Source: a virus
Taxonomy: Duplodnaviria > Caudoviricetes
Length of the DNA: 64,000 nt
Virus record (IMG/VR): IMGVR_UViG_3300035208_002115
Reading direction: 5' to 3' (one strand)
Part shown: one piece after another, positions 1-64,000 of the stretch
Layout: every line of letters begins with the position of its first letter
Numbering within the stretch: position 1 is the first letter of the stretch
The notes under the pieces: generated by a model
What the model saw: only the letters and a program-made list of their open reading frames with translations
Databases searched by the model: none
What the model was told of the DNA's origin: nothing
Position numbers and translations under genes: made by a program

Positions 1-352
1 CTCTTAAAAAATAAGTACCACCTTTTGGTGGGTGAACTTCAACGATTGTATAACGGGTTCTAAAAACCACAGAATAATAAGTATATAAAGCTTCTGCCCA
101 GTATCCTTTTGGCATCGGTATCTCATCATATTCAGCTAATATAGAATCATGAACATAATTAACCATAGAATCTGATTTATTATCTTTGAATAATTCTTTA
201 AGAAGTATTTGTCGTTCGGCTTCTAATTGATTCATTTTTTTACTTCCACGTTCGGCTCTTTCCATATTCTGTAAATCAGAAAATTCATCAAGTGCTACCA
301 CTAACTCAGCAGTCATTTCAATAAACCGTTTTTTTATTTCTTCGATGCTCAT
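1..352 (-). CDS. Hypothetical protein, runs off the left edge (MSIEEIKKRFIEMTAELVV...)
   Basis: Manual translation; ATG at 352, open to position 1; follows ORF 354-533. Confidence 0.7.
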   Translation of the reverse strand, partial: MSIEEIKKRFIEMTAELVVALDEFSDLQNMERAERGSKKMNQLEAERQILLKELFKDNKSDSMVNYVHDSILAEYDEIPMPKGYWAEALYTYYSVVFRTRYTIVEVHPPKGGTYFLR

Positions 353-353
353 A

Positions 354-533
354 TTATTCGTTATTTTGTGCGAAGTTAAACAATTCTATCAATTTCATTT
401 CCCTAACCACATCAATAGTTACTAAATTATTGTCGATATCTTCCATCAACCTTCTATCACTTTCTAATTTAAATTCTTCCGTTTCACCCACTAATCTATA
501 ATATTGTACTAAGTCGGTTTTACCATTTACCAT
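354..533 (-). CDS. 59-aa protein with near-C-terminal R-x-x-K-L-x-x-L-F tag (VVREMKLIELFNF)
   Basis: Manual translation MVNGKTDLVQYY...REMKLIELFNFAQNNE; below the ORF-track cutoff; TAATATATA upstream at 556-565. Confidence 0.7.
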   Translation of the reverse strand: MVNGKTDLVQYYRLVGETEEFKLESDRRLMEDIDNNLVTIDVVREMKLIELFNFAQNNE

Positions 534-586
534 TAAACCTTTAATATTTTTCTTGTATATATTAGAAAAATATATTCCCGTCCCGA

Positions 587-596
587 TTAATATATA
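587..596 (+). promoter_or_regulatory. TTAATATATA putative late-type promoter
   Basis: Motif recurring shortly upstream of start codons; divergent near-copy at 556-565 on the minus strand. Confidence 0.5.
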
Positions 597-620
597 AATA
601 AAAATATAAACATTAAAAAA

Positions 621-1037
621 ATGACTGCTGAACTCTCTAATATTCTTTCAACTGCTAAAATATATGACTTGATGTTTAATACCGAGACAAAAACTGACAA
701 TGGCTGGAAGTTATCCATCCAAGGTAAATCATTGGATGATGTTATATTTTTATATGATAGATTAAGCGATTATTTATTTGATAATAAAATACCTTTTAAA
801 ATAGCGACCAATAAGCGAATAATTTCCAGTAATAAAGAACAGTCACAAAAGGTGATGACTATTTATGTACCAGATTACATTGATGTTTATGAATTTGCCG
901 AAACAATATATTCTAAAATTATAGATTACAAAGGCTGGTACAATATTAAAACACCCACTAATTATGAATTTTACGCTGGCGGTGTTTATATCCGAAATGA
1001 TAGGGATGAATATGGAGATTACATCCCTGCTAAATAA
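621..1037 (+). CDS. Stand-alone protein resembling the phosphoSer/Thr-lyase domain (LanKC N-terminus/OspF-like)
   Basis: Motif order GWKLSI...IPFK...QKVMTIY...GVYIR; family call tentative. Confidence 0.45.
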   Translation: MTAELSNILSTAKIYDLMFNTETKTDNGWKLSIQGKSLDDVIFLYDRLSDYLFDNKIPFKIATNKRIISSNKEQSQKVMTIYVPDYIDVYEFAETIYSKIIDYKGWYNIKTPTNYEFYAGGVYIRNDRDEYGDYIPAK

Positions 1038-1061
1038 ACTTTTTAATTATTTCATTATATA
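1036..1061 (+). promoter_or_regulatory. AAAC-N18-TATA putative early/middle promoter
   Basis: Same spacing at 7 intergenic sites in the window. Confidence 0.55.
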
Positions 1062-1086
1062 AACATTCAAAGATTATAGTTATAAA

Positions 1087-1446
1087 ATGTTTACATCATA
1101 TCACTTTGGGCATAAAATTTATTCTAAATCAATAAAAATAAATGAGAACACAATCAAAAATTCTCCTTGGAGATTTGTCGATACAAATGAACTTATTGTT
1201 GAAAGTAAACGAAAATGTCCTAAATGTGATAAAGAACCTACATCTGAAGGACACGACCCGTGTATTGCTAATTTACCTGATGTGAAATATGCATGTTGTG
1301 GACACGGCATTCCAAATGATGCATACATTTATTTTGAATCTGGAGAAATATACAGATTTCCGACATCGGAAGAATTTCACAATTTTATAGACAAATACGA
1401 AATAAAAAAATATGGCATACTTCGACTTCCTAATAGGGGAAAATAA
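1087..1446 (+). CDS. Cys/His-rich phage hypothetical protein (putative Zn-binding)
   Basis: CPKC...GHDPC...ACCGHG. Confidence 0.7.
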   Translation: MFTSYHFGHKIYSKSIKINENTIKNSPWRFVDTNELIVESKRKCPKCDKEPTSEGHDPCIANLPDVKYACCGHGIPNDAYIYFESGEIYRFPTSEEFHNFIDKYEIKKYGILRLPNRGK

Positions 1447-1762
1447 AGGAATCCCAAAACCAGACATGGAATATATTTACATGATGGATATGGTATGGAC
1501 ACCTAATGTACTTGGTGACAAGCCAATTAAGATTGGTACTATCATGGTAGATGTTATTCAACTTGAAAATCGAAGTTACGAATTTACTTGTAAAGAAACT
1601 GGTGAACGATTAAGAAGCAATTATGCTTGGTCTTTAGCTGAGAACACTCCTGAAAATGTAAAAAGAATTAAATTTTATAACAAAGAATATATTAAATTCA
1701 AAAAACACGAAAAGAAAATAAAATATTTACGTAACGATATATTTACATTAGAACCTCATTAA
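1412..1762 (+). CDS. Hypothetical protein
   Basis: 116-aa ORF overlapping the upstream gene end. Confidence 0.65.
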   Translation: MAYFDFLIGENKGIPKPDMEYIYMMDMVWTPNVLGDKPIKIGTIMVDVIQLENRSYEFTCKETGERLRSNYAWSLAENTPENVKRIKFYNKEYIKFKKHEKKIKYLRNDIFTLEPH

Positions 1763-2256
1763 AAATTCTGTTCTTCTTTCTTTCTTTTAAATTCTTTAAG
1801 ATATTCTTCTCTACTTAATCTTTGGTCAACAAAATATGATTTACCAGAATTTTTTTCATCATCGGCTGTCCATCGATTGGATTCTTGGGTTTTAAGTTTT
1901 TCCAATTCTTCAGCGTATTGAATTTCATGTTCTTCAATCTTTTTTAGAAGACCAGATAAATAAGATTTAAATGGTGTACCGTCATCTTTATACTCGACAT
2001 TATACTCTTTATTATTGTAATAAATAATTAACATATCATCTTTTATAACCACATCAGTATAAAACATAAGAGAGCCGATATTACCTACTTTGTGTATAAG
2101 TCTATTTTTTTGAAGATGATATCTTTTTACAAACTCATCGTGAATTTCGAGTGTAGAACTCTTTTTATTTAGAACTGAACTACCTAAATCTAATTTAAAT
2201 ATATCAATAGTTCTAATTTTCCTTAACATAGTGTTATTAGAAATAATACTAAACAT
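1759..2256 (-). CDS. Hypothetical protein
   Basis: 165-aa ORF, co-oriented with 2279-2812. Confidence 0.7.
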   Translation of the reverse strand: MFSIISNNTMLRKIRTIDIFKLDLGSSVLNKKSSTLEIHDEFVKRYHLQKNRLIHKVGNIGSLMFYTDVVIKDDMLIIYYNNKEYNVEYKDDGTPFKSYLSGLLKKIEEHEIQYAEELEKLKTQESNRWTADDEKNSGKSYFVDQRLSREEYLKEFKRKKEEQNF

Positions 2257-2278
2257 AATAAATTATTTGTTTTTAATA

Positions 2279-2812
2279 TTACGCAGCAGGGGTTGTTTCT
2301 TCAGCAGGTTTTTCTTCCTCTGCTGGCGGTGTTTCTTCTGCTGGAGCTTCTTCGGCTGTTGGTTCTTCTGCAAATTCAGATGATGCAGTTTCTTCACTCG
2401 TAGCTGGTTCAGCTTTAAATTTTCCTATTTCATCAATATTTGTAATCTTATCAACTATAAAATCTTCTGTTATGTCAGTTATTGGAACTTCTTCTTCATA
2501 ATTTTCTATAAGATTATTATCGGCATCATATTTTTTTAGAGTTAATACCAATTTTGTAAGTTTATCATCTTGAAACATTCCTTGGTCGATAAAGAAAATA
2601 AGTTGAAACCTATTATCATCATCTTCGAAATCTACAATTATATCTCTTGATGTTCCCTGAGATAAATTGGATTCTTCAATTTCTAATAGATTAGTGTTTT
2701 GTGATAATGAACCTTCCGAAAACCAACTTCTAAGATTTATCAATAAATCATCAAAATATCTTCTTATTATATTGTTACGTGATTGTGCAAAATCTTCAAA
2801 AAGTTTAATCAT
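2279..2812 (-). CDS. Acidic protein with capsid-targeting-like N-terminus (MIKLFEDF) and E/A/P/T-rich tail; putative head/internal protein
   Basis: N-terminal motif; TTAATATATA at 2834-2843 upstream. Confidence 0.6.
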   Translation of the reverse strand: MIKLFEDFAQSRNNIIRRYFDDLLINLRSWFSEGSLSQNTNLLEIEESNLSQGTSRDIIVDFEDDDNRFQLIFFIDQGMFQDDKLTKLVLTLKKYDADNNLIENYEEEVPITDITEDFIVDKITNIDEIGKFKAEPATSEETASSEFAEEPTAEEAPAEETPPAEEEKPAEETTPAA

Positions 2813-2863
2813 AGAATGTTTTTAGTTTTAATCTATATATTAAATACTGTTTTTAATTTTTAA

Positions 2864-3871
2864 TTATTTGGTAGTATCAGTTTTCAGTTCGGATAATATA
2901 TCATATTTTCCTTTTTTATACAAAGCTTCCCACCCAACATTTATATTCTCAATTGAATAAATAAATGTACATTTAGAACAAAAAACATTTCTCGGATGAG
3001 ATATTTTTTTAAATGAATTATAATTTTTAGAATTTATACAAACATCTTCAAAAGAATCATTTAATAAATTCCCATAAATAACTGGGTTAACATAACAACA
3101 AGGATGAACATCACCCTTATAAGTAATAAACAAATCTTTTTCTACTGAAGGACATTGTGTCAAATTATTTACTGTTGTTGCATTAGCATCAGGTATACAA
3201 ATTCCACCCACAACATCTGGTATTACAATATACAATCCAGTATTTTCATAGAGTTTTTTAATTTTATTAACTTCTTCTAAAAAATAATCATTTATAGAAT
3301 CAAGCTCTTGATGTAATTCTGCATTGTATTTATCATCTCCTTGGGCGTAATTTAAAATCATATTCATATTATTTTCTTTAAAATATGTCGCAATTTCAAA
3401 TATTCGGTGTATATTTTTTGTTTGTAATGTGAATATGCCAGTTGGTCTTCTTTTTATACTTGATAAATCTTTTACATTATTATTTATTATTGATAAATTA
3501 GCACCTCTTATCTCTTTCATTTCTTGAAAATCTGGTGAATCTATTGAAACCCATAATTGTACATCATATTCTATGAACTTTTTTATAATCGCATTATTCA
3601 CAAATGATAAATTTGTAGCAAGCGATATTTCTAATTGTGGGTAACTGATTTTTGTATATTCTAATATTTCAACGAAATCTGGGTGTATAGTACTCTCGCC
3701 TCTTGAATTAAGTCGTATAACTTTTGTATAAGGGGCTACTTTATCTAATATAGTCGCATAATCTTCACACGAAATAAATTTGGTTTTATCGACTTTACCA
3801 CCGAAACTACATATACCACATGAAAGGTTACATGTGTTGGATAATTCTATACCAATGAATTCTTTTAACAT
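2864..3871 (-). CDS. Radical SAM protein with SPASM/Twitch domain
   Basis: CNLSCGIC (CxxxCxxC), RGESTIHP, C-terminal C...GDVHPCC...GNL...CSKC. Confidence 0.9.
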   Translation of the reverse strand: MLKEFIGIELSNTCNLSCGICSFGGKVDKTKFISCEDYATILDKVAPYTKVIRLNSRGESTIHPDFVEILEYTKISYPQLEISLATNLSFVNNAIIKKFIEYDVQLWVSIDSPDFQEMKEIRGANLSIINNNVKDLSSIKRRPTGIFTLQTKNIHRIFEIATYFKENNMNMILNYAQGDDKYNAELHQELDSINDYFLEEVNKIKKLYENTGLYIVIPDVVGGICIPDANATTVNNLTQCPSVEKDLFITYKGDVHPCCYVNPVIYGNLLNDSFEDVCINSKNYNSFKKISHPRNVFCSKCTFIYSIENINVGWEALYKKGKYDILSELKTDTTK

Positions 3872-3877
3872 AAAAAA

Positions 3878-4894
3878 TTATTTTAAAGTTGCGTTTTCTT
3901 TTCTAACACTATGACTTATACCACATGGTTTTGTACATAAAGACATTTCTTGTCTTAAATCATTGTTATTATTCCAGAAATCAGTTAAATCACCATATTT
4001 CCTAATATAAGTTCCTATATAGGGTATTGAAAAACAAAGCCTTGCAGCACCATGCATATCAATCATTATATTTCTATCATAAGAATTACATATAGGCATT
4101 TTCGTTTTATTATCACACCACCCTTTAGTATTATTTGATTCGTTTACACTGCTATGGTACGTTTCTACAACATTCAACCATTTCGGGTTTAAATTAAGAT
4201 TATATTTTTCGTTGCATTGCTTAATTATCATAAGAAGTTCGTTATAATTTTTAATAATGTTTTCCTTATAGAATATATCATTATCTCTAATTGAATCAGT
4301 TGGAGCGAAAGTGGGTTGTAAAAAATTTAATTTTAACTTATCTGCACCAAGTTCATTCAATACTAAATCATACATAGCATCCAACTCACGATAATTGAGT
4401 TCACAAACAACAGCCATTACATAAATAGGATTTGTTTTATCTAATTTTTTTCTGGCAGCAACTAAAAGTTTTATCGCATTAATAACTAAATCATAAGAAC
4501 CTATAAACCCTCTGGAGTAATCGTGTATTTCTGGTATATGACTATTTAATGATAATGTTATTTGTGTTGCTCCATCCAAAATCATTCTTTCGGCAGACTT
4601 TTCATCTGTAATTTTTGTTCCGTTTATAACGGAAAAACATTCAAGGCCAAGTTTTCTACATTGTATTGTAATTGGAAAATATCGTTCTGGATTTAATAAA
4701 GATTCACCGCCACAAATCACCACTGTTCCATTTGGATTGAGATTTGAAAATTCTTTTATAATTAAACTTCTCTGTTCGATAGTAATGTGTGTTGGTAATA
4801 TTGTTTCTTTTCTAACCCAATATTTACAATGTTTACATTTTAAATTACATTGATAATTAATATCTAAAAAAAGAAATTGTGGTGGTTTGTACAT
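3878..4894 (-). CDS. Radical SAM protein with C-terminal Cys cluster
   Basis: CNLKCKHC, ICGGESLL, C-terminal C...LC...CTKPC. Confidence 0.9.
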   Translation of the reverse strand: MYKPPQFLFLDINYQCNLKCKHCKYWVRKETILPTHITIEQRSLIIKEFSNLNPNGTVVICGGESLLNPERYFPITIQCRKLGLECFSVINGTKITDEKSAERMILDGATQITLSLNSHIPEIHDYSRGFIGSYDLVINAIKLLVAARKKLDKTNPIYVMAVVCELNYRELDAMYDLVLNELGADKLKLNFLQPTFAPTDSIRDNDIFYKENIIKNYNELLMIIKQCNEKYNLNLNPKWLNVVETYHSSVNESNNTKGWCDNKTKMPICNSYDRNIMIDMHGAARLCFSIPYIGTYIRKYGDLTDFWNNNNDLRQEMSLCTKPCGISHSVRKENATLK

Positions 4895-4927
4895 ATTTTA
4901 ATTATTAAAATTTTATTGATATACATC

Positions 4928-4950
4928 TATATATTCAACAAGTTTGGTTC
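4928..4950 (-). promoter_or_regulatory. AACC-N12-TATATA putative promoter upstream of the radical SAM pair
   Basis: Same architecture at 7389, 34226, 62147 and (N13) 58586. Confidence 0.4.
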
Positions 4951-5026
4951 AATAGTTAAAATGTAATAAATTTTATAAAAAATAGTTTCAATTATTTTAT
5001 ATATATGTAAAAAGAATATTAAAAAT

Positions 5027-5821
5027 ATGTCTATTATAAGCTTTTCAGAATTCAACCTTAATGAAGGTCTTACCAAAATAAAAGTTGGTGACACAATTGT
5101 GGTAACTAAAGATGATACATCGGATGAACCAAAACGTACATTAAAAGTTGGTTCTGAATATGTTGTTAAAGCACTTGATTATTTAAGTGGGTGGTTAAGA
5201 CTTGAAGGTGAAAAATATCTTCACAATCCAGACAATTTCAAAAAAGTTAAATCAGAAAAAAAAGTGAATGAAGATTCATCAACAACAGGAACTGTTGGTT
5301 CTGGAACAGCCGTTGGTGGTGGTGCAACTGGGTCATTTACATCTGCTGCTGGTGTATCAGTAAGTGGTGGTGATTCTGGTACTGCATATGCAACTAATTC
5401 TATGAAAGGTATGGGTGCTATAAAAAGCGCACAACCATCCAAAACACCGGGCGATGTTGCTGGTTCAACCGAAGGTAGTGGTGATATTGGTTCTGTTTTA
5501 GGAACATTCACCAAACAACCTGCTGGTGGTGGATATAAAAAAAGAAAGAAAAAAGGAGAAAAAGTGGAAAATCAAATAAAAAATATGTATGTCGTTAAAT
5601 TCAGTGAATTTGATGGTGTTAAAAACATAAAAGAAAATGCTTATATTCCACCTAAAAAAGTGAAATGTCAAGAATGTGGTGAAGAAGTAGAAGATGATTT
5701 TGTTACTATGTTGGGTCATGTACAGAATAAACATTGGGCGCAACCTAATGCAAGATTCGTTGATGCTGAACCAAGAGAAATGGTGAAACAATTTTTTCAT
5801 GAAATACCCGAAAAAAAATAG
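5027..5821 (+). CDS. Multi-segment putative internal head protein (CTS-like N-terminus, SH3-like segment, G/S/T-rich segment, C2H2-like Zn finger)
   Basis: MSIISFSEFNLNE; internal VVKFSEF...IKE; CQEC...HVQNKH. Confidence 0.6.
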   Translation: MSIISFSEFNLNEGLTKIKVGDTIVVTKDDTSDEPKRTLKVGSEYVVKALDYLSGWLRLEGEKYLHNPDNFKKVKSEKKVNEDSSTTGTVGSGTAVGGGATGSFTSAAGVSVSGGDSGTAYATNSMKGMGAIKSAQPSKTPGDVAGSTEGSGDIGSVLGTFTKQPAGGGYKKRKKKGEKVENQIKNMYVVKFSEFDGVKNIKENAYIPPKKVKCQECGEEVEDDFVTMLGHVQNKHWAQPNARFVDAEPREMVKQFFHEIPEKK

Positions 5822-5826
5822 ATTCT

Positions 5827-6177
5827 ATGAAATATTTAATTCTATTTAATGAATCTAACGGTATTACTCAGACAAATACTACCTCATATACAGCAAGTAA
5901 GCTTATTGACAAACTAAAACGTCTTAATTATATTAATGGTAGTTTGACCCCAGAACATGGCGATAAAGGTGGATTATATACAGGGATTAAAACAGGGTAC
6001 AATATAAGAATAATATTATCTGGTGATAAAAGTGCATTGGACAGGACATTTGATATTAATGTTTCAAATAAAGATGCTTTATCAACCAAAGGGTTTAATT
6101 CTTTCGATGAAGATAGTGATGCAGTTGATATATCTTTTAAGGATATTGGGGTGATAATTAAAGATTTAAACAAATAA
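5827..6177 (+). CDS. Hypothetical protein with CTS-like N-terminus (MKYLILFNES)
   Basis: ORF and N-terminal motif. Confidence 0.65.
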   Translation: MKYLILFNESNGITQTNTTSYTASKLIDKLKRLNYINGSLTPEHGDKGGLYTGIKTGYNIRIILSGDKSALDRTFDINVSNKDALSTKGFNSFDEDSDAVDISFKDIGVIIKDLNK

Positions 6178-6347
6178 TGAAAAATATGAAAAACTGGCAA
6201 ACCTTTATTAAAGAATTTGTAAATTATAATGAAAGAGAAACTGATTTAAGTTGGATTATAGAAATATTACCCAATTTAAAAGAAGAACAAATTTATAAAA
6301 TTCGAGAATTTATGATGAACGACCTAAATTTAGAAGGAGAAGAATAA
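6177..6347 (+). CDS. 56-aa protein with CTS-like N-terminus (MKNMKNWQTFIKE)
   Basis: Manual translation; TAATG coupling to the upstream stop; below ORF-track cutoff. Confidence 0.65.
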   Translation: MKNMKNWQTFIKEFVNYNERETDLSWIIEILPNLKEEQIYKIREFMMNDLNLEGEE

Positions 6348-6363
6348 AAATAAAAATATAAAA

Positions 6364-7038
6364 ATGATAACAACTTTTAATACCTATACAAACGAGAATA
6401 AGTCGTTCTCTGATTATCCATATCAAATGTTTTATTCAAAAGATAATATAGCTTCAGCTAAAGGTGCAAAATCTGAAAGAGAATTAATTAGTATGGCTAA
6501 GAATTTAAATTTAAAAGAATTTGCTATTTATAAAACATATGCTAATGGTAGAACTTTTTATTCAACTGCTGATGAAAATTTCTTAGTATCTTGGTATGAC
6601 AAGGGTGGTCGTGATTATTGGTCAAATAGGTCTAAAAAAGAACCAGAATTATTAAAGAAGAAAATTGAAAAACTTGATGAAGGTTTAATGGATGATTTAA
6701 TAGCTGATAGTGATGCTGGTGTTAAACAGACCAATGAATACAGTGATAAACCAATTTTTGTTTTATGGGCTGAAAAAGCAACAAAAGATTTTCCCAGTAT
6801 AATTAAAAAAGCTATGTATAAAGGAAAAAGCAATAAATTGTGGAACAGAGAATATATTACAAATGCACATAATGGATATGGTACGGTTTTCTTTATTGAT
6901 GCTAACAACGTACCAGAGGCTAAATCCGAATTAATAAAAGCATTACGACACGGCTCTGCTGATAATATTTATTATTTTGGTGTAAATTCTAAAGCCATGT
7001 TAGATGGGATAGATTGGAACTATATTATAAATAAATAA
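6364..7038 (+). CDS. Hypothetical protein with CTS-like N-terminus (MITTFNTYTNE)
   Basis: 224-aa ORF, N-terminal motif, internal KLDE. Confidence 0.7.
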   Translation: MITTFNTYTNENKSFSDYPYQMFYSKDNIASAKGAKSERELISMAKNLNLKEFAIYKTYANGRTFYSTADENFLVSWYDKGGRDYWSNRSKKEPELLKKKIEKLDEGLMDDLIADSDAGVKQTNEYSDKPIFVLWAEKATKDFPSIIKKAMYKGKSNKLWNREYITNAHNGYGTVFFIDANNVPEAKSELIKALRHGSADNIYYFGVNSKAMLDGIDWNYIINK

Positions 7039-7047
7039 GAAAACATT

Positions 7048-7072
7048 AACTTTTTATTAATTGAAGGATATA
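7048..7072 (+). promoter_or_regulatory. AAC-N18-TATA putative promoter
   Basis: Conserved spacing; upstream of 7098. Confidence 0.5.
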
Positions 7073-7097
7073 ATAGATAAATTTTATATCCTTTTTT
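7064..7097 (+). terminator. Putative intrinsic terminator
   Basis: AAGGATATAA/TTATATCCTT inverted repeat followed by T-run, after 6364-7038. Confidence 0.5.
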
Positions 7098-7388
7098 ATG
7101 TCGTATATAGGAAAAAATGTTTTTATTCAAACTAAAAAAACATCAGGTGTTTATCGAGTTATAAAAGAAACTAAGTCTAAGAAAACATTAACCCTTCAGG
7201 AAAATGAATTGATAGAAAAAGATGAAATTCCAGTTAAGATACATAATATTTTCTTTTCAATAAAAAATTCACATAGACTTGAATATAGAGAAAACTCAAA
7301 TGGTAATATAATAAGAATTCGCCTTAATAAGAACGATGTGTGGTACATTTTAAATCATTATGAACCCATTGATATGAAATTTATTTAG
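7098..7388 (+). CDS. Hypothetical protein
   Basis: 96-aa ORF downstream of promoter motif. Confidence 0.6.
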   Translation: MSYIGKNVFIQTKKTSGVYRVIKETKSKKTLTLQENELIEKDEIPVKIHNIFFSIKNSHRLEYRENSNGNIIRIRLNKNDVWYILNHYEPIDMKFI

Positions 7389-7412
7389 GAAACGTTGATT
7401 AGGTAATATATA
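7389..7412 (+). promoter_or_regulatory. AACG-N12-TATATA putative promoter upstream of dnaJ
   Basis: GAAACG 7389-7394, TATATA 7407-7412. Confidence 0.4.
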
Positions 7413-7434
7413 ATAAAATAAAAAATGAAATTTA

Positions 7435-8478
7435 ATGGATTATAATAAAAACTACTATACGATTTTAGGTCTCACCAAGGATGCTGATAAGGATTTGATT
7501 AAGAAAACCTATAAAAAACTGGCCTTAAAATATCATCCTGATAAAAACAATCAAGATAAAAAATCAGAAGAAAAATTCAAAGAAATAAATGAAGCGTATC
7601 AAATCATTGGTGATGATGTTAAAAGAAATGATTATGATGTAAGAAGTCCACATGGTAAGAGTTATAATCCGAATCCATTTGGTAGTGGATTTAATCCATT
7701 TACTGGTAGAGGGGGTGGTGGTGGAGATTTTAATGATATTTTTGAAGTATTTAAAAATTTCGGACACACACAAGGTTTTAATTTTAATTATAAAGAACAA
7801 TTTCATGAAAATTTAGATATTAGTGTTTCAGTAAATGTCTCAATAGAAGATATTTATAACAATAATCCAATAAAGGTTGTATATGATAGAAATATACATT
7901 GTAGTGAATGTAATGGAACAGGTTTCAACCCACACAGCGAATCATTTGTTTGTGAAGTATGTGGCGGTTCAGGTCATGGTATGTATGGTAATAAATGTGA
8001 GAGTTGCCAAGGTTCTGGTAGAATATATTCAGCTACTTGTCCGAAATGTAAAGGGGAAAAACTTCAAAATAAAAAAGAAGAATTTAATTTCTTAAATTCT
8101 TATCAGGTTCGCAACTCTTTTAAAACCAGAAAAGGTAGATATGGACATCAATCGAAATATTATCGTGGTACAAGTGGGGATTTAATAGTAACACTTATTT
8201 TCATTAATAATACAAATTTTGTTATTCGCCCAGATAATAATTTAGATTATAAATTGAATATCCATTATGAAGATGCCATCAACGGTTTAGATTATCAAAT
8301 AAAGACCCCAGATAAAAAATCGTATAATGTTAAAATACCAGCTAATACAAAAGATGGTGATGTGTTAAAATTAAATGGAATAGGAATGTTAAATTTAGAT
8401 GGGAAGACACGTTCGGGGATATATATAGTTATAAATATTATTATAGATTATGAAAGACTTGGAAAAAATAGCATTTAA
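7435..8478 (+). CDS. dnaJ: Class A DnaJ co-chaperone
   Basis: J domain with HPD, G/F-rich linker, four CxxCxG motifs, C-terminal substrate-binding domain. Confidence 0.92.
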   Translation: MDYNKNYYTILGLTKDADKDLIKKTYKKLALKYHPDKNNQDKKSEEKFKEINEAYQIIGDDVKRNDYDVRSPHGKSYNPNPFGSGFNPFTGRGGGGGDFNDIFEVFKNFGHTQGFNFNYKEQFHENLDISVSVNVSIEDIYNNNPIKVVYDRNIHCSECNGTGFNPHSESFVCEVCGGSGHGMYGNKCESCQGSGRIYSATCPKCKGEKLQNKKEEFNFLNSYQVRNSFKTRKGRYGHQSKYYRGTSGDLIVTLIFINNTNFVIRPDNNLDYKLNIHYEDAINGLDYQIKTPDKKSYNVKIPANTKDGDVLKLNGIGMLNLDGKTRSGIYIVINIIIDYERLGKNSI

Positions 8479-8515
8479 TCTTTAATATATATTTATATAA
8501 AATAATTAAATTTTA

Positions 8516-9028
8516 ATGTATCAAACAATTGACCAGTCATTGGATTTCATAAATGATTTGTATAAAATACTTTCTACAAATGAAAAAGTATTATACAATG
8601 ATTCTAAAATGTCTAAGGATAAGTATTATAAGAATGTTATTGGTAAATTACTTTTAAAGTATTTAAGTTTGCCTGAAGATTATATGACTGTTTCAAAAGA
8701 AGGATTTGTTGTTGAAAAATCACATATTTTATTACATAGGGCATTGACTGATATTTTCTGTAAATTACAAAAGAAATATTATGGAAACGAAGATTTATTC
8801 GGAATAGAAAAAAAATCAAATTATATAACCTCATTTTATGAAGATACTTCATATATTTGTGAGACATATATTTATTCCAATTTTAATACTAAATTTTTAG
8901 ATTGGATAAAGGCATATAATGAAGATTTAGTTTATGTTGAAACCGAAACGTACAAATATTATGGATTTTTAAATAAAAAACTGGAATTAAATTCTGGTTC
9001 TTATGCTTCTAAAACTTTTAAATTTTAA
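8516..9028 (+). CDS. Hypothetical protein
   Basis: 170-aa ORF; TTAATATATA at 8482-8491. Confidence 0.7.
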   Translation: MYQTIDQSLDFINDLYKILSTNEKVLYNDSKMSKDKYYKNVIGKLLLKYLSLPEDYMTVSKEGFVVEKSHILLHRALTDIFCKLQKKYYGNEDLFGIEKKSNYITSFYEDTSYICETYIYSNFNTKFLDWIKAYNEDLVYVETETYKYYGFLNKKLELNSGSYASKTFKF

Positions 9029-9040
9029 ATTTTATTTATC

Positions 9041-9334
9041 ATGAAAAAAAGTATTTTTTTGTTTGTTACAATGCTATTCTTAATGGCATGTAGTTCATCT
9101 ATTAAAACAACCACCGAAAACGAGGAAGGTTATGTTGGTAAAATTGAAAGTATAACATATCTCGGAAAAATGAATACCAAAGTAACTTATGTTGTAACTA
9201 CTAAAACTGAAGTTCAGTTAGTTGGTAAAGTTAAAAAACTAAAAAATGGTAAAAAATGTTTCATTGTTAAAAAATCAGATGGACATGATTATCTTTTAGT
9301 TGAAAAAATTGGTGAATTTGAAATAGCAAGATAA
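9041..9334 (+). CDS. Putative lipoprotein
   Basis: MKK + hydrophobic stretch + LMAC lipobox. Confidence 0.7.
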   Translation: MKKSIFLFVTMLFLMACSSSIKTTTENEEGYVGKIESITYLGKMNTKVTYVVTTKTEVQLVGKVKKLKNGKKCFIVKKSDGHDYLLVEKIGEFEIAR

Positions 9335-9339
9335 ATTAT

Positions 9340-9870
9340 ATGAATAAAAAATTAACTGTTGTAAACCTATTCTGTGGGCCGGGTGCTGGGAAAACCACAT
9401 CTCGTTCTCAAATATTTTCTTATCTAAAATGGCACAATATTAATTGTGAAGAAGTTGCCGAGTATGCCAAGAAATTAACTTTTCAAAAAAACTTCAAACA
9501 ATTAAAAAATCAAACATATGTTTTCGCAAAACAACACAATAATATATTCATGGTAGAAGATGATGTTGATGTTGTGATTACTGATTCACCACTATTGTTA
9601 TCTATTATTTATGATAAGAGAAATGATGAACTTTTTAAAAAGTATGTTATACAAACTCACAACGAATATAATAACATAAACATTTTTATAAATAGGGTTA
9701 AGCCATATCATAAAGTGGGGAGAAGTCAAAGTGAGGCTGAATCTAAATTAATCGATGAACAAGTTTTATCATTGTTAAATGAACTTAATGAACCATATCA
9801 AATAGTCAATGGTACATACGAAGATATGTTGGAATACTCGAAAGAGCTTGTATTGGAATTAAAAAAATAA
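9340..9870 (+). CDS. NadR/AAA_28-like P-loop ATPase/kinase
   Basis: GPGAGKTT Walker A, EYAK, VITDSPLL, GRSQSE. Confidence 0.8.
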   Translation: MNKKLTVVNLFCGPGAGKTTSRSQIFSYLKWHNINCEEVAEYAKKLTFQKNFKQLKNQTYVFAKQHNNIFMVEDDVDVVITDSPLLLSIIYDKRNDELFKKYVIQTHNEYNNINIFINRVKPYHKVGRSQSEAESKLIDEQVLSLLNELNEPYQIVNGTYEDMLEYSKELVLELKK

Positions 9871-9922
9871 AATGTTTTTTTATATATACATTTATTAAAT
9901 ATCTAAAAAATAATTTATATAA

Positions 9923-10279
9923 ATGAAAAACATTTTTAATTTTAAAAAATTCATTTCTAATAAGTTAAATGAATATAAGAATGCAAGTAAAGTTGAAGTT
10001 TTACCCCTGAAAAGTGTAATAGACCAGTTTAAATCACTTGAAAAAGGTATAAATTCGCTTGGTTATAAAGTCGAATTCTCAGAAAAGGATATTAACCGAG
10101 TAGCTGAAAATCATTCAACTTGTAAATTTATTATTGATGGTAAACAAAAGACTTTTTTAATATTCAAAAATGGAACAGTTTATCTTTCTAAAGAAAATGA
10201 AGATGGATATATTGGAATTTTGATATACTACGATGAATTCTTAAAAGGTCTTAAAAAAATACTTAAAGAAGCGTTATAA
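9923..10279 (+). CDS. Hypothetical protein with CTS-like N-terminus (MKNIFNFKKFISNKLNE)
   Basis: ORF, N-terminal motif, TTTATATATA at 9879-9888. Confidence 0.65.
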   Translation: MKNIFNFKKFISNKLNEYKNASKVEVLPLKSVIDQFKSLEKGINSLGYKVEFSEKDINRVAENHSTCKFIIDGKQKTFLIFKNGTVYLSKENEDGYIGILIYYDEFLKGLKKILKEAL

Positions 10280-10294
10280 AATAAATGGACGGTC

Positions 10295-10783
10295 TTGAAA
10301 AAATACACACTATTAACTCTATTATTATTTTTTGTACACCTAAATGTGGTTGTATCTCAAAGTAATTTAGTGTTTACGGATTCTGTTAAGATAACCAAGA
10401 CTAACACTAATATTCGCTCAAATATAGAACACTGGTATAGTAATGAAAATAATATACACATATCAGTTCTTCGAACTGATGGTAAAAGTTATATAGGGGT
10501 TGCCAGTTTATATTATCCAAATCACTCTAAATACATAGAAGGATATGTCAATTTTAAATTCACTATAACTATAAAAGAAAATTATTTATATATTCGGTAT
10601 TATAATCTTATACACACCTCAGACAATATATCATTTGGTTTATTATTGAAAAATCAACCCAACTTATCTAACAACTGTTATTTACATGCTGATATATGTA
10701 AAGTTTTATGGAATGACCTCATAGAATATTTAACAAATCACTTAATGATAACAACAGCCGATTTGAAATATTATTTTAAGTAA
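10295..10783 (+). CDS. Secreted protein, possibly DUF4468-like
   Basis: TTG start, signal peptide MKKYTLLTLLLFFV...; YNLIH pattern resembles Bacteroidota DUF4468 proteins (tentative). Confidence 0.5.
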   Translation: MKKYTLLTLLLFFVHLNVVVSQSNLVFTDSVKITKTNTNIRSNIEHWYSNENNIHISVLRTDGKSYIGVASLYYPNHSKYIEGYVNFKFTITIKENYLYIRYYNLIHTSDNISFGLLLKNQPNLSNNCYLHADICKVLWNDLIEYLTNHLMITTADLKYYFK

Positions 10784-10796
10784 TTTTTTTTATAAT

Positions 10797-10822
10797 AAAC
10801 AAATCTATATTTTTGTTTTATA
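10797..10822 (+). promoter_or_regulatory. AAAC-N18-TATA putative promoter
   Basis: Heads the run of small genes from 10839. Confidence 0.55.
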
Positions 10823-10838
10823 ATAAAAATAAAGTGAA

Positions 10839-11159
10839 ATGCTTAAAACTAAAAATGACGAATATTATGTGTTGTGTTTCAAAAACGAATATAATGAAAC
10901 TCAATATATTAAATCGTATAATTATAAGAACATTAACAGACCCATTTCAAATCATAAGTTACAATATAAAACTTATGTATATTTGACTAAGAGTTTGGAA
11001 GAAGCAAAAATTTGGAAGAAAAAGAATGGTGCTTTTAGAATGTGTAAAAATGTAATAGCACCAACACTGAATATTCCATTTGAATCTATAAGTATAAGTA
11101 GTGTATCAAAACAAAAGATTCGAAGGGCTAAGATTCTTGAACTTGGATTATTGGATTAA
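10839..11159 (+). CDS. Hypothetical protein with C-terminal tag (IRRAKILELGLLD)
   Basis: ORF and C-terminal motif. Confidence 0.7.
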   Translation: MLKTKNDEYYVLCFKNEYNETQYIKSYNYKNINRPISNHKLQYKTYVYLTKSLEEAKIWKKKNGAFRMCKNVIAPTLNIPFESISISSVSKQKIRRAKILELGLLD

Positions 11160-11170
11160 ATATTAGAAAT

Positions 11171-11458
11171 ATGGCAGAGCGTAGAGGAAGTATAAGAACC
11201 GTAAAAGGCATCGAATTAGAAAATAAACACCAGCTTACTTATGAAAAATGGTGGCTTGGAAAACACATAGAAACTAATTTATTTAAAGATTATCCTATTA
11301 GTGAGGACATGATTAACGGAATAGTTGAAAATGTTAAATATGTCGGTAACTCGGTGTCTGGGGTTGTAGAATTAACGTTAGATAATGGTTTTGTTTATTT
11401 AGTTGGTTCACGAACTTCATACAGACCAACAAAGGCCGATGTTAAAATATTAAATTAA
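11171..11458 (+). CDS. Hypothetical protein
   Basis: 95-aa ORF in tight gene run. Confidence 0.65.
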   Translation: MAERRGSIRTVKGIELENKHQLTYEKWWLGKHIETNLFKDYPISEDMINGIVENVKYVGNSVSGVVELTLDNGFVYLVGSRTSYRPTKADVKILN

Positions 11459-11476
11459 TTACCTAATTTTTATATA

Positions 11477-11710
11477 ATGGATAACCAGCTATCTTTAAAT
11501 GAAGACGAAATGAGAGCCATAGTCTCGGTGATGAGGGGTATGAGACATTTTTCTAAACATGATACTGTTGAATCTCTATTGGATTATATTGTTAAAGAAG
11601 AAATAGCAAACAGAACCAATGGGAAAATCAAATGGGAAACCCCCATGTTAAATTTGTTTAAATCTATCGAGGAAAAATTCAAAAAGCGTCTTTCAGAACA
11701 TGGTTTATAA
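11477..11710 (+). CDS. Hypothetical protein
   Basis: 77-aa ORF in tight gene run. Confidence 0.6.
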   Translation: MDNQLSLNEDEMRAIVSVMRGMRHFSKHDTVESLLDYIVKEEIANRTNGKIKWETPMLNLFKSIEEKFKKRLSEHGL

Positions 11711-12062
11711 TTTAATAATAGATGACTCCAGAACCATACAAATGGTTTATAACGTAACTGGTAATTCAATTTACATTAATTTGAAATGGATTATAGTCAA
11801 ATCTTTTGATGAATTTGTAAAAACTATAATAGATAAAGGAATACCAGAAAATATCAGTTTCGACCACGATTTAGGTGATTTTATTTTAGAAGATGGTGAA
11901 TTGAAAGAACGTACTGGGTATGACTGTATTAAATGGTTAGTTGACTATTGTCAAGATAATAATCTGAAATTACCAAATTGTTTAGTTCACACTTCTAATA
12001 CGGTTGGGTCGGAAAACATTAAAAGGTATATTGGAAATAGTAAAAAACATCTGGGTATATAA
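11700..12062 (+). CDS. Cyclic-phosphate-processing receiver-domain protein
   Basis: IIDD.R, ISFDHDLG, TGYDC, VHTSNTVG motifs. Confidence 0.8.
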   Translation: MVYNLIIDDSRTIQMVYNVTGNSIYINLKWIIVKSFDEFVKTIIDKGIPENISFDHDLGDFILEDGELKERTGYDCIKWLVDYCQDNNLKLPNCLVHTSNTVGSENIKRYIGNSKKHLGI

Positions 12063-12443
12063 ATGGACGAAATTGATAAACTAAAAGAATTACGGCTCAT
12101 ACAGTATTTAGATTCATTAACCATTACATTTATTGAAGAAAGTAACGAATCTTACTTTGATAAAAAAACAATATCTACTATCAAAGATACCATATTTCAA
12201 TTGATATCAACTATTAATACATCACCTTATTTATTTTTTAAACAGTGGTCACCTTTTGGATTTGTAATTCATTATACTGTTTATTATAAATCAAAAAAGA
12301 TATTTGATATTACTGAAAAATACTTACCTAAAAATTACAATAGGGATAAAATGAATCTATTGATAATGGGGGAAATAAATTCGTCAAAACATTATCATTT
12401 TATTAATGAAAAACCTCAAAAACTGTCTGATATAGACTACTAA
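12063..12443 (+). CDS. Hypothetical protein
   Basis: 126-aa ORF abutting upstream stop. Confidence 0.6.
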   Translation: MDEIDKLKELRLIQYLDSLTITFIEESNESYFDKKTISTIKDTIFQLISTINTSPYLFFKQWSPFGFVIHYTVYYKSKKIFDITEKYLPKNYNRDKMNLLIMGEINSSKHYHFINEKPQKLSDIDY

Positions 12444-12510
12444 AATATTTCTTCTGTAATTTTTTTCTTTATTATTTTGTGATTATATTTGTTGTGTAAA
12501 ATTATACAAT

Positions 12511-12834
12511 ATGTTTGAACTTGATTTAACACAACCGATAGAAATATCTCACTCAGCCTCGACTGACCCATTCGATAAACACGAAGGTGAAAGAAGAACT
12601 GAATTGAAAAAATATAAACGGGTTTTACACTATCGTGGGTTTGAATATAAAGAAAATATAAATGTACCAGTTGGTGGTGATGGTCTTTGGGAAATACCTG
12701 AATTACCATGTTTTGGTATTGGTGCTAACACTAAAGGTAAATTAGTTGTTTCTCAGACACAGGCAAAAGAAGCTATTGATAATTATTACAACAACTGTGC
12801 GTTGAATGGAAATAACCCAAAAAACAAAAACTAA
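12511..12834 (+). CDS. Hypothetical protein
   Basis: 107-aa ORF. Confidence 0.65.
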   Translation: MFELDLTQPIEISHSASTDPFDKHEGERRTELKKYKRVLHYRGFEYKENINVPVGGDGLWEIPELPCFGIGANTKGKLVVSQTQAKEAIDNYYNNCALNGNNPKNKN

Positions 12835-12844
12835 AACAAAAATT

Positions 12845-13291
12845 ATGAATACAGATATCGATAATATTTTTTCACATTCTATTTTTATTTCAAAACTTAA
12901 AGATTTGGGGTTTGATATTGAAGTGAAAAGTAATAAAGATGGAGATTATACTTATGACCTTTTTGTGAATGGTATTAGAATTTCAACTACTGATTATCGA
13001 ATATTTGGTTATTACTGCGGTGGTGCTTATGCTTCATGTGCAAGAACAGATAAAGAAGAATATTCAATAGAAGACATTGAAATTGCGATAACGAAATGTT
13101 CCGAAGTATTAATGAGTGAAATTATTTCGATAAGTAAAGTTCCATCTTACTTTGATTGTAGAGATTTTCTAAATTTAAAATTTGGAAAATCAAAAGTGGA
13201 GAAAGATGCTATTAAAAGAGTCTTATCCCTTTTAAAAGAAAATTATCAAGATTTAATTAAATCGGTAGTTGGTTTTCAACGTTACCGATAA
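12845..13291 (+). CDS. Hypothetical protein
   Basis: ORF track 12806-13291; in-frame ATG at 12845 avoids overlap. Confidence 0.6.
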   Translation: MNTDIDNIFSHSIFISKLKDLGFDIEVKSNKDGDYTYDLFVNGIRISTTDYRIFGYYCGGAYASCARTDKEEYSIEDIEIAITKCSEVLMSEIISISKVPSYFDCRDFLNLKFGKSKVEKDAIKRVLSLLKENYQDLIKSVVGFQRYR

Positions 13292-13318
13292 TATGAATAT
13301 AATTTTAAATAAAAACAT

Positions 13319-13522
13319 ATGATAGAATATTTGTACACAGAAGGTAAAATTGGTGATAGGAATACACCAATACCTGTAAGATTAAATGGTCAAAGAGTTG
13401 GAACAATTAAACCAGTAGAAGGTGGGTGGCAGTATTTTCCTCTTAACCACAAACAAGGTGGTGAAATTTTTGATACTATTGATAAAGTTCAAAAATCTCT
13501 CGAATTTTGTGAAGAAGAATAA
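13319..13522 (+). CDS. Hypothetical protein
   Basis: 67-aa ORF in tight gene run. Confidence 0.6.
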   Translation: MIEYLYTEGKIGDRNTPIPVRLNGQRVGTIKPVEGGWQYFPLNHKQGGEIFDTIDKVQKSLEFCEEE

Positions 13523-13537
13523 AGAATAAATTATAAC

Positions 13538-13792
13538 ATGAAAACAATAAAATTCACAGTAGCATATTATCATGGCATCGGAGAAAACCCAATGGTTATC
13601 CTTTTGGATAGGGAAGTTGGTTATATGAAAAGACAATATAACACCATCGAAGAACTAAAGGCCGACATCACCGAAGATGCTATTATTTATTTTGTTGCCG
13701 ATAAATATGACAATCGATTTAGTGATTTGGATAACTGGCATGGTGGTAATTTTGATTTTGATAAATTATCCGAAGTAGTATTTAAAAACTAA
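13538..13792 (+). CDS. Hypothetical protein
   Basis: 84-aa ORF in tight gene run. Confidence 0.6.
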   Translation: MKTIKFTVAYYHGIGENPMVILLDREVGYMKRQYNTIEELKADITEDAIIYFVADKYDNRFSDLDNWHGGNFDFDKLSEVVFKN

Positions 13793-13796
13793 TAAT

Positions 13797-13982
13797 ATGT
13801 CAAAAATTAAAAAAGTTGATGAAGAATTCATCCCAATGTGGAAAAAAGAACTTGAAAAAGTTAAACGTTGTCCACAACGTCAGGATTCTATGACCGACCA
13901 GTTAAAAGATTTGTGGCAGATTGCTAATAAATTTGGTTTTTATGATGCAGCCGACCATATCAGAACCATTTGTAATTTTTAA
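13797..13982 (+). CDS. Hypothetical protein
   Basis: 61-aa ORF (QLKDLWQIANKFGFYDAAD). Confidence 0.6.
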   Translation: MSKIKKVDEEFIPMWKKELEKVKRCPQRQDSMTDQLKDLWQIANKFGFYDAADHIRTICNF

Positions 13983-13986
13983 TTAT

Positions 13987-14316
13987 ATGAAAGATATATT
14001 TAACAAAGAAATGGAAATTGGACATATAGTTGCAGTTAGATATGTCTGGAATAGTTATGTTGGTGTGCTTAGAACAAATGGCTTATCTATGCGAGAATTA
14101 GCACAAAAACACTGGGCAATGGCAGATTGTCACCCAATTGAATCAAAGAATACACATCAGATTTTAGGACATATTGATGTAAATCATTCAGATTTTAATA
14201 AAGATGTAAATGAGTGGGCATATTCAGAAGATGAAAATGTCAAATGTCCTGTTGATATCCATATTTACAAAACAAAAGAAGAAATCAGAAAACTTAAAAT
14301 AGAATCTCTATGGTAA
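13987..14316 (+). CDS. Hypothetical protein with C-terminal tag (EEIRKLKIESLW)
   Basis: In-frame ATG at 13987 (MKDIFNKE...) within ORF 13921-14316. Confidence 0.7.
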   Translation: MKDIFNKEMEIGHIVAVRYVWNSYVGVLRTNGLSMRELAQKHWAMADCHPIESKNTHQILGHIDVNHSDFNKDVNEWAYSEDENVKCPVDIHIYKTKEEIRKLKIESLW

Positions 14317-14531
14317 AGCCGAAAATAAAACTCAAATGGAGTAAGAAAGAAAATGATTGGATTTTTGATTACCCAGATAATAAAGGTAAATCTTTAATGG
14401 GAGTTTTCTTCGATATGATGAAAACATCTGGAAATAGAACCGACTGGGAAGATGACTTAAAAACCATGCTGACTAATGCTGGATATGACTATACAACATT
14501 AAAAATAACAGTGTCTAAAAAAGAAAAATAA
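14310..14531 (+). CDS. Hypothetical protein
   Basis: 73-aa ORF coupled to neighbours. Confidence 0.6.
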   Translation: MVKPKIKLKWSKKENDWIFDYPDNKGKSLMGVFFDMMKTSGNRTDWEDDLKTMLTNAGYDYTTLKITVSKKEK

Positions 14532-14532
14532 T

Positions 14533-15687
14533 ATGACAATTCAAGAACTTAAAGATAATAACCTCATTATATTTGAAGCCCTCACAGGCTCTCATGCTTA
14601 TGGTTTAAATGAAGCTAATTCGGATATTGATTATAAAGGAGTGTTTGTACTTCCTTTAGACGATTTGTTATCAGATGATTATATTACTGAGGTATCTGAT
14701 GAAAAAAACGATATAACTTATTTTGAAATTGGTAGGTTTATTGAACTTCTCAATAAATCAAATCCAACAGCAATCGAATTATTATTTTCACCCGTAGAAA
14801 ATATTCGTATTAAACATGAATGTTTTGATTTTTTATTGGAAAATAAAGAAAAATATATTTCCAAAAAACTAAAAGAAACTTTTGGTAAATATGCCGAACA
14901 GCAAATAAAAAAAGCCAGAGGTTTAAATAAAAAAATTGTTAAACCAGTTGCCAAGGAAAAAAAGAGTCCATTGGATTTTTGTTTTGTTATTGATGGTTAT
15001 AAAACATATTCATTAAAACGTTTTTTAAGCAAGAATGGACTTAATCAAAAGTTTTGCGGTATAGTCAATGTCCCGAATGCAAGAGACGTTTTTTCGCTAT
15101 TCTATGATGAATTTTCCCATGCTTGTTTTGATGAGAGGATACCCGAAGAAAATAGGTTAGATGCTCAATCAAAATTTAAAAATTCTTTTAAAGCATACAA
15201 GGGTATTGTTAAAGAAAGTGAAAGTGGTGAATTGCTTTCAAATGAATTAAGGTACAGTTCTGTAAGAGAGACAGAGACCCCCAGATGTATATTTTCTTAT
15301 AATAAAGATGGTTATACCTCTTATTGCAAAGATTATTCCGAATATTGGTCATGGGTTGCAAAAAGGAATCCTGTTCGTTATGATACTAATATGAAGCATG
15401 GTAAGAACTATGACTCGAAAAATCTTTTACATCTAACAAGATTATTAACAATGTGTCTTGAAATTGGACAAGGAAAGGGGGTAATTGTTAAACGACCAGA
15501 CAGAGATTTATTATTAGATATAAAGCATGGTAACAGGGAATATGATGATATCATAAAAGATTCTGATGATAAAACCATAGAGATTGAGAAAGTGTATAAA
15601 GAATCTAATTTGAAAAATGATGTTGATGAAAAAAGTTCTAAAAATATCTTGAAACAAATACGCAAACAGTTTTATAATATAAAATAA
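14533..15687 (+). CDS. RlaP/YcgL-like (RNA-repair pol-beta superfamily) nucleotidyltransferase
   Basis: GSHAYG...SDIDYKG, NPTAIELL, YDSKNLLHLTRLL. Confidence 0.85.
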   Translation: MTIQELKDNNLIIFEALTGSHAYGLNEANSDIDYKGVFVLPLDDLLSDDYITEVSDEKNDITYFEIGRFIELLNKSNPTAIELLFSPVENIRIKHECFDFLLENKEKYISKKLKETFGKYAEQQIKKARGLNKKIVKPVAKEKKSPLDFCFVIDGYKTYSLKRFLSKNGLNQKFCGIVNVPNARDVFSLFYDEFSHACFDERIPEENRLDAQSKFKNSFKAYKGIVKESESGELLSNELRYSSVRETETPRCIFSYNKDGYTSYCKDYSEYWSWVAKRNPVRYDTNMKHGKNYDSKNLLHLTRLLTMCLEIGQGKGVIVKRPDRDLLLDIKHGNREYDDIIKDSDDKTIEIEKVYKESNLKNDVDEKSSKNILKQIRKQFYNIK

Positions 15688-15693
15688 TTTAAT

Positions 15694-15927
15694 ATGAATT
15701 CAATTCAATCAGTATCAGTTCAAACACCAAAAGGTGTTTTTTATAAAGTTGGGTTAATATGCCCAAATAAAGACATACCAGTTTCACGCATTGAACAACG
15801 ACAAGTTGAAAGTCAGACTGGAGATGTTTACACCGCTTATGATATCTATGACTTTGAGGACGAAGTTATGGTTACTATTGAAAACTGTCCAGTTATTGTT
15901 ACATTTGAAACAATAACAACTTTCTGA
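15694..15927 (+). CDS. Hypothetical protein
   Basis: 77-aa ORF. Confidence 0.6.
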   Translation: MNSIQSVSVQTPKGVFYKVGLICPNKDIPVSRIEQRQVESQTGDVYTAYDIYDFEDEVMVTIENCPVIVTFETITTF

Positions 15928-16014
15928 CATGTTAAAAATATTAAAAAACAAAACTAATAAATTTTCGAAGAAGTCAAAAAGTGGATAAAAAAATATAGGA
16001 AAAAATATTCTAAC

Positions 16015-16046
16015 AAAAAACCCAGCTAAATGCTGGGTCTTTTTTT
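16015..16046. terminator. Bidirectional intrinsic terminator
   Basis: A-run + CCCAGC-taaat-GCTGGG + T-run between convergent genes. Confidence 0.75.
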
Positions 16047-16524
16047 ATCTCATTCTTATCTTTTTTAAATCGGTTTCGTCTTTTATCACATAACAATTTA
16101 TGGTTTTAATACCTAATTTTTTAGCTTTGTATATTCTTTTCCATCCGTCAATTAACATATGAAAATCACCATCCATTACAAAAATAACAGGGTCTTTTAA
16201 TTCTTCTTCAGTTATATTATTTGCTATTTTTCTATCAACGGATATCCCGATTTTTGTTTTATAGCTTTTACCATCTTCTCTTTCATCATTCTGAACTTGA
16301 ACACCATTTTCATCAAATGTTCTTGATACTAATTCATAAAAATCATCCACAGGTAGTTCATAATATGAACCATCTTCCTGAAGATATTTCTCAGGATTAT
16401 TTCTAATTAAATCCCAAGCCATTTCAACATCATATCCTTTTGTTAAAAAATGAAAATATTCACCTTTTGTTGTTTCTGCTGGTTTATATCTTTCAAAAAT
16501 TTCATATTTTTTTAAATATATCAT
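16045..16524 (-). CDS. ParB/Srx-like domain protein with CTS-like N-terminus (MIYLKKYEIFE)
   Basis: PVIF...LIDGWKRIYKA...I.CY pattern. Confidence 0.6.
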   Translation of the reverse strand: MIYLKKYEIFERYKPAETTKGEYFHFLTKGYDVEMAWDLIRNNPEKYLQEDGSYYELPVDDFYELVSRTFDENGVQVQNDEREDGKSYKTKIGISVDRKIANNITEEELKDPVIFVMDGDFHMLIDGWKRIYKAKKLGIKTINCYVIKDETDLKKIRMR

Positions 16525-16540
16525 GATTTAATTTTTTTGA

Positions 16541-16560
16541 TTTTTAATATATATTAAAAA
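16541..16560. promoter_or_regulatory. Perfect palindrome TTTTTAATATATATTAAAAA giving TTAATATATA on both strands; putative bidirectional promoter
   Basis: Lies between divergent starts 16524(-) and 16574(+). Confidence 0.55.
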
Positions 16561-16573
16561 GAAAAAATATAAA

Positions 16574-18841
16574 ATGCCCAACCTCAATGCCGAAATTTTA
16601 TTGAAAGCTGTTGAATTTTCACCTGCAAGTATAATTATTACAGATAAAGAAGGCTTGGTAGAATTTGTGAATAATAAATTTACAGAAGTTTCAGGATATT
16701 CAAGAAAGGAAGTTTTAGGAAAAAATCCAAACATATTAAAATCTGGTGTTCAATCTGATGATTTCTATAAAGAATTATGGGAAACCATATCCAGTGGAAA
16801 AGAGTGGAGAGGTGAGTTTCACAATAAAAGAAAAAATGGTACTCTTTATTGGGAGTCTGCTTCTATATCATCATTTAAAGATGACGAGGGTAACATATTA
16901 AAATACGTAGCTGTTAAAGAAGATATAACCAATAAAAAAGAGCTTGAAAAAGTGTTGAAGATGAAAGAATTTTCAATAGAAAACACTAAAGAGGGTATGA
17001 TGTGGTTGGATTTAAAGGGTGAAGTTACTTATTGTAATAAATCTTACCATGAGATGTTAGGTTATGATGAGAATGAAATAAATAAAAAATTAGATTGGTA
17101 TGACTTAGTACCAAAAGAATATAAAAGTTTGTGGAAAGAATATTTTAATATTTTAAAAAAGAAAAAAAATATTACACTGGAACATTTTCATCTCACTAAA
17201 AATAGTGAAACATTTCCAATGGAAGCTTCTTTGAATTATTTCAAAATTGATGATGAAGAATATATTTTTATTTTTACACGAGATACAACCATTCGTAGAG
17301 AAATGGAAAATATAATAAAAATGAGTGAAGATAAATTCACTAAAATATTTATGTTCATACCTGATTCAGTTCTGGTAACCGACTTAGAAACATCAGAATA
17401 TTTAGAGGTTAATATAGCATTTGAAAAATCATCTGGTTGGAATAGGTCTGAATGTATCGGTAAAACCATATACGAATTAAATATATGGAAGTATCCAGAA
17501 AAAAGGGTGGAAATGATAGAATTATTAAAACAAAATGATGGTGAATATTATAATTATGAAGTGGAATTCATATTAAAGAATGGGGAAGAAAGAACTGGTT
17601 TAATGGCTGGAAAAATTATAAATTACGATGGAAAAAATAGGTTATTAACTATAATACGAGACATATCAGAAAGAAAATTATATGAACTGGAGTTAGAAAA
17701 AGCTAAAGAAAAAGCCGAAAAATCTGATAGATTAAAATCATCTTTTTTGGCTAACTTATCACATGAAATACGAACACCTATGAATGCCATCATTGGGTTT
17801 TCCGATTTATTAAAAGATAATAATCTTCCTTTGAATGAAAAAACGGAATATGTTAAAATAATAAATGAAAGTGGAGATGAATTATTAAAATTAATTGATG
17901 ATATAATTGATATAGCCAGAATAGAATCAGGTGAATTAAATATAGAAGAAATGAAATATCATGTTGAAAATATCATGATGGATTTATATAATACTTATAA
18001 AAATAAAATTAAATTTTATAATAAGAATTTAAATCTTGTTTGTGAATCGTGTCCATCATCACACATGACATTGGCTTATATTGACCCATACCGTGTTAAA
18101 CAAGTTCTTTCAAATCTTCTAAGTAATGCTATTAAGTTCACTGAAGACGGTATTGTTGAATTTGGTTTTGTAATTAAAAATAATTTTATTGAATTTTTTG
18201 TTAAAGATTCTGGTATTGGTATCCATGAAAAATATAAGAATTTAATATTTGAAAGATTTCGTCAGATAGATGAAAGTAAGACAAGAAAATATGGTGGTAC
18301 TGGACTTGGTTTAAATATTTGTTTAAATCTTGTTAAAATGATGGGTGGTGATATATGGTTAGAATCTAAACCAAAAGAAGGTAGTATATTTTATTTTAAT
18401 GTACCATATAAACCAGCCATTGAATATAAAAATATGGTAACTTCTACATTTAACAAAGATAATTATGATTGGACTGGTAAAAAAATATTAATTGCAGAAG
18501 ATATTCCTACAAATTTTGAGTATCTAAATGAAGTTCTTAAATGTACTGGGTGTGAAATAATTCATGCTGAGAACGGTAAATTAGCTATTGAATATTATAC
18601 CAAATATAAACCAGATATAGTGTTAATGGATATACAAATGCACATTATGAATGGTATTGAAGCTAAAGAAAAAATAAGATTGTTATATCCCGATTCTATT
18701 ATTATAGCTCAGACTGCATATGCAATGAAAAATGATAAAAAAGATTGTTTAAATATGGGGTTTAATGATTATATATCTAAACCGATTAATAAAGTAGAAC
18801 TGTTTAATATAATTAATAAGCATCTGAAAATTAATATATAA
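16574..18841 (+). CDS. Cytoplasmic hybrid sensor histidine kinase (3xPAS-HisKA-HATPase_c-REC)
   Basis: PAS repeats; FLANLSHEIRTPMN H-box; NLLSNAIKFT, DSGIGI, GGTGLGL; REC with AEDI, LMDIQM, KP; no TM segment. Confidence 0.93.
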   Translation: MPNLNAEILLKAVEFSPASIIITDKEGLVEFVNNKFTEVSGYSRKEVLGKNPNILKSGVQSDDFYKELWETISSGKEWRGEFHNKRKNGTLYWESASISSFKDDEGNILKYVAVKEDITNKKELEKVLKMKEFSIENTKEGMMWLDLKGEVTYCNKSYHEMLGYDENEINKKLDWYDLVPKEYKSLWKEYFNILKKKKNITLEHFHLTKNSETFPMEASLNYFKIDDEEYIFIFTRDTTIRREMENIIKMSEDKFTKIFMFIPDSVLVTDLETSEYLEVNIAFEKSSGWNRSECIGKTIYELNIWKYPEKRVEMIELLKQNDGEYYNYEVEFILKNGEERTGLMAGKIINYDGKNRLLTIIRDISERKLYELELEKAKEKAEKSDRLKSSFLANLSHEIRTPMNAIIGFSDLLKDNNLPLNEKTEYVKIINESGDELLKLIDDIIDIARIESGELNIEEMKYHVENIMMDLYNTYKNKIKFYNKNLNLVCESCPSSHMTLAYIDPYRVKQVLSNLLSNAIKFTEDGIVEFGFVIKNNFIEFFVKDSGIGIHEKYKNLIFERFRQIDESKTRKYGGTGLGLNICLNLVKMMGGDIWLESKPKEGSIFYFNVPYKPAIEYKNMVTSTFNKDNYDWTGKKILIAEDIPTNFEYLNEVLKCTGCEIIHAENGKLAIEYYTKYKPDIVLMDIQMHIMNGIEAKEKIRLLYPDSIIIAQTAYAMKNDKKDCLNMGFNDYISKPINKVELFNIINKHLKINI

Positions 18842-18847
18842 ATTATT

Positions 18848-19183
18848 ATGAATTTTATGTATTTTGATAAATATCAAATGGTCTTAGAAAATGCAGATTG
18901 GAGTCTGACGTTTAATGTTGCAGATATATGGCATAAATATTCATCTGGAAACCTTTCATTAACAGACTTTTGTAAATTATACAGGGATTATATTTTAAAG
19001 AAAAAAAATGAGATAGTTAAGCTGTATGGTAATGATGCATGGGTTAAATTGGATGGTGTTATACAAAAATTAGGTAGTGTCACTGATGAAAAAGAATCAC
19101 ATAATATTTTTGATTCTATATATGATTGGGCTGATGCACATGAAGTTTTAATACAGACAAATACAGAACAAGAAGAATTTTAA
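18848..19183 (+). CDS. Hypothetical protein with CTS-like N-terminus (MNFMYFDKYQMVLE)
   Basis: TTAATATATA at 18831-18840 immediately upstream. Confidence 0.65.
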   Translation: MNFMYFDKYQMVLENADWSLTFNVADIWHKYSSGNLSLTDFCKLYRDYILKKKNEIVKLYGNDAWVKLDGVIQKLGSVTDEKESHNIFDSIYDWADAHEVLIQTNTEQEEF

Positions 19184-19199
19184 AAATAAAAATATAAAA

Positions 19200-19595
19200 A
19201 TGAGACATATACAAGATTTCAGAACATTCGAAGATAATAATCATAGTGATTACATAGAACAGGAAATAGTTTTAATCCGCTTTGAAGTAACTGAAGATAA
19301 CCCTATTATAACACCCGTTAAAATAATAAAAAAGTATTCTAATAATGCATATCTTGTTTCTCATAATATTGAAGATAGTAATATAAGAAATTTCCCAGAC
19401 CTTAAAATAAAAGGTAGTGATATAATTTCACCTTATCAACAGATGGATTCACCTATGGATAGTACTTGGGTTACAACAAATCCGAGAATTAATCCAAATG
19501 TTTCAGGTCAAATTGCAGGTGGAAATGGTGCGCCAGTTTCGGATATTACTTTACCACCAGCTAATCAACGTCCATCAAACGATATTTCTATTTAA
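19200..19595 (+). CDS. Hypothetical protein with CTS-like N-terminus (MRHIQDFRTFE)
   Basis: ORF and N-terminal motif. Confidence 0.65.
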   Translation: MRHIQDFRTFEDNNHSDYIEQEIVLIRFEVTEDNPIITPVKIIKKYSNNAYLVSHNIEDSNIRNFPDLKIKGSDIISPYQQMDSPMDSTWVTTNPRINPNVSGQIAGGNGAPVSDITLPPANQRPSNDISI

Positions 19596-19712
19596 TTTCT
19601 TTTGTTCCATATGGATGAATTCTTCTTTATTGATAGAATCATCTAAAATGATATCACGGGGAGTTAGAATTATTATTTGACTTTTTAGTTCACGTTTATT
19701 ATAAATAGTCAT
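19575..19712 (-). CDS. Possible 45-aa protein ending the fibre operon
   Basis: Manual translation MTIYNKRELK...; starts 2 nt after the stop of 19715-20275. Confidence 0.35.
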   Translation of the reverse strand: MTIYNKRELKSQIIILTPRDIILDDSINKEEFIHMEQKKLNRNIV

Positions 19713-19714
19713 TT

Positions 19715-20275
19715 TTATAAGTTTGTTTCTTGTATTAAATTATCACCCTTCGCTAAATAACCACTTCCAGTATACCATGAAACATTATTAATAGTTGCTC
19801 TTGATGTCGTATTATAAGCACCATTCCAGATAACACGAGTTCTAACATCTACTGTGGCATTATAAACAAAATTACTAATAGTAAAAGAAGTATTTGTAGT
19901 TCCAGCAGTCGTTCTCGATGCTATTGTAATCCATGAACCATTATTTATTCTATAATAAACATACGCTGATGATGAACTAATGGTATACAAATATATAGTC
20001 AATGTAACACTCATTGTATTTGGGGAATCGTGGGAACTTCTAAGTATTGATGCATATCTATCCTGTTCCGTAGAATAATTAGTAATAATATATTCACCAC
20101 CATATTCAACCGCACACACATTTTTACTATAAAATTCTGATATATTATGGGGTGCGGTTAATCCGATATCTGTGCTAAGATTAGTTAGACTTGCATCCAT
20201 ATCAGATACAGAACTACGCCAATATTCTGTATTTATAGTACTAATACCAATTTGTCCTGATGCTGGTAATGTCAT
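19715..20275 (-). CDS. Putative tail-fibre tip/adhesin protein
   Basis: N-terminus MTLPASGQIGISTINTE...ISEFYSK resembles small proteins encoded after S74-type fibres; beta-rich C-terminus. Confidence 0.6.
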   Translation of the reverse strand: MTLPASGQIGISTINTEYWRSSVSDMDASLTNLSTDIGLTAPHNISEFYSKNVCAVEYGGEYIITNYSTEQDRYASILRSSHDSPNTMSVTLTIYLYTISSSSAYVYYRINNGSWITIASRTTAGTTNTSFTISNFVYNATVDVRTRVIWNGAYNTTSRATINNVSWYTGSGYLAKGDNLIQETNL

Positions 20276-20290
20276 TTTTAATTATTATTT

Positions 20291-20785
20291 TTAAATATCA
20301 GATATAGTAATTTCTGATGTTGCACAATATGGACTATGTATAGTTAGTTCTTCAAATACTTCATTACCTAGTCCGTCAAGTAATATATCACCTGTTCTAT
20401 GTTCATAAATAACATCACCGTTTTCATCTAATACTATATCACCGTTTTCATCTATTTTTAAAATATCTTGATGATAATAACTATATTTTTTTTCAGTTAA
20501 ACCACTAACAAATATAGACTGTACTTTATTGTGTATAAATGATAAGATATCAGAGCCGTCAGTTGTTCTATTATATGGTAAATCATACACTGGTCTGAAC
20601 ATAAATCCATTAATATCTAAAGAATTTTTTTCTAAATCTTCAATATACTTTGATTTTGATGCATATACAACACCTATAACTCGTATATTATCTGATTTAA
20701 GATTCATATTATATAGCAATCTAAGGTATATTTGTTCTAAAGTAATACCTTTATAATTCATTTGTTTTGTTATTATTAACCCCAT
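20291..20785 (-). CDS. Fibre-associated hypothetical protein
   Basis: Position in fibre operon; DENGD duplication. Confidence 0.65.
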   Translation of the reverse strand: MGLIITKQMNYKGITLEQIYLRLLYNMNLKSDNIRVIGVVYASKSKYIEDLEKNSLDINGFMFRPVYDLPYNRTTDGSDILSFIHNKVQSIFVSGLTEKKYSYYHQDILKIDENGDIVLDENGDVIYEHRTGDILLDGLGNEVFEELTIHSPYCATSEITISDI

Positions 20786-20787
20786 AT

Positions 20788-22638
20788 TTATTTTTTATTT
20801 TTTAAAATATCTATTTCTTCTTTCAATTCTTTTATACTTTTTATCAAAAATGGTATAATTTGTTCATAATTAACAGTTTTATACATTTCATCTTCAGGTT
20901 TTCCCAACAAATTATGTTCTTTAACTATTTCTGGTAAAACTTTTTCAACATCTTGTGCTATTAAACCATAAACAGTTCCTATTGATGATTTCTTAGGGTC
21001 TTTCCATGTAAAAGATACTGGATTTAATTGGTCAATAATTGATAAACCACTGTCAATATTTTTAACATTTTCTTTTAATCTATTATCTGAAGGAACAGTA
21101 CTTGAATATGCAATAATATCACTTTCAGCGTGGAATACCCCTGCACTTGTAAATCTAAAATAATCAGTACTGGATGCAAAAGTTATACCTATATATCCAG
21201 ATGCTGCAAATAAACCATATCCAGTATAACTGGCAAATGAAAAAGATGGTGCTGATGAAGAACCATTAGCCCCTATAAATTTAGTGCTATATGTATTCGA
21301 AAATAATCTTGTACTACTACCCAATGCATATGTATTTGTGCTTTCTGGTGTAATAGTACCGCCTAATGATATTGCATCTAAAGTAGATGTGCCATTTACT
21401 GTTAAGCCAGCAAATGTTGGTGAACTTGATGTTAAAACCGCTTGGTTTAAATAAGTCGCAAATTGATTACCATCCCATAAATCAGCGTCCAGACCAGAAC
21501 TGCTACCATCATTAGCTTCTGTCCATATTTTGTACCAAGAACTTGCTGATGGTGAAGCACCACCACTTATAGTTCTCGTATACAAATACCCAGCATTTGT
21601 GTAATCAGAAATTATCTGTGTACTATAATTATATGTTGATGTGTTAGAAGTATGTGCCATTGTTAAACACCAAAACCAGTTAGCATTGGGTGTCCAAGCA
21701 GCCCCATTAACTTCCCAAAACCCAGATTTATATTGAGGTAATTCTAATAAGTTTTGAGTAGCATTTGCAGTATTACTACCACTACCATTACTACCATATA
21801 TAAATTTAGATGGTGCAACTGATAAGTTATTTATAGAAGTTGATAATGAACTATCGGCTGAACTTACAGTTGAATTAGTTGTAGAAATAGCCGTTGATAA
21901 TGATGTGTCTGCACTGCTTCTTGTTGAGTTTGCAGTAGAAATAGCCGTTGATAGTGATGTATCGACAGAGCCTCTTGTTGAAATTTCACTTGATAAAGCT
22001 GTTGATAGTGAGGTTACACCAGTGACATTGATATTAGCGATAGCAGTACTTAGTGATGTATCACCAGTATCGACATAATTTCTATGAACAATATCATTAC
22101 TACCTGTTATAGCATAAGTAGAATTATATGTCATTTTACCATAAACCGTTCCACCAGATATATTTAAGTAGTAGCCATCTGCGTTCAAGGTTGTCTGATT
22201 TTTCCAAGTACCACCAGTATACACTAATATGTCACCTGCTGATAATGATGTTATCGTGACATCTGTTAATCCAGACAAATAACCACCACTATTAACATTA
22301 ATTGCAGTTGCTAAAGATGAATCTGCCGAACTTCTTGTCGAGTTTGCAGTGGAAATGGCTGTTGATAAAGATGTGTCTGCACCACTCCTTGTTGAGTTTG
22401 CAGTAGATATAGCTGTTGAGAGTGATGTATCAGAAGATGACCTTACTGATTCCTCAGTTGATATTGTAGTTGACAATGTTAATCCAACATAAGATACAAC
22501 CGCACCCTCAGTAGTTAATGCTGTACTATATGTACCAGACCCCTGTGTATCTATTTCACCTTCAAGTCTTATTAAGTCAATCGTTGGGGAAGTATATGTA
22601 TCACCTGATAATTGTATGCTATTGGTTATTAAACCCAT
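20788..22638 (-). CDS. Tail fibre protein with SLST repeats and C-terminal peptidase S74 intramolecular chaperone
   Basis: SDNRLKENV...GLIAQDVE...VNYEQIIPFLIKSIKEL; GLDADLWDG; DTSLSTAIS repeats. Confidence 0.88.
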   Translation of the reverse strand: MGLITNSIQLSGDTYTSPTIDLIRLEGEIDTQGSGTYSTALTTEGAVVSYVGLTLSTTISTEESVRSSSDTSLSTAISTANSTRSGADTSLSTAISTANSTRSSADSSLATAINVNSGGYLSGLTDVTITSLSAGDILVYTGGTWKNQTTLNADGYYLNISGGTVYGKMTYNSTYAITGSNDIVHRNYVDTGDTSLSTAIANINVTGVTSLSTALSSEISTRGSVDTSLSTAISTANSTRSSADTSLSTAISTTNSTVSSADSSLSTSINNLSVAPSKFIYGSNGSGSNTANATQNLLELPQYKSGFWEVNGAAWTPNANWFWCLTMAHTSNTSTYNYSTQIISDYTNAGYLYTRTISGGASPSASSWYKIWTEANDGSSSGLDADLWDGNQFATYLNQAVLTSSSPTFAGLTVNGTSTLDAISLGGTITPESTNTYALGSSTRLFSNTYSTKFIGANGSSSAPSFSFASYTGYGLFAASGYIGITFASSTDYFRFTSAGVFHAESDIIAYSSTVPSDNRLKENVKNIDSGLSIIDQLNPVSFTWKDPKKSSIGTVYGLIAQDVEKVLPEIVKEHNLLGKPEDEMYKTVNYEQIIPFLIKSIKELKEEIDILKNKK

Positions 22639-22659
22639 TTTACATTATTTAATTTTTAG

Positions 22660-22669
22660 TATATATTAA
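22660..22669 (-). promoter_or_regulatory. TTAATATATA putative late promoter
   Basis: 21 nt upstream of fibre start 22638. Confidence 0.55.
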
Positions 22670-22682
22670 AATATAAATTTTG

Positions 22683-23834
22683 TTAATCTACATCTCCATC
22701 GGAATAAAGTCTAATTATACCACCACTGGAATTCCCATTATAGTGATTATATGCACCAAGAATTATTATTTTATTATCACTTTGTATCGACATACCAGTG
22801 GTTTGACCATCAAATCCACTTCCAACATTAAATGTACTATCATATGTACCATCATTATTTAGCCTTGCTATATTATTAATAGGTGTTACATCATAATATG
22901 ATAAAAATCCAGATATAATATATTTGTCGTCATTTTGTTTTACAATATTCCACGCAGTACCATCAAAACTATAACCACTATTAAAACTACTATCAATACT
23001 ACCATCACTGTTTAATCTTTTAATATAATAATTATTATAAATCACCACAATTTTATCATCATTTTGAACCACCATATCTAAAGCTCCATATGTAGAACCT
23101 GTATAAAATGAAGTATCAAAAGTACCATTTGTGTTTAGTCGGGCTAATCCATAACAAGTATATCCACTGTATGTGGAAAATGTGCCACCAACTAATATTT
23201 TACCTGTTGATTGTAGTCCGATTGAAAATACTGTACCATCAAACCCAGTTCCAATAGTAAAACCACTATCGAGACTACCGTCTGTATTTAATCTTACAAA
23301 TCTATTTCGTGTAGTACCACTATATGAGGTAAATTCTCCACCAACTAATATTTTATTATCTGTTTGTAGTTTTATTTCTTCTACTATTGGAAAAGAACCC
23401 CCTGAAAAACCACTATCAATAGTAAAACCACTATCAATACTACCATTTGAATTTAATCTAATTATTCTGTTTCGAGTAGTACCACTATATGAGGTAAATT
23501 CTCCACCAACTAATATCTTACCATCACTTTGAATTTCTAACGCATATGCTGATGGATATGTACCACCTATACCACTACCTATTACAAATGTATCATCTAT
23601 ACCACCATTTGAATTCAATCTTATAATACCATTATAGGTGACACCACTATATTGTGTAAATCCACCAGAAACTATTATTTTATTGTCAGTTTGTAACATA
23701 ACTTTATACGGTGAACCAGTAAATCCATCACCTGAGAAAAATGTGTGGTCTTTTATTTGGATGTATTTTGATAATATTCTTTTATTACTACCACTTAATA
23801 ATCTATTATTATGACTTAATAATATATTACCCAT
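22683..23834 (-). CDS. Delta-60-repeat beta-propeller protein (putative virion adhesin)
   Basis: About 7 repeats of LQxDxKILVGGxF...RLNxxGxxDxxF; near-identical DNA copies 165 nt apart. Confidence 0.85.
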   Translation of the reverse strand: MGNILLSHNNRLLSGSNKRILSKYIQIKDHTFFSGDGFTGSPYKVMLQTDNKIIVSGGFTQYSGVTYNGIIRLNSNGGIDDTFVIGSGIGGTYPSAYALEIQSDGKILVGGEFTSYSGTTRNRIIRLNSNGSIDSGFTIDSGFSGGSFPIVEEIKLQTDNKILVGGEFTSYSGTTRNRFVRLNTDGSLDSGFTIGTGFDGTVFSIGLQSTGKILVGGTFSTYSGYTCYGLARLNTNGTFDTSFYTGSTYGALDMVVQNDDKIVVIYNNYYIKRLNSDGSIDSSFNSGYSFDGTAWNIVKQNDDKYIISGFLSYYDVTPINNIARLNNDGTYDSTFNVGSGFDGQTTGMSIQSDNKIIILGAYNHYNGNSSGGIIRLYSDGDVD

Positions 23835-23836
23835 TA

Positions 23837-26143
23837 TTAAACCATTTTATTTTTATAGGTATACACGCCACTATTACATCTTTGAAATTCTAACTCACCA
23901 TTTATATTTATAAACCATCTCCAAGAATTTTCAGTAAATGGTGTTCCTAAATAATAATAACTTGAAGCGTCTATGATTGTTGAACCTGTTACACTCAGAT
24001 TTGCACCATCAAATTTCAAGTTTGATTCTCCAATTATACCATTTACTGTACCATTAGATGTTAATAATCTATCATCACCATAATTAGTAATATTTGTCCC
24101 GCCAGATATATTATTTATAGCAGTACTCAACGAGGTGTCAGTAGATGTTCGGACAGAAGTTTCTGATGATATAGCTGTTGATAATGAGGTGTCGGCTGAA
24201 CTTCTTGTCGAATTCGATGTCGAAATAGCAGTAGATAATGAAGTGTCAGCAGAGCCTCTTGTTGATAATTCAGTAGAAATCCCAGTACTTAATGATGTAT
24301 CAAATGATGTTCTTGATGAAATTTCAGATGATAAAGCACTTGATATTCCAGTCACTGTTATGTAATCAATATTAGTTAAATGGTAATATTGCCCAGATGT
24401 ACCACCTTGTAATCCAGATAATGTGTTGTGGTCAGTACCAGAACCACTCCCAACAGTTGTTGTAGTAGAAATGTTTATTCTAATTGGTGTGGCAGACAAA
24501 CGACATTTACCTTTAGAACCATATGAGTTTGAAGTTTCCCATGTGAGTTGATATGCTATTATAGATTCAGCAATCGGTAAACCAGTCCAGTCAAAAGTTA
24601 ATGGATTTTCAGCTTGTGCCAGTGCTAACGATGAGAACTGGCCTCGACCTGATACTATTGAAAATCTTGCTGTTAAATTCTGGTCTGTGAATAATAAATA
24701 AGTATTATAAAAATTATTTGCTGAACCAGCCGTCATTGTACCATTATTATCATATTCAACAAAACCAATAGTCGTATATTTAAACGGAACTTCAGAAGGT
24801 TGCCATGTCCAACCAGTAGTACTGGTTCTATAATATATATTGTACGCATTTGTTGTACCATTAGGTCTTGTAAGACCAGAAAGAACTTGTATTAAATCTT
24901 CATCTGCTATTGTTGTTTCACTTACACCTAATGTATTATCTGCGTCAGTAGCTGATTGTACAGTCGGGCCAGTTAATACACCACCACTAACGAATCGTGT
25001 TCCAGATGTTTCATGTAAATACTTATGCATTCTTCTATCTATAAGAACTGAATGTCGTTCTTCAGCCATGTGGTATTTTGGAGTATTTGAATTATTCCAT
25101 CTTATAGTAGCAACTGGTAATTTCAAATCAGTTAAAGTCCACCCTGTTGTTGATTGTATTATAGTTCCATCAGTTGAATCTAATGTAATAAAATATGTAC
25201 CTGTTGCTGGCGGTGTACCTGGTAGCGTGACCGTTTTATTACCACTAATTGTATACTTTAACCCACCTCTATAATATGACCAACCACTACCCGTATCAGC
25301 TAATGTGAATGTGTATGTTGTATCATTAAATGATATTGAAGTTTCATTATTATTTAAAAATCCACAACGATTAATATCAACCCAAGGTTGTAAAGTAGCT
25401 GTTGATAATGATGTATCGGCTGAACCTCTTGTTGATATTTCAGTTGAAATTGTTGTTGTTAAAGATGTGTCGGCTGAACCTCTTGTTGATATTTCAGTTG
25501 AAATTGTTGTTGTTAAAGATGTATCAGCAGAACTTCTTGTAGAGGCTTCACCAGAAATTGCAGTTGATAATGATGTATCGGCTGAACCTCTCGTAGAAGC
25601 TTCAGTTGAAATAGCAGTTGATAACGATGTATCAGCAGTCCCCCTTGTAGAAGTCTCAGTTGAAATTGTTGTTGAAAGCGAAGTTTCAGTAGATATCCTT
25701 GATGATAATGAAGTTGATAATGATGTGTCGGCTGAACCTCTCGTAGAAGCCTCAGTTGAAACGGCTGTTGATAATGAAGTATCTGTTGATATTCTTGTTG
25801 AAATAGCAGTTGATAATGATGTATCGGCTGAACCTCTTGTTGATATTTCAGTTGAAACGGCTGTTGAAAGAGAGGTTTCAGTAGATATCCTTGATGATAA
25901 TGAAGTTGATAATGAAGTGTCGGCTAAACCTCTTGTTGATATTTCAGTTGAAACGGCTGTCGATAATGATGTGTCAGCAGTTGCTCTCGTAGAAGTCTCA
26001 GTTGAAATTGTTGTTGATAATGAAGTATCTGAACTTCCTCTTACAGAAATTTCAGATGAAATTGCTGTTGATAATGATGTGATGCCAGTTACAATCATCC
26101 CTTCAACATAAGCTGCCTCATTTATATATATTGATTTAGGCAT
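23837..26143 (-). CDS. Fibre-like structural protein with long SLST-repeat stalk
   Basis: N-terminal ~250 aa of 14/18-aa repeats; HNTLSGLQGG..GQYYHL; NYGDDRLLTS module. Confidence 0.8.
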   Translation of the reverse strand: MPKSIYINEAAYVEGMIVTGITSLSTAISSEISVRGSSDTSLSTTISTETSTRATADTSLSTAVSTEISTRGLADTSLSTSLSSRISTETSLSTAVSTEISTRGSADTSLSTAISTRISTDTSLSTAVSTEASTRGSADTSLSTSLSSRISTETSLSTTISTETSTRGTADTSLSTAISTEASTRGSADTSLSTAISGEASTRSSADTSLTTTISTEISTRGSADTSLTTTISTEISTRGSADTSLSTATLQPWVDINRCGFLNNNETSISFNDTTYTFTLADTGSGWSYYRGGLKYTISGNKTVTLPGTPPATGTYFITLDSTDGTIIQSTTGWTLTDLKLPVATIRWNNSNTPKYHMAEERHSVLIDRRMHKYLHETSGTRFVSGGVLTGPTVQSATDADNTLGVSETTIADEDLIQVLSGLTRPNGTTNAYNIYYRTSTTGWTWQPSEVPFKYTTIGFVEYDNNGTMTAGSANNFYNTYLLFTDQNLTARFSIVSGRGQFSSLALAQAENPLTFDWTGLPIAESIIAYQLTWETSNSYGSKGKCRLSATPIRINISTTTTVGSGSGTDHNTLSGLQGGTSGQYYHLTNIDYITVTGISSALSSEISSRTSFDTSLSTGISTELSTRGSADTSLSTAISTSNSTRSSADTSLSTAISSETSVRTSTDTSLSTAINNISGGTNITNYGDDRLLTSNGTVNGIIGESNLKFDGANLSVTGSTIIDASSYYYLGTPFTENSWRWFININGELEFQRCNSGVYTYKNKMV
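25390..26085 (-). repeat. In-frame tandem repeats (54/42-nt units) encoding DTSLSTAISTEASTRGSA
   Basis: Repeating GTTGATAATGATGT.TC.GC.GAACCTCTTGT on the plus strand. Confidence 0.9.
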
Positions 26144-26165
26144 TTAAAACATATTATTTTTTATT

Positions 26166-26175
26166 TATATATTAA
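26166..26175 (-). promoter_or_regulatory. TTAATATATA putative late promoter
   Basis: 22 nt upstream of 26143. Confidence 0.55.
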
Positions 26176-26193
26176 TAATCTTTTTTAAATTAG

Positions 26194-28464
26194 TTAATAC
26201 GTTATAATATAATTTATGTATCTTTTAGCGTTATTAGTTGAACTAATTTTTGCATTTTCCATCCAATATATTTTCTCTTTTTGATTCCAAGGGGTATTAG
26301 ACCCAGAGCCTGTATAATCCAGACCATTTGATAAGAAATTGACCTGTGCTTCAGTTAAGTCCCACGCATTACCACCATATGTACCCAAACTACCAAGTTG
26401 TTCTGTTGTACCCGATACAGTGTCACCTATACCTGAAATATTAATAGAAAAATTAACATAAGTGAAATATTTTTTATTAACAAACAAATAATCTATAAAG
26501 GCATTAGAACCAGTCACACCAGTATTACCATTTATATAAAAATTGCTAATACCACTATATAAAGTGACACCCGACAAAGTTCCTTGTATATTACAATTAT
26601 CTACTCTAAAATCGAAAGCTCTGTTTATTAAATTAAAATCCGTATTAATATTCGATGATATTTCTGAATTTGAAGCAATTAAAGTATAAACATTATAATG
26701 TTTTAATGCACCTGATAAGCCAGTATTATCTAAAAATAAATTTGTTGTACCACTAATAATCCATGATGTAGTATCACCAGATAAATTTGGGTTGTTCCTT
26801 ATATCTAAGGATGTAGTAACCCCTGTCCCACCGTACCATGAAGAAATATCACAATTGAGAGAACAATTGCGAATTGCGAAACTCTGAATTTTATGAGCTG
26901 GAAAATTTCCCATATCACTTGATATGGGTGTATATGCTAAATCTAAAGCTTGCATATTTTTATTTATAATGAAATTATCAATATTACCCGTCATACCACT
27001 TAAATAACCTAATGTTAAATAAATTAAATTATTTGTATTGAATACACCTTCATCAAAATCTATATAAATATCATTCATACTTAAATAAAAGTATATTAGA
27101 GATGTTGGTAAAACCGTACCTGTAATATTACCATATAAATTATTATTATATAACTGCAAATTAGTTATTGCTGAATTAAAAGTTAAACCAGATATATAAC
27201 CAGTGATATTTAAATTCCCATAAAGAAATAGTGAGGTGGTAGCCGATGGTATTGTAAAGTCATGTATATTACCTGTTAATTTATTGCTTGATAAATTGAT
27301 GGAGAAACTATTTGGTAATGTTATATTATTAATGTCATCTATTAAATTACCATTATTTGTTAATGAAAAGTATGTAACACCAGTTGGAAATGTGATTCCA
27401 GTCACTGATGTTAAAGAGGTCATATTATTAATATTGAATGAATTTAGATTTGTATTTGAATAATTAAGTGGCACTCGTGTAACTTGATATAAACCTGATA
27501 TTTGGATATCTTTTAATGTATCTGGTAAGACCCAATTAGATAAATCACCACTTATTATACCATTTGATGAATTAGAATCATGTATTAATATTGATGTACA
27601 TTTTGTATCACTAAAATCCCAGTTTGTAAGGTCTCCTGTTATATAATAACCACTTATAAATGTAAAAAGAGTTAACCCAGTACTAAATATCCAGTTTGTC
27701 ACATCACCAGTTATTAGATTGGAAGTAATTGGTTTGTTATAATAGAAATAATTCAATTTTGATACATCAATTGTAGATAAATTACCTGTTACCAAACTAC
27801 TTCCATTCAAAAAAAACGATTCAAGATTTACATTATTAAATAAGTTGTTTATGTTACAGTTCAAAGTATTAACATTATTGAGTGATATTTTTCTTAAATT
27901 GCTAAATGGTATATTAGATACATTACCTGTAACTGGACAAGAATTCAGCGATAAATCTTCTAAATTTACTATATTGTTTATAGTATTTATATTCCCAGTT
28001 ATTGTACTATCATATATGTGAAAATATTTTAATCTACTTGGAAATGTTTTATAACTTATATTATTACTAAATGAACTATGTTGGAATTCTAATGTTTCCA
28101 AGTTCGGGAATTGATTCATAAAATCAAACAAATCACCAGTATCGTAATTACTATCTGATGTTGTTTTAAATGTTATTACAGAATTTAAATTACCAAATGT
28201 GTAAACTTTTTTTGAACTGCTTTCACTGGTAGGTGATATCAATTGGTCAAAGTTTGTAACATTTGATGTATAAACTATTTTCACCATCCCAGTAGGTTTT
28301 TCAAAATAAAATTTAAATGGATTAGTAGCTGTAACACCACTTAGCGTGATTGTATACCTGTAATAATATGATTGGGTTGAAGCCAAATAAGAATTTATTA
28401 CAGTTGATTTAAGTATATACCCATCCTTATTTTTTAATATAGTATCATCCTTATTCTTAATCAT
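26194..28464 (-). CDS. Leucine-rich-repeat protein (putative virion/adhesin)
   Basis: Repeated LxxLxLxxxx[IV]TG[ND][IL]xx units; within fibre operon. Confidence 0.75.
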   Translation of the reverse strand: MIKNKDDTILKNKDGYILKSTVINSYLASTQSYYYRYTITLSGVTATNPFKFYFEKPTGMVKIVYTSNVTNFDQLISPTSESSSKKVYTFGNLNSVITFKTTSDSNYDTGDLFDFMNQFPNLETLEFQHSSFSNNISYKTFPSRLKYFHIYDSTITGNINTINNIVNLEDLSLNSCPVTGNVSNIPFSNLRKISLNNVNTLNCNINNLFNNVNLESFFLNGSSLVTGNLSTIDVSKLNYFYYNKPITSNLITGDVTNWIFSTGLTLFTFISGYYITGDLTNWDFSDTKCTSILIHDSNSSNGIISGDLSNWVLPDTLKDIQISGLYQVTRVPLNYSNTNLNSFNINNMTSLTSVTGITFPTGVTYFSLTNNGNLIDDINNITLPNSFSINLSSNKLTGNIHDFTIPSATTSLFLYGNLNITGYISGLTFNSAITNLQLYNNNLYGNITGTVLPTSLIYFYLSMNDIYIDFDEGVFNTNNLIYLTLGYLSGMTGNIDNFIINKNMQALDLAYTPISSDMGNFPAHKIQSFAIRNCSLNCDISSWYGGTGVTTSLDIRNNPNLSGDTTSWIISGTTNLFLDNTGLSGALKHYNVYTLIASNSEISSNINTDFNLINRAFDFRVDNCNIQGTLSGVTLYSGISNFYINGNTGVTGSNAFIDYLFVNKKYFTYVNFSINISGIGDTVSGTTEQLGSLGTYGGNAWDLTEAQVNFLSNGLDYTGSGSNTPWNQKEKIYWMENAKISSTNNAKRYINYIITY

Positions 28465-28480
28465 AATAATTTATATATTT

Positions 28481-31400
28481 TTAAAAGATATATCCCTCTA
28501 CTAATAAATGCGCTGATAATGGATTTACATTCGTAGATGCCGAGGACACCCTAAAATATACAACACTACCAGATGACTGTGTTACTGCATTTTGAGTTAC
28601 TTCTAACTCATATGTTTCATTCGTTAACACATCGTTAATAACCAATGAAGGTGATAAATTATTATAAGAAGAATTATTATTACCAACACTTATAGTAAAT
28701 GCTGTTGGTGAAGCGTCATTCAATATTATTAATTTAAATCTATTAAACAATACTCTTTTACCTGTTGGAATAGTTAATATAGCAGTATTACCAATAGATT
28801 TTAGATTAATATTTTGAACGAATATAAAATTTTGCAAAGTTGTAAATACATCAAAATCCGTTTTAAATACAGTATGAGTTGGGTAAGCATATTTTTGACC
28901 AATATAAGTTATTCCACTTTCGGTACTAACCCATTCATCAACTACATCTATTTCTTGTACAATGTTATTTGTCGAACCAATCCATGTTTTACCACTTGTT
29001 AATGGTCTATTGTATGATTCTTTAACCCAATAATTACCAGTTTTATTATATCTAAGAAATACATCTTCAAGACTTAAATTAACATTTATAGCAATACTTC
29101 CACTATCGTAGAAATTATCAAAAGTATAGTTAAATGTTCCATCATTTTGTGGTTCGGGTCTATACCACTGGCTATCTGCTAAACCACTTGGAACTGACGA
29201 ATTTTTAGTAATATTACCCAAAAATCCCCCACCAGCACCAGTTAACCCAGAGTTAACCCATTGCGAACCATTATAAACTAAATATTGTCCACCTGACAAA
29301 GATGATAACGTAACATCAGTTAAACTATCAAGATTAGTAGAAATAGATATACCAGAATTAACCCATTGTGAACCATTATAAGTCAATATTTGAGTTGAAG
29401 ACGGTGTTGTTATTGTAACGTCTGATAATCCATCTAAATTCAAGTTTGTTGATAAAACACCACTACCATTAATAGACAATCCAGTGCCAACCATTATAGC
29501 ACCTAATGAAACTGCACTGGCCATCGGTAAGTCACCTGGGCTGATGGTTGTTGAAGCGTTTTTATATGTGATATTAGCCCACTGAACAGTTAAATTAACA
29601 TTTGTCCACGTTGCAGAATTAATATAAATTGTTGTATTTACAGTGTTTGATAATCTCATATTTACCGTAACCGATACTGTTTCACCAGAGGTCACTGAAA
29701 TAGTTTTATATGGTGTTATTTCATTTCCAGTCACAGTTGTACCTAAATTAACTTCGGCTGTTGTAGTACCAGTATTAGTGATATATACCATACCAAGTGT
29801 CTGTCCTGATACTAATATACCTAAATCTCTGTTTGAAGTGACACCAGTGTAAGAATATAGGTTAGCTAATGTAGAATTTGTAATATAATTGTTATCAATA
29901 ATAAATTGGCCATTACCGTTTATTAAAATACCATCCGAACCCGTAATATAAGACGCAGAATTAAAAATGTGTGTGTGCGAATTAGTTGACACAGAATTTG
30001 TAGAACCAGTATTTATATCAGATGGTGTACCAAGAGTTACTGAACCAGATGATGTAATAGTTGAAAAATTCATACCATTACCTGCTGAAATAGAAGTCAC
30101 TGAACCAGTAGACGCAGTACCATATGTTATTTGACCTGTTGATGTGTTATAAAATAAAACATTTGATTGGCTCGATGATGGTAATCCAGATATGTAAGTA
30201 TTACCTGTAACAGCCAACGAACCATTCACATTTAAACGTGAATTAACAAAAGTCAAATTAGAGCTTGTGTATATTTGTTTTGTATCGTTATTCCAAAATG
30301 TGATACCACTTGAAATAGGTGAGTCTTCTCTTGTAGCAACAGCTTGTAACGAACCTATTTCACCAACCCTGAATGTATCATAAGTTTCATTGAATATAAA
30401 TTGGTAATTTGTTAATGAACCTCTTTCAACTTCGATACCAGCTATAATCGAAGTGACACCAGAGCCAGTTTCACCGCTATTTATCAAAATCAAATTATCA
30501 GAAACCTGCATATTTTGGGTGTTAATAGTAACAGTAGTACCAGAAACATATAAATTACCCAGAATATTTAGATTACCATTTAATAACATTTGACTCCCGT
30601 CAAAAGTTAAATTAGATTCAGCAACCATCCCTTTTTGTGTACCATCAGATGTTAGTAACCTATCATCACCATAATTTGAAATGACCGTTCCACCAGAAGC
30701 ACTAACTAAACTGTCAATATAATATTTATTTACAATATCATTAGTATTAGTGAATGACAACCCAGTAGCTGAATACCTCATAATATCACCGATAGATATT
30801 TTAGCACCAGAATCAACAGTTGTGTAAATATAAACTGAACCTAATTGTTTATCCTCTATGTATGTAGCACCTGGTATAGAATCCACGTATGAACCACTGT
30901 TTATTTTAACATTACCAGCTATTACCCCACCCACTCGTGATAGTCCACCTTCAAGTATTAAATCACCGCCTGAATTATCGCTCACACCACCTGATATAAT
31001 TGTAGTACCACCTGATAAAACACCATCACCAGCTCTGAATACAGCAGCACCACCAATACTATTACCGCCACCAGCAATAATATTAATCCATCCCCCATCA
31101 CCAGTTGTATTCTCAGCTCTCATCATAATACTATCACCATGATTAGCTGTCCTTGGCGTGTCATCCCCAAATAATGATATAAATGGGCCAATTAATAATG
31201 CTCCATAATTTTCAACATCAAAATTATAATATGATTGCAATGCTTGTATACTTCTACTATCTGGTGTATCATAAAATTTTATTTTACTTGAACCACTTAA
31301 ACTAACAATAGAATTATTAAATGATAACGTATTTGTAGTTGAATTAAATGTCATACCAGTGTTGGCATTTATGCCATTTGCCGTACCATCAGATGTTAAT

Positions 31401-33175
31401 ATTCTATTAAGTCCATAATTTGTTATAGGAGTACCACCGCTAACAACCGATATAGCTGTGCTTAAAGATGTATCAGCAGAACTTCTTGTAGAAATTTCAG
31501 ATGAAATAGCAGATGATAGTGAGGTGTCTGCACTTTCTCTTATTGATATCTCTGACGAAATAGCTGTCGATAGTGAAGTATTAGCAGATGTCATACCAGA
31601 AGTATACCCAGTCACAAAACCTTTATCCACTAAAGACCTATTTGTATAATTGTTTGAAAAATCAGTAATATATGTTAAACCTGAGAAACCAGTAACACCA
31701 CTTACAGTAATGTCTGATGTGTTTGACAATATAGTATTACTATTATAACCATTTATATAAATGCTTATGTTTTTTGCTGAATCAAACAAACCATTTGATA
31801 ATATTGCTGATGCTACATAGGTAGTAGGCACACCAGTTATAGACTGAACTAATACTTTATAGTTTCCATATAATGTTTCAGTGCCGACACCCAAAAATGT
31901 AGTTACATTATTTAAATAAATAACAGAAGACGGGGTGAATGTAACGTAACTATTATTTCTAATAGTGATAGCTGTTGTACAGTTATCAAAAACAACAGAA
32001 CTATTTGCTTGGTTAAATTCGAAATTACCTTGAAAACATTCGATACCAGTTGCCCAATTGTACAAATATAAACCAAATGCTGATGTGGGTGGTATATAAA
32101 AACCTTGTGCTGATAAAGACATTGCGATACCAGTTTTAGTACCACTCTTTCTTATCGTTGTATTCCTAAATTGAACTTTAGTATTAGCAGGTGTAAAAGA
32201 TGATGATGACAATACAAAAGCACAGTTTGTGAAATTATTCCTATAACTTGATTGTACAATACTACCTTGTGTAGCAGTAATTTTAGAATTTTGAAAATCT
32301 AATATACCATTATTAATAAATCTAATAGCACCAGAAGGGTTAGTAATATCAATATTGTTGAATATTAAATTCTGGACATATGGAGATGCTATATTTAATG
32401 TAAAATTACCATTCGCAATATTAAACGTTGTAGTATTATGAATTATAGATGTACATGAAGTCGCACCGACAACTGAATTAATCGTAGTAGCACTATTATA
32501 TGCAATTGGAAAAGCTGTTGTCCCATTATACATGAAATAATCTTGGTATTGGTTCACAGTGAACGTTGAACCAGTCACGTTATAAATATAAGGGGTTGAA
32601 CTGGCTGTTATCGTTAATCCTGAAACATCAGTCACATATTTACCACTGACAGTTATACCAGCATTTCGACCCAAATACATTCTTTTCGTGTATTTATCGG
32701 TTTCTATCATATCAACTGTATATGTTCCAGCAGCTACATCAATAGTAATAGTTACACCAGAATTTATTATCGGTCTAATAGATTTGATAGCTTTCAAATA
32801 AGTAGCATATGTATTACCAGATGAACCATCACCAGTTGTATCAGAACCTGCGGTTGAAATATAAATAGTTCTTGAAACTGTTTCTTCGGCTGTTAACCCA
32901 GAAACAATTGTTTCTAAAGAGGAATCCCCCGAAATTCTATTTGAAATTTCTGAGGATATTGCAGTTGATAATGATGTATCAGCAGAACCTCTTGTTGATA
33001 TTTCAGTTGAAATTGCTGTTGATAATGATGTGACTCCAGTTGTTGAACCAGTTAATAAACTATCAACATATATTTTAGTAGCAGCATCACCCGAATTAAT
33101 AGGGGTAGTTAAACTCAAATGTGCTTGCAATATTGTACTATCCTTTATTTGTTTACCATGAAGCTTTTTAGCCAT
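28481..33175 (-). CDS. Large (1564 aa) mosaic tail fibre/spike protein
   Basis: AATKIYVD, SLST repeats, IYIS..GSD.TGDGS..N.YAT beta-helix entry, DNLILIN...AGIEVERG, LxxLxDVT...YNGSQWVN x2. Confidence 0.85.
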   Translation of the reverse strand: MAKKLHGKQIKDSTILQAHLSLTTPINSGDAATKIYVDSLLTGSTTGVTSLSTAISTEISTRGSADTSLSTAISSEISNRISGDSSLETIVSGLTAEETVSRTIYISTAGSDTTGDGSSGNTYATYLKAIKSIRPIINSGVTITIDVAAGTYTVDMIETDKYTKRMYLGRNAGITVSGKYVTDVSGLTITASSTPYIYNVTGSTFTVNQYQDYFMYNGTTAFPIAYNSATTINSVVGATSCTSIIHNTTTFNIANGNFTLNIASPYVQNLIFNNIDITNPSGAIRFINNGILDFQNSKITATQGSIVQSSYRNNFTNCAFVLSSSSFTPANTKVQFRNTTIRKSGTKTGIAMSLSAQGFYIPPTSAFGLYLYNWATGIECFQGNFEFNQANSSVVFDNCTTAITIRNNSYVTFTPSSVIYLNNVTTFLGVGTETLYGNYKVLVQSITGVPTTYVASAILSNGLFDSAKNISIYINGYNSNTILSNTSDITVSGVTGFSGLTYITDFSNNYTNRSLVDKGFVTGYTSGMTSANTSLSTAISSEISIRESADTSLSSAISSEISTRSSADTSLSTAISVVSGGTPITNYGLNRILTSDGTANGINANTGMTFNSTTNTLSFNNSIVSLSGSSKIKFYDTPDSRSIQALQSYYNFDVENYGALLIGPFISLFGDDTPRTANHGDSIMMRAENTTGDGGWINIIAGGGNSIGGAAVFRAGDGVLSGGTTIISGGVSDNSGGDLILEGGLSRVGGVIAGNVKINSGSYVDSIPGATYIEDKQLGSVYIYTTVDSGAKISIGDIMRYSATGLSFTNTNDIVNKYYIDSLVSASGGTVISNYGDDRLLTSDGTQKGMVAESNLTFDGSQMLLNGNLNILGNLYVSGTTVTINTQNMQVSDNLILINSGETGSGVTSIIAGIEVERGSLTNYQFIFNETYDTFRVGEIGSLQAVATREDSPISSGITFWNNDTKQIYTSSNLTFVNSRLNVNGSLAVTGNTYISGLPSSSQSNVLFYNTSTGQITYGTASTGSVTSISAGNGMNFSTITSSGSVTLGTPSDINTGSTNSVSTNSHTHIFNSASYITGSDGILINGNGQFIIDNNYITNSTLANLYSYTGVTSNRDLGILVSGQTLGMVYITNTGTTTAEVNLGTTVTGNEITPYKTISVTSGETVSVTVNMRLSNTVNTTIYINSATWTNVNLTVQWANITYKNASTTISPGDLPMASAVSLGAIMVGTGLSINGSGVLSTNLNLDGLSDVTITTPSSTQILTYNGSQWVNSGISISTNLDSLTDVTLSSLSGGQYLVYNGSQWVNSGLTGAGGGFLGNITKNSSVPSGLADSQWYRPEPQNDGTFNYTFDNFYDSGSIAINVNLSLEDVFLRYNKTGNYWVKESYNRPLTSGKTWIGSTNNIVQEIDVVDEWVSTESGITYIGQKYAYPTHTVFKTDFDVFTTLQNFIFVQNINLKSIGNTAILTIPTGKRVLFNRFKLIILNDASPTAFTISVGNNNSSYNNLSPSLVINDVLTNETYELEVTQNAVTQSSGSVVYFRVSSASTNVNPLSAHLLVEGYIF

Positions 33176-33202
33176 TTTTAAAGATTACTTTTTTACCATT
33201 TG

Positions 33203-33212
33203 TATATATTAA
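33203..33212 (-). promoter_or_regulatory. TTAATATATA putative late promoter
   Basis: 27 nt upstream of 33175. Confidence 0.55.
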
Positions 33213-33354
33213 ATTATTTATCTTAAATATGAATCTTAACTAAATAAAAATATTTAGTATATATATTTAAAATATAATCCTAATATACCATTAAATAAAA
33301 AGAGATGTAAGAATGGATTTATAATTGAAAAATATTATAAGTTGAGTAAATTAT

Positions 33355-33552
33355 TTATGTGAGGGTTTTCTTAACAGAATTGTATATAAATTTTTCCACT
33401 TTAATCATCCATCTTTTAAATCGATTTATATGGTAAATAGTGGTAACCCCATTTTTATCATAAATGATAGTAGATTCTATAATTATTTTATATGGAGCTA
33501 ATATATATCCATCTTTAAAATTTTTAAATTCATTAGGATTAAACGATTTCAT
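33355..33552 (-). CDS. Hypothetical protein
   Basis: 65-aa ORF coupled (TAATG) to upstream gene. Confidence 0.5.
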   Translation of the reverse strand: MKSFNPNEFKNFKDGYILAPYKIIIESTIIYDKNGVTTIYHINRFKRWMIKVEKFIYNSVKKTLT

Positions 33553-34202
33553 TACTTAGCTTCTTTTCTAAATTTTAACATTTGGACTCTTATTCTTTCA
33601 ATCATAATTTTCTTTAGACTTTCATTTTGGGTGTGATACCAAATCCAACTGTTTGTATATTCAATACTATTTAAATGTAAAGATAAATTATTTATTTCTC
33701 TATTTATATATTCAGTATAATTTTCTACAACATCAATTTCTAATCCTAATTTATACCCTATCAAGAGTATAGCTGCTATATTATTTTTATTAGCAGCCGT
33801 TGTTGCTTCAAGATACATTTTTAATTTTTCAGTTTTCAGTGAATCACTATCTTCTAATTTATCTGGGTGTGTTAATGTAGTAATCTTTCTATACAATTTT
33901 TTGATATCTGGTGGTAATTCAATTTTATTTTTAACTGATTCGAGAACTTCATTAACTACTTCTTCCTTTGACTGTTCGGACGAATCGGAATTAACTTCTT
34001 CATTTATTTTATTTTCTTCAACTGGTATATTTTCTTCCACTATTGGTTCATCTTCAATTATTGGTTCATCATTTACTGTAATTTCCTTCATGAATAAATC
34101 ATTAACATATTCTAACTTTTCATTTTTAAATTCCATTTCTTTTTTAATAGAATCTAATTTATGAATCAACATCTTAACTTCTAATGATTGAATATTAGCC
34201 AT
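33552..34202 (-). CDS. Protein with internal J-domain-like segment
   Basis: IKKLYRKITTLTHPDKL; likely start ATG 34202 (track uses TTG 34217). Confidence 0.7.
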   Translation of the reverse strand: MANIQSLEVKMLIHKLDSIKKEMEFKNEKLEYVNDLFMKEITVNDEPIIEDEPIVEENIPVEENKINEEVNSDSSEQSKEEVVNEVLESVKNKIELPPDIKKLYRKITTLTHPDKLEDSDSLKTEKLKMYLEATTAANKNNIAAILLIGYKLGLEIDVVENYTEYINREINNLSLHLNSIEYTNSWIWYHTQNESLKKIMIERIRVQMLKFRKEAK

Positions 34203-34231
34203 CTTTATAAAATACAATTTGTTTTTATATA

Positions 34232-34264
34232 TAAAAAAGGAAAGGTTACATATAATGTAACCTT
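34232..34264 (-). terminator. Putative intrinsic terminator
   Basis: AAGGTTACAT-ata-ATGTAACCTT hairpin (34242-34264) followed by T-rich tract on the minus strand. Confidence 0.55.
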
Positions 34265-34302
34265 AAATATTTGTGCATCCATCCGTCATTTAAATGTACT
34301 AT

Positions 34303-34749
34303 TTAATACAAACCTAACGTTTTAATTTTCATCAATCTAATTTGACGCTTGAATTCTGGGTTATTAACATCTATATCATCACCGTATAATTTAAAATTCT
34401 TTTTAAAAGTTTTAAATTTAACATACTGCTCACTCGAAGAACGGAAATTAATAAGTGTCATTTTATTTTCACTTTCATTATAATAATAATAAGAAACTAA
34501 TGCATATTTTTCTTTATTTTCTTTTACAACTTCCCTGTTTCTCCGAGGGTCAAAGTAACTAACAGAGTTGAAATCTAATGGTGTATCTATATCCCTTAAA
34601 TAACAAAAAATCAAACCATATTTTTTTCTTATACTATTAGCATAACCTATCATAGAGCCAGTGTATGTATAATATAAACCACTTTGTACACCGTTTACTT
34701 TACTATTATTCGAATATGTATATATGAACGAACTATCTGTCGAGTACAT
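34303..34749 (-). CDS. Hypothetical protein with C-terminal tag (QIRLMKIKTLGLY)
   Basis: ORF and C-terminal motif. Confidence 0.7.
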   Translation of the reverse strand: MYSTDSSFIYTYSNNSKVNGVQSGLYYTYTGSMIGYANSIRKKYGLIFCYLRDIDTPLDFNSVSYFDPRRNREVVKENKEKYALVSYYYYNESENKMTLINFRSSSEQYVKFKTFKKNFKLYGDDIDVNNPEFKRQIRLMKIKTLGLY

Positions 34750-35566
34750 TGTAGTCTTTTAATTCTTTTAGTTGTTCCAATAAATCTGGAATTTTAAAAT
34801 AACTAACCTCATCGTAAACTGAGGTTAAATCTCTGTAACAATTATCAGTAGTTTCCTTTGGATTTACAGTGATTTTAAGCTTGTAAACATCTGAAATCAT
34901 ATTCACCAACTCACTTTTATTAACGGTTCTTGGTGAATATATATGTCTTACACCACACCAATACAAATTATCATATATAATCTGTTTTATTATCTTAGAC
35001 AATTGGAGACAAGTAACGCCATTCCATTTATGATTTGTAAAACCGAAAACCGATTTCCCTTTATTAGATTTCACCCATTCCAATAACGACCTTTTATTAT
35101 GTAATTCTTCACCTATAATAGAAGTTCTTATAACAGATGCTTCAACTGGTTCGCCAAGAGATTTAGATTTACCATATAAATCATCTGCATTATGTTTTGA
35201 TTTCTCATCATAAGAACCTGTAAGACCATCATAAACACAATCAGTACTAATGTGTATAAAATATGCTTCGTGTAGTTTACAAAGTTGAGCCAGATAATGA
35301 GGAAATAATGAATTAACCATTATAAAATCGGTATCAGGACTGTCATTCCTTTGTTTAATCATACCAGCACAATTAACTATCACATCATTTTTAGATAAAC
35401 CAAGAAATAAAAATTTTCTTCTTAAATCTTCATAAGATAGTTTCGTTATATCCATTTCCACCCGTGTTATAGGTGAAACTTTATAATCCGTGAGAGATTC
35501 TTTCAAATAAGTATAGACATATTTACCTAACATGCCATTACTACCAAAAACGAACACTTTATTCAT
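34733..35566 (-). CDS. RmlD-like NDP-4-keto-6-deoxysugar reductase
   Basis: GSNGMLG, HISTDCVY, YGKSKSLGE, IRTSIIG. Confidence 0.88.
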   Translation of the reverse strand: MNKVFVFGSNGMLGKYVYTYLKESLTDYKVSPITRVEMDITKLSYEDLRRKFLFLGLSKNDVIVNCAGMIKQRNDSPDTDFIMVNSLFPHYLAQLCKLHEAYFIHISTDCVYDGLTGSYDEKSKHNADDLYGKSKSLGEPVEASVIRTSIIGEELHNKRSLLEWVKSNKGKSVFGFTNHKWNGVTCLQLSKIIKQIIYDNLYWCGVRHIYSPRTVNKSELVNMISDVYKLKITVNPKETTDNCYRDLTSVYDEVSYFKIPDLLEQLKELKDYNVLDR

Positions 35567-35592
35567 GTATAATAATTATTTTTTAATCACCA

Positions 35593-36615
35593 TTAACGAT
35601 GTGTCAAGAACCCACCCAAAGCCAAAAATTCTTTTAATACGTCTTTCCCTTTTAAATTATCTTGTGAAGTGAATTCTTTAAAATTTACTTTTTTAATATT
35701 TTTAAATTTGTAATAATTTTCAATAGCTTCCTGAGTATCAATTTTTATAGTGGGTAAAATAGAGTAATAATCTTCATCAAATTTGTAGGTATTTGGTGAT
35801 TCATGTTCAGATACTAACATTTCATGTAATTTTTCACCTTCTCTTATTCCAATTTCTTCTATCTCAGTGGTATCATTTCCATAATAATCAATTAATACTT
35901 CTGCTAAATCTTGAATATAAAATGATGGCATATTCATAACGAATGTTTCACCCCCATGAGAAAATTCAGATGCTTTAAATAGAAGATGTATGGCTTCAGA
36001 TAGTGTAAGAAAATATCTGGTCATCCGACTATCAGTGATAGTAACCTTATTGAATTTTTTAATTTGGTCAATAAAAAATGGAACGACTGAACCATTTGAA
36101 CCAAGGACATTACCACCTCGGACACATACAAATTTGGTGTTAGAATTTAAATTGTTGGCCTGAATGATAAGTTTTTCACCGACAGCCTTGGTCATACCAT
36201 ATAGATTACATGGATTAACAGCTTTATCGGTAGATACATCAATAACTTTCTCAATCCCGTTCTCAATGGCAGCATTTATTAAATTCGTAGTGCCATCTAT
36301 ATTTGTTTTTATAGCTTCTTGTGGTTGATTCTCACAAACAGGTACATGTTTTAATGCTGCCAGATGATACACATAATCAACATTTTTTAAAGTTCTCCTT
36401 AACGTTTCATAATCCCTGACATCACCAATAACAAATTTTAATTTTGGATTACGAAATTTACGTTCCATATTTACTTGTGCGAGTTCACCTCTGGAATATA
36501 TAATAATTTCTTTAGGGTCTTTTTCTAATAATTGTTTTGTTAATTCATTCCCCCAGCTTCCCGAACCCCCAGTGATAAGGACTCTTTTATCTTTAAATAA
36601 TTCTTCATTAACCAT
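35593..36615 (-). CDS. UDP-GlcNAc 4,6-dehydratase (FnlA/WbjB/PseB-like, Polysacc_synt_2)
   Basis: TGGSGSWG, GDVRD, AALKHVP, STDKAV, YGMTKA, GNVLGS.GSV, GEKLHE. Confidence 0.9.
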   Translation of the reverse strand: MVNEELFKDKRVLITGGSGSWGNELTKQLLEKDPKEIIIYSRGELAQVNMERKFRNPKLKFVIGDVRDYETLRRTLKNVDYVYHLAALKHVPVCENQPQEAIKTNIDGTTNLINAAIENGIEKVIDVSTDKAVNPCNLYGMTKAVGEKLIIQANNLNSNTKFVCVRGGNVLGSNGSVVPFFIDQIKKFNKVTITDSRMTRYFLTLSEAIHLLFKASEFSHGGETFVMNMPSFYIQDLAEVLIDYYGNDTTEIEEIGIREGEKLHEMLVSEHESPNTYKFDEDYYSILPTIKIDTQEAIENYYKFKNIKKVNFKEFTSQDNLKGKDVLKEFLALGGFLTHR

Positions 36616-36636
36616 TTCATATTATTATTTTTTATG

Positions 36637-36987
36637 TTATTTAGTTATTTCATCACCAAATATTTCATCTAATTTTAATTTTCTCAACCCTTTTATATCA
36701 AGTTCTTCTATTTTAGAATTTATTTCACATATTAATTCTGGTTGATTATTATATACCCCCAGTTTTTTAAGTGTTTCATTTATGGAATTAATTTTACTTA
36801 CTAATCCATTATTAAAATCTTGTTTATTCAATTTTTTAAATATATCATTGAATTCTTTTTGAAGTTTCATGAGAGGACTTTCATTAATTTCTTTTTGAAG
36901 TTTCATGAGAGGACTTTCATTAAAAATGTTGTTTAATTTGCTATAAATTTCATTTATATTTATAACACTTAAATCTTTTTTATTCAT
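36637..36987 (-). CDS. Hypothetical protein with C-terminal tag (LRKLKLDEIFG)
   Basis: ORF; internal 12-aa duplication. Confidence 0.7.
   Translation of the reverse strand: MNKKDLSVININEIYSKLNNIFNESPLMKLQKEINESPLMKLQKEFNDIFKKLNKQDFNNGLVSKINSINETLKKLGVYNNQPELICEINSKIEELDIKGLRKLKLDEIFGDEITK
36853..36923. repeat. Exact 35-nt direct repeat, 36-nt period (NESPLMKLQKE x2)
   Basis: Copies at 36853-36887 and 36889-36923. Confidence 0.9.
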
Positions 36988-36997
36988 TTTTATTTAA

Positions 36998-37150
36998 TTA
37001 TTTTTCAATCTCTTTAGAGAATTTATCTAAACATCTTTTACAAATAACTATTACACATTTATTCATCCAATCAATATGAGCGCAATGTTCTTTTTTATCA
37101 CAAAAATCACATTCATATTTATCACTATCAACAAATAATAATTCATTCAT
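36998..37150 (-). CDS. 50-aa Zn-finger protein (CDFC...CKRC)
   Basis: Manual translation MNELLFVDSDKYECDFC...; promoter motif just upstream. Confidence 0.65.
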   Translation of the reverse strand: MNELLFVDSDKYECDFCDKKEHCAHIDWMNKCVIVICKRCLDKFSKEIEK

Positions 37151-37156
37151 ATTCTA

Positions 37157-37182
37157 TATAGTTATTTTAATAAGTTCTGTTT
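37157..37182 (-). promoter_or_regulatory. AAAC-N18-TATA putative promoter
   Basis: Conserved spacing; upstream of 37150. Confidence 0.55.
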
Positions 37183-37390
37183 AAAAAATTTTGAGACTTT
37201 TTATTTTTTCAGCCCGTTCTATACTATTAATTTTTCTTTTAATGTAAAATATAATTTCTTGGTCATTCATATCATAACCCACACCATATACATTAATTTT
37301 AGAACCTGATTGTATATAATACTCAAAAAAATTCAAATGCTTTTTCAATTCTTCCTTATCATTACAATTTATAAAATCAAAATCATTCAT
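37181..37390 (-). CDS. Small protein with C-terminal tag (IERAEKIKSL)
   Basis: ORF; resembles neighbour 37387-37620. Confidence 0.7.
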   Translation of the reverse strand: MNDFDFINCNDKEELKKHLNFFEYYIQSGSKINVYGVGYDMNDQEIIFYIKRKINSIERAEKIKSLKIF

Positions 37391-37620
37391 AAATTCTCAT
37401 TTTCAAATATATTTTTTAATTTCTTTTTTCGTTCCAATCTCAATATTTTAATTTTAATATACCTAATACATTCTCCACAATCTAAAGTAATGTTATCTGA
37501 AACTGCGAAACTATCCACATTAATCCGTTTCATCATTTCGTATAAATTAAGTTGCTTTTTTAATAATTCAACGTTATCAGTTTCAAAAAAATTTAAATCT
37601 ATATTATCATCTACATACAT
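37387..37620 (-). CDS. Small protein with C-terminal tag (LERKKKLKNIF)
   Basis: ORF and motif. Confidence 0.7.
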   Translation of the reverse strand: MYVDDNIDLNFFETDNVELLKKQLNLYEMMKRINVDSFAVSDNITLDCGECIRYIKIKILRLERKKKLKNIFENENL

Positions 37621-37803
37621 TTAATCTAAAAAAATTTTTTCTATTTTTCTTTTTCTAATTTCATTTAATTGTTTAGATTCATTTTCTAATTGCAGAATAC
37701 GTTCTTCTAATTCGGCAATTTTAGCTCTTAAATTCTCAACATATTCAATAGAATTTGGTTTAGTGTACTGATTTGTATAATCAGATGAATATTCTTCGTT
37801 CAT
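37621..37803 (-). CDS. Small coiled-coil protein with C-terminal tag (IRKRKIEKIF)
   Basis: ORF and motif. Confidence 0.7.
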   Translation of the reverse strand: MNEEYSSDYTNQYTKPNSIEYVENLRAKIAELEERILQLENESKQLNEIRKRKIEKIFLD

Positions 37804-37805
37804 AT

Positions 37806-38057
37806 TTAGTCTTCTGTAAATATTTGTTCTATTTTATCTTTTCTAACTTTAGAAATTGCAGGGTTTTCGAGTAAATTTATTCTTTCTTTTAATAAAGCAA
37901 CTTGACCCATTAAATATTTAAGCTCAGTTTCTAATTGTGAAACGTATTCATAATTAGTATAAGTAGTATTAGAATCACGAACGTAAACACCCGGGCTGAT
38001 AAACAATTTACCATTCTCTCCATCGAGGTGATTAATAATTAAATTTGAAGACTCCAT
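37806..38057 (-). CDS. Small coiled-coil protein with C-terminal tag (VRKDKIEQIF)
   Basis: Likely start ATG 38057 (MESSN) within ORF 37806-38117. Confidence 0.65.
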   Translation of the reverse strand: MESSNLIINHLDGENGKLFISPGVYVRDSNTTYTNYEYVSQLETELKYLMGQVALLKERINLLENPAISKVRKDKIEQIFTED

Positions 38058-38073
38058 AAATAATATTTTTATT

Positions 38074-38589
38074 TTAATTTTTCTTATGAAAAATTCCATT
38101 CTCATCTGGTTGTTCACTCCAGTTTCTTTTATCCACTTTGTCTAATTTATTTAAAGCAAAATGTAATAGTTTGTTAAATGAAACATCATCACCATAACGA
38201 ACTCGGAAAGCGTCTAAAAGAAGAAGTACACAATCTGCCCATTCTTCTTCTTCATTGTCTTTTCCAATGGCTTCTGATAATTCTTGAACTTCCAATTTTA
38301 AATGATTAAGCATTCCAGACGGGTCAGTCCGTTTAAAATGTTTTTCAGAAACTCTTATAATTTCTTCTTTTAAATAATCTAACATGTTTGTATTATATTT
38401 TTTTTCAAACCCAAAAATTTCTTCCAGTTTAGCTTTTCTTAATTTTGAAGGAGATTCTAATAATTCGATTCGTTTTTCTAAATCATCTATGGCATCTTGT
38501 AAATTATTTTTAATATGAGTAATACCATTACCAGCATTTACACTACCACAATTTGCATTAACTAAAACTTTACTAATTAATTTCCCCAT
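38074..38589 (-). CDS. Tag-bearing N-terminal module fused to a DUF550/MazG-like dNTP pyrophosphohydrolase
   Basis: LRKAKLEEIFG then HLKLEVQEL...EEWADCVLLLLDA...KRNW. Confidence 0.7.
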   Translation of the reverse strand: MGKLISKVLVNANCGSVNAGNGITHIKNNLQDAIDDLEKRIELLESPSKLRKAKLEEIFGFEKKYNTNMLDYLKEEIIRVSEKHFKRTDPSGMLNHLKLEVQELSEAIGKDNEEEEWADCVLLLLDAFRVRYGDDVSFNKLLHFALNKLDKVDKRNWSEQPDENGIFHKKN

Positions 38590-38590
38590 A

Positions 38591-38803
38591 TTATTTTTTT
38601 ATATTTTCACCGAAAATATCATCAAGTTTCTTTTTCCTGATATATTTTTTATCATTAATAAGAAGTATATCTTCGATAGTATTATTTATTTGTGTTATCG
38701 TTTCAAACATCTCATTTAAGTTTTTATGCAAACATTTGTGGGATTCACGTTTATTCTTTCTTCTCAGAATCCATTTTGATAGTATTCCCAAAAATTTCTT
38801 CAA
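38591..38803 (-). CDS. Small protein with C-terminal tag (IRKKKLDDIFG)
   Basis: ORF and motif. Confidence 0.65.
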   Translation of the reverse strand: MKKFLGILSKWILRRKNKRESHKCLHKNLNEMFETITQINNTIEDILLINDKKYIRKKKLDDIFGENIKK

Positions 38804-39017
38804 TTTTTTCTTTTCTATTATTATTCAATTCTAAAATTTTTTTATATGGATATTCTTGTGCAGCCCAACCATTTTGAGAATCCTCTACACCATACCAAAC
38901 CACACAAGTTGCCCTATCTGGTTCATAATATAATCCATTAAATGGACAATTTATATTTATTATAATACCATTTCCATCAGGAGTTTTAACTTTCTGGTAT
39001 ATGTGTAAATGCGACAT
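38751..39017 (-). CDS. Small SH3-like protein with near-C-terminal tag (NRKEKIEEIFG)
   Basis: KVKTPDGNGII beta pattern plus motif. Confidence 0.65.
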   Translation of the reverse strand: MSHLHIYQKVKTPDGNGIIININCPFNGLYYEPDRATCVVWYGVEDSQNGWAAQEYPYKKILELNNNRKEKIEEIFGNTIKMDSEKKE

Positions 39018-39224
39018 TTAATCTAAACAATAAGCCTGTTTCATCCAACAACCCTGACAACTCATTTCTTCAGGTTTTGTTATACCTATATATCTATGCA
39101 TAAGTAATTCTTCTTTTGACAGTTTTTTACCACATTCGCAACAAACCACCCCAAATACAAATAGATTTTCATATATTTCTACGGCTGGTAAATCATCGTC
39201 ATTTCTATGTATTAAATCATTCAT
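39018..39224 (-). CDS. Small Zn-binding hypothetical protein (CCEC...CQGC)
   Basis: Likely start ATG 39224. Confidence 0.6.
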   Translation of the reverse strand: MNDLIHRNDDDLPAVEIYENLFVFGVVCCECGKKLSKEELLMHRYIGITKPEEMSCQGCWMKQAYCLD

Positions 39225-39225
39225 A

Positions 39226-39687
39226 TTATTTTTTATTTTTGAGTTCTGAACATTTTTCATAGTTTTCATTTTTTGTATAATATTCTATCAAATTTTGTCG
39301 AAAGGATTCATCATTGAAAAAAGGATGTTCTTCATTATATGATATTACATCAGTAATTGTTAATTTAAAATACTTGTCTCTGTTGTATTTTAATTCTTCA
39401 TTTTCAGCTAAAAAATTAATAAGGTCGATATCACTAATAATTATATCCCGTAACTGATTTATAAAAGAAAAAATTTTATTATGTAAATCGATATAACCAA
39501 CGCTTATTTTAGTTAATTCGTTATTCTTTCTAAAAATATTTGACATTTCTCTCTTTTTAGTTTCATAATCATAACTATTAAGCAAATCCAAATTTGATTT
39601 TATTTTCTTGGCATTTTCAAGAGTGAAATATTGTAATAATTTCAATAATTCATGAAGTCTTAAATTCACAATACTCTTGTAATCCAT
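39226..39687 (-). CDS. Hypothetical protein with C-terminal UVR-like motif (ENYEKCSEL)
   Basis: ORF and motif. Confidence 0.65.
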   Translation of the reverse strand: MDYKSIVNLRLHELLKLLQYFTLENAKKIKSNLDLLNSYDYETKKREMSNIFRKNNELTKISVGYIDLHNKIFSFINQLRDIIISDIDLINFLAENEELKYNRDKYFKLTITDVISYNEEHPFFNDESFRQNLIEYYTKNENYEKCSELKNKK

Positions 39688-39693
39688 AGTAAA

Positions 39694-39852
39694 CTATTTT
39701 AACATTTTTTTTAAAATGTAATCGGTCATCTGGTTTTTTTGTGTCGGTGTAATAATTTGTTCTACCAACATCTCATCCAATGAACGACAAAATAGAGTTA
39801 CATACCATTGTTGGTCTTCTGTTAACTCTGAAAAAACACTTTTAACATCCAT
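39694..39852 (-). CDS. 52-aa hypothetical protein
   Basis: Manual translation MDVKSVFSEL...; fills the gap between 39687 and 39842. Confidence 0.55.
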   Translation of the reverse strand: MDVKSVFSELTEDQQWYVTLFCRSLDEMLVEQIITPTQKNQMTDYILKKMLK

Positions 39853-40927
39853 GTCTACTAAATAATATTTTTATAACTTTATCAGAAACATTATCAACAT
39901 TATAATCTTCAATGTCAGTCCAGTCTCTTTTCATAAACTTAATTGTATTATATGCGTCCATCATATTTCTATAATTCATACCAGTTAAAATAGTAGAACC
40001 ATTTTCGATAGTTTCTTGTCTTTCAGTGGTATTTCTTATTGTGATGGACGGTACTTTAAATATTTGTGTTTCCTCTTGAACAGTACCAGAGTCAGTTACA
40101 ACACAATATGCATTCTTTTCCAATTTAACGAAATCAAAAAATCCAAAAGGTTCAGAAAGTATTACATTATTATCAAAATTTAAATCTAAATGATTTAATT
40201 TTGATTTAGTTCTTGGATGAACCGAGAAAACAACTTTTCTATCCTTGGTTATTTCATTTAAAAAATTATAAAGCTCAACTAAATTCTCATTATTATCAAC
40301 ATTTTCACTTCTATGAGCAGTGACCAACACGTATTCTTTATATTTTAATTTTAATTTTTCAATAATCATACTATCTCGTATTCCATCTTGATATTCATCT
40401 AAAACTTCATAGATTGGGTTGCCTATTTTAAAAATAAAATTTTTATGATACCCTTCAGATAAAAGATTTTGTTTACTATTTTCTGTATAAGGAAGATTAA
40501 CTTTTGAAAAAGAATCGATGATTCTTCTATTAGTTTCTTCTGGGACACGGCTGTCAAAACATCTGTTACCAGCTTCCATATGATATACTGGTATCCCCCG
40601 TTTAGCTGCCAACATCGCAAGCAAACCCGTATTAGTATCACCGAGAATTAATACTTTATCTGGATTTTCTTGATTAAGAACGTTTTCGAATTTTTCAATT
40701 CCTTTAGATAAAAATTCACCAACTGATTTAGCTTCTAAATCACTAAAATAATAACTTGGTGAAAACATATCCAATTCTCCAAAGAAAACCTTACTTAATT
40801 GGTAATCAAAATTTTGATTTGAATATACAACAACATGATTTTTACCAAGTATATGATTAAGTTTTTTAATTATTACAGAAAGTCTTATAATTTCTGGTCG
40901 AGTCCCAAGGAGTGTTAATATTTTCAT
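39842..40927 (-). CDS. wecB: UDP-N-acetylhexosamine 2-epimerase (non-hydrolysing; FnlC/WbjD-like)
   Basis: GTRPEIIRL, LGDTN, HMEAGNR, PEETNR, TAHRSENVD, TDSGTVQEE, TERQE. Confidence 0.9.
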   Translation of the reverse strand: MKILTLLGTRPEIIRLSVIIKKLNHILGKNHVVVYSNQNFDYQLSKVFFGELDMFSPSYYFSDLEAKSVGEFLSKGIEKFENVLNQENPDKVLILGDTNTGLLAMLAAKRGIPVYHMEAGNRCFDSRVPEETNRRIIDSFSKVNLPYTENSKQNLLSEGYHKNFIFKIGNPIYEVLDEYQDGIRDSMIIEKLKLKYKEYVLVTAHRSENVDNNENLVELYNFLNEITKDRKVVFSVHPRTKSKLNHLDLNFDNNVILSEPFGFFDFVKLEKNAYCVVTDSGTVQEETQIFKVPSITIRNTTERQETIENGSTILTGMNYRNMMDAYNTIKFMKRDWTDIEDYNVDNVSDKVIKILFSRHGC

Positions 40928-40947
40928 CCGAATAAAGTCTTTCTATT

Positions 40948-40973
40948 TATAGAAAAGTTCGAATGAAAAGTTT
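40948..40973 (-). promoter_or_regulatory. AAAC-N18-TATA putative promoter
   Basis: Conserved spacing; upstream of 40927. Confidence 0.55.
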
Positions 40974-41024
40974 AATTTATTAATAATGATATTTTATATT
41001 GTTTTTAATAAGAAAAAATAATAA

Positions 41025-41294
41025 TTATTCACCAGCTTTTACTTGTAACATTTTCTTTTCGTATTCATCAATATTTTCTTTTGATATCCATTCTGGTTTT
41101 ATTTCAAGTTCATTCCAGAGTTTTCTCATTTCAGATATTTGACCTTCAACTGAACCAGCCCATAAATGTTTTTCAGCACCATTACCATGACCAAGGAAAT
41201 AATCACAGTCTTGTTGAAGCCTACTAAGCATCATATATGTATATCTGGTTGAATCTTCAGATTCATTAAATTTAGTATAAGATAATATTTTCAT
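41025..41294 (-). CDS. LPD11 (large polyvalent protein-associated domain 11) protein with CTS-like N-terminus
   Basis: YMMLSRLQQDCDYFLG.G...HLWAGSVEGQI..M..LWN...KPEW; MKILSYTKFNES; TTAATATATA at 41317-41326. Confidence 0.8.
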   Translation of the reverse strand: MKILSYTKFNESEDSTRYTYMMLSRLQQDCDYFLGHGNGAEKHLWAGSVEGQISEMRKLWNELEIKPEWISKENIDEYEKKMLQVKAGE

Positions 41295-41397
41295 AATATT
41301 AATATTGATTTTATTTTATATATTAAATATTATAATATATTTTTCATAATCAATGTCAATGTTTTTAACACATTAAAAAATTCTTCTTTTGTCATTT

Positions 41398-42642
41398 TTA
41401 TAACGTATTTATATCTTCTATCTCATCTATACGATTAATAATTCTTATATCTGGAAAAGGTATGATATAAGTAAAATCATAATTATTTATAAGTTTAGAA
41501 ATTATCATTTTTGAATAGTTCCACGCAAATATGACTATATAATCTGTATTAATATTTAATTTATCGCTACTAAGTATGGGGATATTATTTATATACCTAC
41601 CATATCTTTCAGGTGATTCATCAATTATATAATCAATAAGAGTATTGTCAATATTATTGAAATTACATAACATATTTGCACGACCAGATGCTCCATATCC
41701 AGCAATGTTATAACCTTTATTTTTAATACCAATCAAACATTTATATAATTCGTGTTGGTGAATTAGCACTCTATTTTTAAAATCATCGTAATATTTTGGT
41801 GTATCAACACCCAATAATTTTTCTTTTTCTAAAACTTGAACTATTTTTTCATTTACAGGCTCAACTTTATTAAATACAATAACCCTGATACTACCAGAAT
41901 GTAATGGTATTTCATCAACATTAACAATAGTCATATTATTCATATCAAATAAATATTTCAGAGCTGTCACTGTATAATAATAAATATGTTCATGATAAAC
42001 ATTATCATATTGTAATTCCTCAATTATATTTTTACCATAATGAACTTCAAAAATAAAACATCCATCTTCTTTCAATGCATAATGAATACCTTTAACAACT
42101 GATTGTATATCATCAACATGAGCGAAAGTATTTGAAGCTGTAATTAAATCAAAACTATTTTTTACACAATATTTTTGAGCATTTTCAAAATTGAAATAGT
42201 CATGTATTATATCACACCCTCTGTCTATTGCTATCTTAGAAACATTGTCTGATGGTTCAAATCCTTTAGCAAGTATTCCAGAATCATTAAGTGGTTTTAA
42301 TAAAACACCATCATTAGAACCTATTTCCAATACTTTGGAATTAGAGTTTAAATTAAAATATTCTATTAAATATTTAGAATATTCATTAAAATGTTTCTGT
42401 AAAGAAACTGATGATAAATACCTATAATCTTTAAACAAATAATCAGCTTCGACAATACTATTAGATTGAAGTAAATGACAAGTAGGACAATATAATAAAC
42501 TAAGCTCATAGGTTTTTATATTATTTAATTGGTCTTCTTTAGGAAAAAAACCTGCTAATGAAACTTCACCATAATTTAATACCGTAACAAATTCTTCTCC
42601 ACCACAAATTGCACATTTAGTTCTTTTCTTGTATTCACTCAT
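41398..42642 (-). CDS. NDP-hexose C-methyltransferase (Zn-binding N-terminus, class I SAM)
   Basis: CAIC...CPTC, EIGSNDG, NTFAH, YHEHIYY, HSGSIR, GYGASGR, FAWNY; likely start 42642. Confidence 0.88.
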   Translation of the reverse strand: MSEYKKRTKCAICGGEEFVTVLNYGEVSLAGFFPKEDQLNNIKTYELSLLYCPTCHLLQSNSIVEADYLFKDYRYLSSVSLQKHFNEYSKYLIEYFNLNSNSKVLEIGSNDGVLLKPLNDSGILAKGFEPSDNVSKIAIDRGCDIIHDYFNFENAQKYCVKNSFDLITASNTFAHVDDIQSVVKGIHYALKEDGCFIFEVHYGKNIIEELQYDNVYHEHIYYYTVTALKYLFDMNNMTIVNVDEIPLHSGSIRVIVFNKVEPVNEKIVQVLEKEKLLGVDTPKYYDDFKNRVLIHQHELYKCLIGIKNKGYNIAGYGASGRANMLCNFNNIDNTLIDYIIDESPERYGRYINNIPILSSDKLNINTDYIVIFAWNYSKMIISKLINNYDFTYIIPFPDIRIINRIDEIEDINTL

Positions 42643-42652
42643 CCTATATTTA

Positions 42653-43255
42653 TTATTTTTTAACGAACAGTAAATCGTTGTGTGTACCATCCCAATATGG
42701 AAAATCTGTAATATTATAACCTGTTATATTATCTACATAATCATAATTATTTTTAGTCATGAAAGAAAAAATTTCATTTTTATTATTTTCATACACTTCT
42801 ATTAAAATATATTGAGGACTATAAATATTAAAATTCAGTCCTTTTAAGACTTCCATCTCATACCCTTCCACATCTAAACTAAATAAATCTATGTTACTTA
42901 TATTTAACTCTTTCAATATAGATGTCAATGTTCTACATTCCACTTTTGTCTGGGGCTGTCTTTTTAATCTGTCACCATTAACACTTGACATACATGAACC
43001 ATCAAAATCTCCGTATATTTCTTTAATATTATCAGAAGAAACTAAAGCACAATTATAAAAAAAATTATTTTTAGAACGATTCTTAATACATTCATCAAAA
43101 GCTTTTATTGATGGTTCTATTAATATTCCATTCCAATTTAATTTTTCCAATTCATATGTATAACTATAAAATACACCATCATTTGCACCACATTCTATAT
43201 AGAATCCGTCTCTGTGGTTTATGTATTTAAATAAATTTTTTATAAAATGCTCCAT
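42653..43255 (-). CDS. FkbM-family methyltransferase
   Basis: IECGANDG, GILIEP, SLDVEGYE. Confidence 0.88.
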   Translation of the reverse strand: MEHFIKNLFKYINHRDGFYIECGANDGVFYSYTYELEKLNWNGILIEPSIKAFDECIKNRSKNNFFYNCALVSSDNIKEIYGDFDGSCMSSVNGDRLKRQPQTKVECRTLTSILKELNISNIDLFSLDVEGYEMEVLKGLNFNIYSPQYILIEVYENNKNEIFSFMTKNNYDYVDNITGYNITDFPYWDGTHNDLLFVKK

Positions 43256-43260
43256 AATTA

Positions 43261-44037
43261 TCAAATTGTTTTTGGATACTTTAACATAATATAATCACTA
43301 CATTTCAAATTATACCTTTCCCAATAATCGTAGTAATGGGTTTCATCATCTTTTATTTTTATTTGTTTCCAAATTTTTTTAATACAATTAAAATATATAT
43401 TTAATACCCCCTGTTCGTTTGTTTTTGAATTGATATATTTATAAGATAATTCTATCAAATCTGTTTTAGTATTGTCAGTTATTATATTAGTATCATATAA
43501 TAAGATACCAGATTGGAAATAATCTATATTTAAATCATATTCTTCATTTAATTCATTATATAAATCTTTAAAATAAAAATAATCAAATTGCACATTTAAT
43601 TTCCAATCATACATAGGATACGCATCAGAATGTGCCAATAAAACATTTGTACAATCTAATGATATTATTTTATCAATAGGTTTAAAAATTTTCATACCAC
43701 TATCTACATATAAACATTTTTTCCACTGTTTAAAATATACGTCAAAACAATGAATTTTATGCCATTGAAATATTTTATTTACCTCTCTACCATCAAGGCT
43801 TATGGGTTTATATCTTAATTCTTTGATTATATCACTTCTATCAAATTCTGGAAAATATTTTATAATTGTATTATAATTTTCTACATTCTTAATATTATTA
43901 TCATCTTTCAAATCATCACCAATTAATAATACCACATCTTTTTCATACAGTCCTATTTTCCTGATTTGATTTATCGTATCTAAAGCTTTTTCTAAATACG
44001 GCTTATTAGTCATTAATATAATACAATAATCACTCAT
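43261..44037 (-). CDS. GT8-like glycosyltransferase
   Basis: WHKIHCF, YVDSG, FQSGILLY, NEQGVLN. Confidence 0.65.
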   Translation of the reverse strand: MSDYCIILMTNKPYLEKALDTINQIRKIGLYEKDVVLLIGDDLKDDNNIKNVENYNTIIKYFPEFDRSDIIKELRYKPISLDGREVNKIFQWHKIHCFDVYFKQWKKCLYVDSGMKIFKPIDKIISLDCTNVLLAHSDAYPMYDWKLNVQFDYFYFKDLYNELNEEYDLNIDYFQSGILLYDTNIITDNTKTDLIELSYKYINSKTNEQGVLNIYFNCIKKIWKQIKIKDDETHYYDYWERYNLKCSDYIMLKYPKTI

Positions 44038-44707
44038 GTGTGTGTTTTCTTTTTATCATTTCATGAAGTTTTTTCATTATTCTAATATCATCCATTCTAT
44101 CATGACAACGGCATCTATAATAAAATTGTGTAAAATCTATTTTATCTTCTGTTAAATTAAAAAAATCAATATTATCCCAAGTACCCAATGTTTCTTTTGT
44201 CATTTCAAATAAGGATATTTTTAAATCGTGCATTAAAAAACCTAATGCAACATCGTCAGGTAATTCATGATGTATATTTTGTTTATATTTTGAAACCATT
44301 TCAACAACGTCTTTTGATAAAAAATATACCCCAGCACCTACCCACAACCCATTAACAAATATGGGGTTGGCACAATAAAAATTAGTTCTCGGTTTATTTT
44401 CTATAAACTTTTTCAGATTATATAAATCAATATATGACGACTCATTTGTTCTAAATATATAATCAAATGTTTTATTATTCAACACCCATTCAAACACAGA
44501 AACTGTTTTCCTCCCAATATTAGATACAGTTTCTTCAACAGGACAATATATATTTTCATTTTCTTGATATAATTTATCAGAATTTCCGTAATAATAAAAT
44601 ATTTCAATGTCGTTATCATTTTCAGAAAAACAAGTTTTTTTTATCGTTTCATTTAAAATATTATATTTGGTATTATTAGAAGATAAAACTAATACTATTA
44701 TTTTCAT
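44030..44707 (-). CDS. GT31 (galactosyltransferase/Fringe)-like glycosyltransferase
   Basis: KT...F.W, DYIFRTNESSYI, GAG.YFLS.D, DDVALG. Confidence 0.7.
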   Translation of the reverse strand: MKIIVLVLSSNNTKYNILNETIKKTCFSENDNDIEIFYYYGNSDKLYQENENIYCPVEETVSNIGRKTVSVFEWVLNNKTFDYIFRTNESSYIDLYNLKKFIENKPRTNFYCANPIFVNGLWVGAGVYFLSKDVVEMVSKYKQNIHHELPDDVALGFLMHDLKISLFEMTKETLGTWDNIDFFNLTEDKIDFTQFYYRCRCHDRMDDIRIMKKLHEMIKRKHTHE

Positions 44708-44712
44708 TCAAA

Positions 44713-45399
44713 TTATTTATTTTTTATAGCTAAACACCAAGTTATAATAGGGCATTTCACGTCATTATATCCAGCACGAGTAGAATAAGTATAATCTGAC
44801 CATAATTTATCGTGCATTTGTCTAAAATACTCCTTATTACCCCATTGTCCAATTTTAAGTATATCAAATCCAGCCAATTTAACCATTGCGCCTAAACCAA
44901 CAGGTGTAATACCAGTATAAAAATGAAATGGTGTTGAATGTGGCACATTGTCTGCTGGAACATTTGTATAAAAAATTCCACCAATTTTCAAATGATTATA
45001 AATATTTTTTATGGCTAAAATAGGATTATATAAATGTTCAATTGTTTGATTCGTCATTGCAAAATCAAAATCTTTTTTGTCTAAATCAATTTTATGTAAA
45101 TCATATTTTTCATTTTCTTCATAATTAAAATTATGAAGATTATTATATTTCATATATTCATATTCTGGGTCGCTATCTCCGTTGAATGATAAAACATCAT
45201 TAAAAGTTTTATTATATTCTAACATATATTCTCTAAATTCGAGCAAAGCTATGATTCGGGGAAAATCTTTCCCTTCCCATTTCCATTGTTTATTATTATA
45301 TTGAAGTGGTAGAGGAACGTATTTATTAGTATATTCTATTGTGTAATTTATTTTAACATAGTTGTTATAAATATCATTAATATCATTATTACTTAACAT
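44713..45399 (-). CDS. Class I SAM-dependent methyltransferase-like protein
   Basis: FDF...NQTIEHLYNP...LKIGG...P...H..P.HF. Confidence 0.75.
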   Translation of the reverse strand: MLSNNDINDIYNNYVKINYTIEYTNKYVPLPLQYNNKQWKWEGKDFPRIIALLEFREYMLEYNKTFNDVLSFNGDSDPEYEYMKYNNLHNFNYEENEKYDLHKIDLDKKDFDFAMTNQTIEHLYNPILAIKNIYNHLKIGGIFYTNVPADNVPHSTPFHFYTGITPVGLGAMVKLAGFDILKIGQWGNKEYFRQMHDKLWSDYTYSTRAGYNDVKCPIITWCLAIKNK

Positions 45400-46250
45400 A
45401 ATTTATTTAATTTATTTATTATTTGATTTGAACACCCAGCGAAACTAAAGTATTCTTTATATATTATTTCACCATTGGTTCTATATTTTTTTATATCATT
45501 TTCTGTTTTAGAACAAAGTATTGTTTTAATATTTTCGATTTCATTTTCAGAAATTAATATTCCAATATCATTAAAATCGAATTCACCAATCCAAGGTATC
45601 CAAGGTTTATCATATACATAAACTGGAATTGAACCATGTTGTAGTGATTCACAAATTCTAAATGATGTTGCACCATACCCCCTCGGACATAATGAAAAAA
45701 CACTTCTTTCTAATATATCAATGAAAACATTATATCCGACCCTTTCTTTTAATATGAATTCATTTTCATATAAAAATTTTATTTTTTCCCGAATAAAATG
45801 TCTACCATTAATCACTCCGACAAAACTGCAAAAAATATCACGCTCTCTATTTTTATTTATATGAGGATTGACATTACAATTCAACGGTATTGGATAACCA
45901 ATGTTTTTTTCTGGTACGACTTTTTTACCACCACCGCCCTGACCAAATACAAATAAATCCACATGTTCTATATTTTGAAGAATACCATCATCATATTGAA
46001 CAATGGTAAAATATTTTTTAGATGTATCAAGACTATTTAAAAACAATTGAATATCGTTCATATCAGTATTACCATAATCCCGACTGATATACAAATTCGT
46101 CCAAAGAATCGGTAAATAAAAATATTCAGTTTCTATTTTGTTTTTTATAAAATAATCTAAAAAATATTCTTCAAATACCTTTTTATTATATGGTGGATAT
46201 TCATGATTTGTTTTAACTATAAACTTTGATGGAACATCAACTATATTCAT
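45393..46250 (-). CDS. Exostosin-family (GT47-like) glycosyltransferase
   Basis: FSLCPRGYGATSFRICESLQHGSIPVY. Confidence 0.8.
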   Translation of the reverse strand: MNIVDVPSKFIVKTNHEYPPYNKKVFEEYFLDYFIKNKIETEYFYLPILWTNLYISRDYGNTDMNDIQLFLNSLDTSKKYFTIVQYDDGILQNIEHVDLFVFGQGGGGKKVVPEKNIGYPIPLNCNVNPHINKNRERDIFCSFVGVINGRHFIREKIKFLYENEFILKERVGYNVFIDILERSVFSLCPRGYGATSFRICESLQHGSIPVYVYDKPWIPWIGEFDFNDIGILISENEIENIKTILCSKTENDIKKYRTNGEIIYKEYFSFAGCSNQIINKLNKLC

Positions 46251-46972
46251 TACATATTTCTTATTTTTTCAAATATTTTTGTTGTTGATAATTGACATTC
46301 ATTAGTGTGAGTTATATACCAACTATTATTGTGGACACGATGAATATATGATAAATCGGGTACTACCTCAATTTTAAATCCCTCCATTAACCACAGATAT
46401 GAAAAATATAAAGCATCATTAATGCTCAGTTCATTATCGATTTCTTTATTTTTTAAAATTTTTAAATAATTATTTCTATTGACAAAATAATTTCCAGTAT
46501 TTAAAAGTGCATCGAATAATTCTATATGTATAAAATTCTTCAAGGTATTTTTATTTATATCTAATCCAGTGAAGTTTTTATAATTAAGAGAAATTGTATT
46601 TTTAGCTGTGTTTTGATATAAGATTTCTGGACAATATAATATATCATCTTTCGCATCTATTCTTTTAATAATATTAATATAAGAATCATCAATAATGTTA
46701 TCTGAATCCAATAAAATGACCCAATCATTTTTACAATGTTCTACTGTTATTGTTTTATTTAATAATGGCTTAAAATTTCTTTCGTTTCGAAATATTTTAA
46801 TTTTCGTATTGTTTAATTTATCAATTTCATTTTTAAGAGTATCATAATAAGTTTGAATAGAATTATCATCTATAATTACAATTTCTTCAATAAAATCGTT
46901 ATCTAACACTTGGTTAAAAGATTCTAATGTTAATAAATGTCTATTATATGTTGGTATTGCTAATGATATCAT
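46250..46972 (-). CDS. GT2-family glycosyltransferase
   Basis: IPTYNR, IIDDNS, LLDSDN. Confidence 0.85.
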   Translation of the reverse strand: MISLAIPTYNRHLLTLESFNQVLDNDFIEEIVIIDDNSIQTYYDTLKNEIDKLNNTKIKIFRNERNFKPLLNKTITVEHCKNDWVILLDSDNIIDDSYINIIKRIDAKDDILYCPEILYQNTAKNTISLNYKNFTGLDINKNTLKNFIHIELFDALLNTGNYFVNRNNYLKILKNKEIDNELSINDALYFSYLWLMEGFKIEVVPDLSYIHRVHNNSWYITHTNECQLSTTKIFEKIRNM

Positions 46973-46978
46973 AATCTT

Positions 46979-47599
46979 TTATTTATTTTTAATATAAAGT
47001 GCATCACCCCAAGTACCACCAGCCCAAAATGTTTCAACTCTTTTGAAGTTGTAATGTTTTAATAGAAATTCATCCAATTCATCTTCTAATACACAATCTT
47101 TATATAAGTTAGCTCTATTTATTTCAGTCATTATAATATCTATTGTATTCAATGATTTTATAGCACCTTTAAAAACTTCTAATTCATATCCTTGAACATC
47201 AATATTAATAAAATTAAAATCATTTCGATTGTATGGTATATTATCCAGTTTATCAATTTCAACTTCAATTTTATCATTAAATTTAATATTTGGGTATTGT
47301 GTTACATGTAACATGGGTTCTAATAAAGATGATGATTGGCTTTCATTATCATATTCAACATACATATCAGCTTTTCCAATTTTATTACCAAGTGCTTTAT
47401 TGACAAATATTGCATTATTTTCACCAACATATTGTTTTAATTTTTCAAATGTATGAGGTAAAGGCTCAAAAAACATAACATTTTTAATATTAGCTTTTTT
47501 ATAAGCATCCATTTCCCTACCAAAGTGTGCGCCAATATGAAGAACACCTTTTAAATTCAGATTATATTTTTTTATTAAATTTTCAAGATTAAGTAACAT
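46979..47599 (-). CDS. FkbM-family methyltransferase
   Basis: HIGAHFG.E, FEP, SSSLL, NIDVQGYELEV, WGDALY. Confidence 0.88.
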   Translation of the reverse strand: MLLNLENLIKKYNLNLKGVLHIGAHFGREMDAYKKANIKNVMFFEPLPHTFEKLKQYVGENNAIFVNKALGNKIGKADMYVEYDNESQSSSLLEPMLHVTQYPNIKFNDKIEVEIDKLDNIPYNRNDFNFINIDVQGYELEVFKGAIKSLNTIDIIMTEINRANLYKDCVLEDELDEFLLKHYNFKRVETFWAGGTWGDALYIKNK

Positions 47600-48398
47600 T
47601 TTTTTTATTTTTATTTTTAAAAATCAAATCTATTTCCTGATGACATGCATTATTTTTTAAACCATCAATATTTTCTAAACTAATAATAAATCCGTCTAAA
47701 AACTTTTTATTAAGTTCTCTCACATCAATAATACCATGATAGTTTGGATTATTTGTTTGAACTTTATTACAAGGGTTATTTATAATTATCGATTTATCAT
47801 AACAAATCATTTTTGGTAAATTTATTGGTCTAATAGCCATATTACCTTCAAATGAATTAGGGTTTGTATAAGGTAAATTTAATACATAGGGAAATATCTG
47901 ATTCGTTCTGAAAATATGTCCATCTACGGACATTGGATAACCATAATCTCCACTTTCACCTTTCCACAAATAAATATTATTATCTAAGAACATTGGATTA
48001 ACCATATTTGTTTTAGATGCATATGAATGTGTTAAATCTGGTTGTAATCTTAAACTTCTACATAATATTTCATTATCTTGTTCAAATATTTCTTTTTGTT
48101 TATCATCAAAATCTATCGTGTTTTTAAATATTATATCATCAACAAAAAATACAGTGAATGCATCATATTGATTTATTAAATTTATTAAATCTGATTTGAA
48201 ATTTTCTTCTTTTTTCCACAATATATCTCCGTTTGATTCACTTATTAATTTTTCGTAACCGTTTTTAAATTTATCATCAGAATATGTGTATAAAATTTTT
48301 ATCCAATATTTATCTGGATTTTTAACATATATATTGAAGCTTCTAATGAATAACTCCAATTGCATTGCTCTATCTTTACTAAAAACTATAATATTCAT
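47589..48398 (-). CDS. Putative GT-A-fold glycosyltransferase
   Basis: FSKDRAMQL...FFVDD...YPMSVDG...PNSFE; position in glycan locus. Confidence 0.6.
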   Translation of the reverse strand: MNIIVFSKDRAMQLELFIRSFNIYVKNPDKYWIKILYTYSDDKFKNGYEKLISESNGDILWKKEENFKSDLINLINQYDAFTVFFVDDIIFKNTIDFDDKQKEIFEQDNEILCRSLRLQPDLTHSYASKTNMVNPMFLDNNIYLWKGESGDYGYPMSVDGHIFRTNQIFPYVLNLPYTNPNSFEGNMAIRPINLPKMICYDKSIIINNPCNKVQTNNPNYHGIIDVRELNKKFLDGFIISLENIDGLKNNACHQEIDLIFKNKNKKNVT

Positions 48399-49141
48399 TA
48401 TATTTTATTTATTTCAGTGTACGGAGTCTTACTTCTTATTTCTGCTGCAATTTCTAATTGTAAATTAGTATTTACATGCATCTCATTTAAAATATTCATG
48501 TCATTATACACATACAACACTTTATCAATAAATAAAAGATGATTCTTACCAGCCATTTCAATTATAGGATACATATATGCAGCATCACCAGCCATCTTAT
48601 AATATTCTCCATTAAAATCCCTTAAATCATCTTTGTTTATTAAATCGAATAATTTCTTTTTAACTGTTCGAAGATGGGATGCATACCAAGCACCACTTCT
48701 TCTATATGTTTGTGTATCTGGTATCGGTTTACAAAATTTACCGTATGTTCCACTGAAAGGAATAAAATTTCCATATGTCATATAAATATTTTCATTTTGG
48801 TAAGAGTTATTCAGATATTCGAAAACTGAATTATCATACAAAAAATCGTCCCCATCGACAGTAACTAAAATATCTTCTTTATTAAAAGAAAAGAATTCAA
48901 TACCTTTTATAAAAGTTGCCAGAGGTGAACCGACTCTGATATGATTCTGACATACATTAAAAGAATTACCAAATTCAGCATGAACTTTATTAATTACTTC
49001 ATAGGTTTTATCAGTTGAACAATCATCTATTACAACCAATTCAAAATTTTTGTAAGTTTGATTTAGTATAGATTTTAAACATTTTTCAATGAATGGTTCA
49101 GCATTATAAACAGGTACTATTACAATAAATTTATTTTTCAT
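48398..49141 (-). CDS. GT2-family glycosyltransferase
   Basis: VPVYNAE, IDDCSTD, VDGDD. Confidence 0.88.
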
Positions 49142-49142
49142 T

Positions 49143-49994
49143 TTATTTTAAAATATTTTTACACAACTTACAAAACGTTGTATTATAATCCACATAATTT
49201 TTTTCATTCAGAGTATTATTAAACATCTGTGACATTGGATGCCCACCAAACCAATGATACCCGATAGATTCTTTTGAAAATTTATTGATATCAACCCCAT
49301 ATTGATTATTATATTCTATCATCGTCCAGTCGAAATTGTAGACAGTTTCATTTTTTAAATTGAAAATATTTAATTCTGGATGTTTTTGTAGTATTTTATC
49401 TATGATGTATGGGTTCTGACGATTAGTTCCGTATATACTATAAATTAAATCAACACCAAATGATTGATAGTTATCATACTTTTCTATGTCTAAAGCATGG
49501 TCTAATATATCCTTATAAAAAGAATTACCACTTTCCGCACCCAAGAATCCGATAGTAATAAACCCTGTGTCTTGATGAATTAGTGTATCAGTATTATTTT
49601 CTATTAATTGTTTATAAAATTTATCAATTGGCCTAAAGAATAAAATGTCCATATCGGCATATATTCCACCATTAGAAAATAATTCATAATATCTGAATAT
49701 ATCACTCTCATGTACAGGTGATAAATCCTTAACCTTGTTTTTAACATCATCTGGTAAATTTATTTTTTGAACTTTTATGTTTAATTCTTCAACCTGTGAT
49801 AAATAGTTTACCCCTTTATAATTAGAGAAATCTTGTTCTTCTCTACCGTACCACTTATTCTTATTCTTATTGTCGGAAATATAAAGAGTTATGTCCCAAT
49901 CTGGGTTAAATTGTCTAAATGAAAACAGTGTCATATATCTCATCCAAGATAAATCAGAACCCGACCAATAAAAAAAAATTCTTTTAGGTATCAT
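49143..49994 (-). CDS. GT32-like (DXD sugar-binding) glycosyltransferase
   Basis: [25 protein letters not shown]. Confidence 0.8.
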
Positions 49995-50791
49995 TATAAA
50001 TCCTGTATTTTAATTTTATTTTCTTTCAATGTATAGTTGATAAAAATATCTCGATTTTTATTGAATAAATTTATCTTAGAACTATAATTAGTATTACCAT
50101 GATATTGATGAATGACGAATGGTTCATCAACCATTTTTATATTCATTTTTTTTCTTTTTATTCGAACCAAAAATTCATTATCATCGAAAGCTATTCCATT
50201 TGCAAATCGTTCATCAAATCCACCCAAATCAAATAAATCTTTTTTAGTTATAGCTGAACAAAAATGCAACTGATGAGGTCTATACTTTGAATGATTATAC
50301 CACGCTGTTTCTCCGTCTCTATTTATACCTCTATTAATCATAGGTTCAATATAATATTTTATTTTAAGTATATTAAATTCATTTTTAGAAACATAACTAA
50401 TTTTAGAAGTTAGTTTTTCATCAACAGAATAACACCCGAAATTTAAATAAACATTATCTTTAATATTTTCAGTAATATTTTTTAATAGGTCACCCATGTG
50501 GACACATTCTGGATTCTGTATGATAACAACTTCACCAGTAACCAATTTAAATCCTTTATTAAATGGAAGACTTGGATTTGTCCACCATTTATCTTTTTTT
50601 TCTATCCTTAATAATTTTATATCTAAATCAAATTTATCGATAAAATCTTCAATCCTTTGGTCATCTGTTGATGCATCATCAACTACTATAAGTTCTAAAT
50701 CCTTCTTCAATGATGATTTTTCAATAGATTTTAATGTGTTGAAGAATAATTGTTTCCTATTATAATAAGCAGTAACTAATGATATTTTCAT
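49994..50791 (-). CDS. GT2/GT7C-type glycosyltransferase
   Basis: AYYNR, VVDDAS, QNPEC.H, GGFDERF...DDNE, HQYH; paralog of 54978-55790. Confidence 0.85.
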   Translation of the reverse strand: MKISLVTAYYNRKQLFFNTLKSIEKSSLKKDLELIVVDDASTDDQRIEDFIDKFDLDIKLLRIEKKDKWWTNPSLPFNKGFKLVTGEVVIIQNPECVHMGDLLKNITENIKDNVYLNFGCYSVDEKLTSKISYVSKNEFNILKIKYYIEPMINRGINRDGETAWYNHSKYRPHQLHFCSAITKKDLFDLGGFDERFANGIAFDDNEFLVRIKRKKMNIKMVDEPFVIHQYHGNTNYSSKINLFNKNRDIFINYTLKENKIKIQDL

Positions 50792-50846
50792 TATTGAACT
50801 TAAATTTTTATTATTTATTCACACAACCGAGTTCTGTGATAAAATA

Positions 50847-50872
50847 TATAGTTAATATGATAATTTTTGTTT
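50847..50872 (-). promoter_or_regulatory. AAAC-N18-TATA putative promoter
   Basis: Conserved spacing; upstream of 50791. Confidence 0.5.
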
Positions 50873-50891
50873 AATAATCGAATAAAATTTT

Positions 50892-51545
50892 TTATAGTTT
50901 TAAATTAAATTTATCAATATCATAATTAGCTGGTATACCAATCATTTTAACTTTTACATTATCCTCGTGGACGTTCAGCAACACTTTTAAATCGTCAATA
51001 ACCACACCACTATAAACTTCACCAAGTTTTGAGTGATTATATTTATATGGTATACAAATGAAATCCTCTTTTTTCTCCATAACAGAAATAAATCCACTGG
51101 TTTTAGAAACATTCCAAATTCTTTTTTCATTAGTCAGTAAATTAAATATATTCATTTTTTTAATATCATAATAATATGGTGCTTCTTCTATAATATTTTT
51201 TTGAAGTATATCAACAAAATCATCACTTAAACAATTATCACTATCTATTCTTGTAACTAAAACATAATCTTCATCGATTAATTTATATAATTCAGGTACA
51301 ATATCATTGAAAATATTTTCTAATCCAACTTCTTCAGTCTTTATAGTATATTCATTTTCAATCATACCTTCGGGTTCATAACCCCAGAGAGTTACAAATT
51401 TAAAATTCTTATTTGTTTGAGCCTGAATTGATGCTCTTAATGTATTATTAAGAATGGTTTTACGGTTATTTAACCATTTTTCATCTTTAGAATGTTCAGT
51501 CCATCGGATATTTATTCTGCTTACTATTAAATGTGTAAAATTCAT
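50892..51545 (-). CDS. Putative rhamnosyltransferase-like (DUF3118-type) GT-A protein
   Basis: SR.N...W...R...SIQAQTNKNF...TRIDSD...H..N. Confidence 0.65.
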   Translation of the reverse strand: MNFTHLIVSRINIRWTEHSKDEKWLNNRKTILNNTLRASIQAQTNKNFKFVTLWGYEPEGMIENEYTIKTEEVGLENIFNDIVPELYKLIDEDYVLVTRIDSDNCLSDDFVDILQKNIIEEAPYYYDIKKMNIFNLLTNEKRIWNVSKTSGFISVMEKKEDFICIPYKYNHSKLGEVYSGVVIDDLKVLLNVHEDNVKVKMIGIPANYDIDKFNLKL

Positions 51546-51561
51546 ATTAAAAAATTCTTTT

Positions 51562-53220
51562 TTAAAATTCGATATATGAGTTTGTTTCTATATCAATTTT
51601 TATATTTTCATTTGTATTATAAACTCTAATTTGAGATTTATAATTGTTTCTTAATTCACTATTAAAATTGGTTTCTTTTCTTTTTGTTAGACTATTATTA
51701 TGAATTCTTCTATAAAATAAATAAGTTCCAGTTTCTTTTATTCTAACAAAATTCTGTATTCTTTTTAAGAGTTCTGTATCGGCTGCACACTTCCAACCTT
51801 TATATCCACCAGCTATATTAAATACTTTTTTTCTATAAAAAACCACACCATCTGGATATTTCAATTTATCAACATTACTAATCTTTTCATTAATATTCGT
51901 TGTGAAATTGTAACATGAGAATCTTAACAAATCACAATCATTAGATTTTTCGACAATCTCTTTTATCATATTCGGCATCATAACATCATCACTATCAAAT
52001 CGAATAATATTATCAAATTTTGCCATACGTATTAAAGTATTTGAAGTAATATATGTACCCATATTACTATTCATCATAAATATTCTCAAATTTCTATAAT
52101 ATGGCCTAATATCTATTAATTTTTTCAAAGTTGCATGACAATCATCAAACCCAACTAAAATTTCATAATTATTATGGTCATTAAAATATGTTTGGTTTTC
52201 AATAGAATCCAAACATTCTTCAATATAATCTTGTGTTTGGTATGCTGTTATAATAATTGATAATGGTTTTTTAGAATTTATATTGAAAAAATTATTGAAA
52301 ATCTTTTTTGATTTAGTTAAAAAATTTTCTTCTTTTACTAATATATCATCTTTATAATTTATATTTTCTTCAACATTTTCTTCAACATTTTTAACTACAT
52401 TATTTATTTCAACTCTATAATTATTTTCAGTTGTGTCTTTTATAATTCCTTCACCAAATGTATTTGTAGAATTTATTTTATCTATTAACTTTTCTTTTGT
52501 AAATTGTCGATAGTTGTTAGCCATCATTCTATTTGTTTTAACGTGGTCATAATAATCTGGAGATGATAGTGGGTGATATAAATGAATGCAATATTGGTTA
52601 TCCATTCTTATTGTGTTATATCCCAGTATTTTTATTTTACTATCTAAAATATCATCTTCATGTCCATACCCAAAACATTCCTCATCATAGCCTTTAATTT
52701 CAATAAATTTGTCACGTTTCATTAAAAATACACCACCAGTTACAACATATGATTGAACTTCTTTTTCAATATTATCACTCAACCGTTCGAAACCTTCTTC
52801 TATCATTCTGTCGGTTTCCATTTCATCATAATAATAAATCTTTTTATATGGGTCAATTACATCAAAATCTTTAACGTTTAATGCGTTTAAAAAGAAATCT
52901 TTTGGTAAGATGATGTCAGCATCACAAAAAACCAAAACTTCATATTTAGCATTTAAAGCTCCGATATTATAACCAAGTCCTTTATTGAAAACTCCATCAT
53001 TATAAAGAAATAATTTCTTTATATTTTTATTTTTTTTAATTTTAACACGTTCCTCTATATCTTGTTCTATTAATATTATTTCAAATTTTTCAAAACCAAA
53101 ATTTAAAACATAATCAATAACTGCTTCTAAGTCTTTTTTTCTATATCCATCATTTTCTCTATATGATATTATATAAGAAAATCCTACTTCATTAGATATT
53201 TTAGTTAATTTTTTATCCAT
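51562..53220 (-). CDS. Bifunctional glycosyltransferase (GT2/GT7C domain + GT2 domain)
   Basis: FNKG..YN.G, FCDAD, GYDE...GYGHEDD, HLYH; second domain ITAYQT, FDSDD. Confidence 0.82.
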   Translation of the reverse strand: MDKKLTKISNEVGFSYIISYRENDGYRKKDLEAVIDYVLNFGFEKFEIILIEQDIEERVKIKKNKNIKKLFLYNDGVFNKGLGYNIGALNAKYEVLVFCDADIILPKDFFLNALNVKDFDVIDPYKKIYYYDEMETDRMIEEGFERLSDNIEKEVQSYVVTGGVFLMKRDKFIEIKGYDEECFGYGHEDDILDSKIKILGYNTIRMDNQYCIHLYHPLSSPDYYDHVKTNRMMANNYRQFTKEKLIDKINSTNTFGEGIIKDTTENNYRVEINNVVKNVEENVEENINYKDDILVKEENFLTKSKKIFNNFFNINSKKPLSIIITAYQTQDYIEECLDSIENQTYFNDHNNYEILVGFDDCHATLKKLIDIRPYYRNLRIFMMNSNMGTYITSNTLIRMAKFDNIIRFDSDDVMMPNMIKEIVEKSNDCDLLRFSCYNFTTNINEKISNVDKLKYPDGVVFYRKKVFNIAGGYKGWKCAADTELLKRIQNFVRIKETGTYLFYRRIHNNSLTKRKETNFNSELRNNYKSQIRVYNTNENIKIDIETNSYIEF

Positions 53221-53693
53221 TATTTAACATATATTTTATTTTCTAAGTCGTCAAATAATATTTTAACCAATATGTCTTCACGACCTTCTCTATTATAAAT
53301 TTGATATACACTCTTACCACGTTCGAAGTTATTATCAACTAATTTTCTTAAAATTAACTCAACTATATCTTTTCGTGTTGATAAAATAAAACCATCTTTT
53401 TGTTCAAAGGCAAAATAATCTGCTTTGCCATATAACCACCCAGAATAACCTTTAATACCTTTTAATTCAATCCATGTTATTTCAAATGAAGGTTTAGCAT
53501 CATTTCTATCATCTTTCTTGGCAGCTTTTACCTCAATTTTTTTAATATCACCATCTTTTTCGACAGTATAATCGAAATGATTATATTTATCATCTTTATA
53601 ATCAGTCTTATTTACCGTAAAACCATTATTTTTAAATAATTGTACAAATTTTTCTTCTGCTAATTCACCAGCTCGTTTTTCTGCTTCAAACAT
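53220..53693 (-). CDS. PD-(D/E)xK nuclease-like phage protein
   Basis: AE..F...HFDY...IEVK...WIE...GWLYGKAD..AFE. Confidence 0.65.
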   Translation of the reverse strand: MFEAEKRAGELAEEKFVQLFKNNGFTVNKTDYKDDKYNHFDYTVEKDGDIKKIEVKAAKKDDRNDAKPSFEITWIELKGIKGYSGWLYGKADYFAFEQKDGFILSTRKDIVELILRKLVDNNFERGKSVYQIYNREGREDILVKILFDDLENKIYVK

Positions 53694-54304
53694 TTTTGTT
53701 TTTGTTTATATTTATCTTCTGCAATTTTAATGAGGTCATCATGTATAATTTCATGTTTTAAAGTTTTTATATCTTCAATTGGAACTAATACAATAACATC
53801 TATTCTACCACGTCTTCGATACCATTTATATATTCTTTCTAAAGCTGTTTTATTTTTAATTATATCATATTCACTGTCACTAAAACCATAAAAATCATTT
53901 ATATCCACATCATTATCTTTAATCATATCTTCTACAAGTTTTTTAACATCAGCTCTACCAACCATTAAAAAACCATCTATTATTTCAAATGCAATCTTAT
54001 CAGATTTTCCATTAATCCAGCCTATATTACCATTCACATTATAAAATTCAATCCATGTATAATCAAATGATATCCCACCCTTTCTTGTTATACCTTTTAT
54101 CGATTTTACTTCAATTTTTTCAATTCTTTTACTTCCATTTATTAGTTGCCCAATTCTAAAATCAAAATGGTCTTCTATATCTTCCTTAATAGATGATTTA
54201 TTTATTTTTAAGTCGGTTTTAAACAACTTAAACAACCTAAAAAATCTCTTTTGTACAATAAATCCATTTTTTTTAGATTTTGGATATTTTTTAAATGTAT
54301 TCAT
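53660..54304 (-). CDS. PD-(D/E)xK nuclease-like phage protein (paralog of 53220-53693)
   Basis: HFDF...IEVK...WIEF...GWINGKSD.IAFE...RRGR.D. Confidence 0.65.
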   Translation of the reverse strand: MNTFKKYPKSKKNGFIVQKRFFRLFKLFKTDLKINKSSIKEDIEDHFDFRIGQLINGSKRIEKIEVKSIKGITRKGGISFDYTWIEFYNVNGNIGWINGKSDKIAFEIIDGFLMVGRADVKKLVEDMIKDNDVDINDFYGFSDSEYDIIKNKTALERIYKWYRRRGRIDVIVLVPIEDIKTLKHEIIHDDLIKIAEDKYKQKQKCLKQKNELVN

Positions 54305-54981
54305 AATAATCTTTTTTGATAACCTAAGAATTCTTCCAATTCCCAGTTAATGTTTTCATTTATAAATTTCAATGATTCATCATCAATTTGTTTTTCAAAT
54401 TTTGGAATAGAACTATAAGAGGTTCTTCTATTAGTTTTGTATATTAAATATTCTTCTGATATAGTGTTCATCACCTCAATTAAATCTGAACATATATCTT
54501 CATATCTAATATATTTAATATTGGGAACAATGTTTTTTAAATTAATAAAATATTGATTCTTTAAATTTCTCAATTCAATTACATTGGATATGTTTAATAA
54601 TGTATGAGGATTCCTTTCAAAAAACATTTCTTTTTTTTGATATAATCCGTTTTCTTTATTTAAGATTTTATCATGCATACTTACCCAAGGCAATTTAATA
54701 AATTCATTTAAAGATTTATTCATTAATGAAATGTGAGCATGATGTGGGTTTTCTTGCATAGACTTAACCCAGTCATACGGATTCCTACTTAATACAATAA
54801 AAAGATATTCATTTAAATTAGCTGTATCAATACTATAAATGTTCGGGAAAAAATGTTTCCAACCTAATGTAAACACATACTGATTAATGACTAAATATTG
54901 TTTAATCGATTCTTCGAACCATTTTGAACCAGTGTGTCGCTCGGCATAAAGTTGAATATATTTTATTTTTTGCTTATTCAT
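54301..54981 (-). CDS. Sulfotransferase-like protein
   Basis: ERHTGSKW (5'-PSB-like), GWKH, RNPYDWVKS (3'-PB-like), IRYED. Confidence 0.7.
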   Translation of the reverse strand: MNKQKIKYIQLYAERHTGSKWFEESIKQYLVINQYVFTLGWKHFFPNIYSIDTANLNEYLFIVLSRNPYDWVKSMQENPHHAHISLMNKSLNEFIKLPWVSMHDKILNKENGLYQKKEMFFERNPHTLLNISNVIELRNLKNQYFINLKNIVPNIKYIRYEDICSDLIEVMNTISEEYLIYKTNRRTSYSSIPKFEKQIDDESLKFINENINWELEEFLGYQKRLL

Positions 54982-55790
54982 GTTTTAAAGTAAAAATTAT
55001 TATAGACTTTATAATCTGACACACCTCTGTCAAAAATAGCTTGATTTTTATAAAATAACTCTAAAGTGTGTTTTTTTTCATCTTCGGGTGTTAATGCATT
55101 AAAATGATAAACACTATCGTGCCACTGGTGAATAACATATGGTGAATTTATAATTATTATATTTAAATCCAATAATCTGATTCTTCTTAATATTTCATTA
55201 TCATCGAACGCAACCCCATCTTTATATTCTTCATCAAATCCACCAATTTTATATAAATTATTGGTAGTTATTGCAGCAGCAAAGTGATACCCTTTTGGAT
55301 TTATTACAGAATGATTATACCAACCATTAGAACATGCATGTGGTGGCTGACAATTATTATACACTAATTTGTTATAATTATTAACATTATATTCTTTTTC
55401 TCCAATAGAATAACATGCATATGGTATATAATTTTCATCAGTTAAATTTATATCAACATCGGATAATACATCACCCATGTGATAACATTCTGGATTCTGG
55501 AAAAGAATTTTATTATATTGCACATGATTAAATCCTATATTATATGGGACACATGAACAAGTCCATTTCTTCTGTTCTTTTTTAATATTAAAAATACGAA
55601 ACTTCAGTTTATTAAATAAAGATGGTAAATCGTCTATTGAATGTTGTTCTAAACTATTATCATTAATGATAACAATTTCTAATTTCGACCTATCATATTT
55701 AGTTTCGTTAATAGAATTTAAAGTTCTAATTAATTGCTCTCTCCTGTTATGATATGCCATAACTATTGATATACCATCAATATTTTTCAT
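54978..55790 (-). CDS. GT2/GT7C-type glycosyltransferase
   Basis: AYHNR, QNPECYH, GGFDE...DDNE, HQWH. Confidence 0.85.
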   Translation of the reverse strand: MKNIDGISIVMAYHNRREQLIRTLNSINETKYDRSKLEIVIINDNSLEQHSIDDLPSLFNKLKFRIFNIKKEQKKWTCSCVPYNIGFNHVQYNKILFQNPECYHMGDVLSDVDINLTDENYIPYACYSIGEKEYNVNNYNKLVYNNCQPPHACSNGWYNHSVINPKGYHFAAAITTNNLYKIGGFDEEYKDGVAFDDNEILRRIRLLDLNIIIINSPYVIHQWHDSVYHFNALTPEDEKKHTLELFYKNQAIFDRGVSDYKVYNNFYFKT

Positions 55791-55792
55791 TT

Positions 55793-56917
55793 CTAATATT
55801 TTTTTATTAGTGTTTTTAACAAATTATTATATATGCTTATATTTATTTCATTATCAGCATCATAAGAGAAAATTGTTTTTTTATTTCTTTCATTATATTC
55901 TTCCAGATTCTTGTCGTGATTTTCCAAAATCCATATTAATTTATCAGTAGCATTTTTACCATTAAACCCCTCATAATAATATCCAACATTTTTACACATG
56001 TGGGCGTTATGTAATATAGCGTGTCCAAGGTAAGCCACATCCAAATAAAAATAATTCAAAGGATTATCCCATTGGTGACTGACGACTATATCAGCATAAT
56101 CGGCTAAAAATTCAACGGTTGAAAATCTATCCTCGAATGTTGCCTTATGGTCTTTAACAATACTTAAATGATTCATGTATTCCACAAAAACTTTATGTTT
56201 TCGAATATTAAATGTATTAGTAACAAATAATTTCTCTATTAATTCTGGTCTTTGTTCATATACATCATCAACAATCAAAATCGGATACATAGCATACTTC
56301 AAAACATCTTGATTAGGTTCAAGTATTGCTATGGATTTAGGTGTGTTTTTTGGTGTGTAACGAGGGTTATTTTTTAATGATGATGCTAATTCATCAATTA
56401 AAAAAGAATCCCATATAAACGGAACAGATTTTACATTTTTATTTTTATGAAATCTATTGAAATAATATTTATTTTGTTCAAAAACCTGTGGTACACACCA
56501 TATTTCATCGTAATCTGGATTACACCATATTATAGAACTTCCAACATCTTGATTAAATAAAACATTTTCCATTCTAATAACATATTCATTACCACATTTG
56601 TACGAAACTATTTTTGTTTTTCTTTTCTTTAAGTATGTAGTCATAGATTGGTCAATCTGTCCACCGAGAGATATTAATATATCAATATCATCTTTTACAT
56701 CCGAAATATGATGTACTGGAAATTCTTTTGTATCAAATGCGAATTGAGTAAATTCTTTACTTGTTGTATTAGCGAAAAATACGTTATATTTCCCAATGTT
56801 TTTAAGAAGTTTAGCTAAATATAAACCATTTAGTTTGATGCCATTTATCCATAAACCTTCATTATTACTTCTAACACCTAATGTGATAGCAATATTCTTC
56901 ATTGTTGCAGTTGCCAT
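55793..56917 (-). CDS. DUF2827-family protein (putative GT-B glycosyltransferase)
   Basis: W.NGI, YKCGNEY, DEIW.VPQ, PFIW, EPN, DIVVSHQWDNPLNY, HN...GYYY. Confidence 0.75.
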   Translation of the reverse strand: MATATMKNIAITLGVRSNNEGLWINGIKLNGLYLAKLLKNIGKYNVFFANTTSKEFTQFAFDTKEFPVHHISDVKDDIDILISLGGQIDQSMTTYLKKRKTKIVSYKCGNEYVIRMENVLFNQDVGSSIIWCNPDYDEIWCVPQVFEQNKYYFNRFHKNKNVKSVPFIWDSFLIDELASSLKNNPRYTPKNTPKSIAILEPNQDVLKYAMYPILIVDDVYEQRPELIEKLFVTNTFNIRKHKVFVEYMNHLSIVKDHKATFEDRFSTVEFLADYADIVVSHQWDNPLNYFYLDVAYLGHAILHNAHMCKNVGYYYEGFNGKNATDKLIWILENHDKNLEEYNERNKKTIFSYDADNEINISIYNNLLKTLIKKY

Positions 56918-56930
56918 TCAAATAATATTT

Positions 56931-58562
56931 TTATTTTTTAAAATAAACACCAATAGTATTATTGCTCCAATTTTTTTGTAAATTCGGATACCTTCTAACC
57001 ATTATTTCTTCTGTTAAATCATCTTGAATGTGGTCTTCGTTTTTATTTTCGAGACCGAATTGTTTCATAAGAAATGGTACACTAATTATTAGTTGTTTAC
57101 ATTTATCATATAATTTGTTTATGAGATTTTGTGCATCTTCAATAGTCAAATGTTCTAAAATATCACCCATTATGATTATATCATAATAATCGAAATTAAA
57201 ATCTATTATATTTGTTGTATAAACTTTTCTATATTTTGTTTTTAATTTATATTTTTTTATGTATGGTTCATAAATTTCAACAGCATCGATATTTTCATAT
57301 TCACTAAGAATATTAGAATACGTCCCACAACCAGCACCAACATCTAATATGGTAACACCAGTGTTAAAATTACTTAATATATAATCCTTTATTTCTGACT
57401 TAAAAGCACCAAAACTTGTAGGAACAAAATTCGATGCTATGGATTTAGTATTAACCAGATTACATATTAGTTCATCATATTTTTTTATAACATCAATATT
57501 ATCGGTAGAATATCTATCTAATACTTTTTGATTTTTTTCATCATATTCTTCAAGATGATTATCGTGTTCGGTTAAAGCATATAATAATTGTTTTTTTCCT
57601 TCTGTCACATTAAACCCTTCATAGTAATATCCACAATCTTTACATAAATGAGCATTATGTACTAATGGATAACCTAAATATATAGCATCCAGATAGGCAT
57701 AATTTAAAGCATTTTCCCATTGATGAGATACCACTACATCAGTATGTTCAGTTAAAAACCATGTAATTGGGAATCTATTTTCAAATGTGGTCTTTTTATC
57801 TTGAACTATTGTCAAATGATTCATAATAGAAGTTAATTCTTTAGTCAATCTAACTTTTTGGGTGTTTGTTACTTTAACACTATGAAATAGTTCTGGGTGT
57901 TCCCTATATGCATCTTCTATAATTAACATCGGATACATTAAAAATTTATAAACATTTATATTGGGTTCGAATATTGAAATTTTTTTACTTAGTTTACTCG
58001 GTATGTAATAAGGATTTTTTCCCTGTTTTTTTAATTCATCTATATGGCTATTTAAAAATAAAGGATTCCACACAAAAGGTATAGTGATTGTCTCAGCATT
58101 GTGTAAAACTCTCCAGTAATGATGGTTTGTATTTTCCATTTGAGGTATATTCCATATTTGGTCTACCTCTGGGTAATCTTTTACAATATCTTGGCGATTA
58201 AATATGATATTTTCCATACTAATCACATATTCGTTACCACATTTATATGGAACTACTTTACATCCTCTATTTCTTAAATATTCTGTTGTTGGTTTATCGA
58301 TTGAACCACCTAAAGGAAATATAATATCTAATTTATCTTTTATATCATTAAATTGGACTGTTTTATATTCTATCAAATCCCACCCCAATATATTTGTAAT
58401 ATTAATATTACTCGTGTTGACAAGATATACGTTATAATTTTGAGTAGAATTTTGAAACGTTTTTGCCAAAAAAATCGCATTCTGTAATATACCATTAGTC
58501 CATACACTTTGATTTTCTTCATGTAAAAAAATTGTTATCCCAATATTTAATTTTGAATTCAT
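56931..58562 (-). CDS. DUF2827-family protein fused to a class I SAM methyltransferase domain
   Basis: DUF2827 motifs (WTNGI, EPNINVYK, SHQWENALNY) then ILDVGAGCG...GDILEHL. Confidence 0.78.
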   Translation of the reverse strand: MNSKLNIGITIFLHEENQSVWTNGILQNAIFLAKTFQNSTQNYNVYLVNTSNINITNILGWDLIEYKTVQFNDIKDKLDIIFPLGGSIDKPTTEYLRNRGCKVVPYKCGNEYVISMENIIFNRQDIVKDYPEVDQIWNIPQMENTNHHYWRVLHNAETITIPFVWNPLFLNSHIDELKKQGKNPYYIPSKLSKKISIFEPNINVYKFLMYPMLIIEDAYREHPELFHSVKVTNTQKVRLTKELTSIMNHLTIVQDKKTTFENRFPITWFLTEHTDVVVSHQWENALNYAYLDAIYLGYPLVHNAHLCKDCGYYYEGFNVTEGKKQLLYALTEHDNHLEEYDEKNQKVLDRYSTDNIDVIKKYDELICNLVNTKSIASNFVPTSFGAFKSEIKDYILSNFNTGVTILDVGAGCGTYSNILSEYENIDAVEIYEPYIKKYKLKTKYRKVYTTNIIDFNFDYYDIIIMGDILEHLTIEDAQNLINKLYDKCKQLIISVPFLMKQFGLENKNEDHIQDDLTEEIMVRRYPNLQKNWSNNTIGVYFKK

Positions 58563-58625
58563 AAATAAAAAACTATATTTTTAGATATATATCAAAATGA
58601 ATTGGGTTTCTTCTAATATTTAAAC

Positions 58626-58659
58626 AAAAAAAGAGTGTCCTTTCGAACACTCTTTTTTT
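58626..58659 (-). terminator. Intrinsic terminator after fibre gene 58677-60617
   Basis: Minus strand GAGTGTTC-GAAA-GGACACTC followed by T7. Confidence 0.8.
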
Positions 58660-58676
58660 ATTGACCTAACTTAATA

Positions 58677-60617
58677 TTATGTAGTTACTACATATTTAAT
58701 TTTAACGTCATCAGTTGTTTCGATTGCGAATCCAGCTTCTACACCATCAAAATATAATGGTGTACCAGCAGATGTTGGAGTAACACCGTTTGTATGGAAT
58801 ACAGCAGGTGAACCTTGTGCATATTCGAATGTATATTCGATACCGTTTAAAAATACTATAACAGTAGATTCATCAATTACACCCCCAGTTACACCATGTG
58901 CAAAAGCAGTACCAATATTTACAGCAGTTGTAGAACCACTAATTGCTGGTGATAATAACTGTTCAAAATAACTTGGAGCTTGAATATTACTGATTGCAGT
59001 TTCTAAAGATGTGTCAGCAGTACCTCTTGTTGATGCTTCAGTTGAAACAGCAGTTGAAATACCAGTTGCTAATGAAGTGTCAGCACTGCCTCTTGTTGAT
59101 GCCTCAGTTGAAATAGCTGTTGATAATGATGTGTCAGCAGTACCTCTTGTTGATGCTTCAGTTGAAACAGCAGTTGAAATACCAGTTGCTAATGAAGTGT
59201 CAGCACTGCCTCTTGAAGAAATTTCACCTGATAAAGCGGTTGATAATGAATCTACGCCAGCAGTTGAACCAGATGTCAAAGAAGCTATTTGTGTACTTAA
59301 CGATGTGTCGGCTGAACTTCTTATTGAAGCTTCACCAGAAATAGCAGTTGTTATTGATGTGTCAGCAGACCCTCTTGTTGATGCTTCAGTTGAAATAGCT
59401 GTTGATAATGATGTGTCAGCAGACCCTCTTGTAGATGTTTCAGATGATAAGGCAGTTGATAACGATGTATCTGATGAGTTATTAGCTGAAATAGCAGTTG
59501 ATAATGACGTGTCAGCACTACCTCTTGTTGATGTTTCAGTTGAAACAGCAGTTGATAATGATGTATCAGCAGTACCTCTTGTTGATGTTTCAGTTGAAAT
59601 AGCTGTTGATAATGAAGTGTCAGCAGTACCTCTTGTTGATGCTTCGGTTGAAACAGCAGTACTTAATGAAGTAGCAGCAGATGTATTACCAGAAATAGCA
59701 GTTGCTAATGATGTATCAGCACTGCCTCTTGTAGATGTTTCGGTTGAAACAGCAGTACTTAATGAAGTAGTAGCAGATGCGTTACCAGAAATAGCTGTTG
59801 ATAATGATGTGTCAGCAGTACCTCTTGTTGATGCTTCAGTTGAAATAGCTGTTGATAATGATGTATCTGATGAATTATTTGATGATATTTCAGATGATAA
59901 CGCAGTTGACAATGATGTTACATTACCCTGATTATTTGATATTTGAGTGATAACAGATGAAGCAACCCTTACACCAGAAGAAGTTTTACTTAGAGTACCA
60001 CCATCTAATTCAAGTGAGAAAACAGTACCAGTAAGGTCTAATCCTTCACCGTCTGTACTATATGTACCAGGCGAAGAAATCTTTACCCATCCTTGTGTAT
60101 CAACGTTAACTACAATTTCTGTTTCTGGTACAGCATCAGTAGTAGCTAAAACCCAACCAGTTTTTCCATTAACTGTTCCATTTTCAACAAATACAAAGTC
60201 ACCAGTAGAAACTTCGTTAGTTGGAGTACCATCAAAATCAAATGGTCTTATCCAAGCACCAGCCTTAACCTGCCATACACCATTAGATGGGTTTTGGTCA
60301 GTTGCACCTGCACCACCTTGATTTGTTAAAAGTACTCTATCATCTACTGATAATAAAAAATCATCAATAGTTGTTGTACCAGTTAATACTGTTGTACCAG
60401 TAGCCACAGCATGAACTGGTAAATGGGGTACTAATCCACCTGCAACTGCATCAACGTAAGCTTTGTTAACAGCTTGATTGTCAGCCGTTGGTGAACCAGA
60501 TATTATCACATTATATGTTGACATATCCAAATCACCTTGAACTACAACATTACCAGTTGCACCTTTTATAGTAACTGTTTGTTGTGCGATTTGTTTTCCT
60601 TTTAATAATTGAGCCAT
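58677..60617 (-). CDS. Fibre/decoration-like structural protein with ~300-aa SLST-repeat stalk
   Basis: MAQLLKGKQI, AVNKAYVD, DRVLL..Q...NGVW.V..GAW.R..D, repeat tract, C-terminal LNGIEY domain. Confidence 0.82.
   Translation of the reverse strand: MAQLLKGKQIAQQTVTIKGATGNVVVQGDLDMSTYNVIISGSPTADNQAVNKAYVDAVAGGLVPHLPVHAVATGTTVLTGTTTIDDFLLSVDDRVLLTNQGGAGATDQNPSNGVWQVKAGAWIRPFDFDGTPTNEVSTGDFVFVENGTVNGKTGWVLATTDAVPETEIVVNVDTQGWVKISSPGTYSTDGEGLDLTGTVFSLELDGGTLSKTSSGVRVASSVITQISNNQGNVTSLSTALSSEISSNNSSDTSLSTAISTEASTRGTADTSLSTAISGNASATTSLSTAVSTETSTRGSADTSLATAISGNTSAATSLSTAVSTEASTRGTADTSLSTAISTETSTRGTADTSLSTAVSTETSTRGSADTSLSTAISANNSSDTSLSTALSSETSTRGSADTSLSTAISTEASTRGSADTSITTAISGEASIRSSADTSLSTQIASLTSGSTAGVDSLSTALSGEISSRGSADTSLATGISTAVSTEASTRGTADTSLSTAISTEASTRGSADTSLATGISTAVSTEASTRGTADTSLETAISNIQAPSYFEQLLSPAISGSTTAVNIGTAFAHGVTGGVIDESTVIVFLNGIEYTFEYAQGSPAVFHTNGVTPTSAGTPLYFDGVEAGFAIETTDDVKIKYVVTT
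58990..59922 (-). repeat. In-frame tandem repeats (42/54/66-nt units) encoding SLST stalk
   Basis: Repeating GATGTGTCAGCAGTACCTCTTGTTGATGCTTCAGTTGAAA on the plus strand. Confidence 0.9.
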
Positions 60618-60664
60618 ATTAAAATCATATTATTTTTTGTATTATTTATTACATAATTTGATAT

Positions 60665-60674
60665 TATATATTAA
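60665..60674 (-). promoter_or_regulatory. TTAATATATA putative late promoter
   Basis: Upstream of 60617. Confidence 0.5.
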
Positions 60675-60734
60675 ATAAAAAAATAGATTTTTTTTTTATA
60701 AAATGTGTATAAAAAATAATATTCAGAAATATGA

Positions 60735-61001
60735 TTATAAAGGAGTAAAAACTGATAATTTGGGTGGTCGGATTATGAAATCACTGAAAGCTACAATATC
60801 ATAAAATTTTAAATCAATTTCGTCTAAATCATCAACCCACACATCTTCAGGTTTCATATTATTTGGTTTATTAGCATAAGCTATCACGTCACCCTTAACA
60901 TGGAGTATATTTTTTTCTACTAAAGAAGGATATATTCTAACATCACTTTTTGCATAAAGATTACCTTCTATTAAATATGTATTATCAGATATTTTTTTCA
61001 T
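60735..61001 (-). CDS. Small hypothetical protein
   Basis: 88-aa ORF; LHVKGDVIAY-type repeats. Confidence 0.6.
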   Translation of the reverse strand: MKKISDNTYLIEGNLYAKSDVRIYPSLVEKNILHVKGDVIAYANKPNNMKPEDVWVDDLDEIDLKFYDIVAFSDFIIRPPKLSVFTPL

Positions 61002-61005
61002 GTTT

Positions 61006-62127
61006 TTAGGATTTAATTATATTAAATATACACTTTTCATATTCTTCAATAATGTTTTCATTATCAATAGAGTAAATATTTAATATGTTATCACATTGGT
61101 CATTGTATTTATTGACAAAACTTTGATGTTTTGTTATGGCCTGTAATAATTTATTACTTCCCTCAGATAAATTAAATTCTGGATAATAATATAAAGTGTT
61201 TATTTTAGGAGAATTATGTACTAACGGGAATTTAGTATATAAACAATCAAAATATGTATTACTTAAATCATTTTCAAATTGATTAGATACAACTATATCT
61301 GTATAATTACTCAGAATAAATGGTGTTGTATATCTTTCTTCAAATGTTATTTTATTATCCTGTTTTAATTTTAATGTGTTAACAAATGATAAAAATCTTG
61401 GATTTTTATAAAATTTATAAGAATTTAATACTCTGACCTTATCTATAAGTTCGGGTCTTAAATTGTATAACTTCTCAACCAATAATATAGAATGAAGTGA
61501 ATTTTTTAAAATAGTATTATTTTCTTCGAATATGGTTATATCGACACCCCCTCTATTTTTCCTATTATATTTGACATCACTATATTGTAGTTTGACATCA
61601 TTATCAATCATACTTTCTTCATATTTCTTAATGAAAAAATTATCCCATATATAAGGCAAGAATTTAACTTCCTTTTTATAAAGATTTTCTAAATAATATT
61701 TATTTAATTTTTCATTATTAGAGAACGACCATATTTCGTCATAATCATCGTATGCTATAATACTTTTTTTATTCTCAAAAAGAATGTCTTCCGAATCAGA
61801 AATAAAAGCATTTTCAATTTTAAATAATACAATTTTTGTTTTACATAATTTTAATACGGTAAAATACTCATTAGATAATTTTTTACCCATTTCTATGAAC
61901 AAATCAAAATGTATATCATTTACTGGGTCTACAAACTCAACATTTTTAAATAAATCTGGAATGTCAGTATCCAAAGTATCAATTGGCACACCAAAATTTA
62001 CAATATATGTATTTACATCTGGTATTTTTTTTAATAGAAAATAGAGAAAAAAAATTTTTTGAATTTCACCATCTGACCATATATTAAATTTATTATCATT
62101 GACTCCGAAAGAAATACCGATATTCAT
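61006..62127 (-). CDS. DUF2827-family protein (divergent third copy)
   Basis: WSDGEIQ, DEIW, PYIW, FEEN, DIVVSNQFENDLSN, PLVHNS, YYYP. Confidence 0.7.
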   Translation of the reverse strand: MNIGISFGVNDNKFNIWSDGEIQKIFFLYFLLKKIPDVNTYIVNFGVPIDTLDTDIPDLFKNVEFVDPVNDIHFDLFIEMGKKLSNEYFTVLKLCKTKIVLFKIENAFISDSEDILFENKKSIIAYDDYDEIWSFSNNEKLNKYYLENLYKKEVKFLPYIWDNFFIKKYEESMIDNDVKLQYSDVKYNRKNRGGVDITIFEENNTILKNSLHSILLVEKLYNLRPELIDKVRVLNSYKFYKNPRFLSFVNTLKLKQDNKITFEERYTTPFILSNYTDIVVSNQFENDLSNTYFDCLYTKFPLVHNSPKINTLYYYPEFNLSEGSNKLLQAITKHQSFVNKYNDQCDNILNIYSIDNENIIEEYEKCIFNIIKS

Positions 62128-62146
62128 ATTTAAATATTTTTTCTTC

Positions 62147-62170
62147 TATATATTTTATTACATCGGTTTC
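62147..62170 (-). promoter_or_regulatory. AACC-N12-TATATA putative promoter
   Basis: Upstream of 62127. Confidence 0.4.
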
Positions 62171-62182
62171 CTATAAAAAATA

Positions 62183-62208
62183 AAACAATTTTATATTTAT
62201 CAACTATA
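62183..62208 (+). promoter_or_regulatory. AAAC-N18-TATA putative promoter
   Basis: Upstream of 62231. Confidence 0.55.
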
Positions 62209-62230
62209 ATCAATAAAAAAGGTTTGAATA

Positions 62231-62584
62231 ATGGACACAATTACTCTCGATATTCAGAATAAGAATGAAGCATTAGATTTTCTAATACAAGAAATACGAA
62301 TTATAAAAATTCAAAATCCACAAATAAATAATATAGTAACTAATAACAAGGTGGTATCTGGATTTGAAAATCTATCACATGAAAGTATTAAAACACATTT
62401 TATACCTTCAGATACCACTGATAATAAAACGATAATTCGTAAATTTTTATTAGATGATATCGAAATATCACTTGATACACAAATGGTATATGAAGATGTC
62501 AGATTAATATTTAACGAATGTGATAATATTATATTGGAAATGAATATTAACGATATGTATAATAATTTGGGGAGTAAGGGTTAA
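62231..62584 (+). CDS. Hypothetical protein
   Basis: 117-aa ORF with promoter motif and downstream terminator. Confidence 0.65.
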   Translation: MDTITLDIQNKNEALDFLIQEIRIIKIQNPQINNIVTNNKVVSGFENLSHESIKTHFIPSDTTDNKTIIRKFLLDDIEISLDTQMVYEDVRLIFNECDNIILEMNINDMYNNLGSKG

Positions 62585-62616
62585 TTTTTAATTATGTTAA
62601 GTGTAAGCTTTAAATG

Positions 62617-62646
62617 AAAAAAGAGGGAAATAATCCCTCTTTTTTT
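62617..62646. terminator. Bidirectional intrinsic terminator
   Basis: AAAAAAGAGGGA-aataa-TCCCTCTTTTTT between convergent genes. Confidence 0.8.
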
Positions 62647-62669
62647 ATGTGTATTGAGCTTAACTTGGT

Positions 62670-64000
62670 CTAAACCAATGAGATATATGAGTATTTAATT
62701 ACAATTAAATCAATACCCGATTCTATTCCAAACCCACCTTCCGTTGCATCATAAAATAAGGTTGAACCTTGGACGGCAGGGAAAGCATTAAAATAAAATG
62801 GCATGTTAGTTTGGCTTGAAGTTGACATACTTATTAAATATTCAACACCGTTAATACTTGCTTGTACTGGAGTTATTGGTTCGTATGTTAAAACTAAACC
62901 AGTTGAGCCAGTTGTACCAGTAACTATTGTTGCTGAATATGTTGATTGAATCCAGATTTGTGAACCTCTCAACTCATCATTAACTATTTTTAATGTATAG
63001 TTATCAACATTTACGTTTAATTCCTGATTGCCATTATCATTATATGTTAAACCAGAACCAGCAGTCTGAGCAGTAACACCACTTAAATTGTTAATTACAG
63101 TTTCTAATGATGTATCACCAGATAATCTATTTGATATTTCAGTTGAAATAGCAGTAGATAAAGAAGTATCATCATAAGTATTACCTGTTATTACATTTGA
63201 TAATGCAGTAGATAACGAAGTAGTTTCACTACTTAATACCGTAATAGTCGAACTATTTGTTGATATTACAGTTTCTAAAGATGTTAATCCTGTTACAGCG
63301 TTCCCAATTGATGTTTCTAATGATGTTGTATAACCAGTTGTAATTTGTAAAGTGTTAGTCGAAATTTCGATAGTCACACCATCAACACTAACGTTTAATT
63401 CCTGATTACCATTATCATTATAAGTTAAACCAGAACCAGCAGTCTGAGCAGTAACACCACTTAGATTGTTAATTACTGTTTCTAACGATGTATCACCACC
63501 AGCTCTTGTTGATGATTCAGTTGAAATTGCAGTAGACAAAGAAGTATCATCATAGGTATTACCTGTAATGAAATTTGATAATTCTGTTTCTAATGATGTT
63601 AAACCTGTTATAGAATTGCTTATAGCAGTTGTTAATGAAGAAACACCAGTACTAATTTCAGTTTCTAAAGATGAAATACTACTTGTTAAGGATTCAGTTG
63701 TAGCACTCAACGCAAAAATATCTGTAACCACTGGTGTTGCAAGTCTTAAACCATCAACACTCTGATATAAACCAGAATTATAATTATGAAAAGTAGTACC
63801 ACTAAATTCAGTTTCATTTAATTCAACAGAAAAAATATCACCATTTAATTTAAGTGCATTTCCATCAGCAGTATAAGCTTTACTTGTAGCAAAAATTGTC
63901 CAAACCTGACTATCAACACCAACAGTAATATAACCTTGTGAATTTAATGAACTTGAATTACTAATAACCCAAGATGTCGCAACATTAGTTTCACCCGATG
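62670..64000 (-). CDS. Fibre/decoration-like protein, paralog of 58677-60617; 5' end beyond the window
   Basis: Frame stays open past the track's GTG at 63731 to the edge (SGETNVATSWVIS...YTADGNALKLNGDIFSVEL); SLST/SLET repeats; INGVEY...GFGIE...IKY C-terminus. Confidence 0.8.
   Translation of the reverse strand, partial: SGETNVATSWVISNSSSLNSQGYITVGVDSQVWTIFATSKAYTADGNALKLNGDIFSVELNETEFSGTTFHNYNSGLYQSVDGLRLATPVVTDIFALSATTESLTSSISSLETEISTGVSSLTTAISNSITGLTSLETELSNFITGNTYDDTSLSTAISTESSTRAGGDTSLETVINNLSGVTAQTAGSGLTYNDNGNQELNVSVDGVTIEISTNTLQITTGYTTSLETSIGNAVTGLTSLETVISTNSSTITVLSSETTSLSTALSNVITGNTYDDTSLSTAISTEISNRLSGDTSLETVINNLSGVTAQTAGSGLTYNDNGNQELNVNVDNYTLKIVNDELRGSQIWIQSTYSATIVTGTTGSTGLVLTYEPITPVQASINGVEYLISMSTSSQTNMPFYFNAFPAVQGSTLFYDATEGGFGIESGIDLIVIKYSYISLV
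63013..63570. repeat. Internal duplication with 378-nt (126-aa) period
   Basis: ITGNTYDDTSLSTAISTE...INNLSGVTAQTAGSGLTYNDNGNQELNV twice; copies begin at 63013 and 63391. Confidence 0.85.

Follow-up and report, generated by a model that had tools for sequence, protein, structure and literature searches.

The internal proteins of phage T4 carry a common short capsid targeting sequence, which is N-terminal and cleaved off, whereas the cargo-loading peptides of encapsulins are C-terminal and bind the HK97-fold shell. Cofactor motifs for the N-domains of AAA+ proteins (p97 VIM/VBM, Vps4 MIT-MIM) and the adaptor or degron tails of ClpX are short, often terminal basic-hydrophobic helices found on many unrelated clients. 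Also in T4, an amphipathic helix mediates binding to gp45 by the tail of the gp43 polymerase (EKASLDFLFG) and by a loop of the ligase (GLDFLFD; PMC6212786).

The tag described here is, like the capsid targeting and encapsulin peptides, a single conserved stretch of few residues shared by unrelated proteins that change rapidly, and it is usually C-terminal as in encapsulin cargo; it has no sequence resemblance to either and occurs on a scale tens of times larger. The likeness to the AAA+ and ClpX motifs is again one of design, with no match in sequence. With the gp45 motif and the PIP-box, the tag shares the nature of a short portable helix, the h-x-x-h-F-[G/D] spacing, the preceding Lys and the occurrence at terminal or internal places on unrelated clients. 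A literature search found no paper that describes such a tag.

The window, a stretch of 64,000 nt, is part of one phage contig of 675,678 bp with about 1,208 called genes, among them T4-type genes for capsid protein (gp23-type), polymerase (gp43-type) and clamp loader (gp44-type). Gene calling was crude (longest-ORF, greedy) and missed two true tagged genes within the window, so that all counts are approximate. We distinguish a loose motif, R..K[IL]..[IL], from a strict one, R[KR].K[IL]..[IL]F, and refer to a site as C-terminal if no more than 20 residues separate it from the stop. Expected counts were taken from 200 per-protein shuffles. In the whole contig, the loose motif is C-terminal in 165 genes as compared with a shuffle mean of 2.9 (maximum 7), while internal sites number only 26 against 17.6 expected. 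The strict form has 52 C-terminal sites where 0.03 are expected; six-frame translation gave 63 strict matches, nearly all 0–17 residues before a stop. An earlier note on this DNA would have given up the tag had a C-terminal excess over shuffled proteins been absent; the enrichment is about 57-fold.

The tag is an amphipathic alpha-helix of about 12 residues with the consensus h-R-K-x-K-[IL]-[EK]-E-[IL]-[FL]-[GD]-[DE], and it is real, selected and portable. About 165–180 otherwise unrelated proteins carry it, approximately one in seven of the phage proteins. The 12 peptides from which the tag was first described are all present where they had been placed and all exceed the threshold of a position-weight matrix, set on shuffled proteins, but the scale of the phenomenon had been underestimated. 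Counting from the Arg as position 0, acidic residues predominate at positions 5 and 6. The distance from Phe-8 to the stop is mostly 0–12 residues (mode 2; full span 0 to 20), and two strong copies are more than 100 residues away from it.

The tagged genes of the window are listed in Table 1. Eight of their sites had been described as clustered, and these indeed belong to consecutive minus-strand genes at 36637–39017. The gene formerly placed at 13987 has its tag, but more likely starts at the ATG at 13942. An additional, atypical site (ERQILLKELF) is found at 188–214 on the minus strand.

Table 1. Tagged genes of the window and AAA+-related genes of the 675,678-bp contig.
Gene product	Coordinates	Strand	Tag (position)	Score	Remarks
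59 aa	354–533	-	VVREMKLIELF (378–404), 7 residues before stop	14.2	Weak member; G001 orthologue has canonical RKIKLEKIF
106 aa	10839–11159	+	IRRAKILELG (11121–11147)	17.9	G001 and G019 orthologues 61–63% identical, tag retained; TAnnTTTG motif upstream
124 aa	13942–14316	+	IRKLKIESLW (14287–14313), ends at stop	22.1	G019 orthologue 90% identical, tag retained
148 aa	34303–34749	-	IRLMKIKTLG (34312–34338)	16.5	G001 orthologue has IRMIKLKKIL at end
116 aa	36637–36987	-	LRKLKLDEIFG (36658–36684)	28.0	
69 aa	37181–37390	-	ERAEKIKSL (37190–37216)	13.9	Weak member; G019 orthologue has IERIEKIKSL
77 aa	37387–37620	-	ERKKKLKNIF (37405–37431)	24.5	
60 aa, coiled-coil-like	37621–37803	-	IRKRKIEKIF (37630–37656)	26.1	IRKRKIEEIF retained in G001 and G019 orthologues
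about 99 aa	37806–38105	-	VRKDKIEQIF (37818–37844)	21.6	MRKDKIEKIF retained in G001 orthologue despite only 42% identity
171 aa, MazG-like dATP/dGTP pyrophosphohydrolase	38074–38589	-	LRKAKLEEIFG (38413–38439), internal, in N-terminal extension		Pfam PF04447 on residues 78–161
39–70 aa, start uncertain	38591–38803	-	IRKKKLDDIFG (38612–38638)	24.4	May begin at ATG giving 38591–38710
88 aa	38751–39017	-	NRKEKIEEIFG (38790–38816)	25.3	
MoxR ATPase	contig 187718–189010				Host-type promoter motif
DUF2201 metallopeptidase-vWA protein	contig 184817–186520				HExxH and DxSxS intact; host-type promoter motif
Classic-clade AAA, 394 aa	contig G000:164883–166067				
BCS1-like AAA	contig 632267–633565				

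The MazG-like protein bears its tag internally, as had been noticed, and the MazG-like domain follows the tag. The same fusion exists in two relatives, G001 (640 kb, our main comparison genome) and G019, so that the internal tag is conserved in three phages. The tag is usually C-terminal, as originally described, but its function is not strictly tied to that place. In the AF2 model of the MazG-like protein, residues 49–59 form a short helix of their own, at low confidence. The model of the 88-aa protein has a small beta-rich body (strands within residues 17–57) followed by a long terminal helix (residues 58–85) that bears the tag; pLDDT is under 50 from residue 72 onwards. R68, K69, E70, K71, E74, I75 and F76 of this protein are invariant in the three phages (alignment A3). 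As the confidence of these models is low (mean pLDDT 64 for the 88-aa protein and 44 for the MazG-like protein), they only tentatively suggest that the tag helix is exposed.

Selection acts on the peptide. To examine constraint at the basic residues, tails were chosen by the hydrophobic anchor [IL]..[IL]F alone (122 sites). Position 0 is Arg in 76 and position 3 is Lys in 74 of these, and the opposite basic residue is not among the eight commonest at either place; the identity of both residues is strict. The tag Arg uses all six codons and the tag Leu both codon families, roughly as in the whole genome. Since synonymous codons vary freely and Ile alternates with Leu, there is no conserved nucleotide motif. 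While the bodies diverge, the tag is kept: 89 of the 104 G001 homologues of tagged proteins have it, and among orthologues its identity is 78% as compared with 55% for the bodies. Relative to G001, median identity is 58% for tagged proteins, 75% for untagged small and 82% for untagged large ones.

The tagged proteins are small, soluble, fast-evolving and almost all orphans. A transmembrane-like segment was found in 4.8% of them versus 11.5% of the untagged small proteins. With the tails removed, the 165 bodies fell into 158 BLAST clusters (E < 1e-3), searches of Pfam and PHROG found no family common to them, and only seven of 150 tagged proteins had any PHROG match. This lack of full-length similarity rules out a single paralogous family, the other outcome that would have counted against the earlier note. 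That note saw a label in the form of a portable amphipathic helix, borne by diverse accessory proteins, and this description holds, given the C-terminal excess and the unrelated bodies. The few tagged proteins with a recognized function include an anti-CBASS Acb3 homologue and an ankyrin protein, each a single Pfam match, and the MazG-like enzyme.

We consider it probable, at about two chances in three, that the tag is an exposed amphipathic docking helix, a short linear motif recognized in trans by a single shared partner. No reader was found, and docking onto one partner is what we infer. Residues R0, K3, I/L4, I/L7 and F/L8 would lie on one face of the helix, and this face could fit a groove that is acidic at its rim and offers a hydrophobic pocket. 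A common, abundant partner would then tether many accessory proteins to the same place or machine. The most plausible purpose would be to bring accessory proteins, most of them early, to a hub encoded by the phage; virion loading ranks second, and transfer to an AAA+ machine or a protease third. For a single site, some 165 different ligands would be out of the ordinary, except with a very abundant partner.

Virion loading as such, in which the tag would dock cargo inside the procapsid so that anti-defence and takeover proteins are packaged and injected with the DNA, is unlikely. The phage encodes a gp23-type capsid protein, the logic would be analogous to that of the T4 internal proteins, and the anti-CBASS Acb3 homologue is tagged. 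Tagged mini-genes cluster next to the capsid gene, both here and in the close relative L052, and some tagged proteins contain fragments of the capsid-protein N-arm (e.g. 63% identity over 27 residues). The T4 prohead-protease site is L/I-x-E, which [IL]4-x-E6 resembles, but no more than about half of the tags have this form, and E6 is not invariant. The tag is also C-terminal or internal rather than N-terminal and cleaved as in T4, and 165 cargo species are far beyond any virion that we know of. Furthermore, judged from upstream motifs alone, which define our host-type (early) and structural promoter classes, 100 tagged genes are behind the host-type motif TAnnTTTG and 39 behind AATATATA, the motif found upstream of genes for capsid, tail fibre and terminase. 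For untagged genes the numbers are 378 and 339 (odds ratio 0.43, p = 2.5e-5). The tagged genes, rather than being late-type, lean to early-type promoters, a difference from both the capsid targeting and the encapsulin peptides, and this speaks against a main role in virion loading.

Somewhat less credible is a tag that serves as degron or recruitment signal of an AAA+ machine encoded by the phage (MoxR with the vWA-metallopeptidase, or a classic-clade AAA), which would remodel or remove tagged proteins. Besides two classic-clade AAA proteins, the genome has genes for MoxR and the vWA-metallopeptidase; the latter protein has intact HExxH and DxSxS motifs, and both genes follow promoter motifs of the host type. 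This pair is present in all three large tag-rich genomes, including G001 and G019, and absent from G003 and G005, which are free of the tag. However, MoxR is 52–63% identical in nearly all vWA-bearing relatives, including those without tag excess: in G036 (597 kb, 98% complete) and G002/G029 both proteins are equally conserved and the tag pattern is not in excess. G005, with no MoxR or vWA-peptidase detected, has another portable tail tag. Next after the gene for the 394-aa AAA comes that of a 286-aa protein, of all tagged proteins the largest and best conserved, whose tag survives in G004 with a body only 31% identical. Yet this AAA has no match at E <= 1e-10 in G040, which is rich in the tag, and one of 42% identity in G002, which is free of it. 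The BCS1-like AAA is absent from the tag-rich G001. Across relatives, the candidate machines do not clearly track the tag. Unlike ClpX degron tails or an ssrA-type tag, the motif needs no free C-terminus, as it is followed by 0–12 variable residues and has the conserved internal copy.

It is improbable that the tag is a PIP-box-like motif that tethers small proteins to a phage sliding clamp and hence to replicating or transcribed phage DNA. By analogy with the gp45-binding helices of T4, RKLKLDEIFG and RKKKLDDIFG match K1, L4, D5, h7, F8 and G9, and in general tag positions 4, 7, 8 and 9 agree with LDFLFG/LDFLFD (h-x-x-h-F, then G/D). The phage's own polymerase ends in ...LGFFSSIFDF, which likewise has h-x-x-I-F-D spacing and is polar at positions 5 and 6; in G001 and G019 this tail is identical or nearly so. 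A clamp loader is present, and clamp motifs are known to act both terminally and internally. Against this, the polymerase tail lacks the two most constrained residues of the tag, R0 and K3; neither has a counterpart in the gp45 motif, the PIP-box or other known clamp motifs, and position 6 is Phe in the gp45 motif but polar in the tag. No clamp gene was detected with Pfam PF02768, PF09116 and PF02916 or among the neighbours of the clamp loader, where a 228-aa protein is SPOR-like. No other replication protein of the phage has a polymerase-like tail, most of the about 165 would-be clients lack a DNA-related domain, and the tail tag of G005 is unlike the polymerase tail of that phage.

A membrane-targeting amphipathic helix of the MinD/FtsA type is very improbable. 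The terminal position, the basic and hydrophobic composition and the predicted helix would fit, but for generic lipid binding R0 and K3 should be interchangeable with Lys and Arg, which they are not, acidic residues prevail at positions 5 and 6, and the hydrophobic face comprises just three residues. Although the tag is near stop codons in tightly packed genes, a reading with no trans-acting tag at all (a cis-acting nascent peptide for termination or coupling, a DNA or RNA signal at gene ends, or one diverged family) is largely refuted by the variable distance to the stop, the free codon choice with its I/L alternation and the unrelated bodies, and hardly deserves consideration.

If the docking helix does have one reader serving a seventh of the proteome, finding this reader would open hundreds of orphan proteins to experiment from one entry point: their destination, the time of their action and the part that some play against host defences could all be addressed, as could the way in which giant phages organize very large accessory gene sets. 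The tag could also be a portable handle to deliver or co-localize proteins during phage infection, and it is a practical marker by which genuine small genes can be recognized in the genomes of uncultured phages.

In other huge phages, the core R..K[IL]..[IL] occurs at 176 tail and 38 internal sites (80 loci), and whole-record counts exceed controls in at least 14 records. Huge phages may possibly run a proteome-wide addressing system, a tentative proposal in which a lineage-specific helix would be added to new accessory genes and one dedicated reader, co-evolving with it, would concentrate, protect, deliver or time a seventh of the proteome, as a counterpart of organelle or compartment targeting signals. 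The forms of the helix seen are RKxK[IL]xx[IL]F in the present phage, R[DE]xK[IL]xx[IL]L in others, and YKEE[DN]IEW[LVF] directly before the stop in a 130-kb relative.

The tag, a short R-K-x-K-[IL]-x-x-[IL]-F helix, is real, selected and portable, and it is most likely a trans-acting docking helix for one common, putative partner. The earlier note had presumed an address label on diverse proteins of the window. All 12 of its peptides are present where it placed them, eight of them in consecutive genes. The window corresponds to positions 253,370-317,369 of one IMG/VR virus contig of 675,678 bp (G000; 98% complete by CheckV, GC 27%, 93% coverage by standard-code ORFs). G000, a huge phage, has several genes of T4 type: it encodes a gp23-type capsid protein, a gp44-type clamp loader and a gp43-type family-B polymerase split between two genes some 120 kb from each other. 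It also has a sigma factor of its own.

In a crude call of 1,208 genes, 165 carry R..K[IL]..[IL] no more than 20 residues from the C-terminus, compared with a mean of 2.9 in 200 per-protein shuffles, so that the C-terminal enrichment on which the claim depended is borne out. The stricter R[KR].K[IL]..[IL]F has 52 C-terminal sites in the same set, with 0.03 expected. An iterated weight matrix, its threshold set on shuffled proteins, found 179 sites in G000, 165 of them C-terminal, with 0-12 residues (mode 2) between F8 and the stop; the tagged proteins have a median length of 116 residues. The consensus is h-R-K-x-K-[IL]-[EK]-E-[IL]-[FL]-[GD]-[DE]. C-terminal position is not essential: a MazG-like dNTP pyrophosphohydrolase of the window carries the tag inside its N-terminal extension, a layout conserved with R-K-x-K-[IL]-E-E-I-F in the related records G001 and G019, and a 412-residue protein also has a strong internal copy. 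One 104-residue ORF, antisense to two tagged minus-strand genes, is probably spurious; the greedy gene call had put it in place of the real tagged genes.

The tagged proteins are not simply one family. With tails removed, 165 bodies fell into 158 BLAST clusters, no common Pfam family was found among the tagged proteins, and only 7 of 150 matched a PHROG. Single Pfam matches include an Acb3 CBASS inhibitor and an ankyrin protein; transmembrane-like segments are rarer than in untagged small proteins (4.8% versus 11.5%). A DNA-level element is likewise ruled out: Arg is encoded by each of its six codons and Leu by both of its codon families, in about genome proportions, and I and L alternate, so the tag holds no conserved nucleotide signal.

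Relatives of G000 were located via the capsid protein and via a back-translated tag pattern. Between G000 and G001, median identity is 58% for tagged, 75% for small untagged and 82% for large untagged proteins. The tag is kept in 89 of the 104 G001 homologues of tagged proteins, and in these pairs identity is 78% in the tag versus 55% in the body. Orthologues of the weaker window members are also tagged. Full-text literature searches turned up no description of the tag.

Positions of features in the window and in G000, and related phage records (G, records; L, loci within them)
Feature	Position or size	Strand	Remark
AATATATA sites	window, upstream of 16574, 20788-22638, 23837-26143, 26194-28464, 28481-33175
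Eight consecutive tagged genes	window 36637-39017	-
Weaker tagged members	window 354, 10839, 34303, 37181
MazG-like protein	window 38074-38589		171 aa
Antisense ORF	window 37310-37624	+	104 aa
Radical-SAM-like gene pair	window 2864-4894	-	335 + 338 aa
Small proteins with capsid N-terminal-region pieces	window 5027-5821	+
	G000:223918-224205
	G000:200182-200529
Polymerase genes	G000:539510-540991	+
	G000:659109-660566	-
Tagged protein, 77 aa	G000:586527-586760	-	short fragment matching polymerase domain
Acb3 CBASS inhibitor	G000:636116-636829		tagged
BCS1-like AAA	G000:632267-633565
Gene between vWA-peptidase and MoxR	G000:186546-187061		171 aa
Sugar epimerase/dehydratase	G000:633578-635560 (L034:6581-8560)		660 aa
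G005 tail-tag locus	IMGVR_UViG_3300042261_001186, L117-L123, e.g. L121:19278-L122:1460		portable tail
G036	IMGVR_UViG_3300020045_008999, L364-L383; 597 kb
G001	640 kb		capsid protein 94% identical to G000; 106 tagged genes
G019	422 kb		capsid protein not found in contig; 44 tagged genes
G004	136 kb fragment		capsid protein 78% identical; 24 tagged genes
G009	98 kb fragment		capsid protein 89-90% identical; 13 tagged genes
G020	33 kb		capsid protein not found in contig; 4 tagged genes
G003	243 kb		capsid protein 60% identical; 1 tagged gene
G005	130 kb		capsid protein 58% identical; 0 tagged genes

Docking onto one partner, the second part of the earlier claim, goes further than portability. 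When nothing but the hydrophobic anchor [IL]..[IL]F was required of the tail (122 sites), position 0 was R in 76, with K outside the eight commonest residues there, and position 3 was K in 74, with R outside the commonest residues; G000 itself is Lys-rich. So strict a choice of residues favours a specific protein partner over generic charge. In an AF2 model of an 88-residue tagged protein, a helix (residues 58-85) containing the tag comes after a small beta body. The pLDDT is below 50 from residue 72, as would be expected of an unpacked helix, although the model is weak; that of the MazG-like protein was too poor beyond secondary structure.

The tag could be a clamp-binding motif. The T4 gp43 tail EKASLDFLFG and a T4 ligase loop bind gp45 as amphipathic helices (PMC6212786), and tags such as RKLKLDEIFG share with the gp43 tail K1, L4, D5, h7, F8 and G9. 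The G000 polymerase ends in LGFFSSIFDF, with the same spacing, but without R0 and K3. Such a tail is absent from the other replication proteins, and neither three Pfam models nor PHROG scans of the replication-module neighbours revealed a clamp gene; a 228-residue gene adjoining the clamp loader is ruled out as the clamp, its homologues carrying a SPOR domain.

Alternatively, the tag could be a T4-style capsid packaging signal. Tagged mini-genes flank the capsid gene, and capsid N-arm fragments lie inside some tagged proteins. Pieces of the capsid N-terminal region recur in small proteins: a 264-residue window protein is 60% identical over 35 residues to capsid residues 76-110, and a tagged 95-residue protein 63% identical over 27 residues to residues 105-131. 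However, the place of the tag in the protein speaks against such a signal, as does the promoter bias of tagged genes. A AATATATA motif about 30 nt upstream of start codons (128 intergenic occurrences, 14 expected) is found ahead of the capsid operon, the tail fibre, the terminase and the large structural genes of the window, and resembles a late promoter of the phage. A second motif, TAnnTTTG, has the form of Bacteroidota host promoters and lies upstream of the polymerase C-terminal gene and of the MoxR/vWA pair; TATTTTTG, a sequence of this type, is likewise enriched between genes (46 versus 7). With classes assigned from motifs only, TAnnTTTG and AATATATA divide 100 to 39 for tagged and 378 to 339 for untagged genes (odds ratio 0.43, p = 2.5e-5). 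The eight-gene cluster of the window lacks its own motif, and an AATATATA site lies upstream of it.

Several AAA+ proteins were considered as the partner that would dock the tag. The BCS1-like AAA is ruled out, being missing from tag-rich G001. G001 and G019 encode both MoxR and a DUF2201 metallopeptidase-vWA protein, and G003 and G005 lack the two. In 80 IMG/VR loci around vWA-peptidase homologues the motif occurs at 176 tail versus 38 internal sites, with position 1 mostly E/D and position 8 mostly L, and whole-record counts exceed controls in at least 14 of 23 such records. However, MoxR is equally conserved (52-63% identity) in records without pattern excess, among them G036 (98% complete) and G002/G029. 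Neither MoxR nor vWA-peptidase was detected in G005, which has a tail of its own: 20 small proteins (47-179 residues), mostly with unrelated bodies, end in Y-K-E-E-[DN]-I-E-W-[LVF]-stop, and no co-variation with the polymerase tail was seen there. Together these observations indicate a tag-independent role for the module; co-occurrence does not mark it out as the partner. In Iyer et al. 2021, the passages on MoxR-vWA and BCS1 of jumbo phages mention no tag. Large proteins upstream of vWA-peptidase in distant phages, some tagged, showed no known domains; a 251-residue neighbour there is ruled out as counterpart of a conserved 251-residue protein, lacking similarity.

One member of a widespread family, the 394-residue classic-clade AAA, adjoins the best-conserved tagged protein; a match to it turned up in G002, which is tag-free, but not at E <= 1e-10 in tag-rich G040. 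A phyletic filter retained 157 candidates, G000 proteins with a counterpart in both G001 and G019 but none in G003, in G005 or in the first 400 kb of G036. Neither of the two checked across 22 records tracked the tag, and Pfam revealed no hub-like protein among the ten most conserved.

In the first 400 kb of G036, 89 proteins share the C-terminus ...QRHFEIWNDDLSLNxxNFxxLLxEIxDGL(x)-stop. Without their last 36 residues they still form one BLAST cluster, which suggests a greatly expanded family or a longer C-terminal domain in common rather than a short tag.

Over 114 residues, the gene between vWA-peptidase and MoxR matches part of the G001 and G019 vWA-peptidases at 41-42% identity and looks like a partial duplicate. 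Two radical-SAM-like genes lie side by side in the window. A LAGLIDADG-like segment in the middle of the sugar epimerase/dehydratase is possibly an intein or an inserted homing endonuclease.

Follow-up and report, generated by a model that had tools for sequence, protein, structure and literature searches.

Positions 19.7-64 kb of the window (the whole 64,000-nucleotide stretch of DNA analysed) form one block with all genes on the minus strand, and its best explanation, to which we give a probability of about 65%, is a phage-encoded cytoplasmic protein O-glycosylation system that would decorate the phage's own trimeric fibres. The enzyme genes are wedged between the only fibre genes carrying the SLST repeat, and in bacteria DUF2827, a family with three members here, lies beside SLST adhesins; hence, the phage most likely sugar-coats its fibres. 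If this is true, the tail fibres of the virion, and possibly head fibres too, would be coated with glycans and work like the fibrils of Mimivirus. The 675,678-bp genome belongs to a Mahaphage-like phage whose closest relatives are the huge phages of Al-Shayeb, and it has the marks of a tailed phage (Terminase_6N, PHROG tail-fibre matches and 40 tRNAs).

Enzymes and fibres of the island

The glycan locus is about 27 kb long, with its enzymes around and between five fibre genes (Table 1). Pfam bore out most of the enzyme content that the preliminary description had read from the letters alone: a UDP-GlcNAc dehydratase/reductase/2-epimerase trio (Polysacc_synt_2, RmlD-like and WecB-type, respectively), three DUF2827 genes matched at 252-394 bits, and five methyltransferase domains, namely one sugar C-methyltransferase architecture, two FkbM and two class I domains, one of the latter fused to DUF2827. 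Its figure of about 10 glycosyltransferases (GTs) was corrected to 12 ORFs with 13 domains (nine classical GT genes and the three DUF2827 genes), plus one GT8-like lead. There are six GT2 domains in five ORFs, two with Glyco_transf_7C, and single matches to Galactosyl_T (GT31-like), Exostosin (GT47-like), Gly_transf_sug (GT32-like) and Rhamno_transf. On the other hand, the ORFs named as GT8-like (43261-44037) and as a sulfotransferase (54301-54981) gave no significant match in Pfam or NCBIfam, the best sub-threshold one being Sulfotransfer_4 (E=0.07). Both calls come from language-model neighbours only (scores 0.99 and 0.97) and are kept as leads.

As had been described, five Ser/Thr-rich fibre genes flank and interleave with the locus. 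The repeat unit has 18 residues (SLSTAISTExSTRGSADT), with conserved Ser/Thr at about nine of the 18 positions, and each fibre has 4-15 copies of D[TS]SL[ST]T. Ser and Thr make up 27-36% of the five proteins overall and peak at 58% in a 100-residue stretch. Of the 829 genome-wide ORFs that reach 100 aa, only these five carry the repeat, and all of them adjoin the island. The hydrophobic period of the repeat, 3.6 residues, points to a coiled coil in which most hydroxyls would be exposed, and the conserved Ser/Thr could perhaps be purely structural. The 616-aa fibre matched 19 PHROG tail-fibre families (best 6e-29), and phmmer relates the giant fibre to the other SLST fibres at 5e-37 to 2e-50. 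The 646-aa and 701-aa fibres have a common N-terminal domain, which in the former resembles head-decoration and virion proteins (phrog_2647 'head decoration', 2e-18; phrog_2824, 4e-11). The DUF5122 protein is possibly a receptor-binding head. Pfam and PHROG searches of the 756-aa protein gave no match.

Table 1. Features of the fibre and glycan island (coordinates of the window).
Feature	Coordinates	Strand	Evidence
SLST-repeat tail fibre, 616 aa, C-terminal intramolecular chaperone domain	20788..22638	-	Peptidase_S74 E 2.5e-17; seven D[TS]SL[ST]T
DUF5122 beta-propeller, 383 aa, among fibres	22683..23834	-	PF17164 E 1.3e-77, 7 blades
SLST-repeat fibre, 768 aa	23837..26143	-	36% Ser+Thr, up to 58% per 100 aa; 18-residue period
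Leucine-rich-repeat-like protein, 756 aa, in fibre block	26194..28464	-	Read from sequence
Giant fibre, 1564 aa, two SLST-repeat segments	28481..33175	-	Paralogous to other SLST fibres
J-domain-like protein, 221 aa, HPDK motif	33552..34217	-	DnaJ E 0.004
RmlD-like 4-reductase, 277 aa, UDP-6-deoxy-L-HexNAc pathway	34733..35566	-	RmlD_sub_bind 5.7e-19; TIGR01214 4e-19, under equivalog cut-off
Inverting UDP-GlcNAc 4,6-dehydratase/5-epimerase, PseB/FnlA/CapE/Mg534 type	35593..36615	-	Polysacc_synt_2 1.9e-102; PseB 348 bits, FnlA 270 bits; PDB FlaA1 2gn4 8e-78, Megavirus Mg534 4tqg 6e-53
Non-hydrolysing UDP-HexNAc 2-epimerase, WecB type	39842..40927	-	Epimerase_2 2.4e-85; TIGR00236 250 bits, over cut-off
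NDP-sugar C-methyltransferase architecture (zinc-binding, SAM methyltransferase, C-terminal domains)	41398..42690	-	Methyltransf_13 + Methyltransf_23 + Methyltransf_14
Tightly packed enzyme run: FkbM methyltransferase; GT8-like lead; GT31-like; class I methyltransferase; GT47-like; GT2; FkbM methyltransferase; 269-aa protein; GT2; GT32-like; GT2/7C; Rhamno_transf; double GT2/7C; two paralogues without assigned family; sulfotransferase-like lead; GT2	42653..55790	-	Pfam, language-model leads; overlaps or gaps of at most 100 nt
DUF2827 copy 1, 374 aa	55793..56917	-	PF10933 353.9 bits
DUF2827 copy 2 fused to class I methyltransferase, 543 aa	56931..58562	-	PF10933 394 bits; methyltransferase domains at residues 393-496
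Hairpin terminator directly 3' of 646-aa fibre gene	58623..58662	-	dG -21.4 kcal/mol, z -7.5; 0/200 shuffles fold as well
SLST-repeat fibre, 646 aa, DUF2827 genes on both sides	58677..60617	-	13 motifs, 34% Ser+Thr
Small ORF, 88 aa, between DUF2827 copy 3 and 646-aa fibre	60735..61001	-	
DUF2827 copy 3, 373 aa, most divergent of three	61006..62127	-	PF10933 251.6 bits; long tree branch
SLST-repeat fibre, 701 aa in full	62670..64000, continuing to 64775 past window end	-	

The whole genome has only these three DUF2827 genes, all inside the island. Copy 1 (AF2 pLDDT 90.5) models as a GT-B glycosyltransferase with a GT4-like fold, matching the GT4 enzymes BshA and MshA in Foldseek (E 6e-11, TM 0.6), and it is proposed as a fibre O-glycosyltransferase. 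T4 alpha-glucosyltransferase is also among the fold matches (rank 28, E 1e-8), Pfam finds a MazG/dATP-dGTP pyrophosphohydrolase-like gene in the locus, and a few further viral loci have Tet_JBP and thymidylate-synthase-like genes no more than 6 kb from DUF2827, all of which would suit GTs that glycosylate hydroxymethylated phage bases for restriction evasion. Nevertheless, such DNA hypermodification is highly improbable. The T4 match is generic for GT-B and GT4 enzymes score better, searches of the locus gave neither a hydroxymethylase nor a Tet gene, and bacterial DUF2827 adjoins adhesins instead of DNA-modification genes. Moreover, 13 GTs, five methyltransferases and a 6-deoxy-HexNAc pathway go far beyond known DNA glycans.

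DUF2827 and repeat fibres in bacteria and other viruses

In 48 of 80 bacterial DUF2827 loci (Proteobacteria), an ORF with 3-140 SL[ST]T motifs lies within 10 kb. These ORFs are giant trimeric autotransporters, with YadA head/stalk/anchor ends in 6/6 tested, and their repeats are spaced by 7, 11, 14 or 18 residues, compared with 14 or 18 in the phage. An independent preprint also associates DUF2827 with trimeric autotransporters (bioRxiv 10.64898/2026.01.22.700529). In 19 of 27 viral loci, DUF2827 has a highly repetitive neighbour (200 aa or longer, a repeat or collagen-like fibre) no more than 3 kb away; by comparison, only 4.9% of this 676-kb genome is as near to a gene of that kind. The linkage is seen in several unrelated phage lineages, including G006, where all SLST matches are about 1.5 kb from DUF2827, and in one giant-virus contig (L015), where a PBCV-1-like capsid gene, DUF2827 and a SADxSL-repeat protein stand side by side. 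Some collagen-like fibres adjoining DUF2827 are poor in Ser/Thr (6-9%).

DUF2827 and SLST fibres are together in G001 (640 kb) and G002 (422 kb), which show the same island layout, and both are missing in five related huge or jumbo phages, searched with positive controls. In three megaphages the island sits exactly between the sole SLST fibre genes. The DUF2827-methyltransferase fusion is also present in G002 (P0021). Furthermore, the J-domain protein is a third recurring partner beside DUF2827 and the fibre in other viruses: its homologues in L007, L008/9/27, L010, L011 and L014/16/21 (E 3e-23 to 4e-9) are 0.6-1.3 kb away from DUF2827.

Priming, export and transcription

The view that the GTs look soluble agrees with the absence of membrane-type hydrophobic stretches from all 39 locus ORFs, whose maximum 19-residue Kyte-Doolittle mean is below 1.6, a value exceeded by 356 of 1520 ORFs genome-wide. 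Likewise, a whole-genome profile search did not find Bac_transf, Glycos_transf_4 or Polysacc_synt, so that priming families and Wzx are absent genome-wide, in line with the reported lack of a visible priming phosphoglycosyltransferase, flippase or export gene. The statement that this is not a cell-surface O-antigen or capsule locus holds as far as the phage's own priming and export genes are concerned; however, soluble GTs are usual in Und-PP-linked O-antigen assembly, and therefore GT solubility alone would also fit a host-surface target. An oligosaccharide could be built on host undecaprenyl-phosphate or another host acceptor through the host's priming transferase, flippase and ligase. This would change the LPS or capsule of the infected cell, or its surface glycoproteins, and might, for instance, block superinfection. 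L-RhaNAc, L-QuiNAc and L-FucNAc are characteristic of O-antigens and capsules, the lack of TM segments is compatible with this target because the GTs that assemble O-antigen units are as a rule soluble or peripheral, and the GT block has no promoter-like motif of the fibre genes. In jumbo cyanophages, NDP-sugar/GT clusters have been read as diversified outer-polysaccharide synthesis (PMC7824862). We consider this target unlikely here, since, besides the missing priming and flippase functions and membrane segments, it would leave unexplained both the tracking of SLST or collagen-like fibres by DUF2827 in bacteria, phages and a giant-virus contig and the position of the island between the sole SLST fibre genes in three megaphages; moreover, slow surface remodelling would probably be of little gain to a lytic megaphage.

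A strong promoter-like motif, TAATATATA, stands upstream of four fibre genes (at -30 of the 616-aa, -31 of the 768-aa and -36 of the 1564-aa fibre gene) and was not found before any gene within the GT block. The hairpin terminator also separates one fibre gene from the enzyme genes, so co-regulation of fibres with enzymes cannot be claimed. These separate transcription units would fit a split function, in which the DUF2827 enzymes modify fibres and the GT2-rich run and methyltransferases make another product that has only its neighbourhood in common with them, such as a polysaccharide, either free or bound to the capsid, or a glycan carried by further virion proteins (e.g., the DUF5122/LRR heads). 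In fact, no further GTs were found beside DUF2827 in the bacterial loci examined, which indicates that a long assembly line is no general property of the DUF2827 module, and most viral DUF2827 loci have just a few of the island's other GTs. Fibre and accessory genes frequently cluster in phages for reasons unrelated to function. Target-specific comparative support is limited to the DUF2827 genes among the island enzymes, and from position alone we infer that the GT2-rich block, with its nine non-DUF2827 GTs, acts on the fibres. Nevertheless, a split appears quite unlikely. From 58562 to 41398 the genes follow one another without a break, overlapping or leaving no more than 100 nt between them, and the DUF2827 genes come first. 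One of these carries a fused methyltransferase of the sort found in the run and, in other viruses, DUF2827 loci also include GT32, GT2, GT8/GT34 and sulfotransferase genes.

Proposed steps and related systems

If the island decorates the phage's fibres, the trio would convert host UDP-GlcNAc to UDP-L-RhaNAc and/or UDP-L-QuiNAc, and the C-methyltransferase may branch off the 4-keto intermediate. The three DUF2827 paralogues would attach the first sugars to Ser/Thr of the SLST repeat, while the J-domain protein may recruit host Hsp70, by which fibre chains could be kept accessible or helped in folding. The nine GT-A/GT47-type transferases would then lengthen the glycan chains, and O-methyltransferases, possibly with a sulfotransferase, would cap them. 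Of the methylated/sulfated coat originally proposed, the fibre target has gained comparative support from the DUF2827 fold and its fibre linkage, whereas sulfation would depend on an enzyme known here as a language-model lead. The coat may act in shielding or adhesion, the role suggested for it at the outset.

The logic resembles that of SRRP GtfA/GtfB and the Aah/TibC heptosyltransferases, soluble GTs that act in the cytoplasm on many Ser/Thr of repetitive adhesin stalks, ahead of assembly or export; SRRP loci have several more soluble GTs, which then lengthen the glycan stepwise. The likeness is not one of ancestry, and none of the GtfA/GtfB, DUF1975, DUF1792 and BAHT families was detected in the locus by Pfam.

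The DUF2827 arrays by trimeric autotransporters in Burkholderia and other bacteria (bioRxiv 10.64898/2026.01.22.700529) are closer, being of the same Pfam family. In both settings the candidate enzymes are cytoplasmic and of GT-B fold, come as three paralogues in each locus and adjoin a trimeric SLST-repeat fibre with 14/18-residue spacing. However, the candidate substrate in the phage is a virion fibre without signal peptide or YadA anchor, and in the tree the phage copies show no one-to-one orthology with the three paralogue classes of bacteria. The bacterial loci examined also lack the phage's additional GTs (about 10), its five methyltransferases and its nucleotide-sugar pathway.

In mycobacteriophages, phage GTs, some with methyltransferases, are described as modifying virion proteins in the cytoplasm, with a proposed shielding role (Freeman et al. 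2023, in PMC12619734). The acceptors given in that source are C-terminal tails of capsid and tail-tube subunits, with small operons, whereas here they would be fibre repeat stalks, with DUF2827 as the enzyme family and a locus of 27 kb.

Finally, Megavirinae (Mimivirus, Megavirus, Moumouvirus) have virus-encoded clusters of comparable enzyme kinds for virion fibril glycans, described as 6-33 genes with nucleotide-sugar pathways, multi-family GTs, methyltransferases and sulfate-modifying enzymes (PMC10117803). DUF2827 is not named among the glycosylation components in the portion of that source used here, and our case differs in being a tailed bacteriophage whose proposed acceptors are coiled-coil SLST fibres and not GMC-oxidoreductase fibrils. 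The UDP-L-RhaNAc/L-QuiNAc trio is common to the phage and Megavirus (Mg534-536, as given in PMC10117803), and the language-model neighbours of two locus proteins without assigned family are mostly from giant-virus clusters.

Repeat fibres and the DUF2827 family

All substantial ORFs of the locus lie on the minus strand, from 64,775 down to 19,715, and five of them encode fibre proteins (616, 768, 1564, 646 and 701 aa) built on the SLST repeat, whose consensus in a register analysis of 26 exact 18-residue units is S-L-S-T-A-I-S-T-E-x-S-T-R-G-S-A-D-T. Ser or Thr is almost invariant at 9 positions of the unit, and the hydrophobic periodicity is 3.6 residues, as a predicted 18/5 (7+11) coiled coil would show. 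The five Ser/Thr-rich repeat fibres claimed in the preliminary description were confirmed, and the repeat is exclusive to them, since, in a scan of the phage genome (G000), they alone of 829 ORFs with 100 aa or more carry at least two D[TS]SL[ST]T motifs. No signal-peptide-like N-termini were found on the SLST fibres. The 616-aa protein, with a C-terminal intramolecular chaperone of the Peptidase_S74 type, has matches in 19 PHROG tail-fibre families. For the 646-aa protein, the PHROG families matched by its N-terminal domain are 'head decoration' and 'virion structural protein', and the AF2 model of this domain (pLDDT 40) is too low in confidence for a head or tail call. A DUF5122 beta-propeller protein and an LRR-like protein are also encoded among the fibre genes.

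The locus holds the only three DUF2827 genes of the genome, which give full-length PF10933 matches of 353.9, 394.0 and 251.6 bits (cut-off 25). An AlphaFold model from 31 homologues (pLDDT 90.5, pTM 0.88) found its best Foldseek matches in the retaining GT4 enzymes BshA and MshA (E 6e-11, TM 0.60-0.63), and by this model DUF2827 is a predicted GT-B enzyme with two Rossmann domains. Our literature search found biochemistry reported for no member of the family.

Bacterial DUF2827 loci were found by scanning genome contigs with a bacterial alignment; a genome-contig scan with patterns from the phage proteins gave no match. Within the 10-kb flanks of 48 of the 80 bacterial loci there is an ORF with 3-140 SL[ST]T motifs and a Ser+Thr content that reaches 52%, these loci coming from Burkholderia, Paraburkholderia, Trinickia, Caballeronia, Polaromonas, Luteimonas, Methylobacterium, Sphingomonas and Caulobacteraceae. 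All six repeat-protein C-termini that were tested have the head, stalk and anchor domains of YadA. The bacterial units are SLSTGLSSTNSxVx and SLSTSTSTGLSSAxSSIT, with spacings of 7, 11, 14 and 18 versus 18 and 14 in the phage. The usual bacterial gene order runs from the SLST trimeric autotransporter adhesin (TAA) through an OmpA-family lipoprotein to three DUF2827 paralogues, followed in Trinickia by genes for a PPIase/SurA-like protein and a TPR protein. Regarding phylogeny, the three bacterial paralogues form separate, well-supported classes, and the three phage copies fall outside them, within a deeper and more diverse viral assemblage (quick LG+G4 tree, long branches), so the phage triad is probably no recent bacterial import. 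One-to-one orthology of the phage copies with the bacterial classes was also considered and had no support in the tree.

The IMG/VR scan gave 27 viral DUF2827 loci. The close relatives G001 (640 kb, complete, with terminal repeats) and G002 (422 kb) present the same layout, with SLST matches confined to both flanks of the enzyme block, and in the unrelated viral genome G006 (132 kb; DUF2827 26% identical) all SLST matches lie about 1.5 kb from paired DUF2827 genes. In 19 of the 27 loci there is a highly repetitive protein, 200 aa or longer, within 3 kb; as a base rate, calculated for G000 only, 4 of 307 large ORFs meet the repetitive criterion and 4.9% of the genome lies within that distance. 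The adjacent repeats are xSxRxxADxSLxxxxS-type coiled-coil or collagen-like Gly-X-Y fibres, and among the neighbours tallied are Collagen, GT2, sulfotransferase and GT8/GT34 genes. One locus, L015, is a bona fide giant-virus contig, where DUF2827 has a PBCV-1-like major capsid gene (E 1e-91) at a distance of 2 kb on one side and a SADxSL-repeat protein on the other. With these genes side by side, DUF2827 spans bacteria, tailed phages and Nucleocytoviricota. Neither DUF2827 nor a fibre like P0001 (one of the SLST fibres) was found in four Al-Shayeb huge phages and PTm1, the same queries matching in other genomes as expected. A tblastn search with DUF2827 found nothing in 50,697 GenBank phage records.

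In the phage, in bacteria and in other viruses, DUF2827 was thus found next to a fibrous trimeric protein whose repeats are of the SLST type. The reading that we favour, with a probability of roughly 0.65, is a cytoplasmic O-glycosylation of the fibres, in which the DUF2827 enzymes would modify the SLST repeats in the cytoplasm and the other glycosyltransferases and methyltransferases would elaborate the glycan. The link between DUF2827 and the fibres is the supported step of this explanation, and the rest is what we infer.

The enzyme block and its sugar pathway

The Pfam content between the two fibre groups is collected in the table below. Concerning two enzymes named in the preliminary description, the 'GT8-like' and 'sulfotransferase' genes had no significant profile match, and they are kept as leads through language-model neighbours (0.99 to GT8-bearing and 0.97 to sulfotransferase-bearing clusters, respectively), which are mostly giant-virus clusters.

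The dehydratase scores 348 bits with PseB and 270 bits with FnlA, each under its equivalog cut-off, and its structural matches are H. pylori FlaA1 (8e-78), CapE and Megavirus Mg534 (6e-53). A pseudaminic-acid pathway was considered, as PseB is the best match, and rejected: there are no Pse/Leg genes in the locus (aminotransferase, PseG/H/I/F or NeuB-like), and the companions of the dehydratase are a short RmlD-like reductase and a WecB-type 2-epimerase. By analogy with the established WbvB/WbvR/WbvD pathway, the products of this trio are most likely UDP-L-RhaNAc and UDP-L-QuiNAc, with an exact stereochemistry that we infer. The Mg534-536 pathway of Megavirus, described in PMC10117803, is a reference for the same assignment. 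The trio is split by a 3.2-kb insert of small genes, which is probably unrelated and includes a MazG/dATP-dGTP pyrophosphohydrolase-like gene.

Features of the locus and of the loci compared (window positions unless a genome or an L-number, a viral or bacterial locus, is given)
Feature	Position	Details
Nucleotide-sugar trio		Polysacc_synt_2 inverting UDP-GlcNAc 4,6-dehydratase (1.9e-102); RmlD-like reductase; WecB-type 2-epimerase
Methyltransferases		One three-domain sugar C-methyltransferase; two FkbM; two class I domains
GT2 ORFs		Five; one double, two with Glyco_transf_7C
Other glycosyltransferases		One each GT31-like, GT32-like, GT47-like, Rhamno_transf
DUF2827 genes		Three, one fused to a methyltransferase
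Enzyme run	58,562 to 41,398	Overlaps or gaps of at most 100 nt
Small-gene insert	36637-39687
MazG-like gene	38074-38589	PF04447 at 2e-7
Overlapping paralogues	53220-54304	157 and 214 aa
J-domain-like protein	33,552-34,217	221 aa
TAATATATA example sites	22639-22682, 26144-26193, 33176-33551	Promoter-like motif
Polytopic membrane protein	G000:C1:523380-525860	About 270 kb beyond window start
BPD_transp_1 permease-like protein	G000 615066-616277
Bacterial TAA-OmpA-DUF2827 order	L045:3-11131, L078:2724-11116, L096:3196-11140
Giant-virus capsid, DUF2827 and repeat protein	L015:8448-14948
J-domain-like homologues near DUF2827	L007, L008, L010, L011, L014	Several unrelated viral lineages
Hybrid histidine kinase	16574-18841	Just upstream of fibre block
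Two radical SAM genes	2864-4894	One with SPASM domain
Methionyl-tRNA-synthetase-like gene	L002:15703-17094	About 79.7-81.1 kb window equivalent
tRNA, anticodon UUA	G000 37754-37827

A remodelling of the host surface by the glycosyltransferase cluster has to be weighed here, as it is the published reading of jumbo cyanophage clusters (PMC7824862), but what is expected of a host-surface polysaccharide locus was not found: profiles of priming transferases had no match in the whole genome, and by hydropathy the locus has no polytopic membrane protein of the flippase, polymerase or exporter kind. We consider this reading unlikely. No 19-residue window with mean hydropathy of at least 1.6 is present in the 39 locus ORFs, versus 356 of 1520 ORFs across the AT-rich G000. 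Profiles of initiating phosphoglycosyltransferases (Bac_transf, Glycos_transf_4) and of Wzx-type flippases (Polysacc_synt) had no match in the whole genome, the Wzy and ABC families lying outside this profile search; the controls for these searches matched in 10-13 of 14 reference genomes (10 and 12 for the priming-transferase profiles). The hydropathy scan and the genome-wide searches therefore uphold the earlier argument that the enzymes are soluble and come with no export or priming functions. Since the glycosyltransferases of O-antigen units are likewise soluble, solubility alone would be compatible with the use of host machinery. Export machinery hidden elsewhere in the genome was also considered. 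The only large polytopic membrane proteins of the phage are one of 826 aa with about 17 hydrophobic segments and an 8-TM permease-like one, and this candidate was rejected because the latter is of the ABC-permease type (BPD_transp_1) and the former belongs to no Pfam family and lies 270 kb away.

Glycosylation of DNA would be another use for such enzymes, which we regard as very improbable, as no base hydroxymethylase or Tet dioxygenase domain was found among the locus ORFs scanned. A split function, with DUF2827 acting on the fibres and the GT2-rich run making a separate product, appears rather improbable; it shares with the favoured fibre glycosylation the action of DUF2827 on the fibres. 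Given its overlaps and short gaps, the enzyme run looks like one operon. Two adjacent overlapping ORFs in this run are mutual paralogues (phmmer 3e-19), with weak PD-(D/E)XK/YraN-like hints only.

A J-domain protein and the wider reading

The small protein encoded beside the fibre genes carries the J-domain HPDK signature (DnaJ E 0.004), and five to six further viral lineages have a homologue of it (E 3e-23 to 4e-9) at a distance of 0.6-1.3 kb from DUF2827. This recurrence suggests that Hsp70 may take part in handling the fibre chains. The homologue in L011 has a long C-terminal extension with a GHPRTGTG motif.

Taken further, DUF2827 and the SLST coiled-coil repeats could be a portable enzyme-substrate pair common to bacterial trimeric adhesins, phage fibres and giant-virus fibrils, with the viral J-domain co-chaperone as a third partner that would hold the fibre chains open for modification. 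The pair would be expanded here to a 27-kb assembly line coating tail and head fibres with a methylated 6-deoxy-L-HexNAc glycan. A virus of bacteria would then have its own equivalent of the glycan 'fur' of Mimivirus, and no larger system for protein glycosylation would be known from any phage. We hold this extension tentatively, as something that may well prove wrong.

Virus-made glycan coats are established for amoebal giant viruses and a few actinophages; to our knowledge, no such coat is established for a huge phage whose host is Gram-negative or of the Bacteroidota type. Compared with the literature, the virus-encoded virion glycosylation proposed here would be new in its enzyme family and in the kind of acceptor, and it would belong to a huge phage. 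Should the fibres indeed be glycosylated, the largest known phages would depend on sugars of their own making to recognise receptors, to remain stable in the environment and to avoid recognition by hosts or grazers. DUF2827 would then have a function, one of relevance also to Burkholderia-type SLST adhesins, and the 18-residue repeat, short and well defined, would be a tractable acceptor for studying a new protein O-glycosyltransferase family. Host-surface remodelling would also be challenged as the default reading of jumbo-phage glycosyltransferase clusters.

Transcription signals and identity of the phage

The motif TAATATATA is located about 30 nt upstream of 103 of 766 G000 genes, where a uniform distribution would give 6.9. 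Half of its copies in the genome are at such positions, and by this distribution it is a strong promoter-like element of the phage. The terminase gene has it upstream, as do four of the five SLST fibre genes, but it was not found upstream of genes between 33.2 and 58.6 kb, the GT block. A co-regulation of fibres and enzymes, which was also considered, had no support from this distribution or from sigma-70-type promoter scans, which stayed at shuffle level. Just after the 646-aa fibre gene the sequence forms a strong predicted hairpin (dG -21.4, z -7.5).

The window corresponds to bases 253,370-317,369 of one 675,678-bp IMG/VR contig, an uncultured, metagenomic record with 27.4% G+C, 40 tRNA genes and no rRNA. 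Its large terminase is Terminase_6N, with the closest relatives in the uncultured huge phages LR756501, LR745206, LR756502 and LR756504 (634-735 kb; 40-49% identity), followed by Tenacibaculum phage PTm1, Sphingomonas phage PAU and a Flavobacterium phage. The Capsid_NCLDV profile had no match in G000, its control likewise matching nowhere. In virion glycosylation of the mycobacteriophage type, the sugars sit on C-terminal extensions of the major capsid and tail-tube proteins; the capsid profile PF05065 had no match in G000. Owing to the terminase kinship with huge tailed phages, including those of Al-Shayeb and PTm1, and to the NCLDV capsid not being found, a giant-virus origin was rejected and G000 is a Mahaphage-like megaphage; its host is probably a member of the Bacteroidota. 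The locus resembles Megavirinae-type fibril clusters in grouping a virus-encoded nucleotide-sugar pathway, several glycosyltransferases and glycan-modifying enzymes, the phage being known here from its genes alone. However, its terminase, the tail-fibre PHROG matches and the capsid search set the phage outside Nucleocytoviricota, and the locus is an analogue, not a member, of those clusters.

Other genes in and around the window include an intact soluble hybrid histidine kinase with three PAS domains and a receiver domain, two neighbouring radical SAM genes, a tRNA with anticodon UUA and, upstream of the fibre region, a methionyl-tRNA-synthetase-like gene (tRNA-synt_1g, 3.8e-68).

Follow-up and report, generated by a model that had tools for sequence, protein, structure and literature searches.

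Over-representation of a [S/T]-G-x-T motif in tail and fibre proteins of one megaphage lineage, and its possible role as a sugar-attachment site

Short sequons that direct protein glycosylation include N-x-[S/T] (OST, PglB, HMW1C/NGT) and the Bacteroidota O-glycosylation signal D-[S/T]-[A/I/L/V/M/T], and the proteoglycan xylosylation site consists of acidic residues followed by Ser-Gly-x-Gly. The [S/T]-G-x-T motif considered here, from an uncultured 676-kb phage, resembles the first two in its length of three to four residues, its hydroxyl residue at a fixed offset, its occurrence across unrelated folds and its site number, which is kept as positions drift, but differs in that Gly is obligatory and in that its two hydroxyl residues stand three positions apart. 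In addition, the Bacteroidota system is periplasmic, whereas the assembly of phage particles is cytoplasmic. Neither sequon was enriched in the carriers of the motif (N-x-[ST], 317 vs 344, 0.92x; D-[ST]-[AILVMT], 85 vs 96.2, 0.88x). The proteoglycan site shares a Ser-Gly core with the motif, and the GT47-, GT31- and GT7C-like genes of the phage locus recall linker and heparan synthesis; however, the motif is strictly Thr at +3, accepts Thr at position 0 and has hydrophobic rather than acidic flanks. The analogy with this site, drawn in the original prediction, fails because S-G-x-G occurred in the carriers at chance level (13 vs 13.2, 0.99x). We know of no glycosyltransferase that uses a [S/T]-G-x-T sequon, and a search of the literature for it yielded nothing. 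To our knowledge, mycobacteriophage virion glycosylation has no described sequon of this kind either; the modified sites there reportedly lie in capsid and tail-tube subunits rather than in a four-residue turn motif dispersed over fibres.

Mycobacteriophage virions are glycosylated by phage-encoded glycosyltransferases (Freeman et al. 2023, cited in PMC10877033), which reportedly decorate virion proteins in the host cytoplasm, a demonstration that a tailed phage can modify its own virions with sugars; these phages, however, are small actinophages with one or two glycosyltransferases. In the BAHT family, TibC and AAH offer a precedent for cytoplasmic glycosylation of multiple Ser residues at solenoid turns, with Ser-313 of TibA, a turn Ser-Gly, mapped in the context QN-S-G-G-A (PMC4358343). 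The likeness to TibA and AIDA-I lies in a substrate that is a surface adhesin and in the many Ser residues spread in a patterned distribution over the surface of a beta-solenoid; however, Thr is not modified in TibA (PMC4358343), no fixed Thr at +3 is known, and the carriers described here span several unrelated folds. BAHTs are, moreover, Glyco_transf_9-type heptosyltransferases, for which the corresponding family (PF01075) is absent from the source phage (G000) and from the motif-positive genome G001, with matches in the sister megaphage W03 alone (two, at 36.9 and 33.5 bits). Lastly, DUF2827 proteins are glycosyltransferase-like cytoplasmic proteins found constantly beside trimeric autotransporter adhesins, often in two to three tandem copies (bioRxiv 10.64898/2026.01.22.700529), and the phage likewise has two or three tandem DUF2827 genes beside an SLST-repeat fibrous protein.

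Over-representation and specificity of the motif

Genome-wide, there were 292 sites in the phage against 95 expected, with an excess of 5.4x over composition expectation across 24 carrier proteins and occurrence at 3-16x chance in the tail and fibre proteins of the phage and some of its relatives. Expectations for each protein were derived from 2000 residue shuffles, which gave z-scores of 6-11; Table 1 lists the features of the window (the whole 64,000-nucleotide stretch of DNA that was analysed).

Table 1. Features of the window and their [S/T]-G-x-T sites relative to residue shuffles
Feature	Position	Strand	Evidence	Sites vs shuffles
616-aa tail fibre, C-terminal S74 intramolecular chaperone; modest carrier	20788..22638	-	Pfam Peptidase_S74 2.5e-17; tail-fibre PHROGs	6 vs 1.95 (p=0.012)
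383-aa delta-60 (DUF5122) beta-propeller; carrier	22683..23834	-	Pfam DUF5122 1.3e-77, 7 stretches	7 vs 0.97
768-aa SLST-repeat fibre, 16 SLST-type units	23837..26143	-	SLST count	7 vs 3.9 (p=0.09)
756-aa LRR-like solenoid protein; strong carrier	26194..28464	-	Shuffles; AF2 model	12 vs 1.3
1564-aa fibre; strong carrier	28481..33175	-	Shuffles; no match in Pfam, PHROG or PDB sequence searches	28 vs 5.2
Sugar-nucleotide genes: RmlD-like reductase, PseB/CapD-type 4,6-dehydratase, UDP-GlcNAc 2-epimerase; small ORFs between	34733..40927	-	Pfam RmlD_sub_bind 5.7e-19, Polysacc_synt_2 1.9e-102, Epimerase_2 2.4e-85	
Glycosyltransferase/methyltransferase run: GT2 x5-6, GT31-like, GT47-like, DXD GT, rhamnosyltransferase-like, FkbM and C-methyltransferases	41398..55790	-	Pfam	
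GT47/exostosin-like glycosyltransferase	45393..46250	-	Pfam Exostosin_GT47 7.4e-13	
269-aa GT-D-fold glycosyltransferase	47589..48398	-	No Pfam match; Atlas structure TM 0.88 to PF08759 GT-D cluster	
Two DUF2827 genes, second fused to methyltransferase	55793..58562	-	Pfam DUF2827 1.1e-105, 7.1e-118	
646-aa SLST-repeat protein, 14 SLST units, head-decoration-like N-terminus	58677..60617	-	phrog_2647; SLST count	5 vs 3.4 (p=0.26)
Third DUF2827 gene	61006..62127	-	Pfam DUF2827 1.4e-74	
Right-edge fibre (701 aa in full, to about 64775), truncated at the window edge; strong carrier	62670..64000	-	Shuffles	14 vs 1.9 in window; 19 vs 2.4 full length

The hand counts made in the original prediction proved correct for four proteins of the window (7, 12, 28 and 14 copies), all of them above the shuffles, and the scarcity of the motif in enzymes was borne out by the 31 ORFs of the glycan locus, which hold 2 sites against 1.4 expected. 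Its claim that structural proteins carry the motif was confirmed and extends genome-wide, to strong carriers far beyond the window such as a 2433-aa protein (40 vs 6.3), with the exception of the two SLST-rich proteins; within G000, the proteins richest in SLST are the least enriched. The motif crosses unrelated folds, occurring in the propeller, the LRR-like solenoid, fibres and unannotated beta-rich proteins, but the inclusion of coiled coils among these folds is unsupported, because the two SLST-richest, coiled-coil-like proteins are not significantly enriched. Most carriers appear from their annotation to be virion proteins. In G001, the orthologue of the 1564-aa fibre has 25 sites (vs 4.7) and that of the right-edge fibre has 19, of which 16 are in common.

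Across 8,000 tested patterns of the form a-b-x-c, SG.T ranked first in the phage proteins. Ser in place of Thr at +3 ([ST]G.S) gave 0.91x, Asn or Asp at position 0 ([ND]G.T) 1.4x, any residue other than Ser or Thr at position 0 ([^ST]G.T) 0.77x and any residue other than Gly at +1 ([ST][^G].T) 1.03x, while reversed or shifted forms gave 1.3-1.5x; in the pattern scan, Val or Ile at +3 were, like Ser, not accepted in place of Thr. Position 0, Gly at +1 and Thr at +3 are all required.

It is scarcely credible that such an excess arises artefactually from bias at the DNA level, from internal repeats or from a composition rich in S/T/G, although carriers are often S/T-rich and repeats occur in some, such as the 2433-aa protein (41-aa units) and a 413-aa protein (17-18-aa units). 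The shuffle z-scores are high, permuted, shifted and partial arrangements of the same residues stayed at 0.8-1.5x overall, and the highest ratio, 11 vs 0.67, belongs to a 622-aa protein outside the window that is not S/T-rich. Only 8 of the 292 sites directly precede an SLST module, the remaining 284 fall in 257 distinct flank contexts, and the codon control was negative, the codon bias at position 0 being a genome-wide NNT-GGN habit. Together with the 8,000-pattern ranking, these controls refute the artefact, and S/T/G content does not explain the frequency. Homologues were similarly unremarkable, with the motif at 0.71x in the delta-60 family (n=119) and at a median of 1.33x in ordinary S74-type fibres (n=149). 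The excess is not accounted for by repeats within proteins, by effects at the codon or DNA level, by the consensus of a fold family or by a habit of fibres in general.

At the genome level, there was an excess in G000 (3.07x), G001 (3.12x) and W03 (2.64x), the last a 735-kb sister megaphage with the same specificity, in which TG.T and SG.T were the top two of the 8,000 patterns, and none in W01 (1.17x), W02 (1.30x) and W04 (1.26x), three sister megaphages that match in size and GC. The motif is restricted to one lineage of Mahaphage-type megaphages. The G000 proteome outside the carriers stood at 1.42x, with controls at approximately 1.0, and so the motif is not avoided there; this counts against glycosylation, in that avoidance would perhaps be expected under a promiscuous cytoplasmic enzyme.

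Turn placement, conservation and turnover of sites

Solvent exposure was judged from the DSSP strings of two AF2 models, not from coordinates. The delta-60 protein consists of repeated GGxFTxYNGxxxNxIxRLNxDGSxD units, with its propeller fold indicated by Pfam and an all-beta AF2 model (pLDDT 91.8), in which each YSGxT forms a hairpin tip (DSSP 'EE--EE'). In the LRR-like protein, where confidence is limited to the core (residues ~270-600, pLDDT 80-94, AF2), most sites lie in the loop just before a strand. In these models, the motif appears to be placed at exposed turns, with S/T-G as the hairpin tip or pre-strand loop and Thr starting the next strand. The original prediction had read selection for the motif from the delta-60 turns, and indeed four repeats read YSGxT and the last keeps YNG, the family consensus; however, the four are not independent substitutions, because they are copies of one another in a single protein, and S-type members form a minority subfamily of delta-60 proteins elsewhere.

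Sites showed a distinctive pattern of conservation. Ser or Thr was maintained at position 0 in 90.6% of cases, compared with 80.1% for other Ser/Thr (p=0.003), and Thr at +3 was kept in 84.9% vs a background of 74.2% (p=0.007); identity at the x position was 67%, below the 79% seen overall (p=0.003). Of 128 sites, 101 retained the whole motif, against an expectation of 52% (p=7e-10), and Gly was replaced in 14 of the 27 lost sites. In motif-negative genomes, just 18 of the 54 aligned positions still had Gly, which is not structurally required at motif positions. In the family of the 622-aa protein, the excess was 15.1x, 15.7x and 12.2x in three identity bins, the load being held down to 32% identity, with 57 distinct site positions in use; among homologues at 28-45% identity, approximately 31% of sites coincided with a query site and 69% differed. 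An orthologous trio of LRR-like proteins at 45% identity had 12, 11 and 12 sites, with 6 common to all three. The motif looks to be under selection, its number kept as its positions shift.

A possible alternative is a structural habit, in which this lineage simply favours [S/T]-G and a following x-T for tight turns into beta-strands and nothing reads or modifies the motif. The location of sites at hairpin tips and in loops before strands would be expected in this case, as would the hydrophobic residues at -1 and aromatic residues at +4, the S-type delta-60 proteins, the presence of G at +1 with T at +3 already in 37% of delta-60 family repeats, and the near-universal use of a few positions in the 622-aa family (by 33, 31 and 25 of its 36 members). 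We nevertheless regard it as unlikely, as it leaves the rejection of Asn or Asp at position 0 and of Ser, Val or Ile at +3 unexplained, and is at odds with the orthologous proteins of the three negative sister megaphages, which lack the motif and mostly the Gly, with the maintained load despite shifting positions, and with the lack of excess in ordinary fibres and delta-60 homologues. Furthermore, Ser is poorer than Asn at a type I' turn, and Asn occupies the delta-60 family turn in 63% of 701 repeats.

Candidate enzymes and other potential readers

Instead, [S/T]-G-x-T may serve one Mahaphage-type lineage as a short recognition tag, kept by selection on its outer tail and fibre proteins and most plausibly a sugar-attachment site written by a phage-encoded cytoplasmic glycosyltransferase, which is the reading that we tentatively favour. 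The Ser or Thr at position 0 would be O-glycosylated, with Gly giving access and Thr at +3 acting as the specificity determinant, and the adjoining locus of approximately 25 kb (sugar-nucleotide, glycosyltransferase and methyltransferase genes) could then extend and methylate the glycan, resulting in a glycan coat on the virion appendages. The original proposal of a recognition site for a phage glycosyltransferase fits in so far as the composition and homologue comparisons favour a selected motif, and turn placement, conservation at positions 0 and +3 and turnover agree with a site read by some factor, which may be a sugar-attaching enzyme, but DUF2827, the most conspicuous candidate for that role, does not track the motif.

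The best initiating or lineage-defining candidates would instead be the GT47-like and GT-D-fold genes, both of which occur in every complete motif-positive genome and in none of the three negative genomes. Orthologues of the GT47-like gene were found in G001 (76%) and W03 (41-44%), and those of the GT-D-fold gene, whose nearest Atlas clusters are viral 'glycosyltransferase', in G001 (67%), G002 (76%) and W03 (46-47%), with neither gene in W01, W02 or W04. As the two genes are absent from W02 and W04, these genomes were predicted beforehand to be motif-negative, which was borne out. A glycosyltransferase locus is not sufficient for the excess, because W02 and W04 lack the excess despite their GT2 genes (5 and 3, respectively), nor does the excess track GT2 number. 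The same phyletic profile is common to 31 of 962 G000 genes, and the co-occurrence is confounded by ancestry, W03 being a closer relative of G000 (139 genes in common vs 108-117 in negative genomes). GT-D enzymes are known to elongate rather than initiate in serine-rich-repeat adhesin glycosylation, a point against glycosylation.

The signs of selection and specificity, the turnover of sites and the restriction to one lineage would apply equally to a tag for some other lineage-specific factor, whether another modification (by a non-Hanks kinase, acylation or ADP-ribosylation) or the docking of a lectin-like partner, a chaperone or a decoration protein, and 29 of the 31 profile-sharing genes are not recognizable glycosyltransferases, most of them lying outside the window and carrying no annotation here. 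Such a factor also seems unlikely, however, given that no Hanks-type kinase was found in any of the six genomes searched, that the only recognizable modifying enzymes tracking the motif are the two glycosyltransferases, and that the glycan locus is the largest enzyme investment beside the carrier genes, which it adjoins.

It is very improbable that the three DUF2827 enzymes, whose genes flank the 646-aa SLST protein, use the motif as their acceptor sequon. The adhesin-linked arrangement of these glycosyltransferase-like cytoplasmic proteins (bioRxiv 10.64898/2026.01.22.700529) is seen here too, and the close relatives L001 and L002 have both DUF2827 and the motif. However, the bacterial association concerns SLST repeats, and in 41 SLST-rich adhesin ORFs beside bacterial DUF2827 genes the motif was depleted (122 vs 308, 0.40x), as it was in collagen-like fibres neighbouring other viral DUF2827 loci (0.3-0.6x), yet it is present in W03, a megaphage without DUF2827; the low enrichment of the SLST-richest G000 proteins also argues against this role. 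As a family-wide rule, the acceptor role is largely refuted. The association with SLST repeats itself was apparent in bacteria, with an SLST-rich ORF within 10 kb at 37 of 80 DUF2827 loci.

Excess, specificity and placement of the motif

The motif [S/T]-G-x-T, with positions numbered 0 to +3, was hand-counted in the original prediction as pervasive in structural proteins and rare in enzymes. Measured against 2000 residue shuffles per protein, the enrichment in these proteins is real (z-scores 6-11), with 7 sites against 0.97 expected in the delta-60 protein, 12 against 1.3 in the LRR-like protein, 28 against 5.2 in the 1564-aa fibre and 14 against 1.9 in the right-edge fibre, and nearly every enzyme has zero sites. 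Across the 962 ORFs of G000, the full virus genome, there are 292 sites where 95 are expected, concentrated in about two dozen proteins of which several lie far outside the window, including a 2433-aa protein (40 against 6.3) and, at genome 328391-330259, one of 622 aa without S/T-richness (11 against 0.67). A 'SGTT...NSGETG[ST]GVT' block is conserved between the 2433-aa protein and the 1564-aa fibre; no sequence relative of solved structure was found for the latter.

Among 8,000 a-b-x-c patterns in S/T-rich proteins, SG.T was the most over-represented (98 vs 17.8), TG.T stood at 64 vs 19.5, and SG.S, NG.T, DG.T, AG.T and GG.T were all at expectation. In the 24 motif-enriched proteins of G000, hereafter the carriers, the full motif reached 5.4x while reversed, shifted or partial forms ranged from 0.8x to 1.5x, and its count of 214 was twice the 111 predicted from pairwise marginals. 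The motif thus genuinely depends on all three fixed positions together, and its residues are chemically coherent. A literature search for the tetrapeptide found no description.

Composition, repeat and DNA-level causes were ruled out by the shuffles, permuted-pattern controls, flank clustering and a codon-pair control, all of which argue against an artefact and leave that explanation vanishingly improbable. Just 8 of the 292 sites stand immediately before an SLST module. The flanks of the remaining 284 are of 257 different kinds, with only a slight preference for a hydrophobic residue or Asn at -1 and for Tyr or Trp at +4. Motif enrichment is lowest in the SLST-richest proteins, and the strongest carriers are nearly without SLST, so that SLST and the motif are two separate features. 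The preference for NNT codons ahead of Gly holds throughout the genome and for every codon family, as a general codon-pair habit. Before Gly (GGN), T-ending codons are far commoner and A-ending codons far rarer than elsewhere in all four-fold families; ACT, for example, makes up 70% of Thr codons in that position against 37% elsewhere. A bias against deamidation-prone Asn-Gly was likewise rejected, with NG at 1.19x and DG at 1.27x in the carriers, the same as in the remaining proteome.

Secondary structure in two AF2 models places S-G at predicted turns. In the delta-60 model (pLDDT 91.8) the assignment is 'EE--EE' at each Y-S-G-x-T, S-G being modelled as the two residues at the tip of a tight hairpin, from which x-T starts the returning strand. 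In the LRR-like model, the confidently predicted core has most sites in the pre-strand loop and one in a short 3-10 turn; the protein's canonical LRR turn uses another motif, [ST]G[ND][ILV]. Carriers of unknown fold show the same order of strand, [ST]G, xT, strand.

The motif is not a fold-family trait, either in delta-60 homologues or in ordinary fibres. The delta-60 family consensus is GGxFTxYNG, with Asn at the Ser-equivalent position in 63% of 701 repeats (119 proteins), [ST]G.T there in 3.9%, and the motif at 0.71x family-wide. The original prediction read the Y-S-G turns of the delta-60 protein as suggesting selection for the motif; since an S-type subfamily exists and repeats within a protein are mutual duplicates, its four YSGxT turns do not count as separate, independent changes. 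This minority subfamily (P0012, P0060, P0039, P0010 and P0022) has Y-S-G-[VI]-T in almost every repeat, and one S-type member is annotated to a candidate division SR1 MAG. Scans of viral collections with the delta-60 protein and with the proteins P0244 and P0250 gave no match and with P0292 an unrelated locus only; in metagenomes, P0010 matched nothing but a 3.7-kb contig. Across 149 diverse S74-type fibres the motif stood at 1.78x overall (per-protein median 1.33x; control patterns ~1.3x), with 11 outliers of at least 3x, one of them (P0244) on a 616.6-kb contig. P0250/P0383, P0254, P0012 and P0060 are likewise rich in the motif.

Location of the features discussed (window coordinates unless a genome or locus is named)
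Feature	Location	Strand	Remark
Hybrid histidine kinase	16574-18841	+	
Fibre-like gene cluster	20.3-33.2 kb and 58.7-64 kb		right half of window
Delta-60 protein, 383 aa	22683-23834		
SLST proteins	23837-26143; 58677-60617		
LRR-like protein	26194-28464		
1564-aa fibre	28481-33175		
GT47/exostosin-like gene	45393-46250		motif-tracking glycan-locus gene
GT-D-fold glycosyltransferase, 269 aa	47589-48398	-	Atlas predicted structure, TM 0.88
Three DUF2827 genes and flanked SLST-repeat protein	55793-62127		
Right-edge fibre	62670-64000		
2433-aa protein	G000 genome 62225-69526	-	largest carrier; Phage-tail-repeat domain
Orthologue of 269-aa ORF	G002:371139-371933		in-frame TAA
Glyco_transf_9 (heptosyltransferase-family) matches	LR756501.1: 303037-303198; 580354-580668		one inside GT cluster
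Viral DUF2827 beside giant fibres	L009:14109-16847; L010:13528-18675; L018:13557-18542		

Distribution and turnover among megaphages

The window corresponds to G000:C1:253370-317369 in a single virus record of 675,678 bp and 27.4% GC, with a CheckV completeness of 98% and a standard genetic code (stops TAA 763, TGA 137, TAG 62). Between 108 and 139 genes, at ~37-41% identity, are common to G000 and the published genomes LR756501-4 and LR745206 (634-735 kb), which belong to the Mahaphage clade with predicted hosts in the Bacteroidetes (PMC7162821).

Genome-wide observed/expected [ST]G.T, collagen-like proteins excluded
Genome	Size	Obs/exp	Proteins at p<1e-4
G000	676 kb	3.07x	11
G001 (complete relative)	640 kb	3.12x	9
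W03 (LR756501)	735 kb	2.64x	8
W01 (LR756504)	636 kb	1.17x	0
W02 (LR756502)	642 kb	1.30x	0
W04 (LR745206)	635 kb	1.26x	0

In W03, TG.T and SG.T were the top two of the 8,000 patterns and the specificity profile was as in G000, making this genome a near-independent replication. At G000 motif positions in orthologues, the motif was kept at 4/54 in the motif-negative genomes vs 8/27 in W03, and Gly itself was kept at only 18/54 in the former. These genome controls thus exclude genome size, AT-richness, lifestyle and fold as causes of the motif. W03 also encodes 13 collagen-like proteins.

Selection was assessed over 24 orthologue pairs between G000 and the complete genome of G001. Ser/Thr was preserved at position 0 in 90.6% of cases, against 80.1% for Ser/Thr outside the motif (p=0.003), and Thr+3 in 84.9%, against 74.2% for Thr elsewhere (p=0.007); motif Gly was retained at the same rate as other Gly, and the x position was of below-average conservation (67% vs 79%, p=0.003). 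The whole motif was retained at 101/128 sites vs 52% expected (p=7e-10), with balanced totals in the two genomes (128 vs 132, 102 common) and Gly itself substituted in 14 of the 27 lost sites. Three LRR orthologues at 45% identity carry 12, 11 and 12 sites, 6 of them common to all three. In the 622-aa family (36 members), the load was 15.1x at >70%, 15.7x at 45-70% and 12.2x at 20-45% identity, 31% of sites in 28-45% homologues fell within ±3 alignment columns of a query site, and the 57 distinct site positions comprised a few near-universal ones and a long lineage-specific tail.

Motif density is therefore kept while positions drift, as expected of a motif that something reads. A purely structural habit of these proteins is an unlikely explanation, since structural need would hardly yield a constant density together with drifting positions. 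These results confirm and strengthen the motif observation: the motif is a real, lineage-restricted tag under selection, at turns of megaphage appendage proteins that are predicted to be exposed. Even without a sugar, a four-residue tag of constant density and shifting positions, found in one sublineage but missing from its sisters, implies a reader of some kind.

Candidate glycosyltransferases and the proposed coat

Between the two fibre-gene blocks of the window lies a ~25-kb glycan locus encoding a PseB/CapD-type dehydratase, an RmlD-like reductase, a UDP-GlcNAc 2-epimerase, about a dozen glycosyltransferases, several methyltransferases and three DUF2827 genes. The possibility that any GT locus suffices was rejected, as W02, with 5 GT2 genes, and W04, with 3, show no motif excess, and GT2 number does not separate motif-positive from motif-negative genomes. 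Only two genes of the locus, the GT47/exostosin-like gene and the 269-aa GT-D-fold ORF, are matched by orthologues in G001 and W03 but by none in W01. Both are also missing from W02 and W04, an absence noted before these genomes were scored and found motif-negative. However, W03 is the closer relative and 31 of the 962 G000 genes share this phyletic profile, so that the association of the two GTs with the motif across genomes is suggestive rather than demonstrated. The hybrid histidine kinase is among those 31, with an orthologue in W03 and no match in W01, W02 or W04. The 269-aa ORF had no Pfam, NCBIfam or PHROG match, and its nearest structure clusters are mostly viral.

The closest precedent for the proposed modification is the TibC/AAH system, the cytoplasmic hyperglycosylation of beta-helical adhesins at many Ser residues. 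The mapped site Ser-313 of TibA lies in QN-S-G-G-A (PMC4358343). No TibC/AAH-type Glyco_transf_9 was found in G000 or G001; W03 has two Glyco_transf_9 matches. Known sequons occur in the carriers at about the expected frequency, 0.99x (S-G-x-G), 0.88x (D-[ST]-[AILVMT]) and 0.92x (N-x-[ST]). The tags DGY, D-x-S and D-[GAS]-T showed no enrichment in any of the six genomes. Another kind of reader altogether is quite unlikely; a phosphosite for a Hanks-type kinase was rejected, no such kinase being present in any of the six genomes.

The original prediction had the motif as a sequon for a phage initiating GT, and its role as a putative O-glycosylation acceptor is held here with slightly less than even confidence. 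The fuller reading, of a putative undescribed O-glycosylation sequon with a cytoplasmic phage GT as reader, a locus-built coat and a constant site number, is advanced tentatively. Under it, a phage-encoded cytoplasmic GT (GT47-like or GT-D-fold) would read the motif at exposed beta-turns. The ~25-kb locus would build on the product to give the appendages of these phages, a sublineage of the largest known, a methylated coat containing deoxy-HexNAc; much as with the glycan shields of viruses, the number of sites would stay constant while their positions drift. Should the motif prove to be a sugar-attachment site, phage virion glycosylation would have its first defined sequon, and bacterial-type O-glycosylation a new rule, cytoplasmic and acting on folded or folding beta-rich proteins. 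The tens of kilobases that some of the largest phages spend on glycan synthesis would also be explained, the motif would provide a sequence-only marker predicting coated virion proteins, and glycoengineering might gain a compact tag-and-enzyme pair. The idea is now concrete, with two candidate enzymes and several substrates named.

DUF2827 genes and SLST repeats

DUF2827 proteins are described in a 2026 preprint (bioRxiv 10.64898/2026.01.22.700529) as cytoplasmic and GT-like, and as constant neighbours of trimeric autotransporter adhesins. DUF2827 was the obvious candidate, but was rejected as the reader as a general rule: [ST]G.T is depleted in SLST-rich ORFs near bacterial DUF2827 (122 vs 308, 0.40x), other viral DUF2827 loci adjoin collagen-like fibres with the motif at 0.3-0.6x, and motif-positive W03 has no DUF2827 gene. 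A DUF2827-specific sequon is accordingly very unlikely. An SLST-rich adhesin-like ORF occurs within 10 kb of DUF2827 in 37 of 80 bacterial loci (L073-L152), and in the window three DUF2827 genes flank an SLST-repeat protein. The SLST repeat, being common to phage and bacterial DUF2827 neighbourhoods, is the better candidate DUF2827 substrate. An initial scan of genome contigs with phage DUF2827 sequences gave no match. For the three loci tabulated and for L003, L016 and L017, the observation is that DUF2827 genes of other viral contigs stand beside collagen-like (G-x-y) or very S/T/G-rich giant fibres, and that some DUF2827-bearing contigs carry a giant-virus MAG label.
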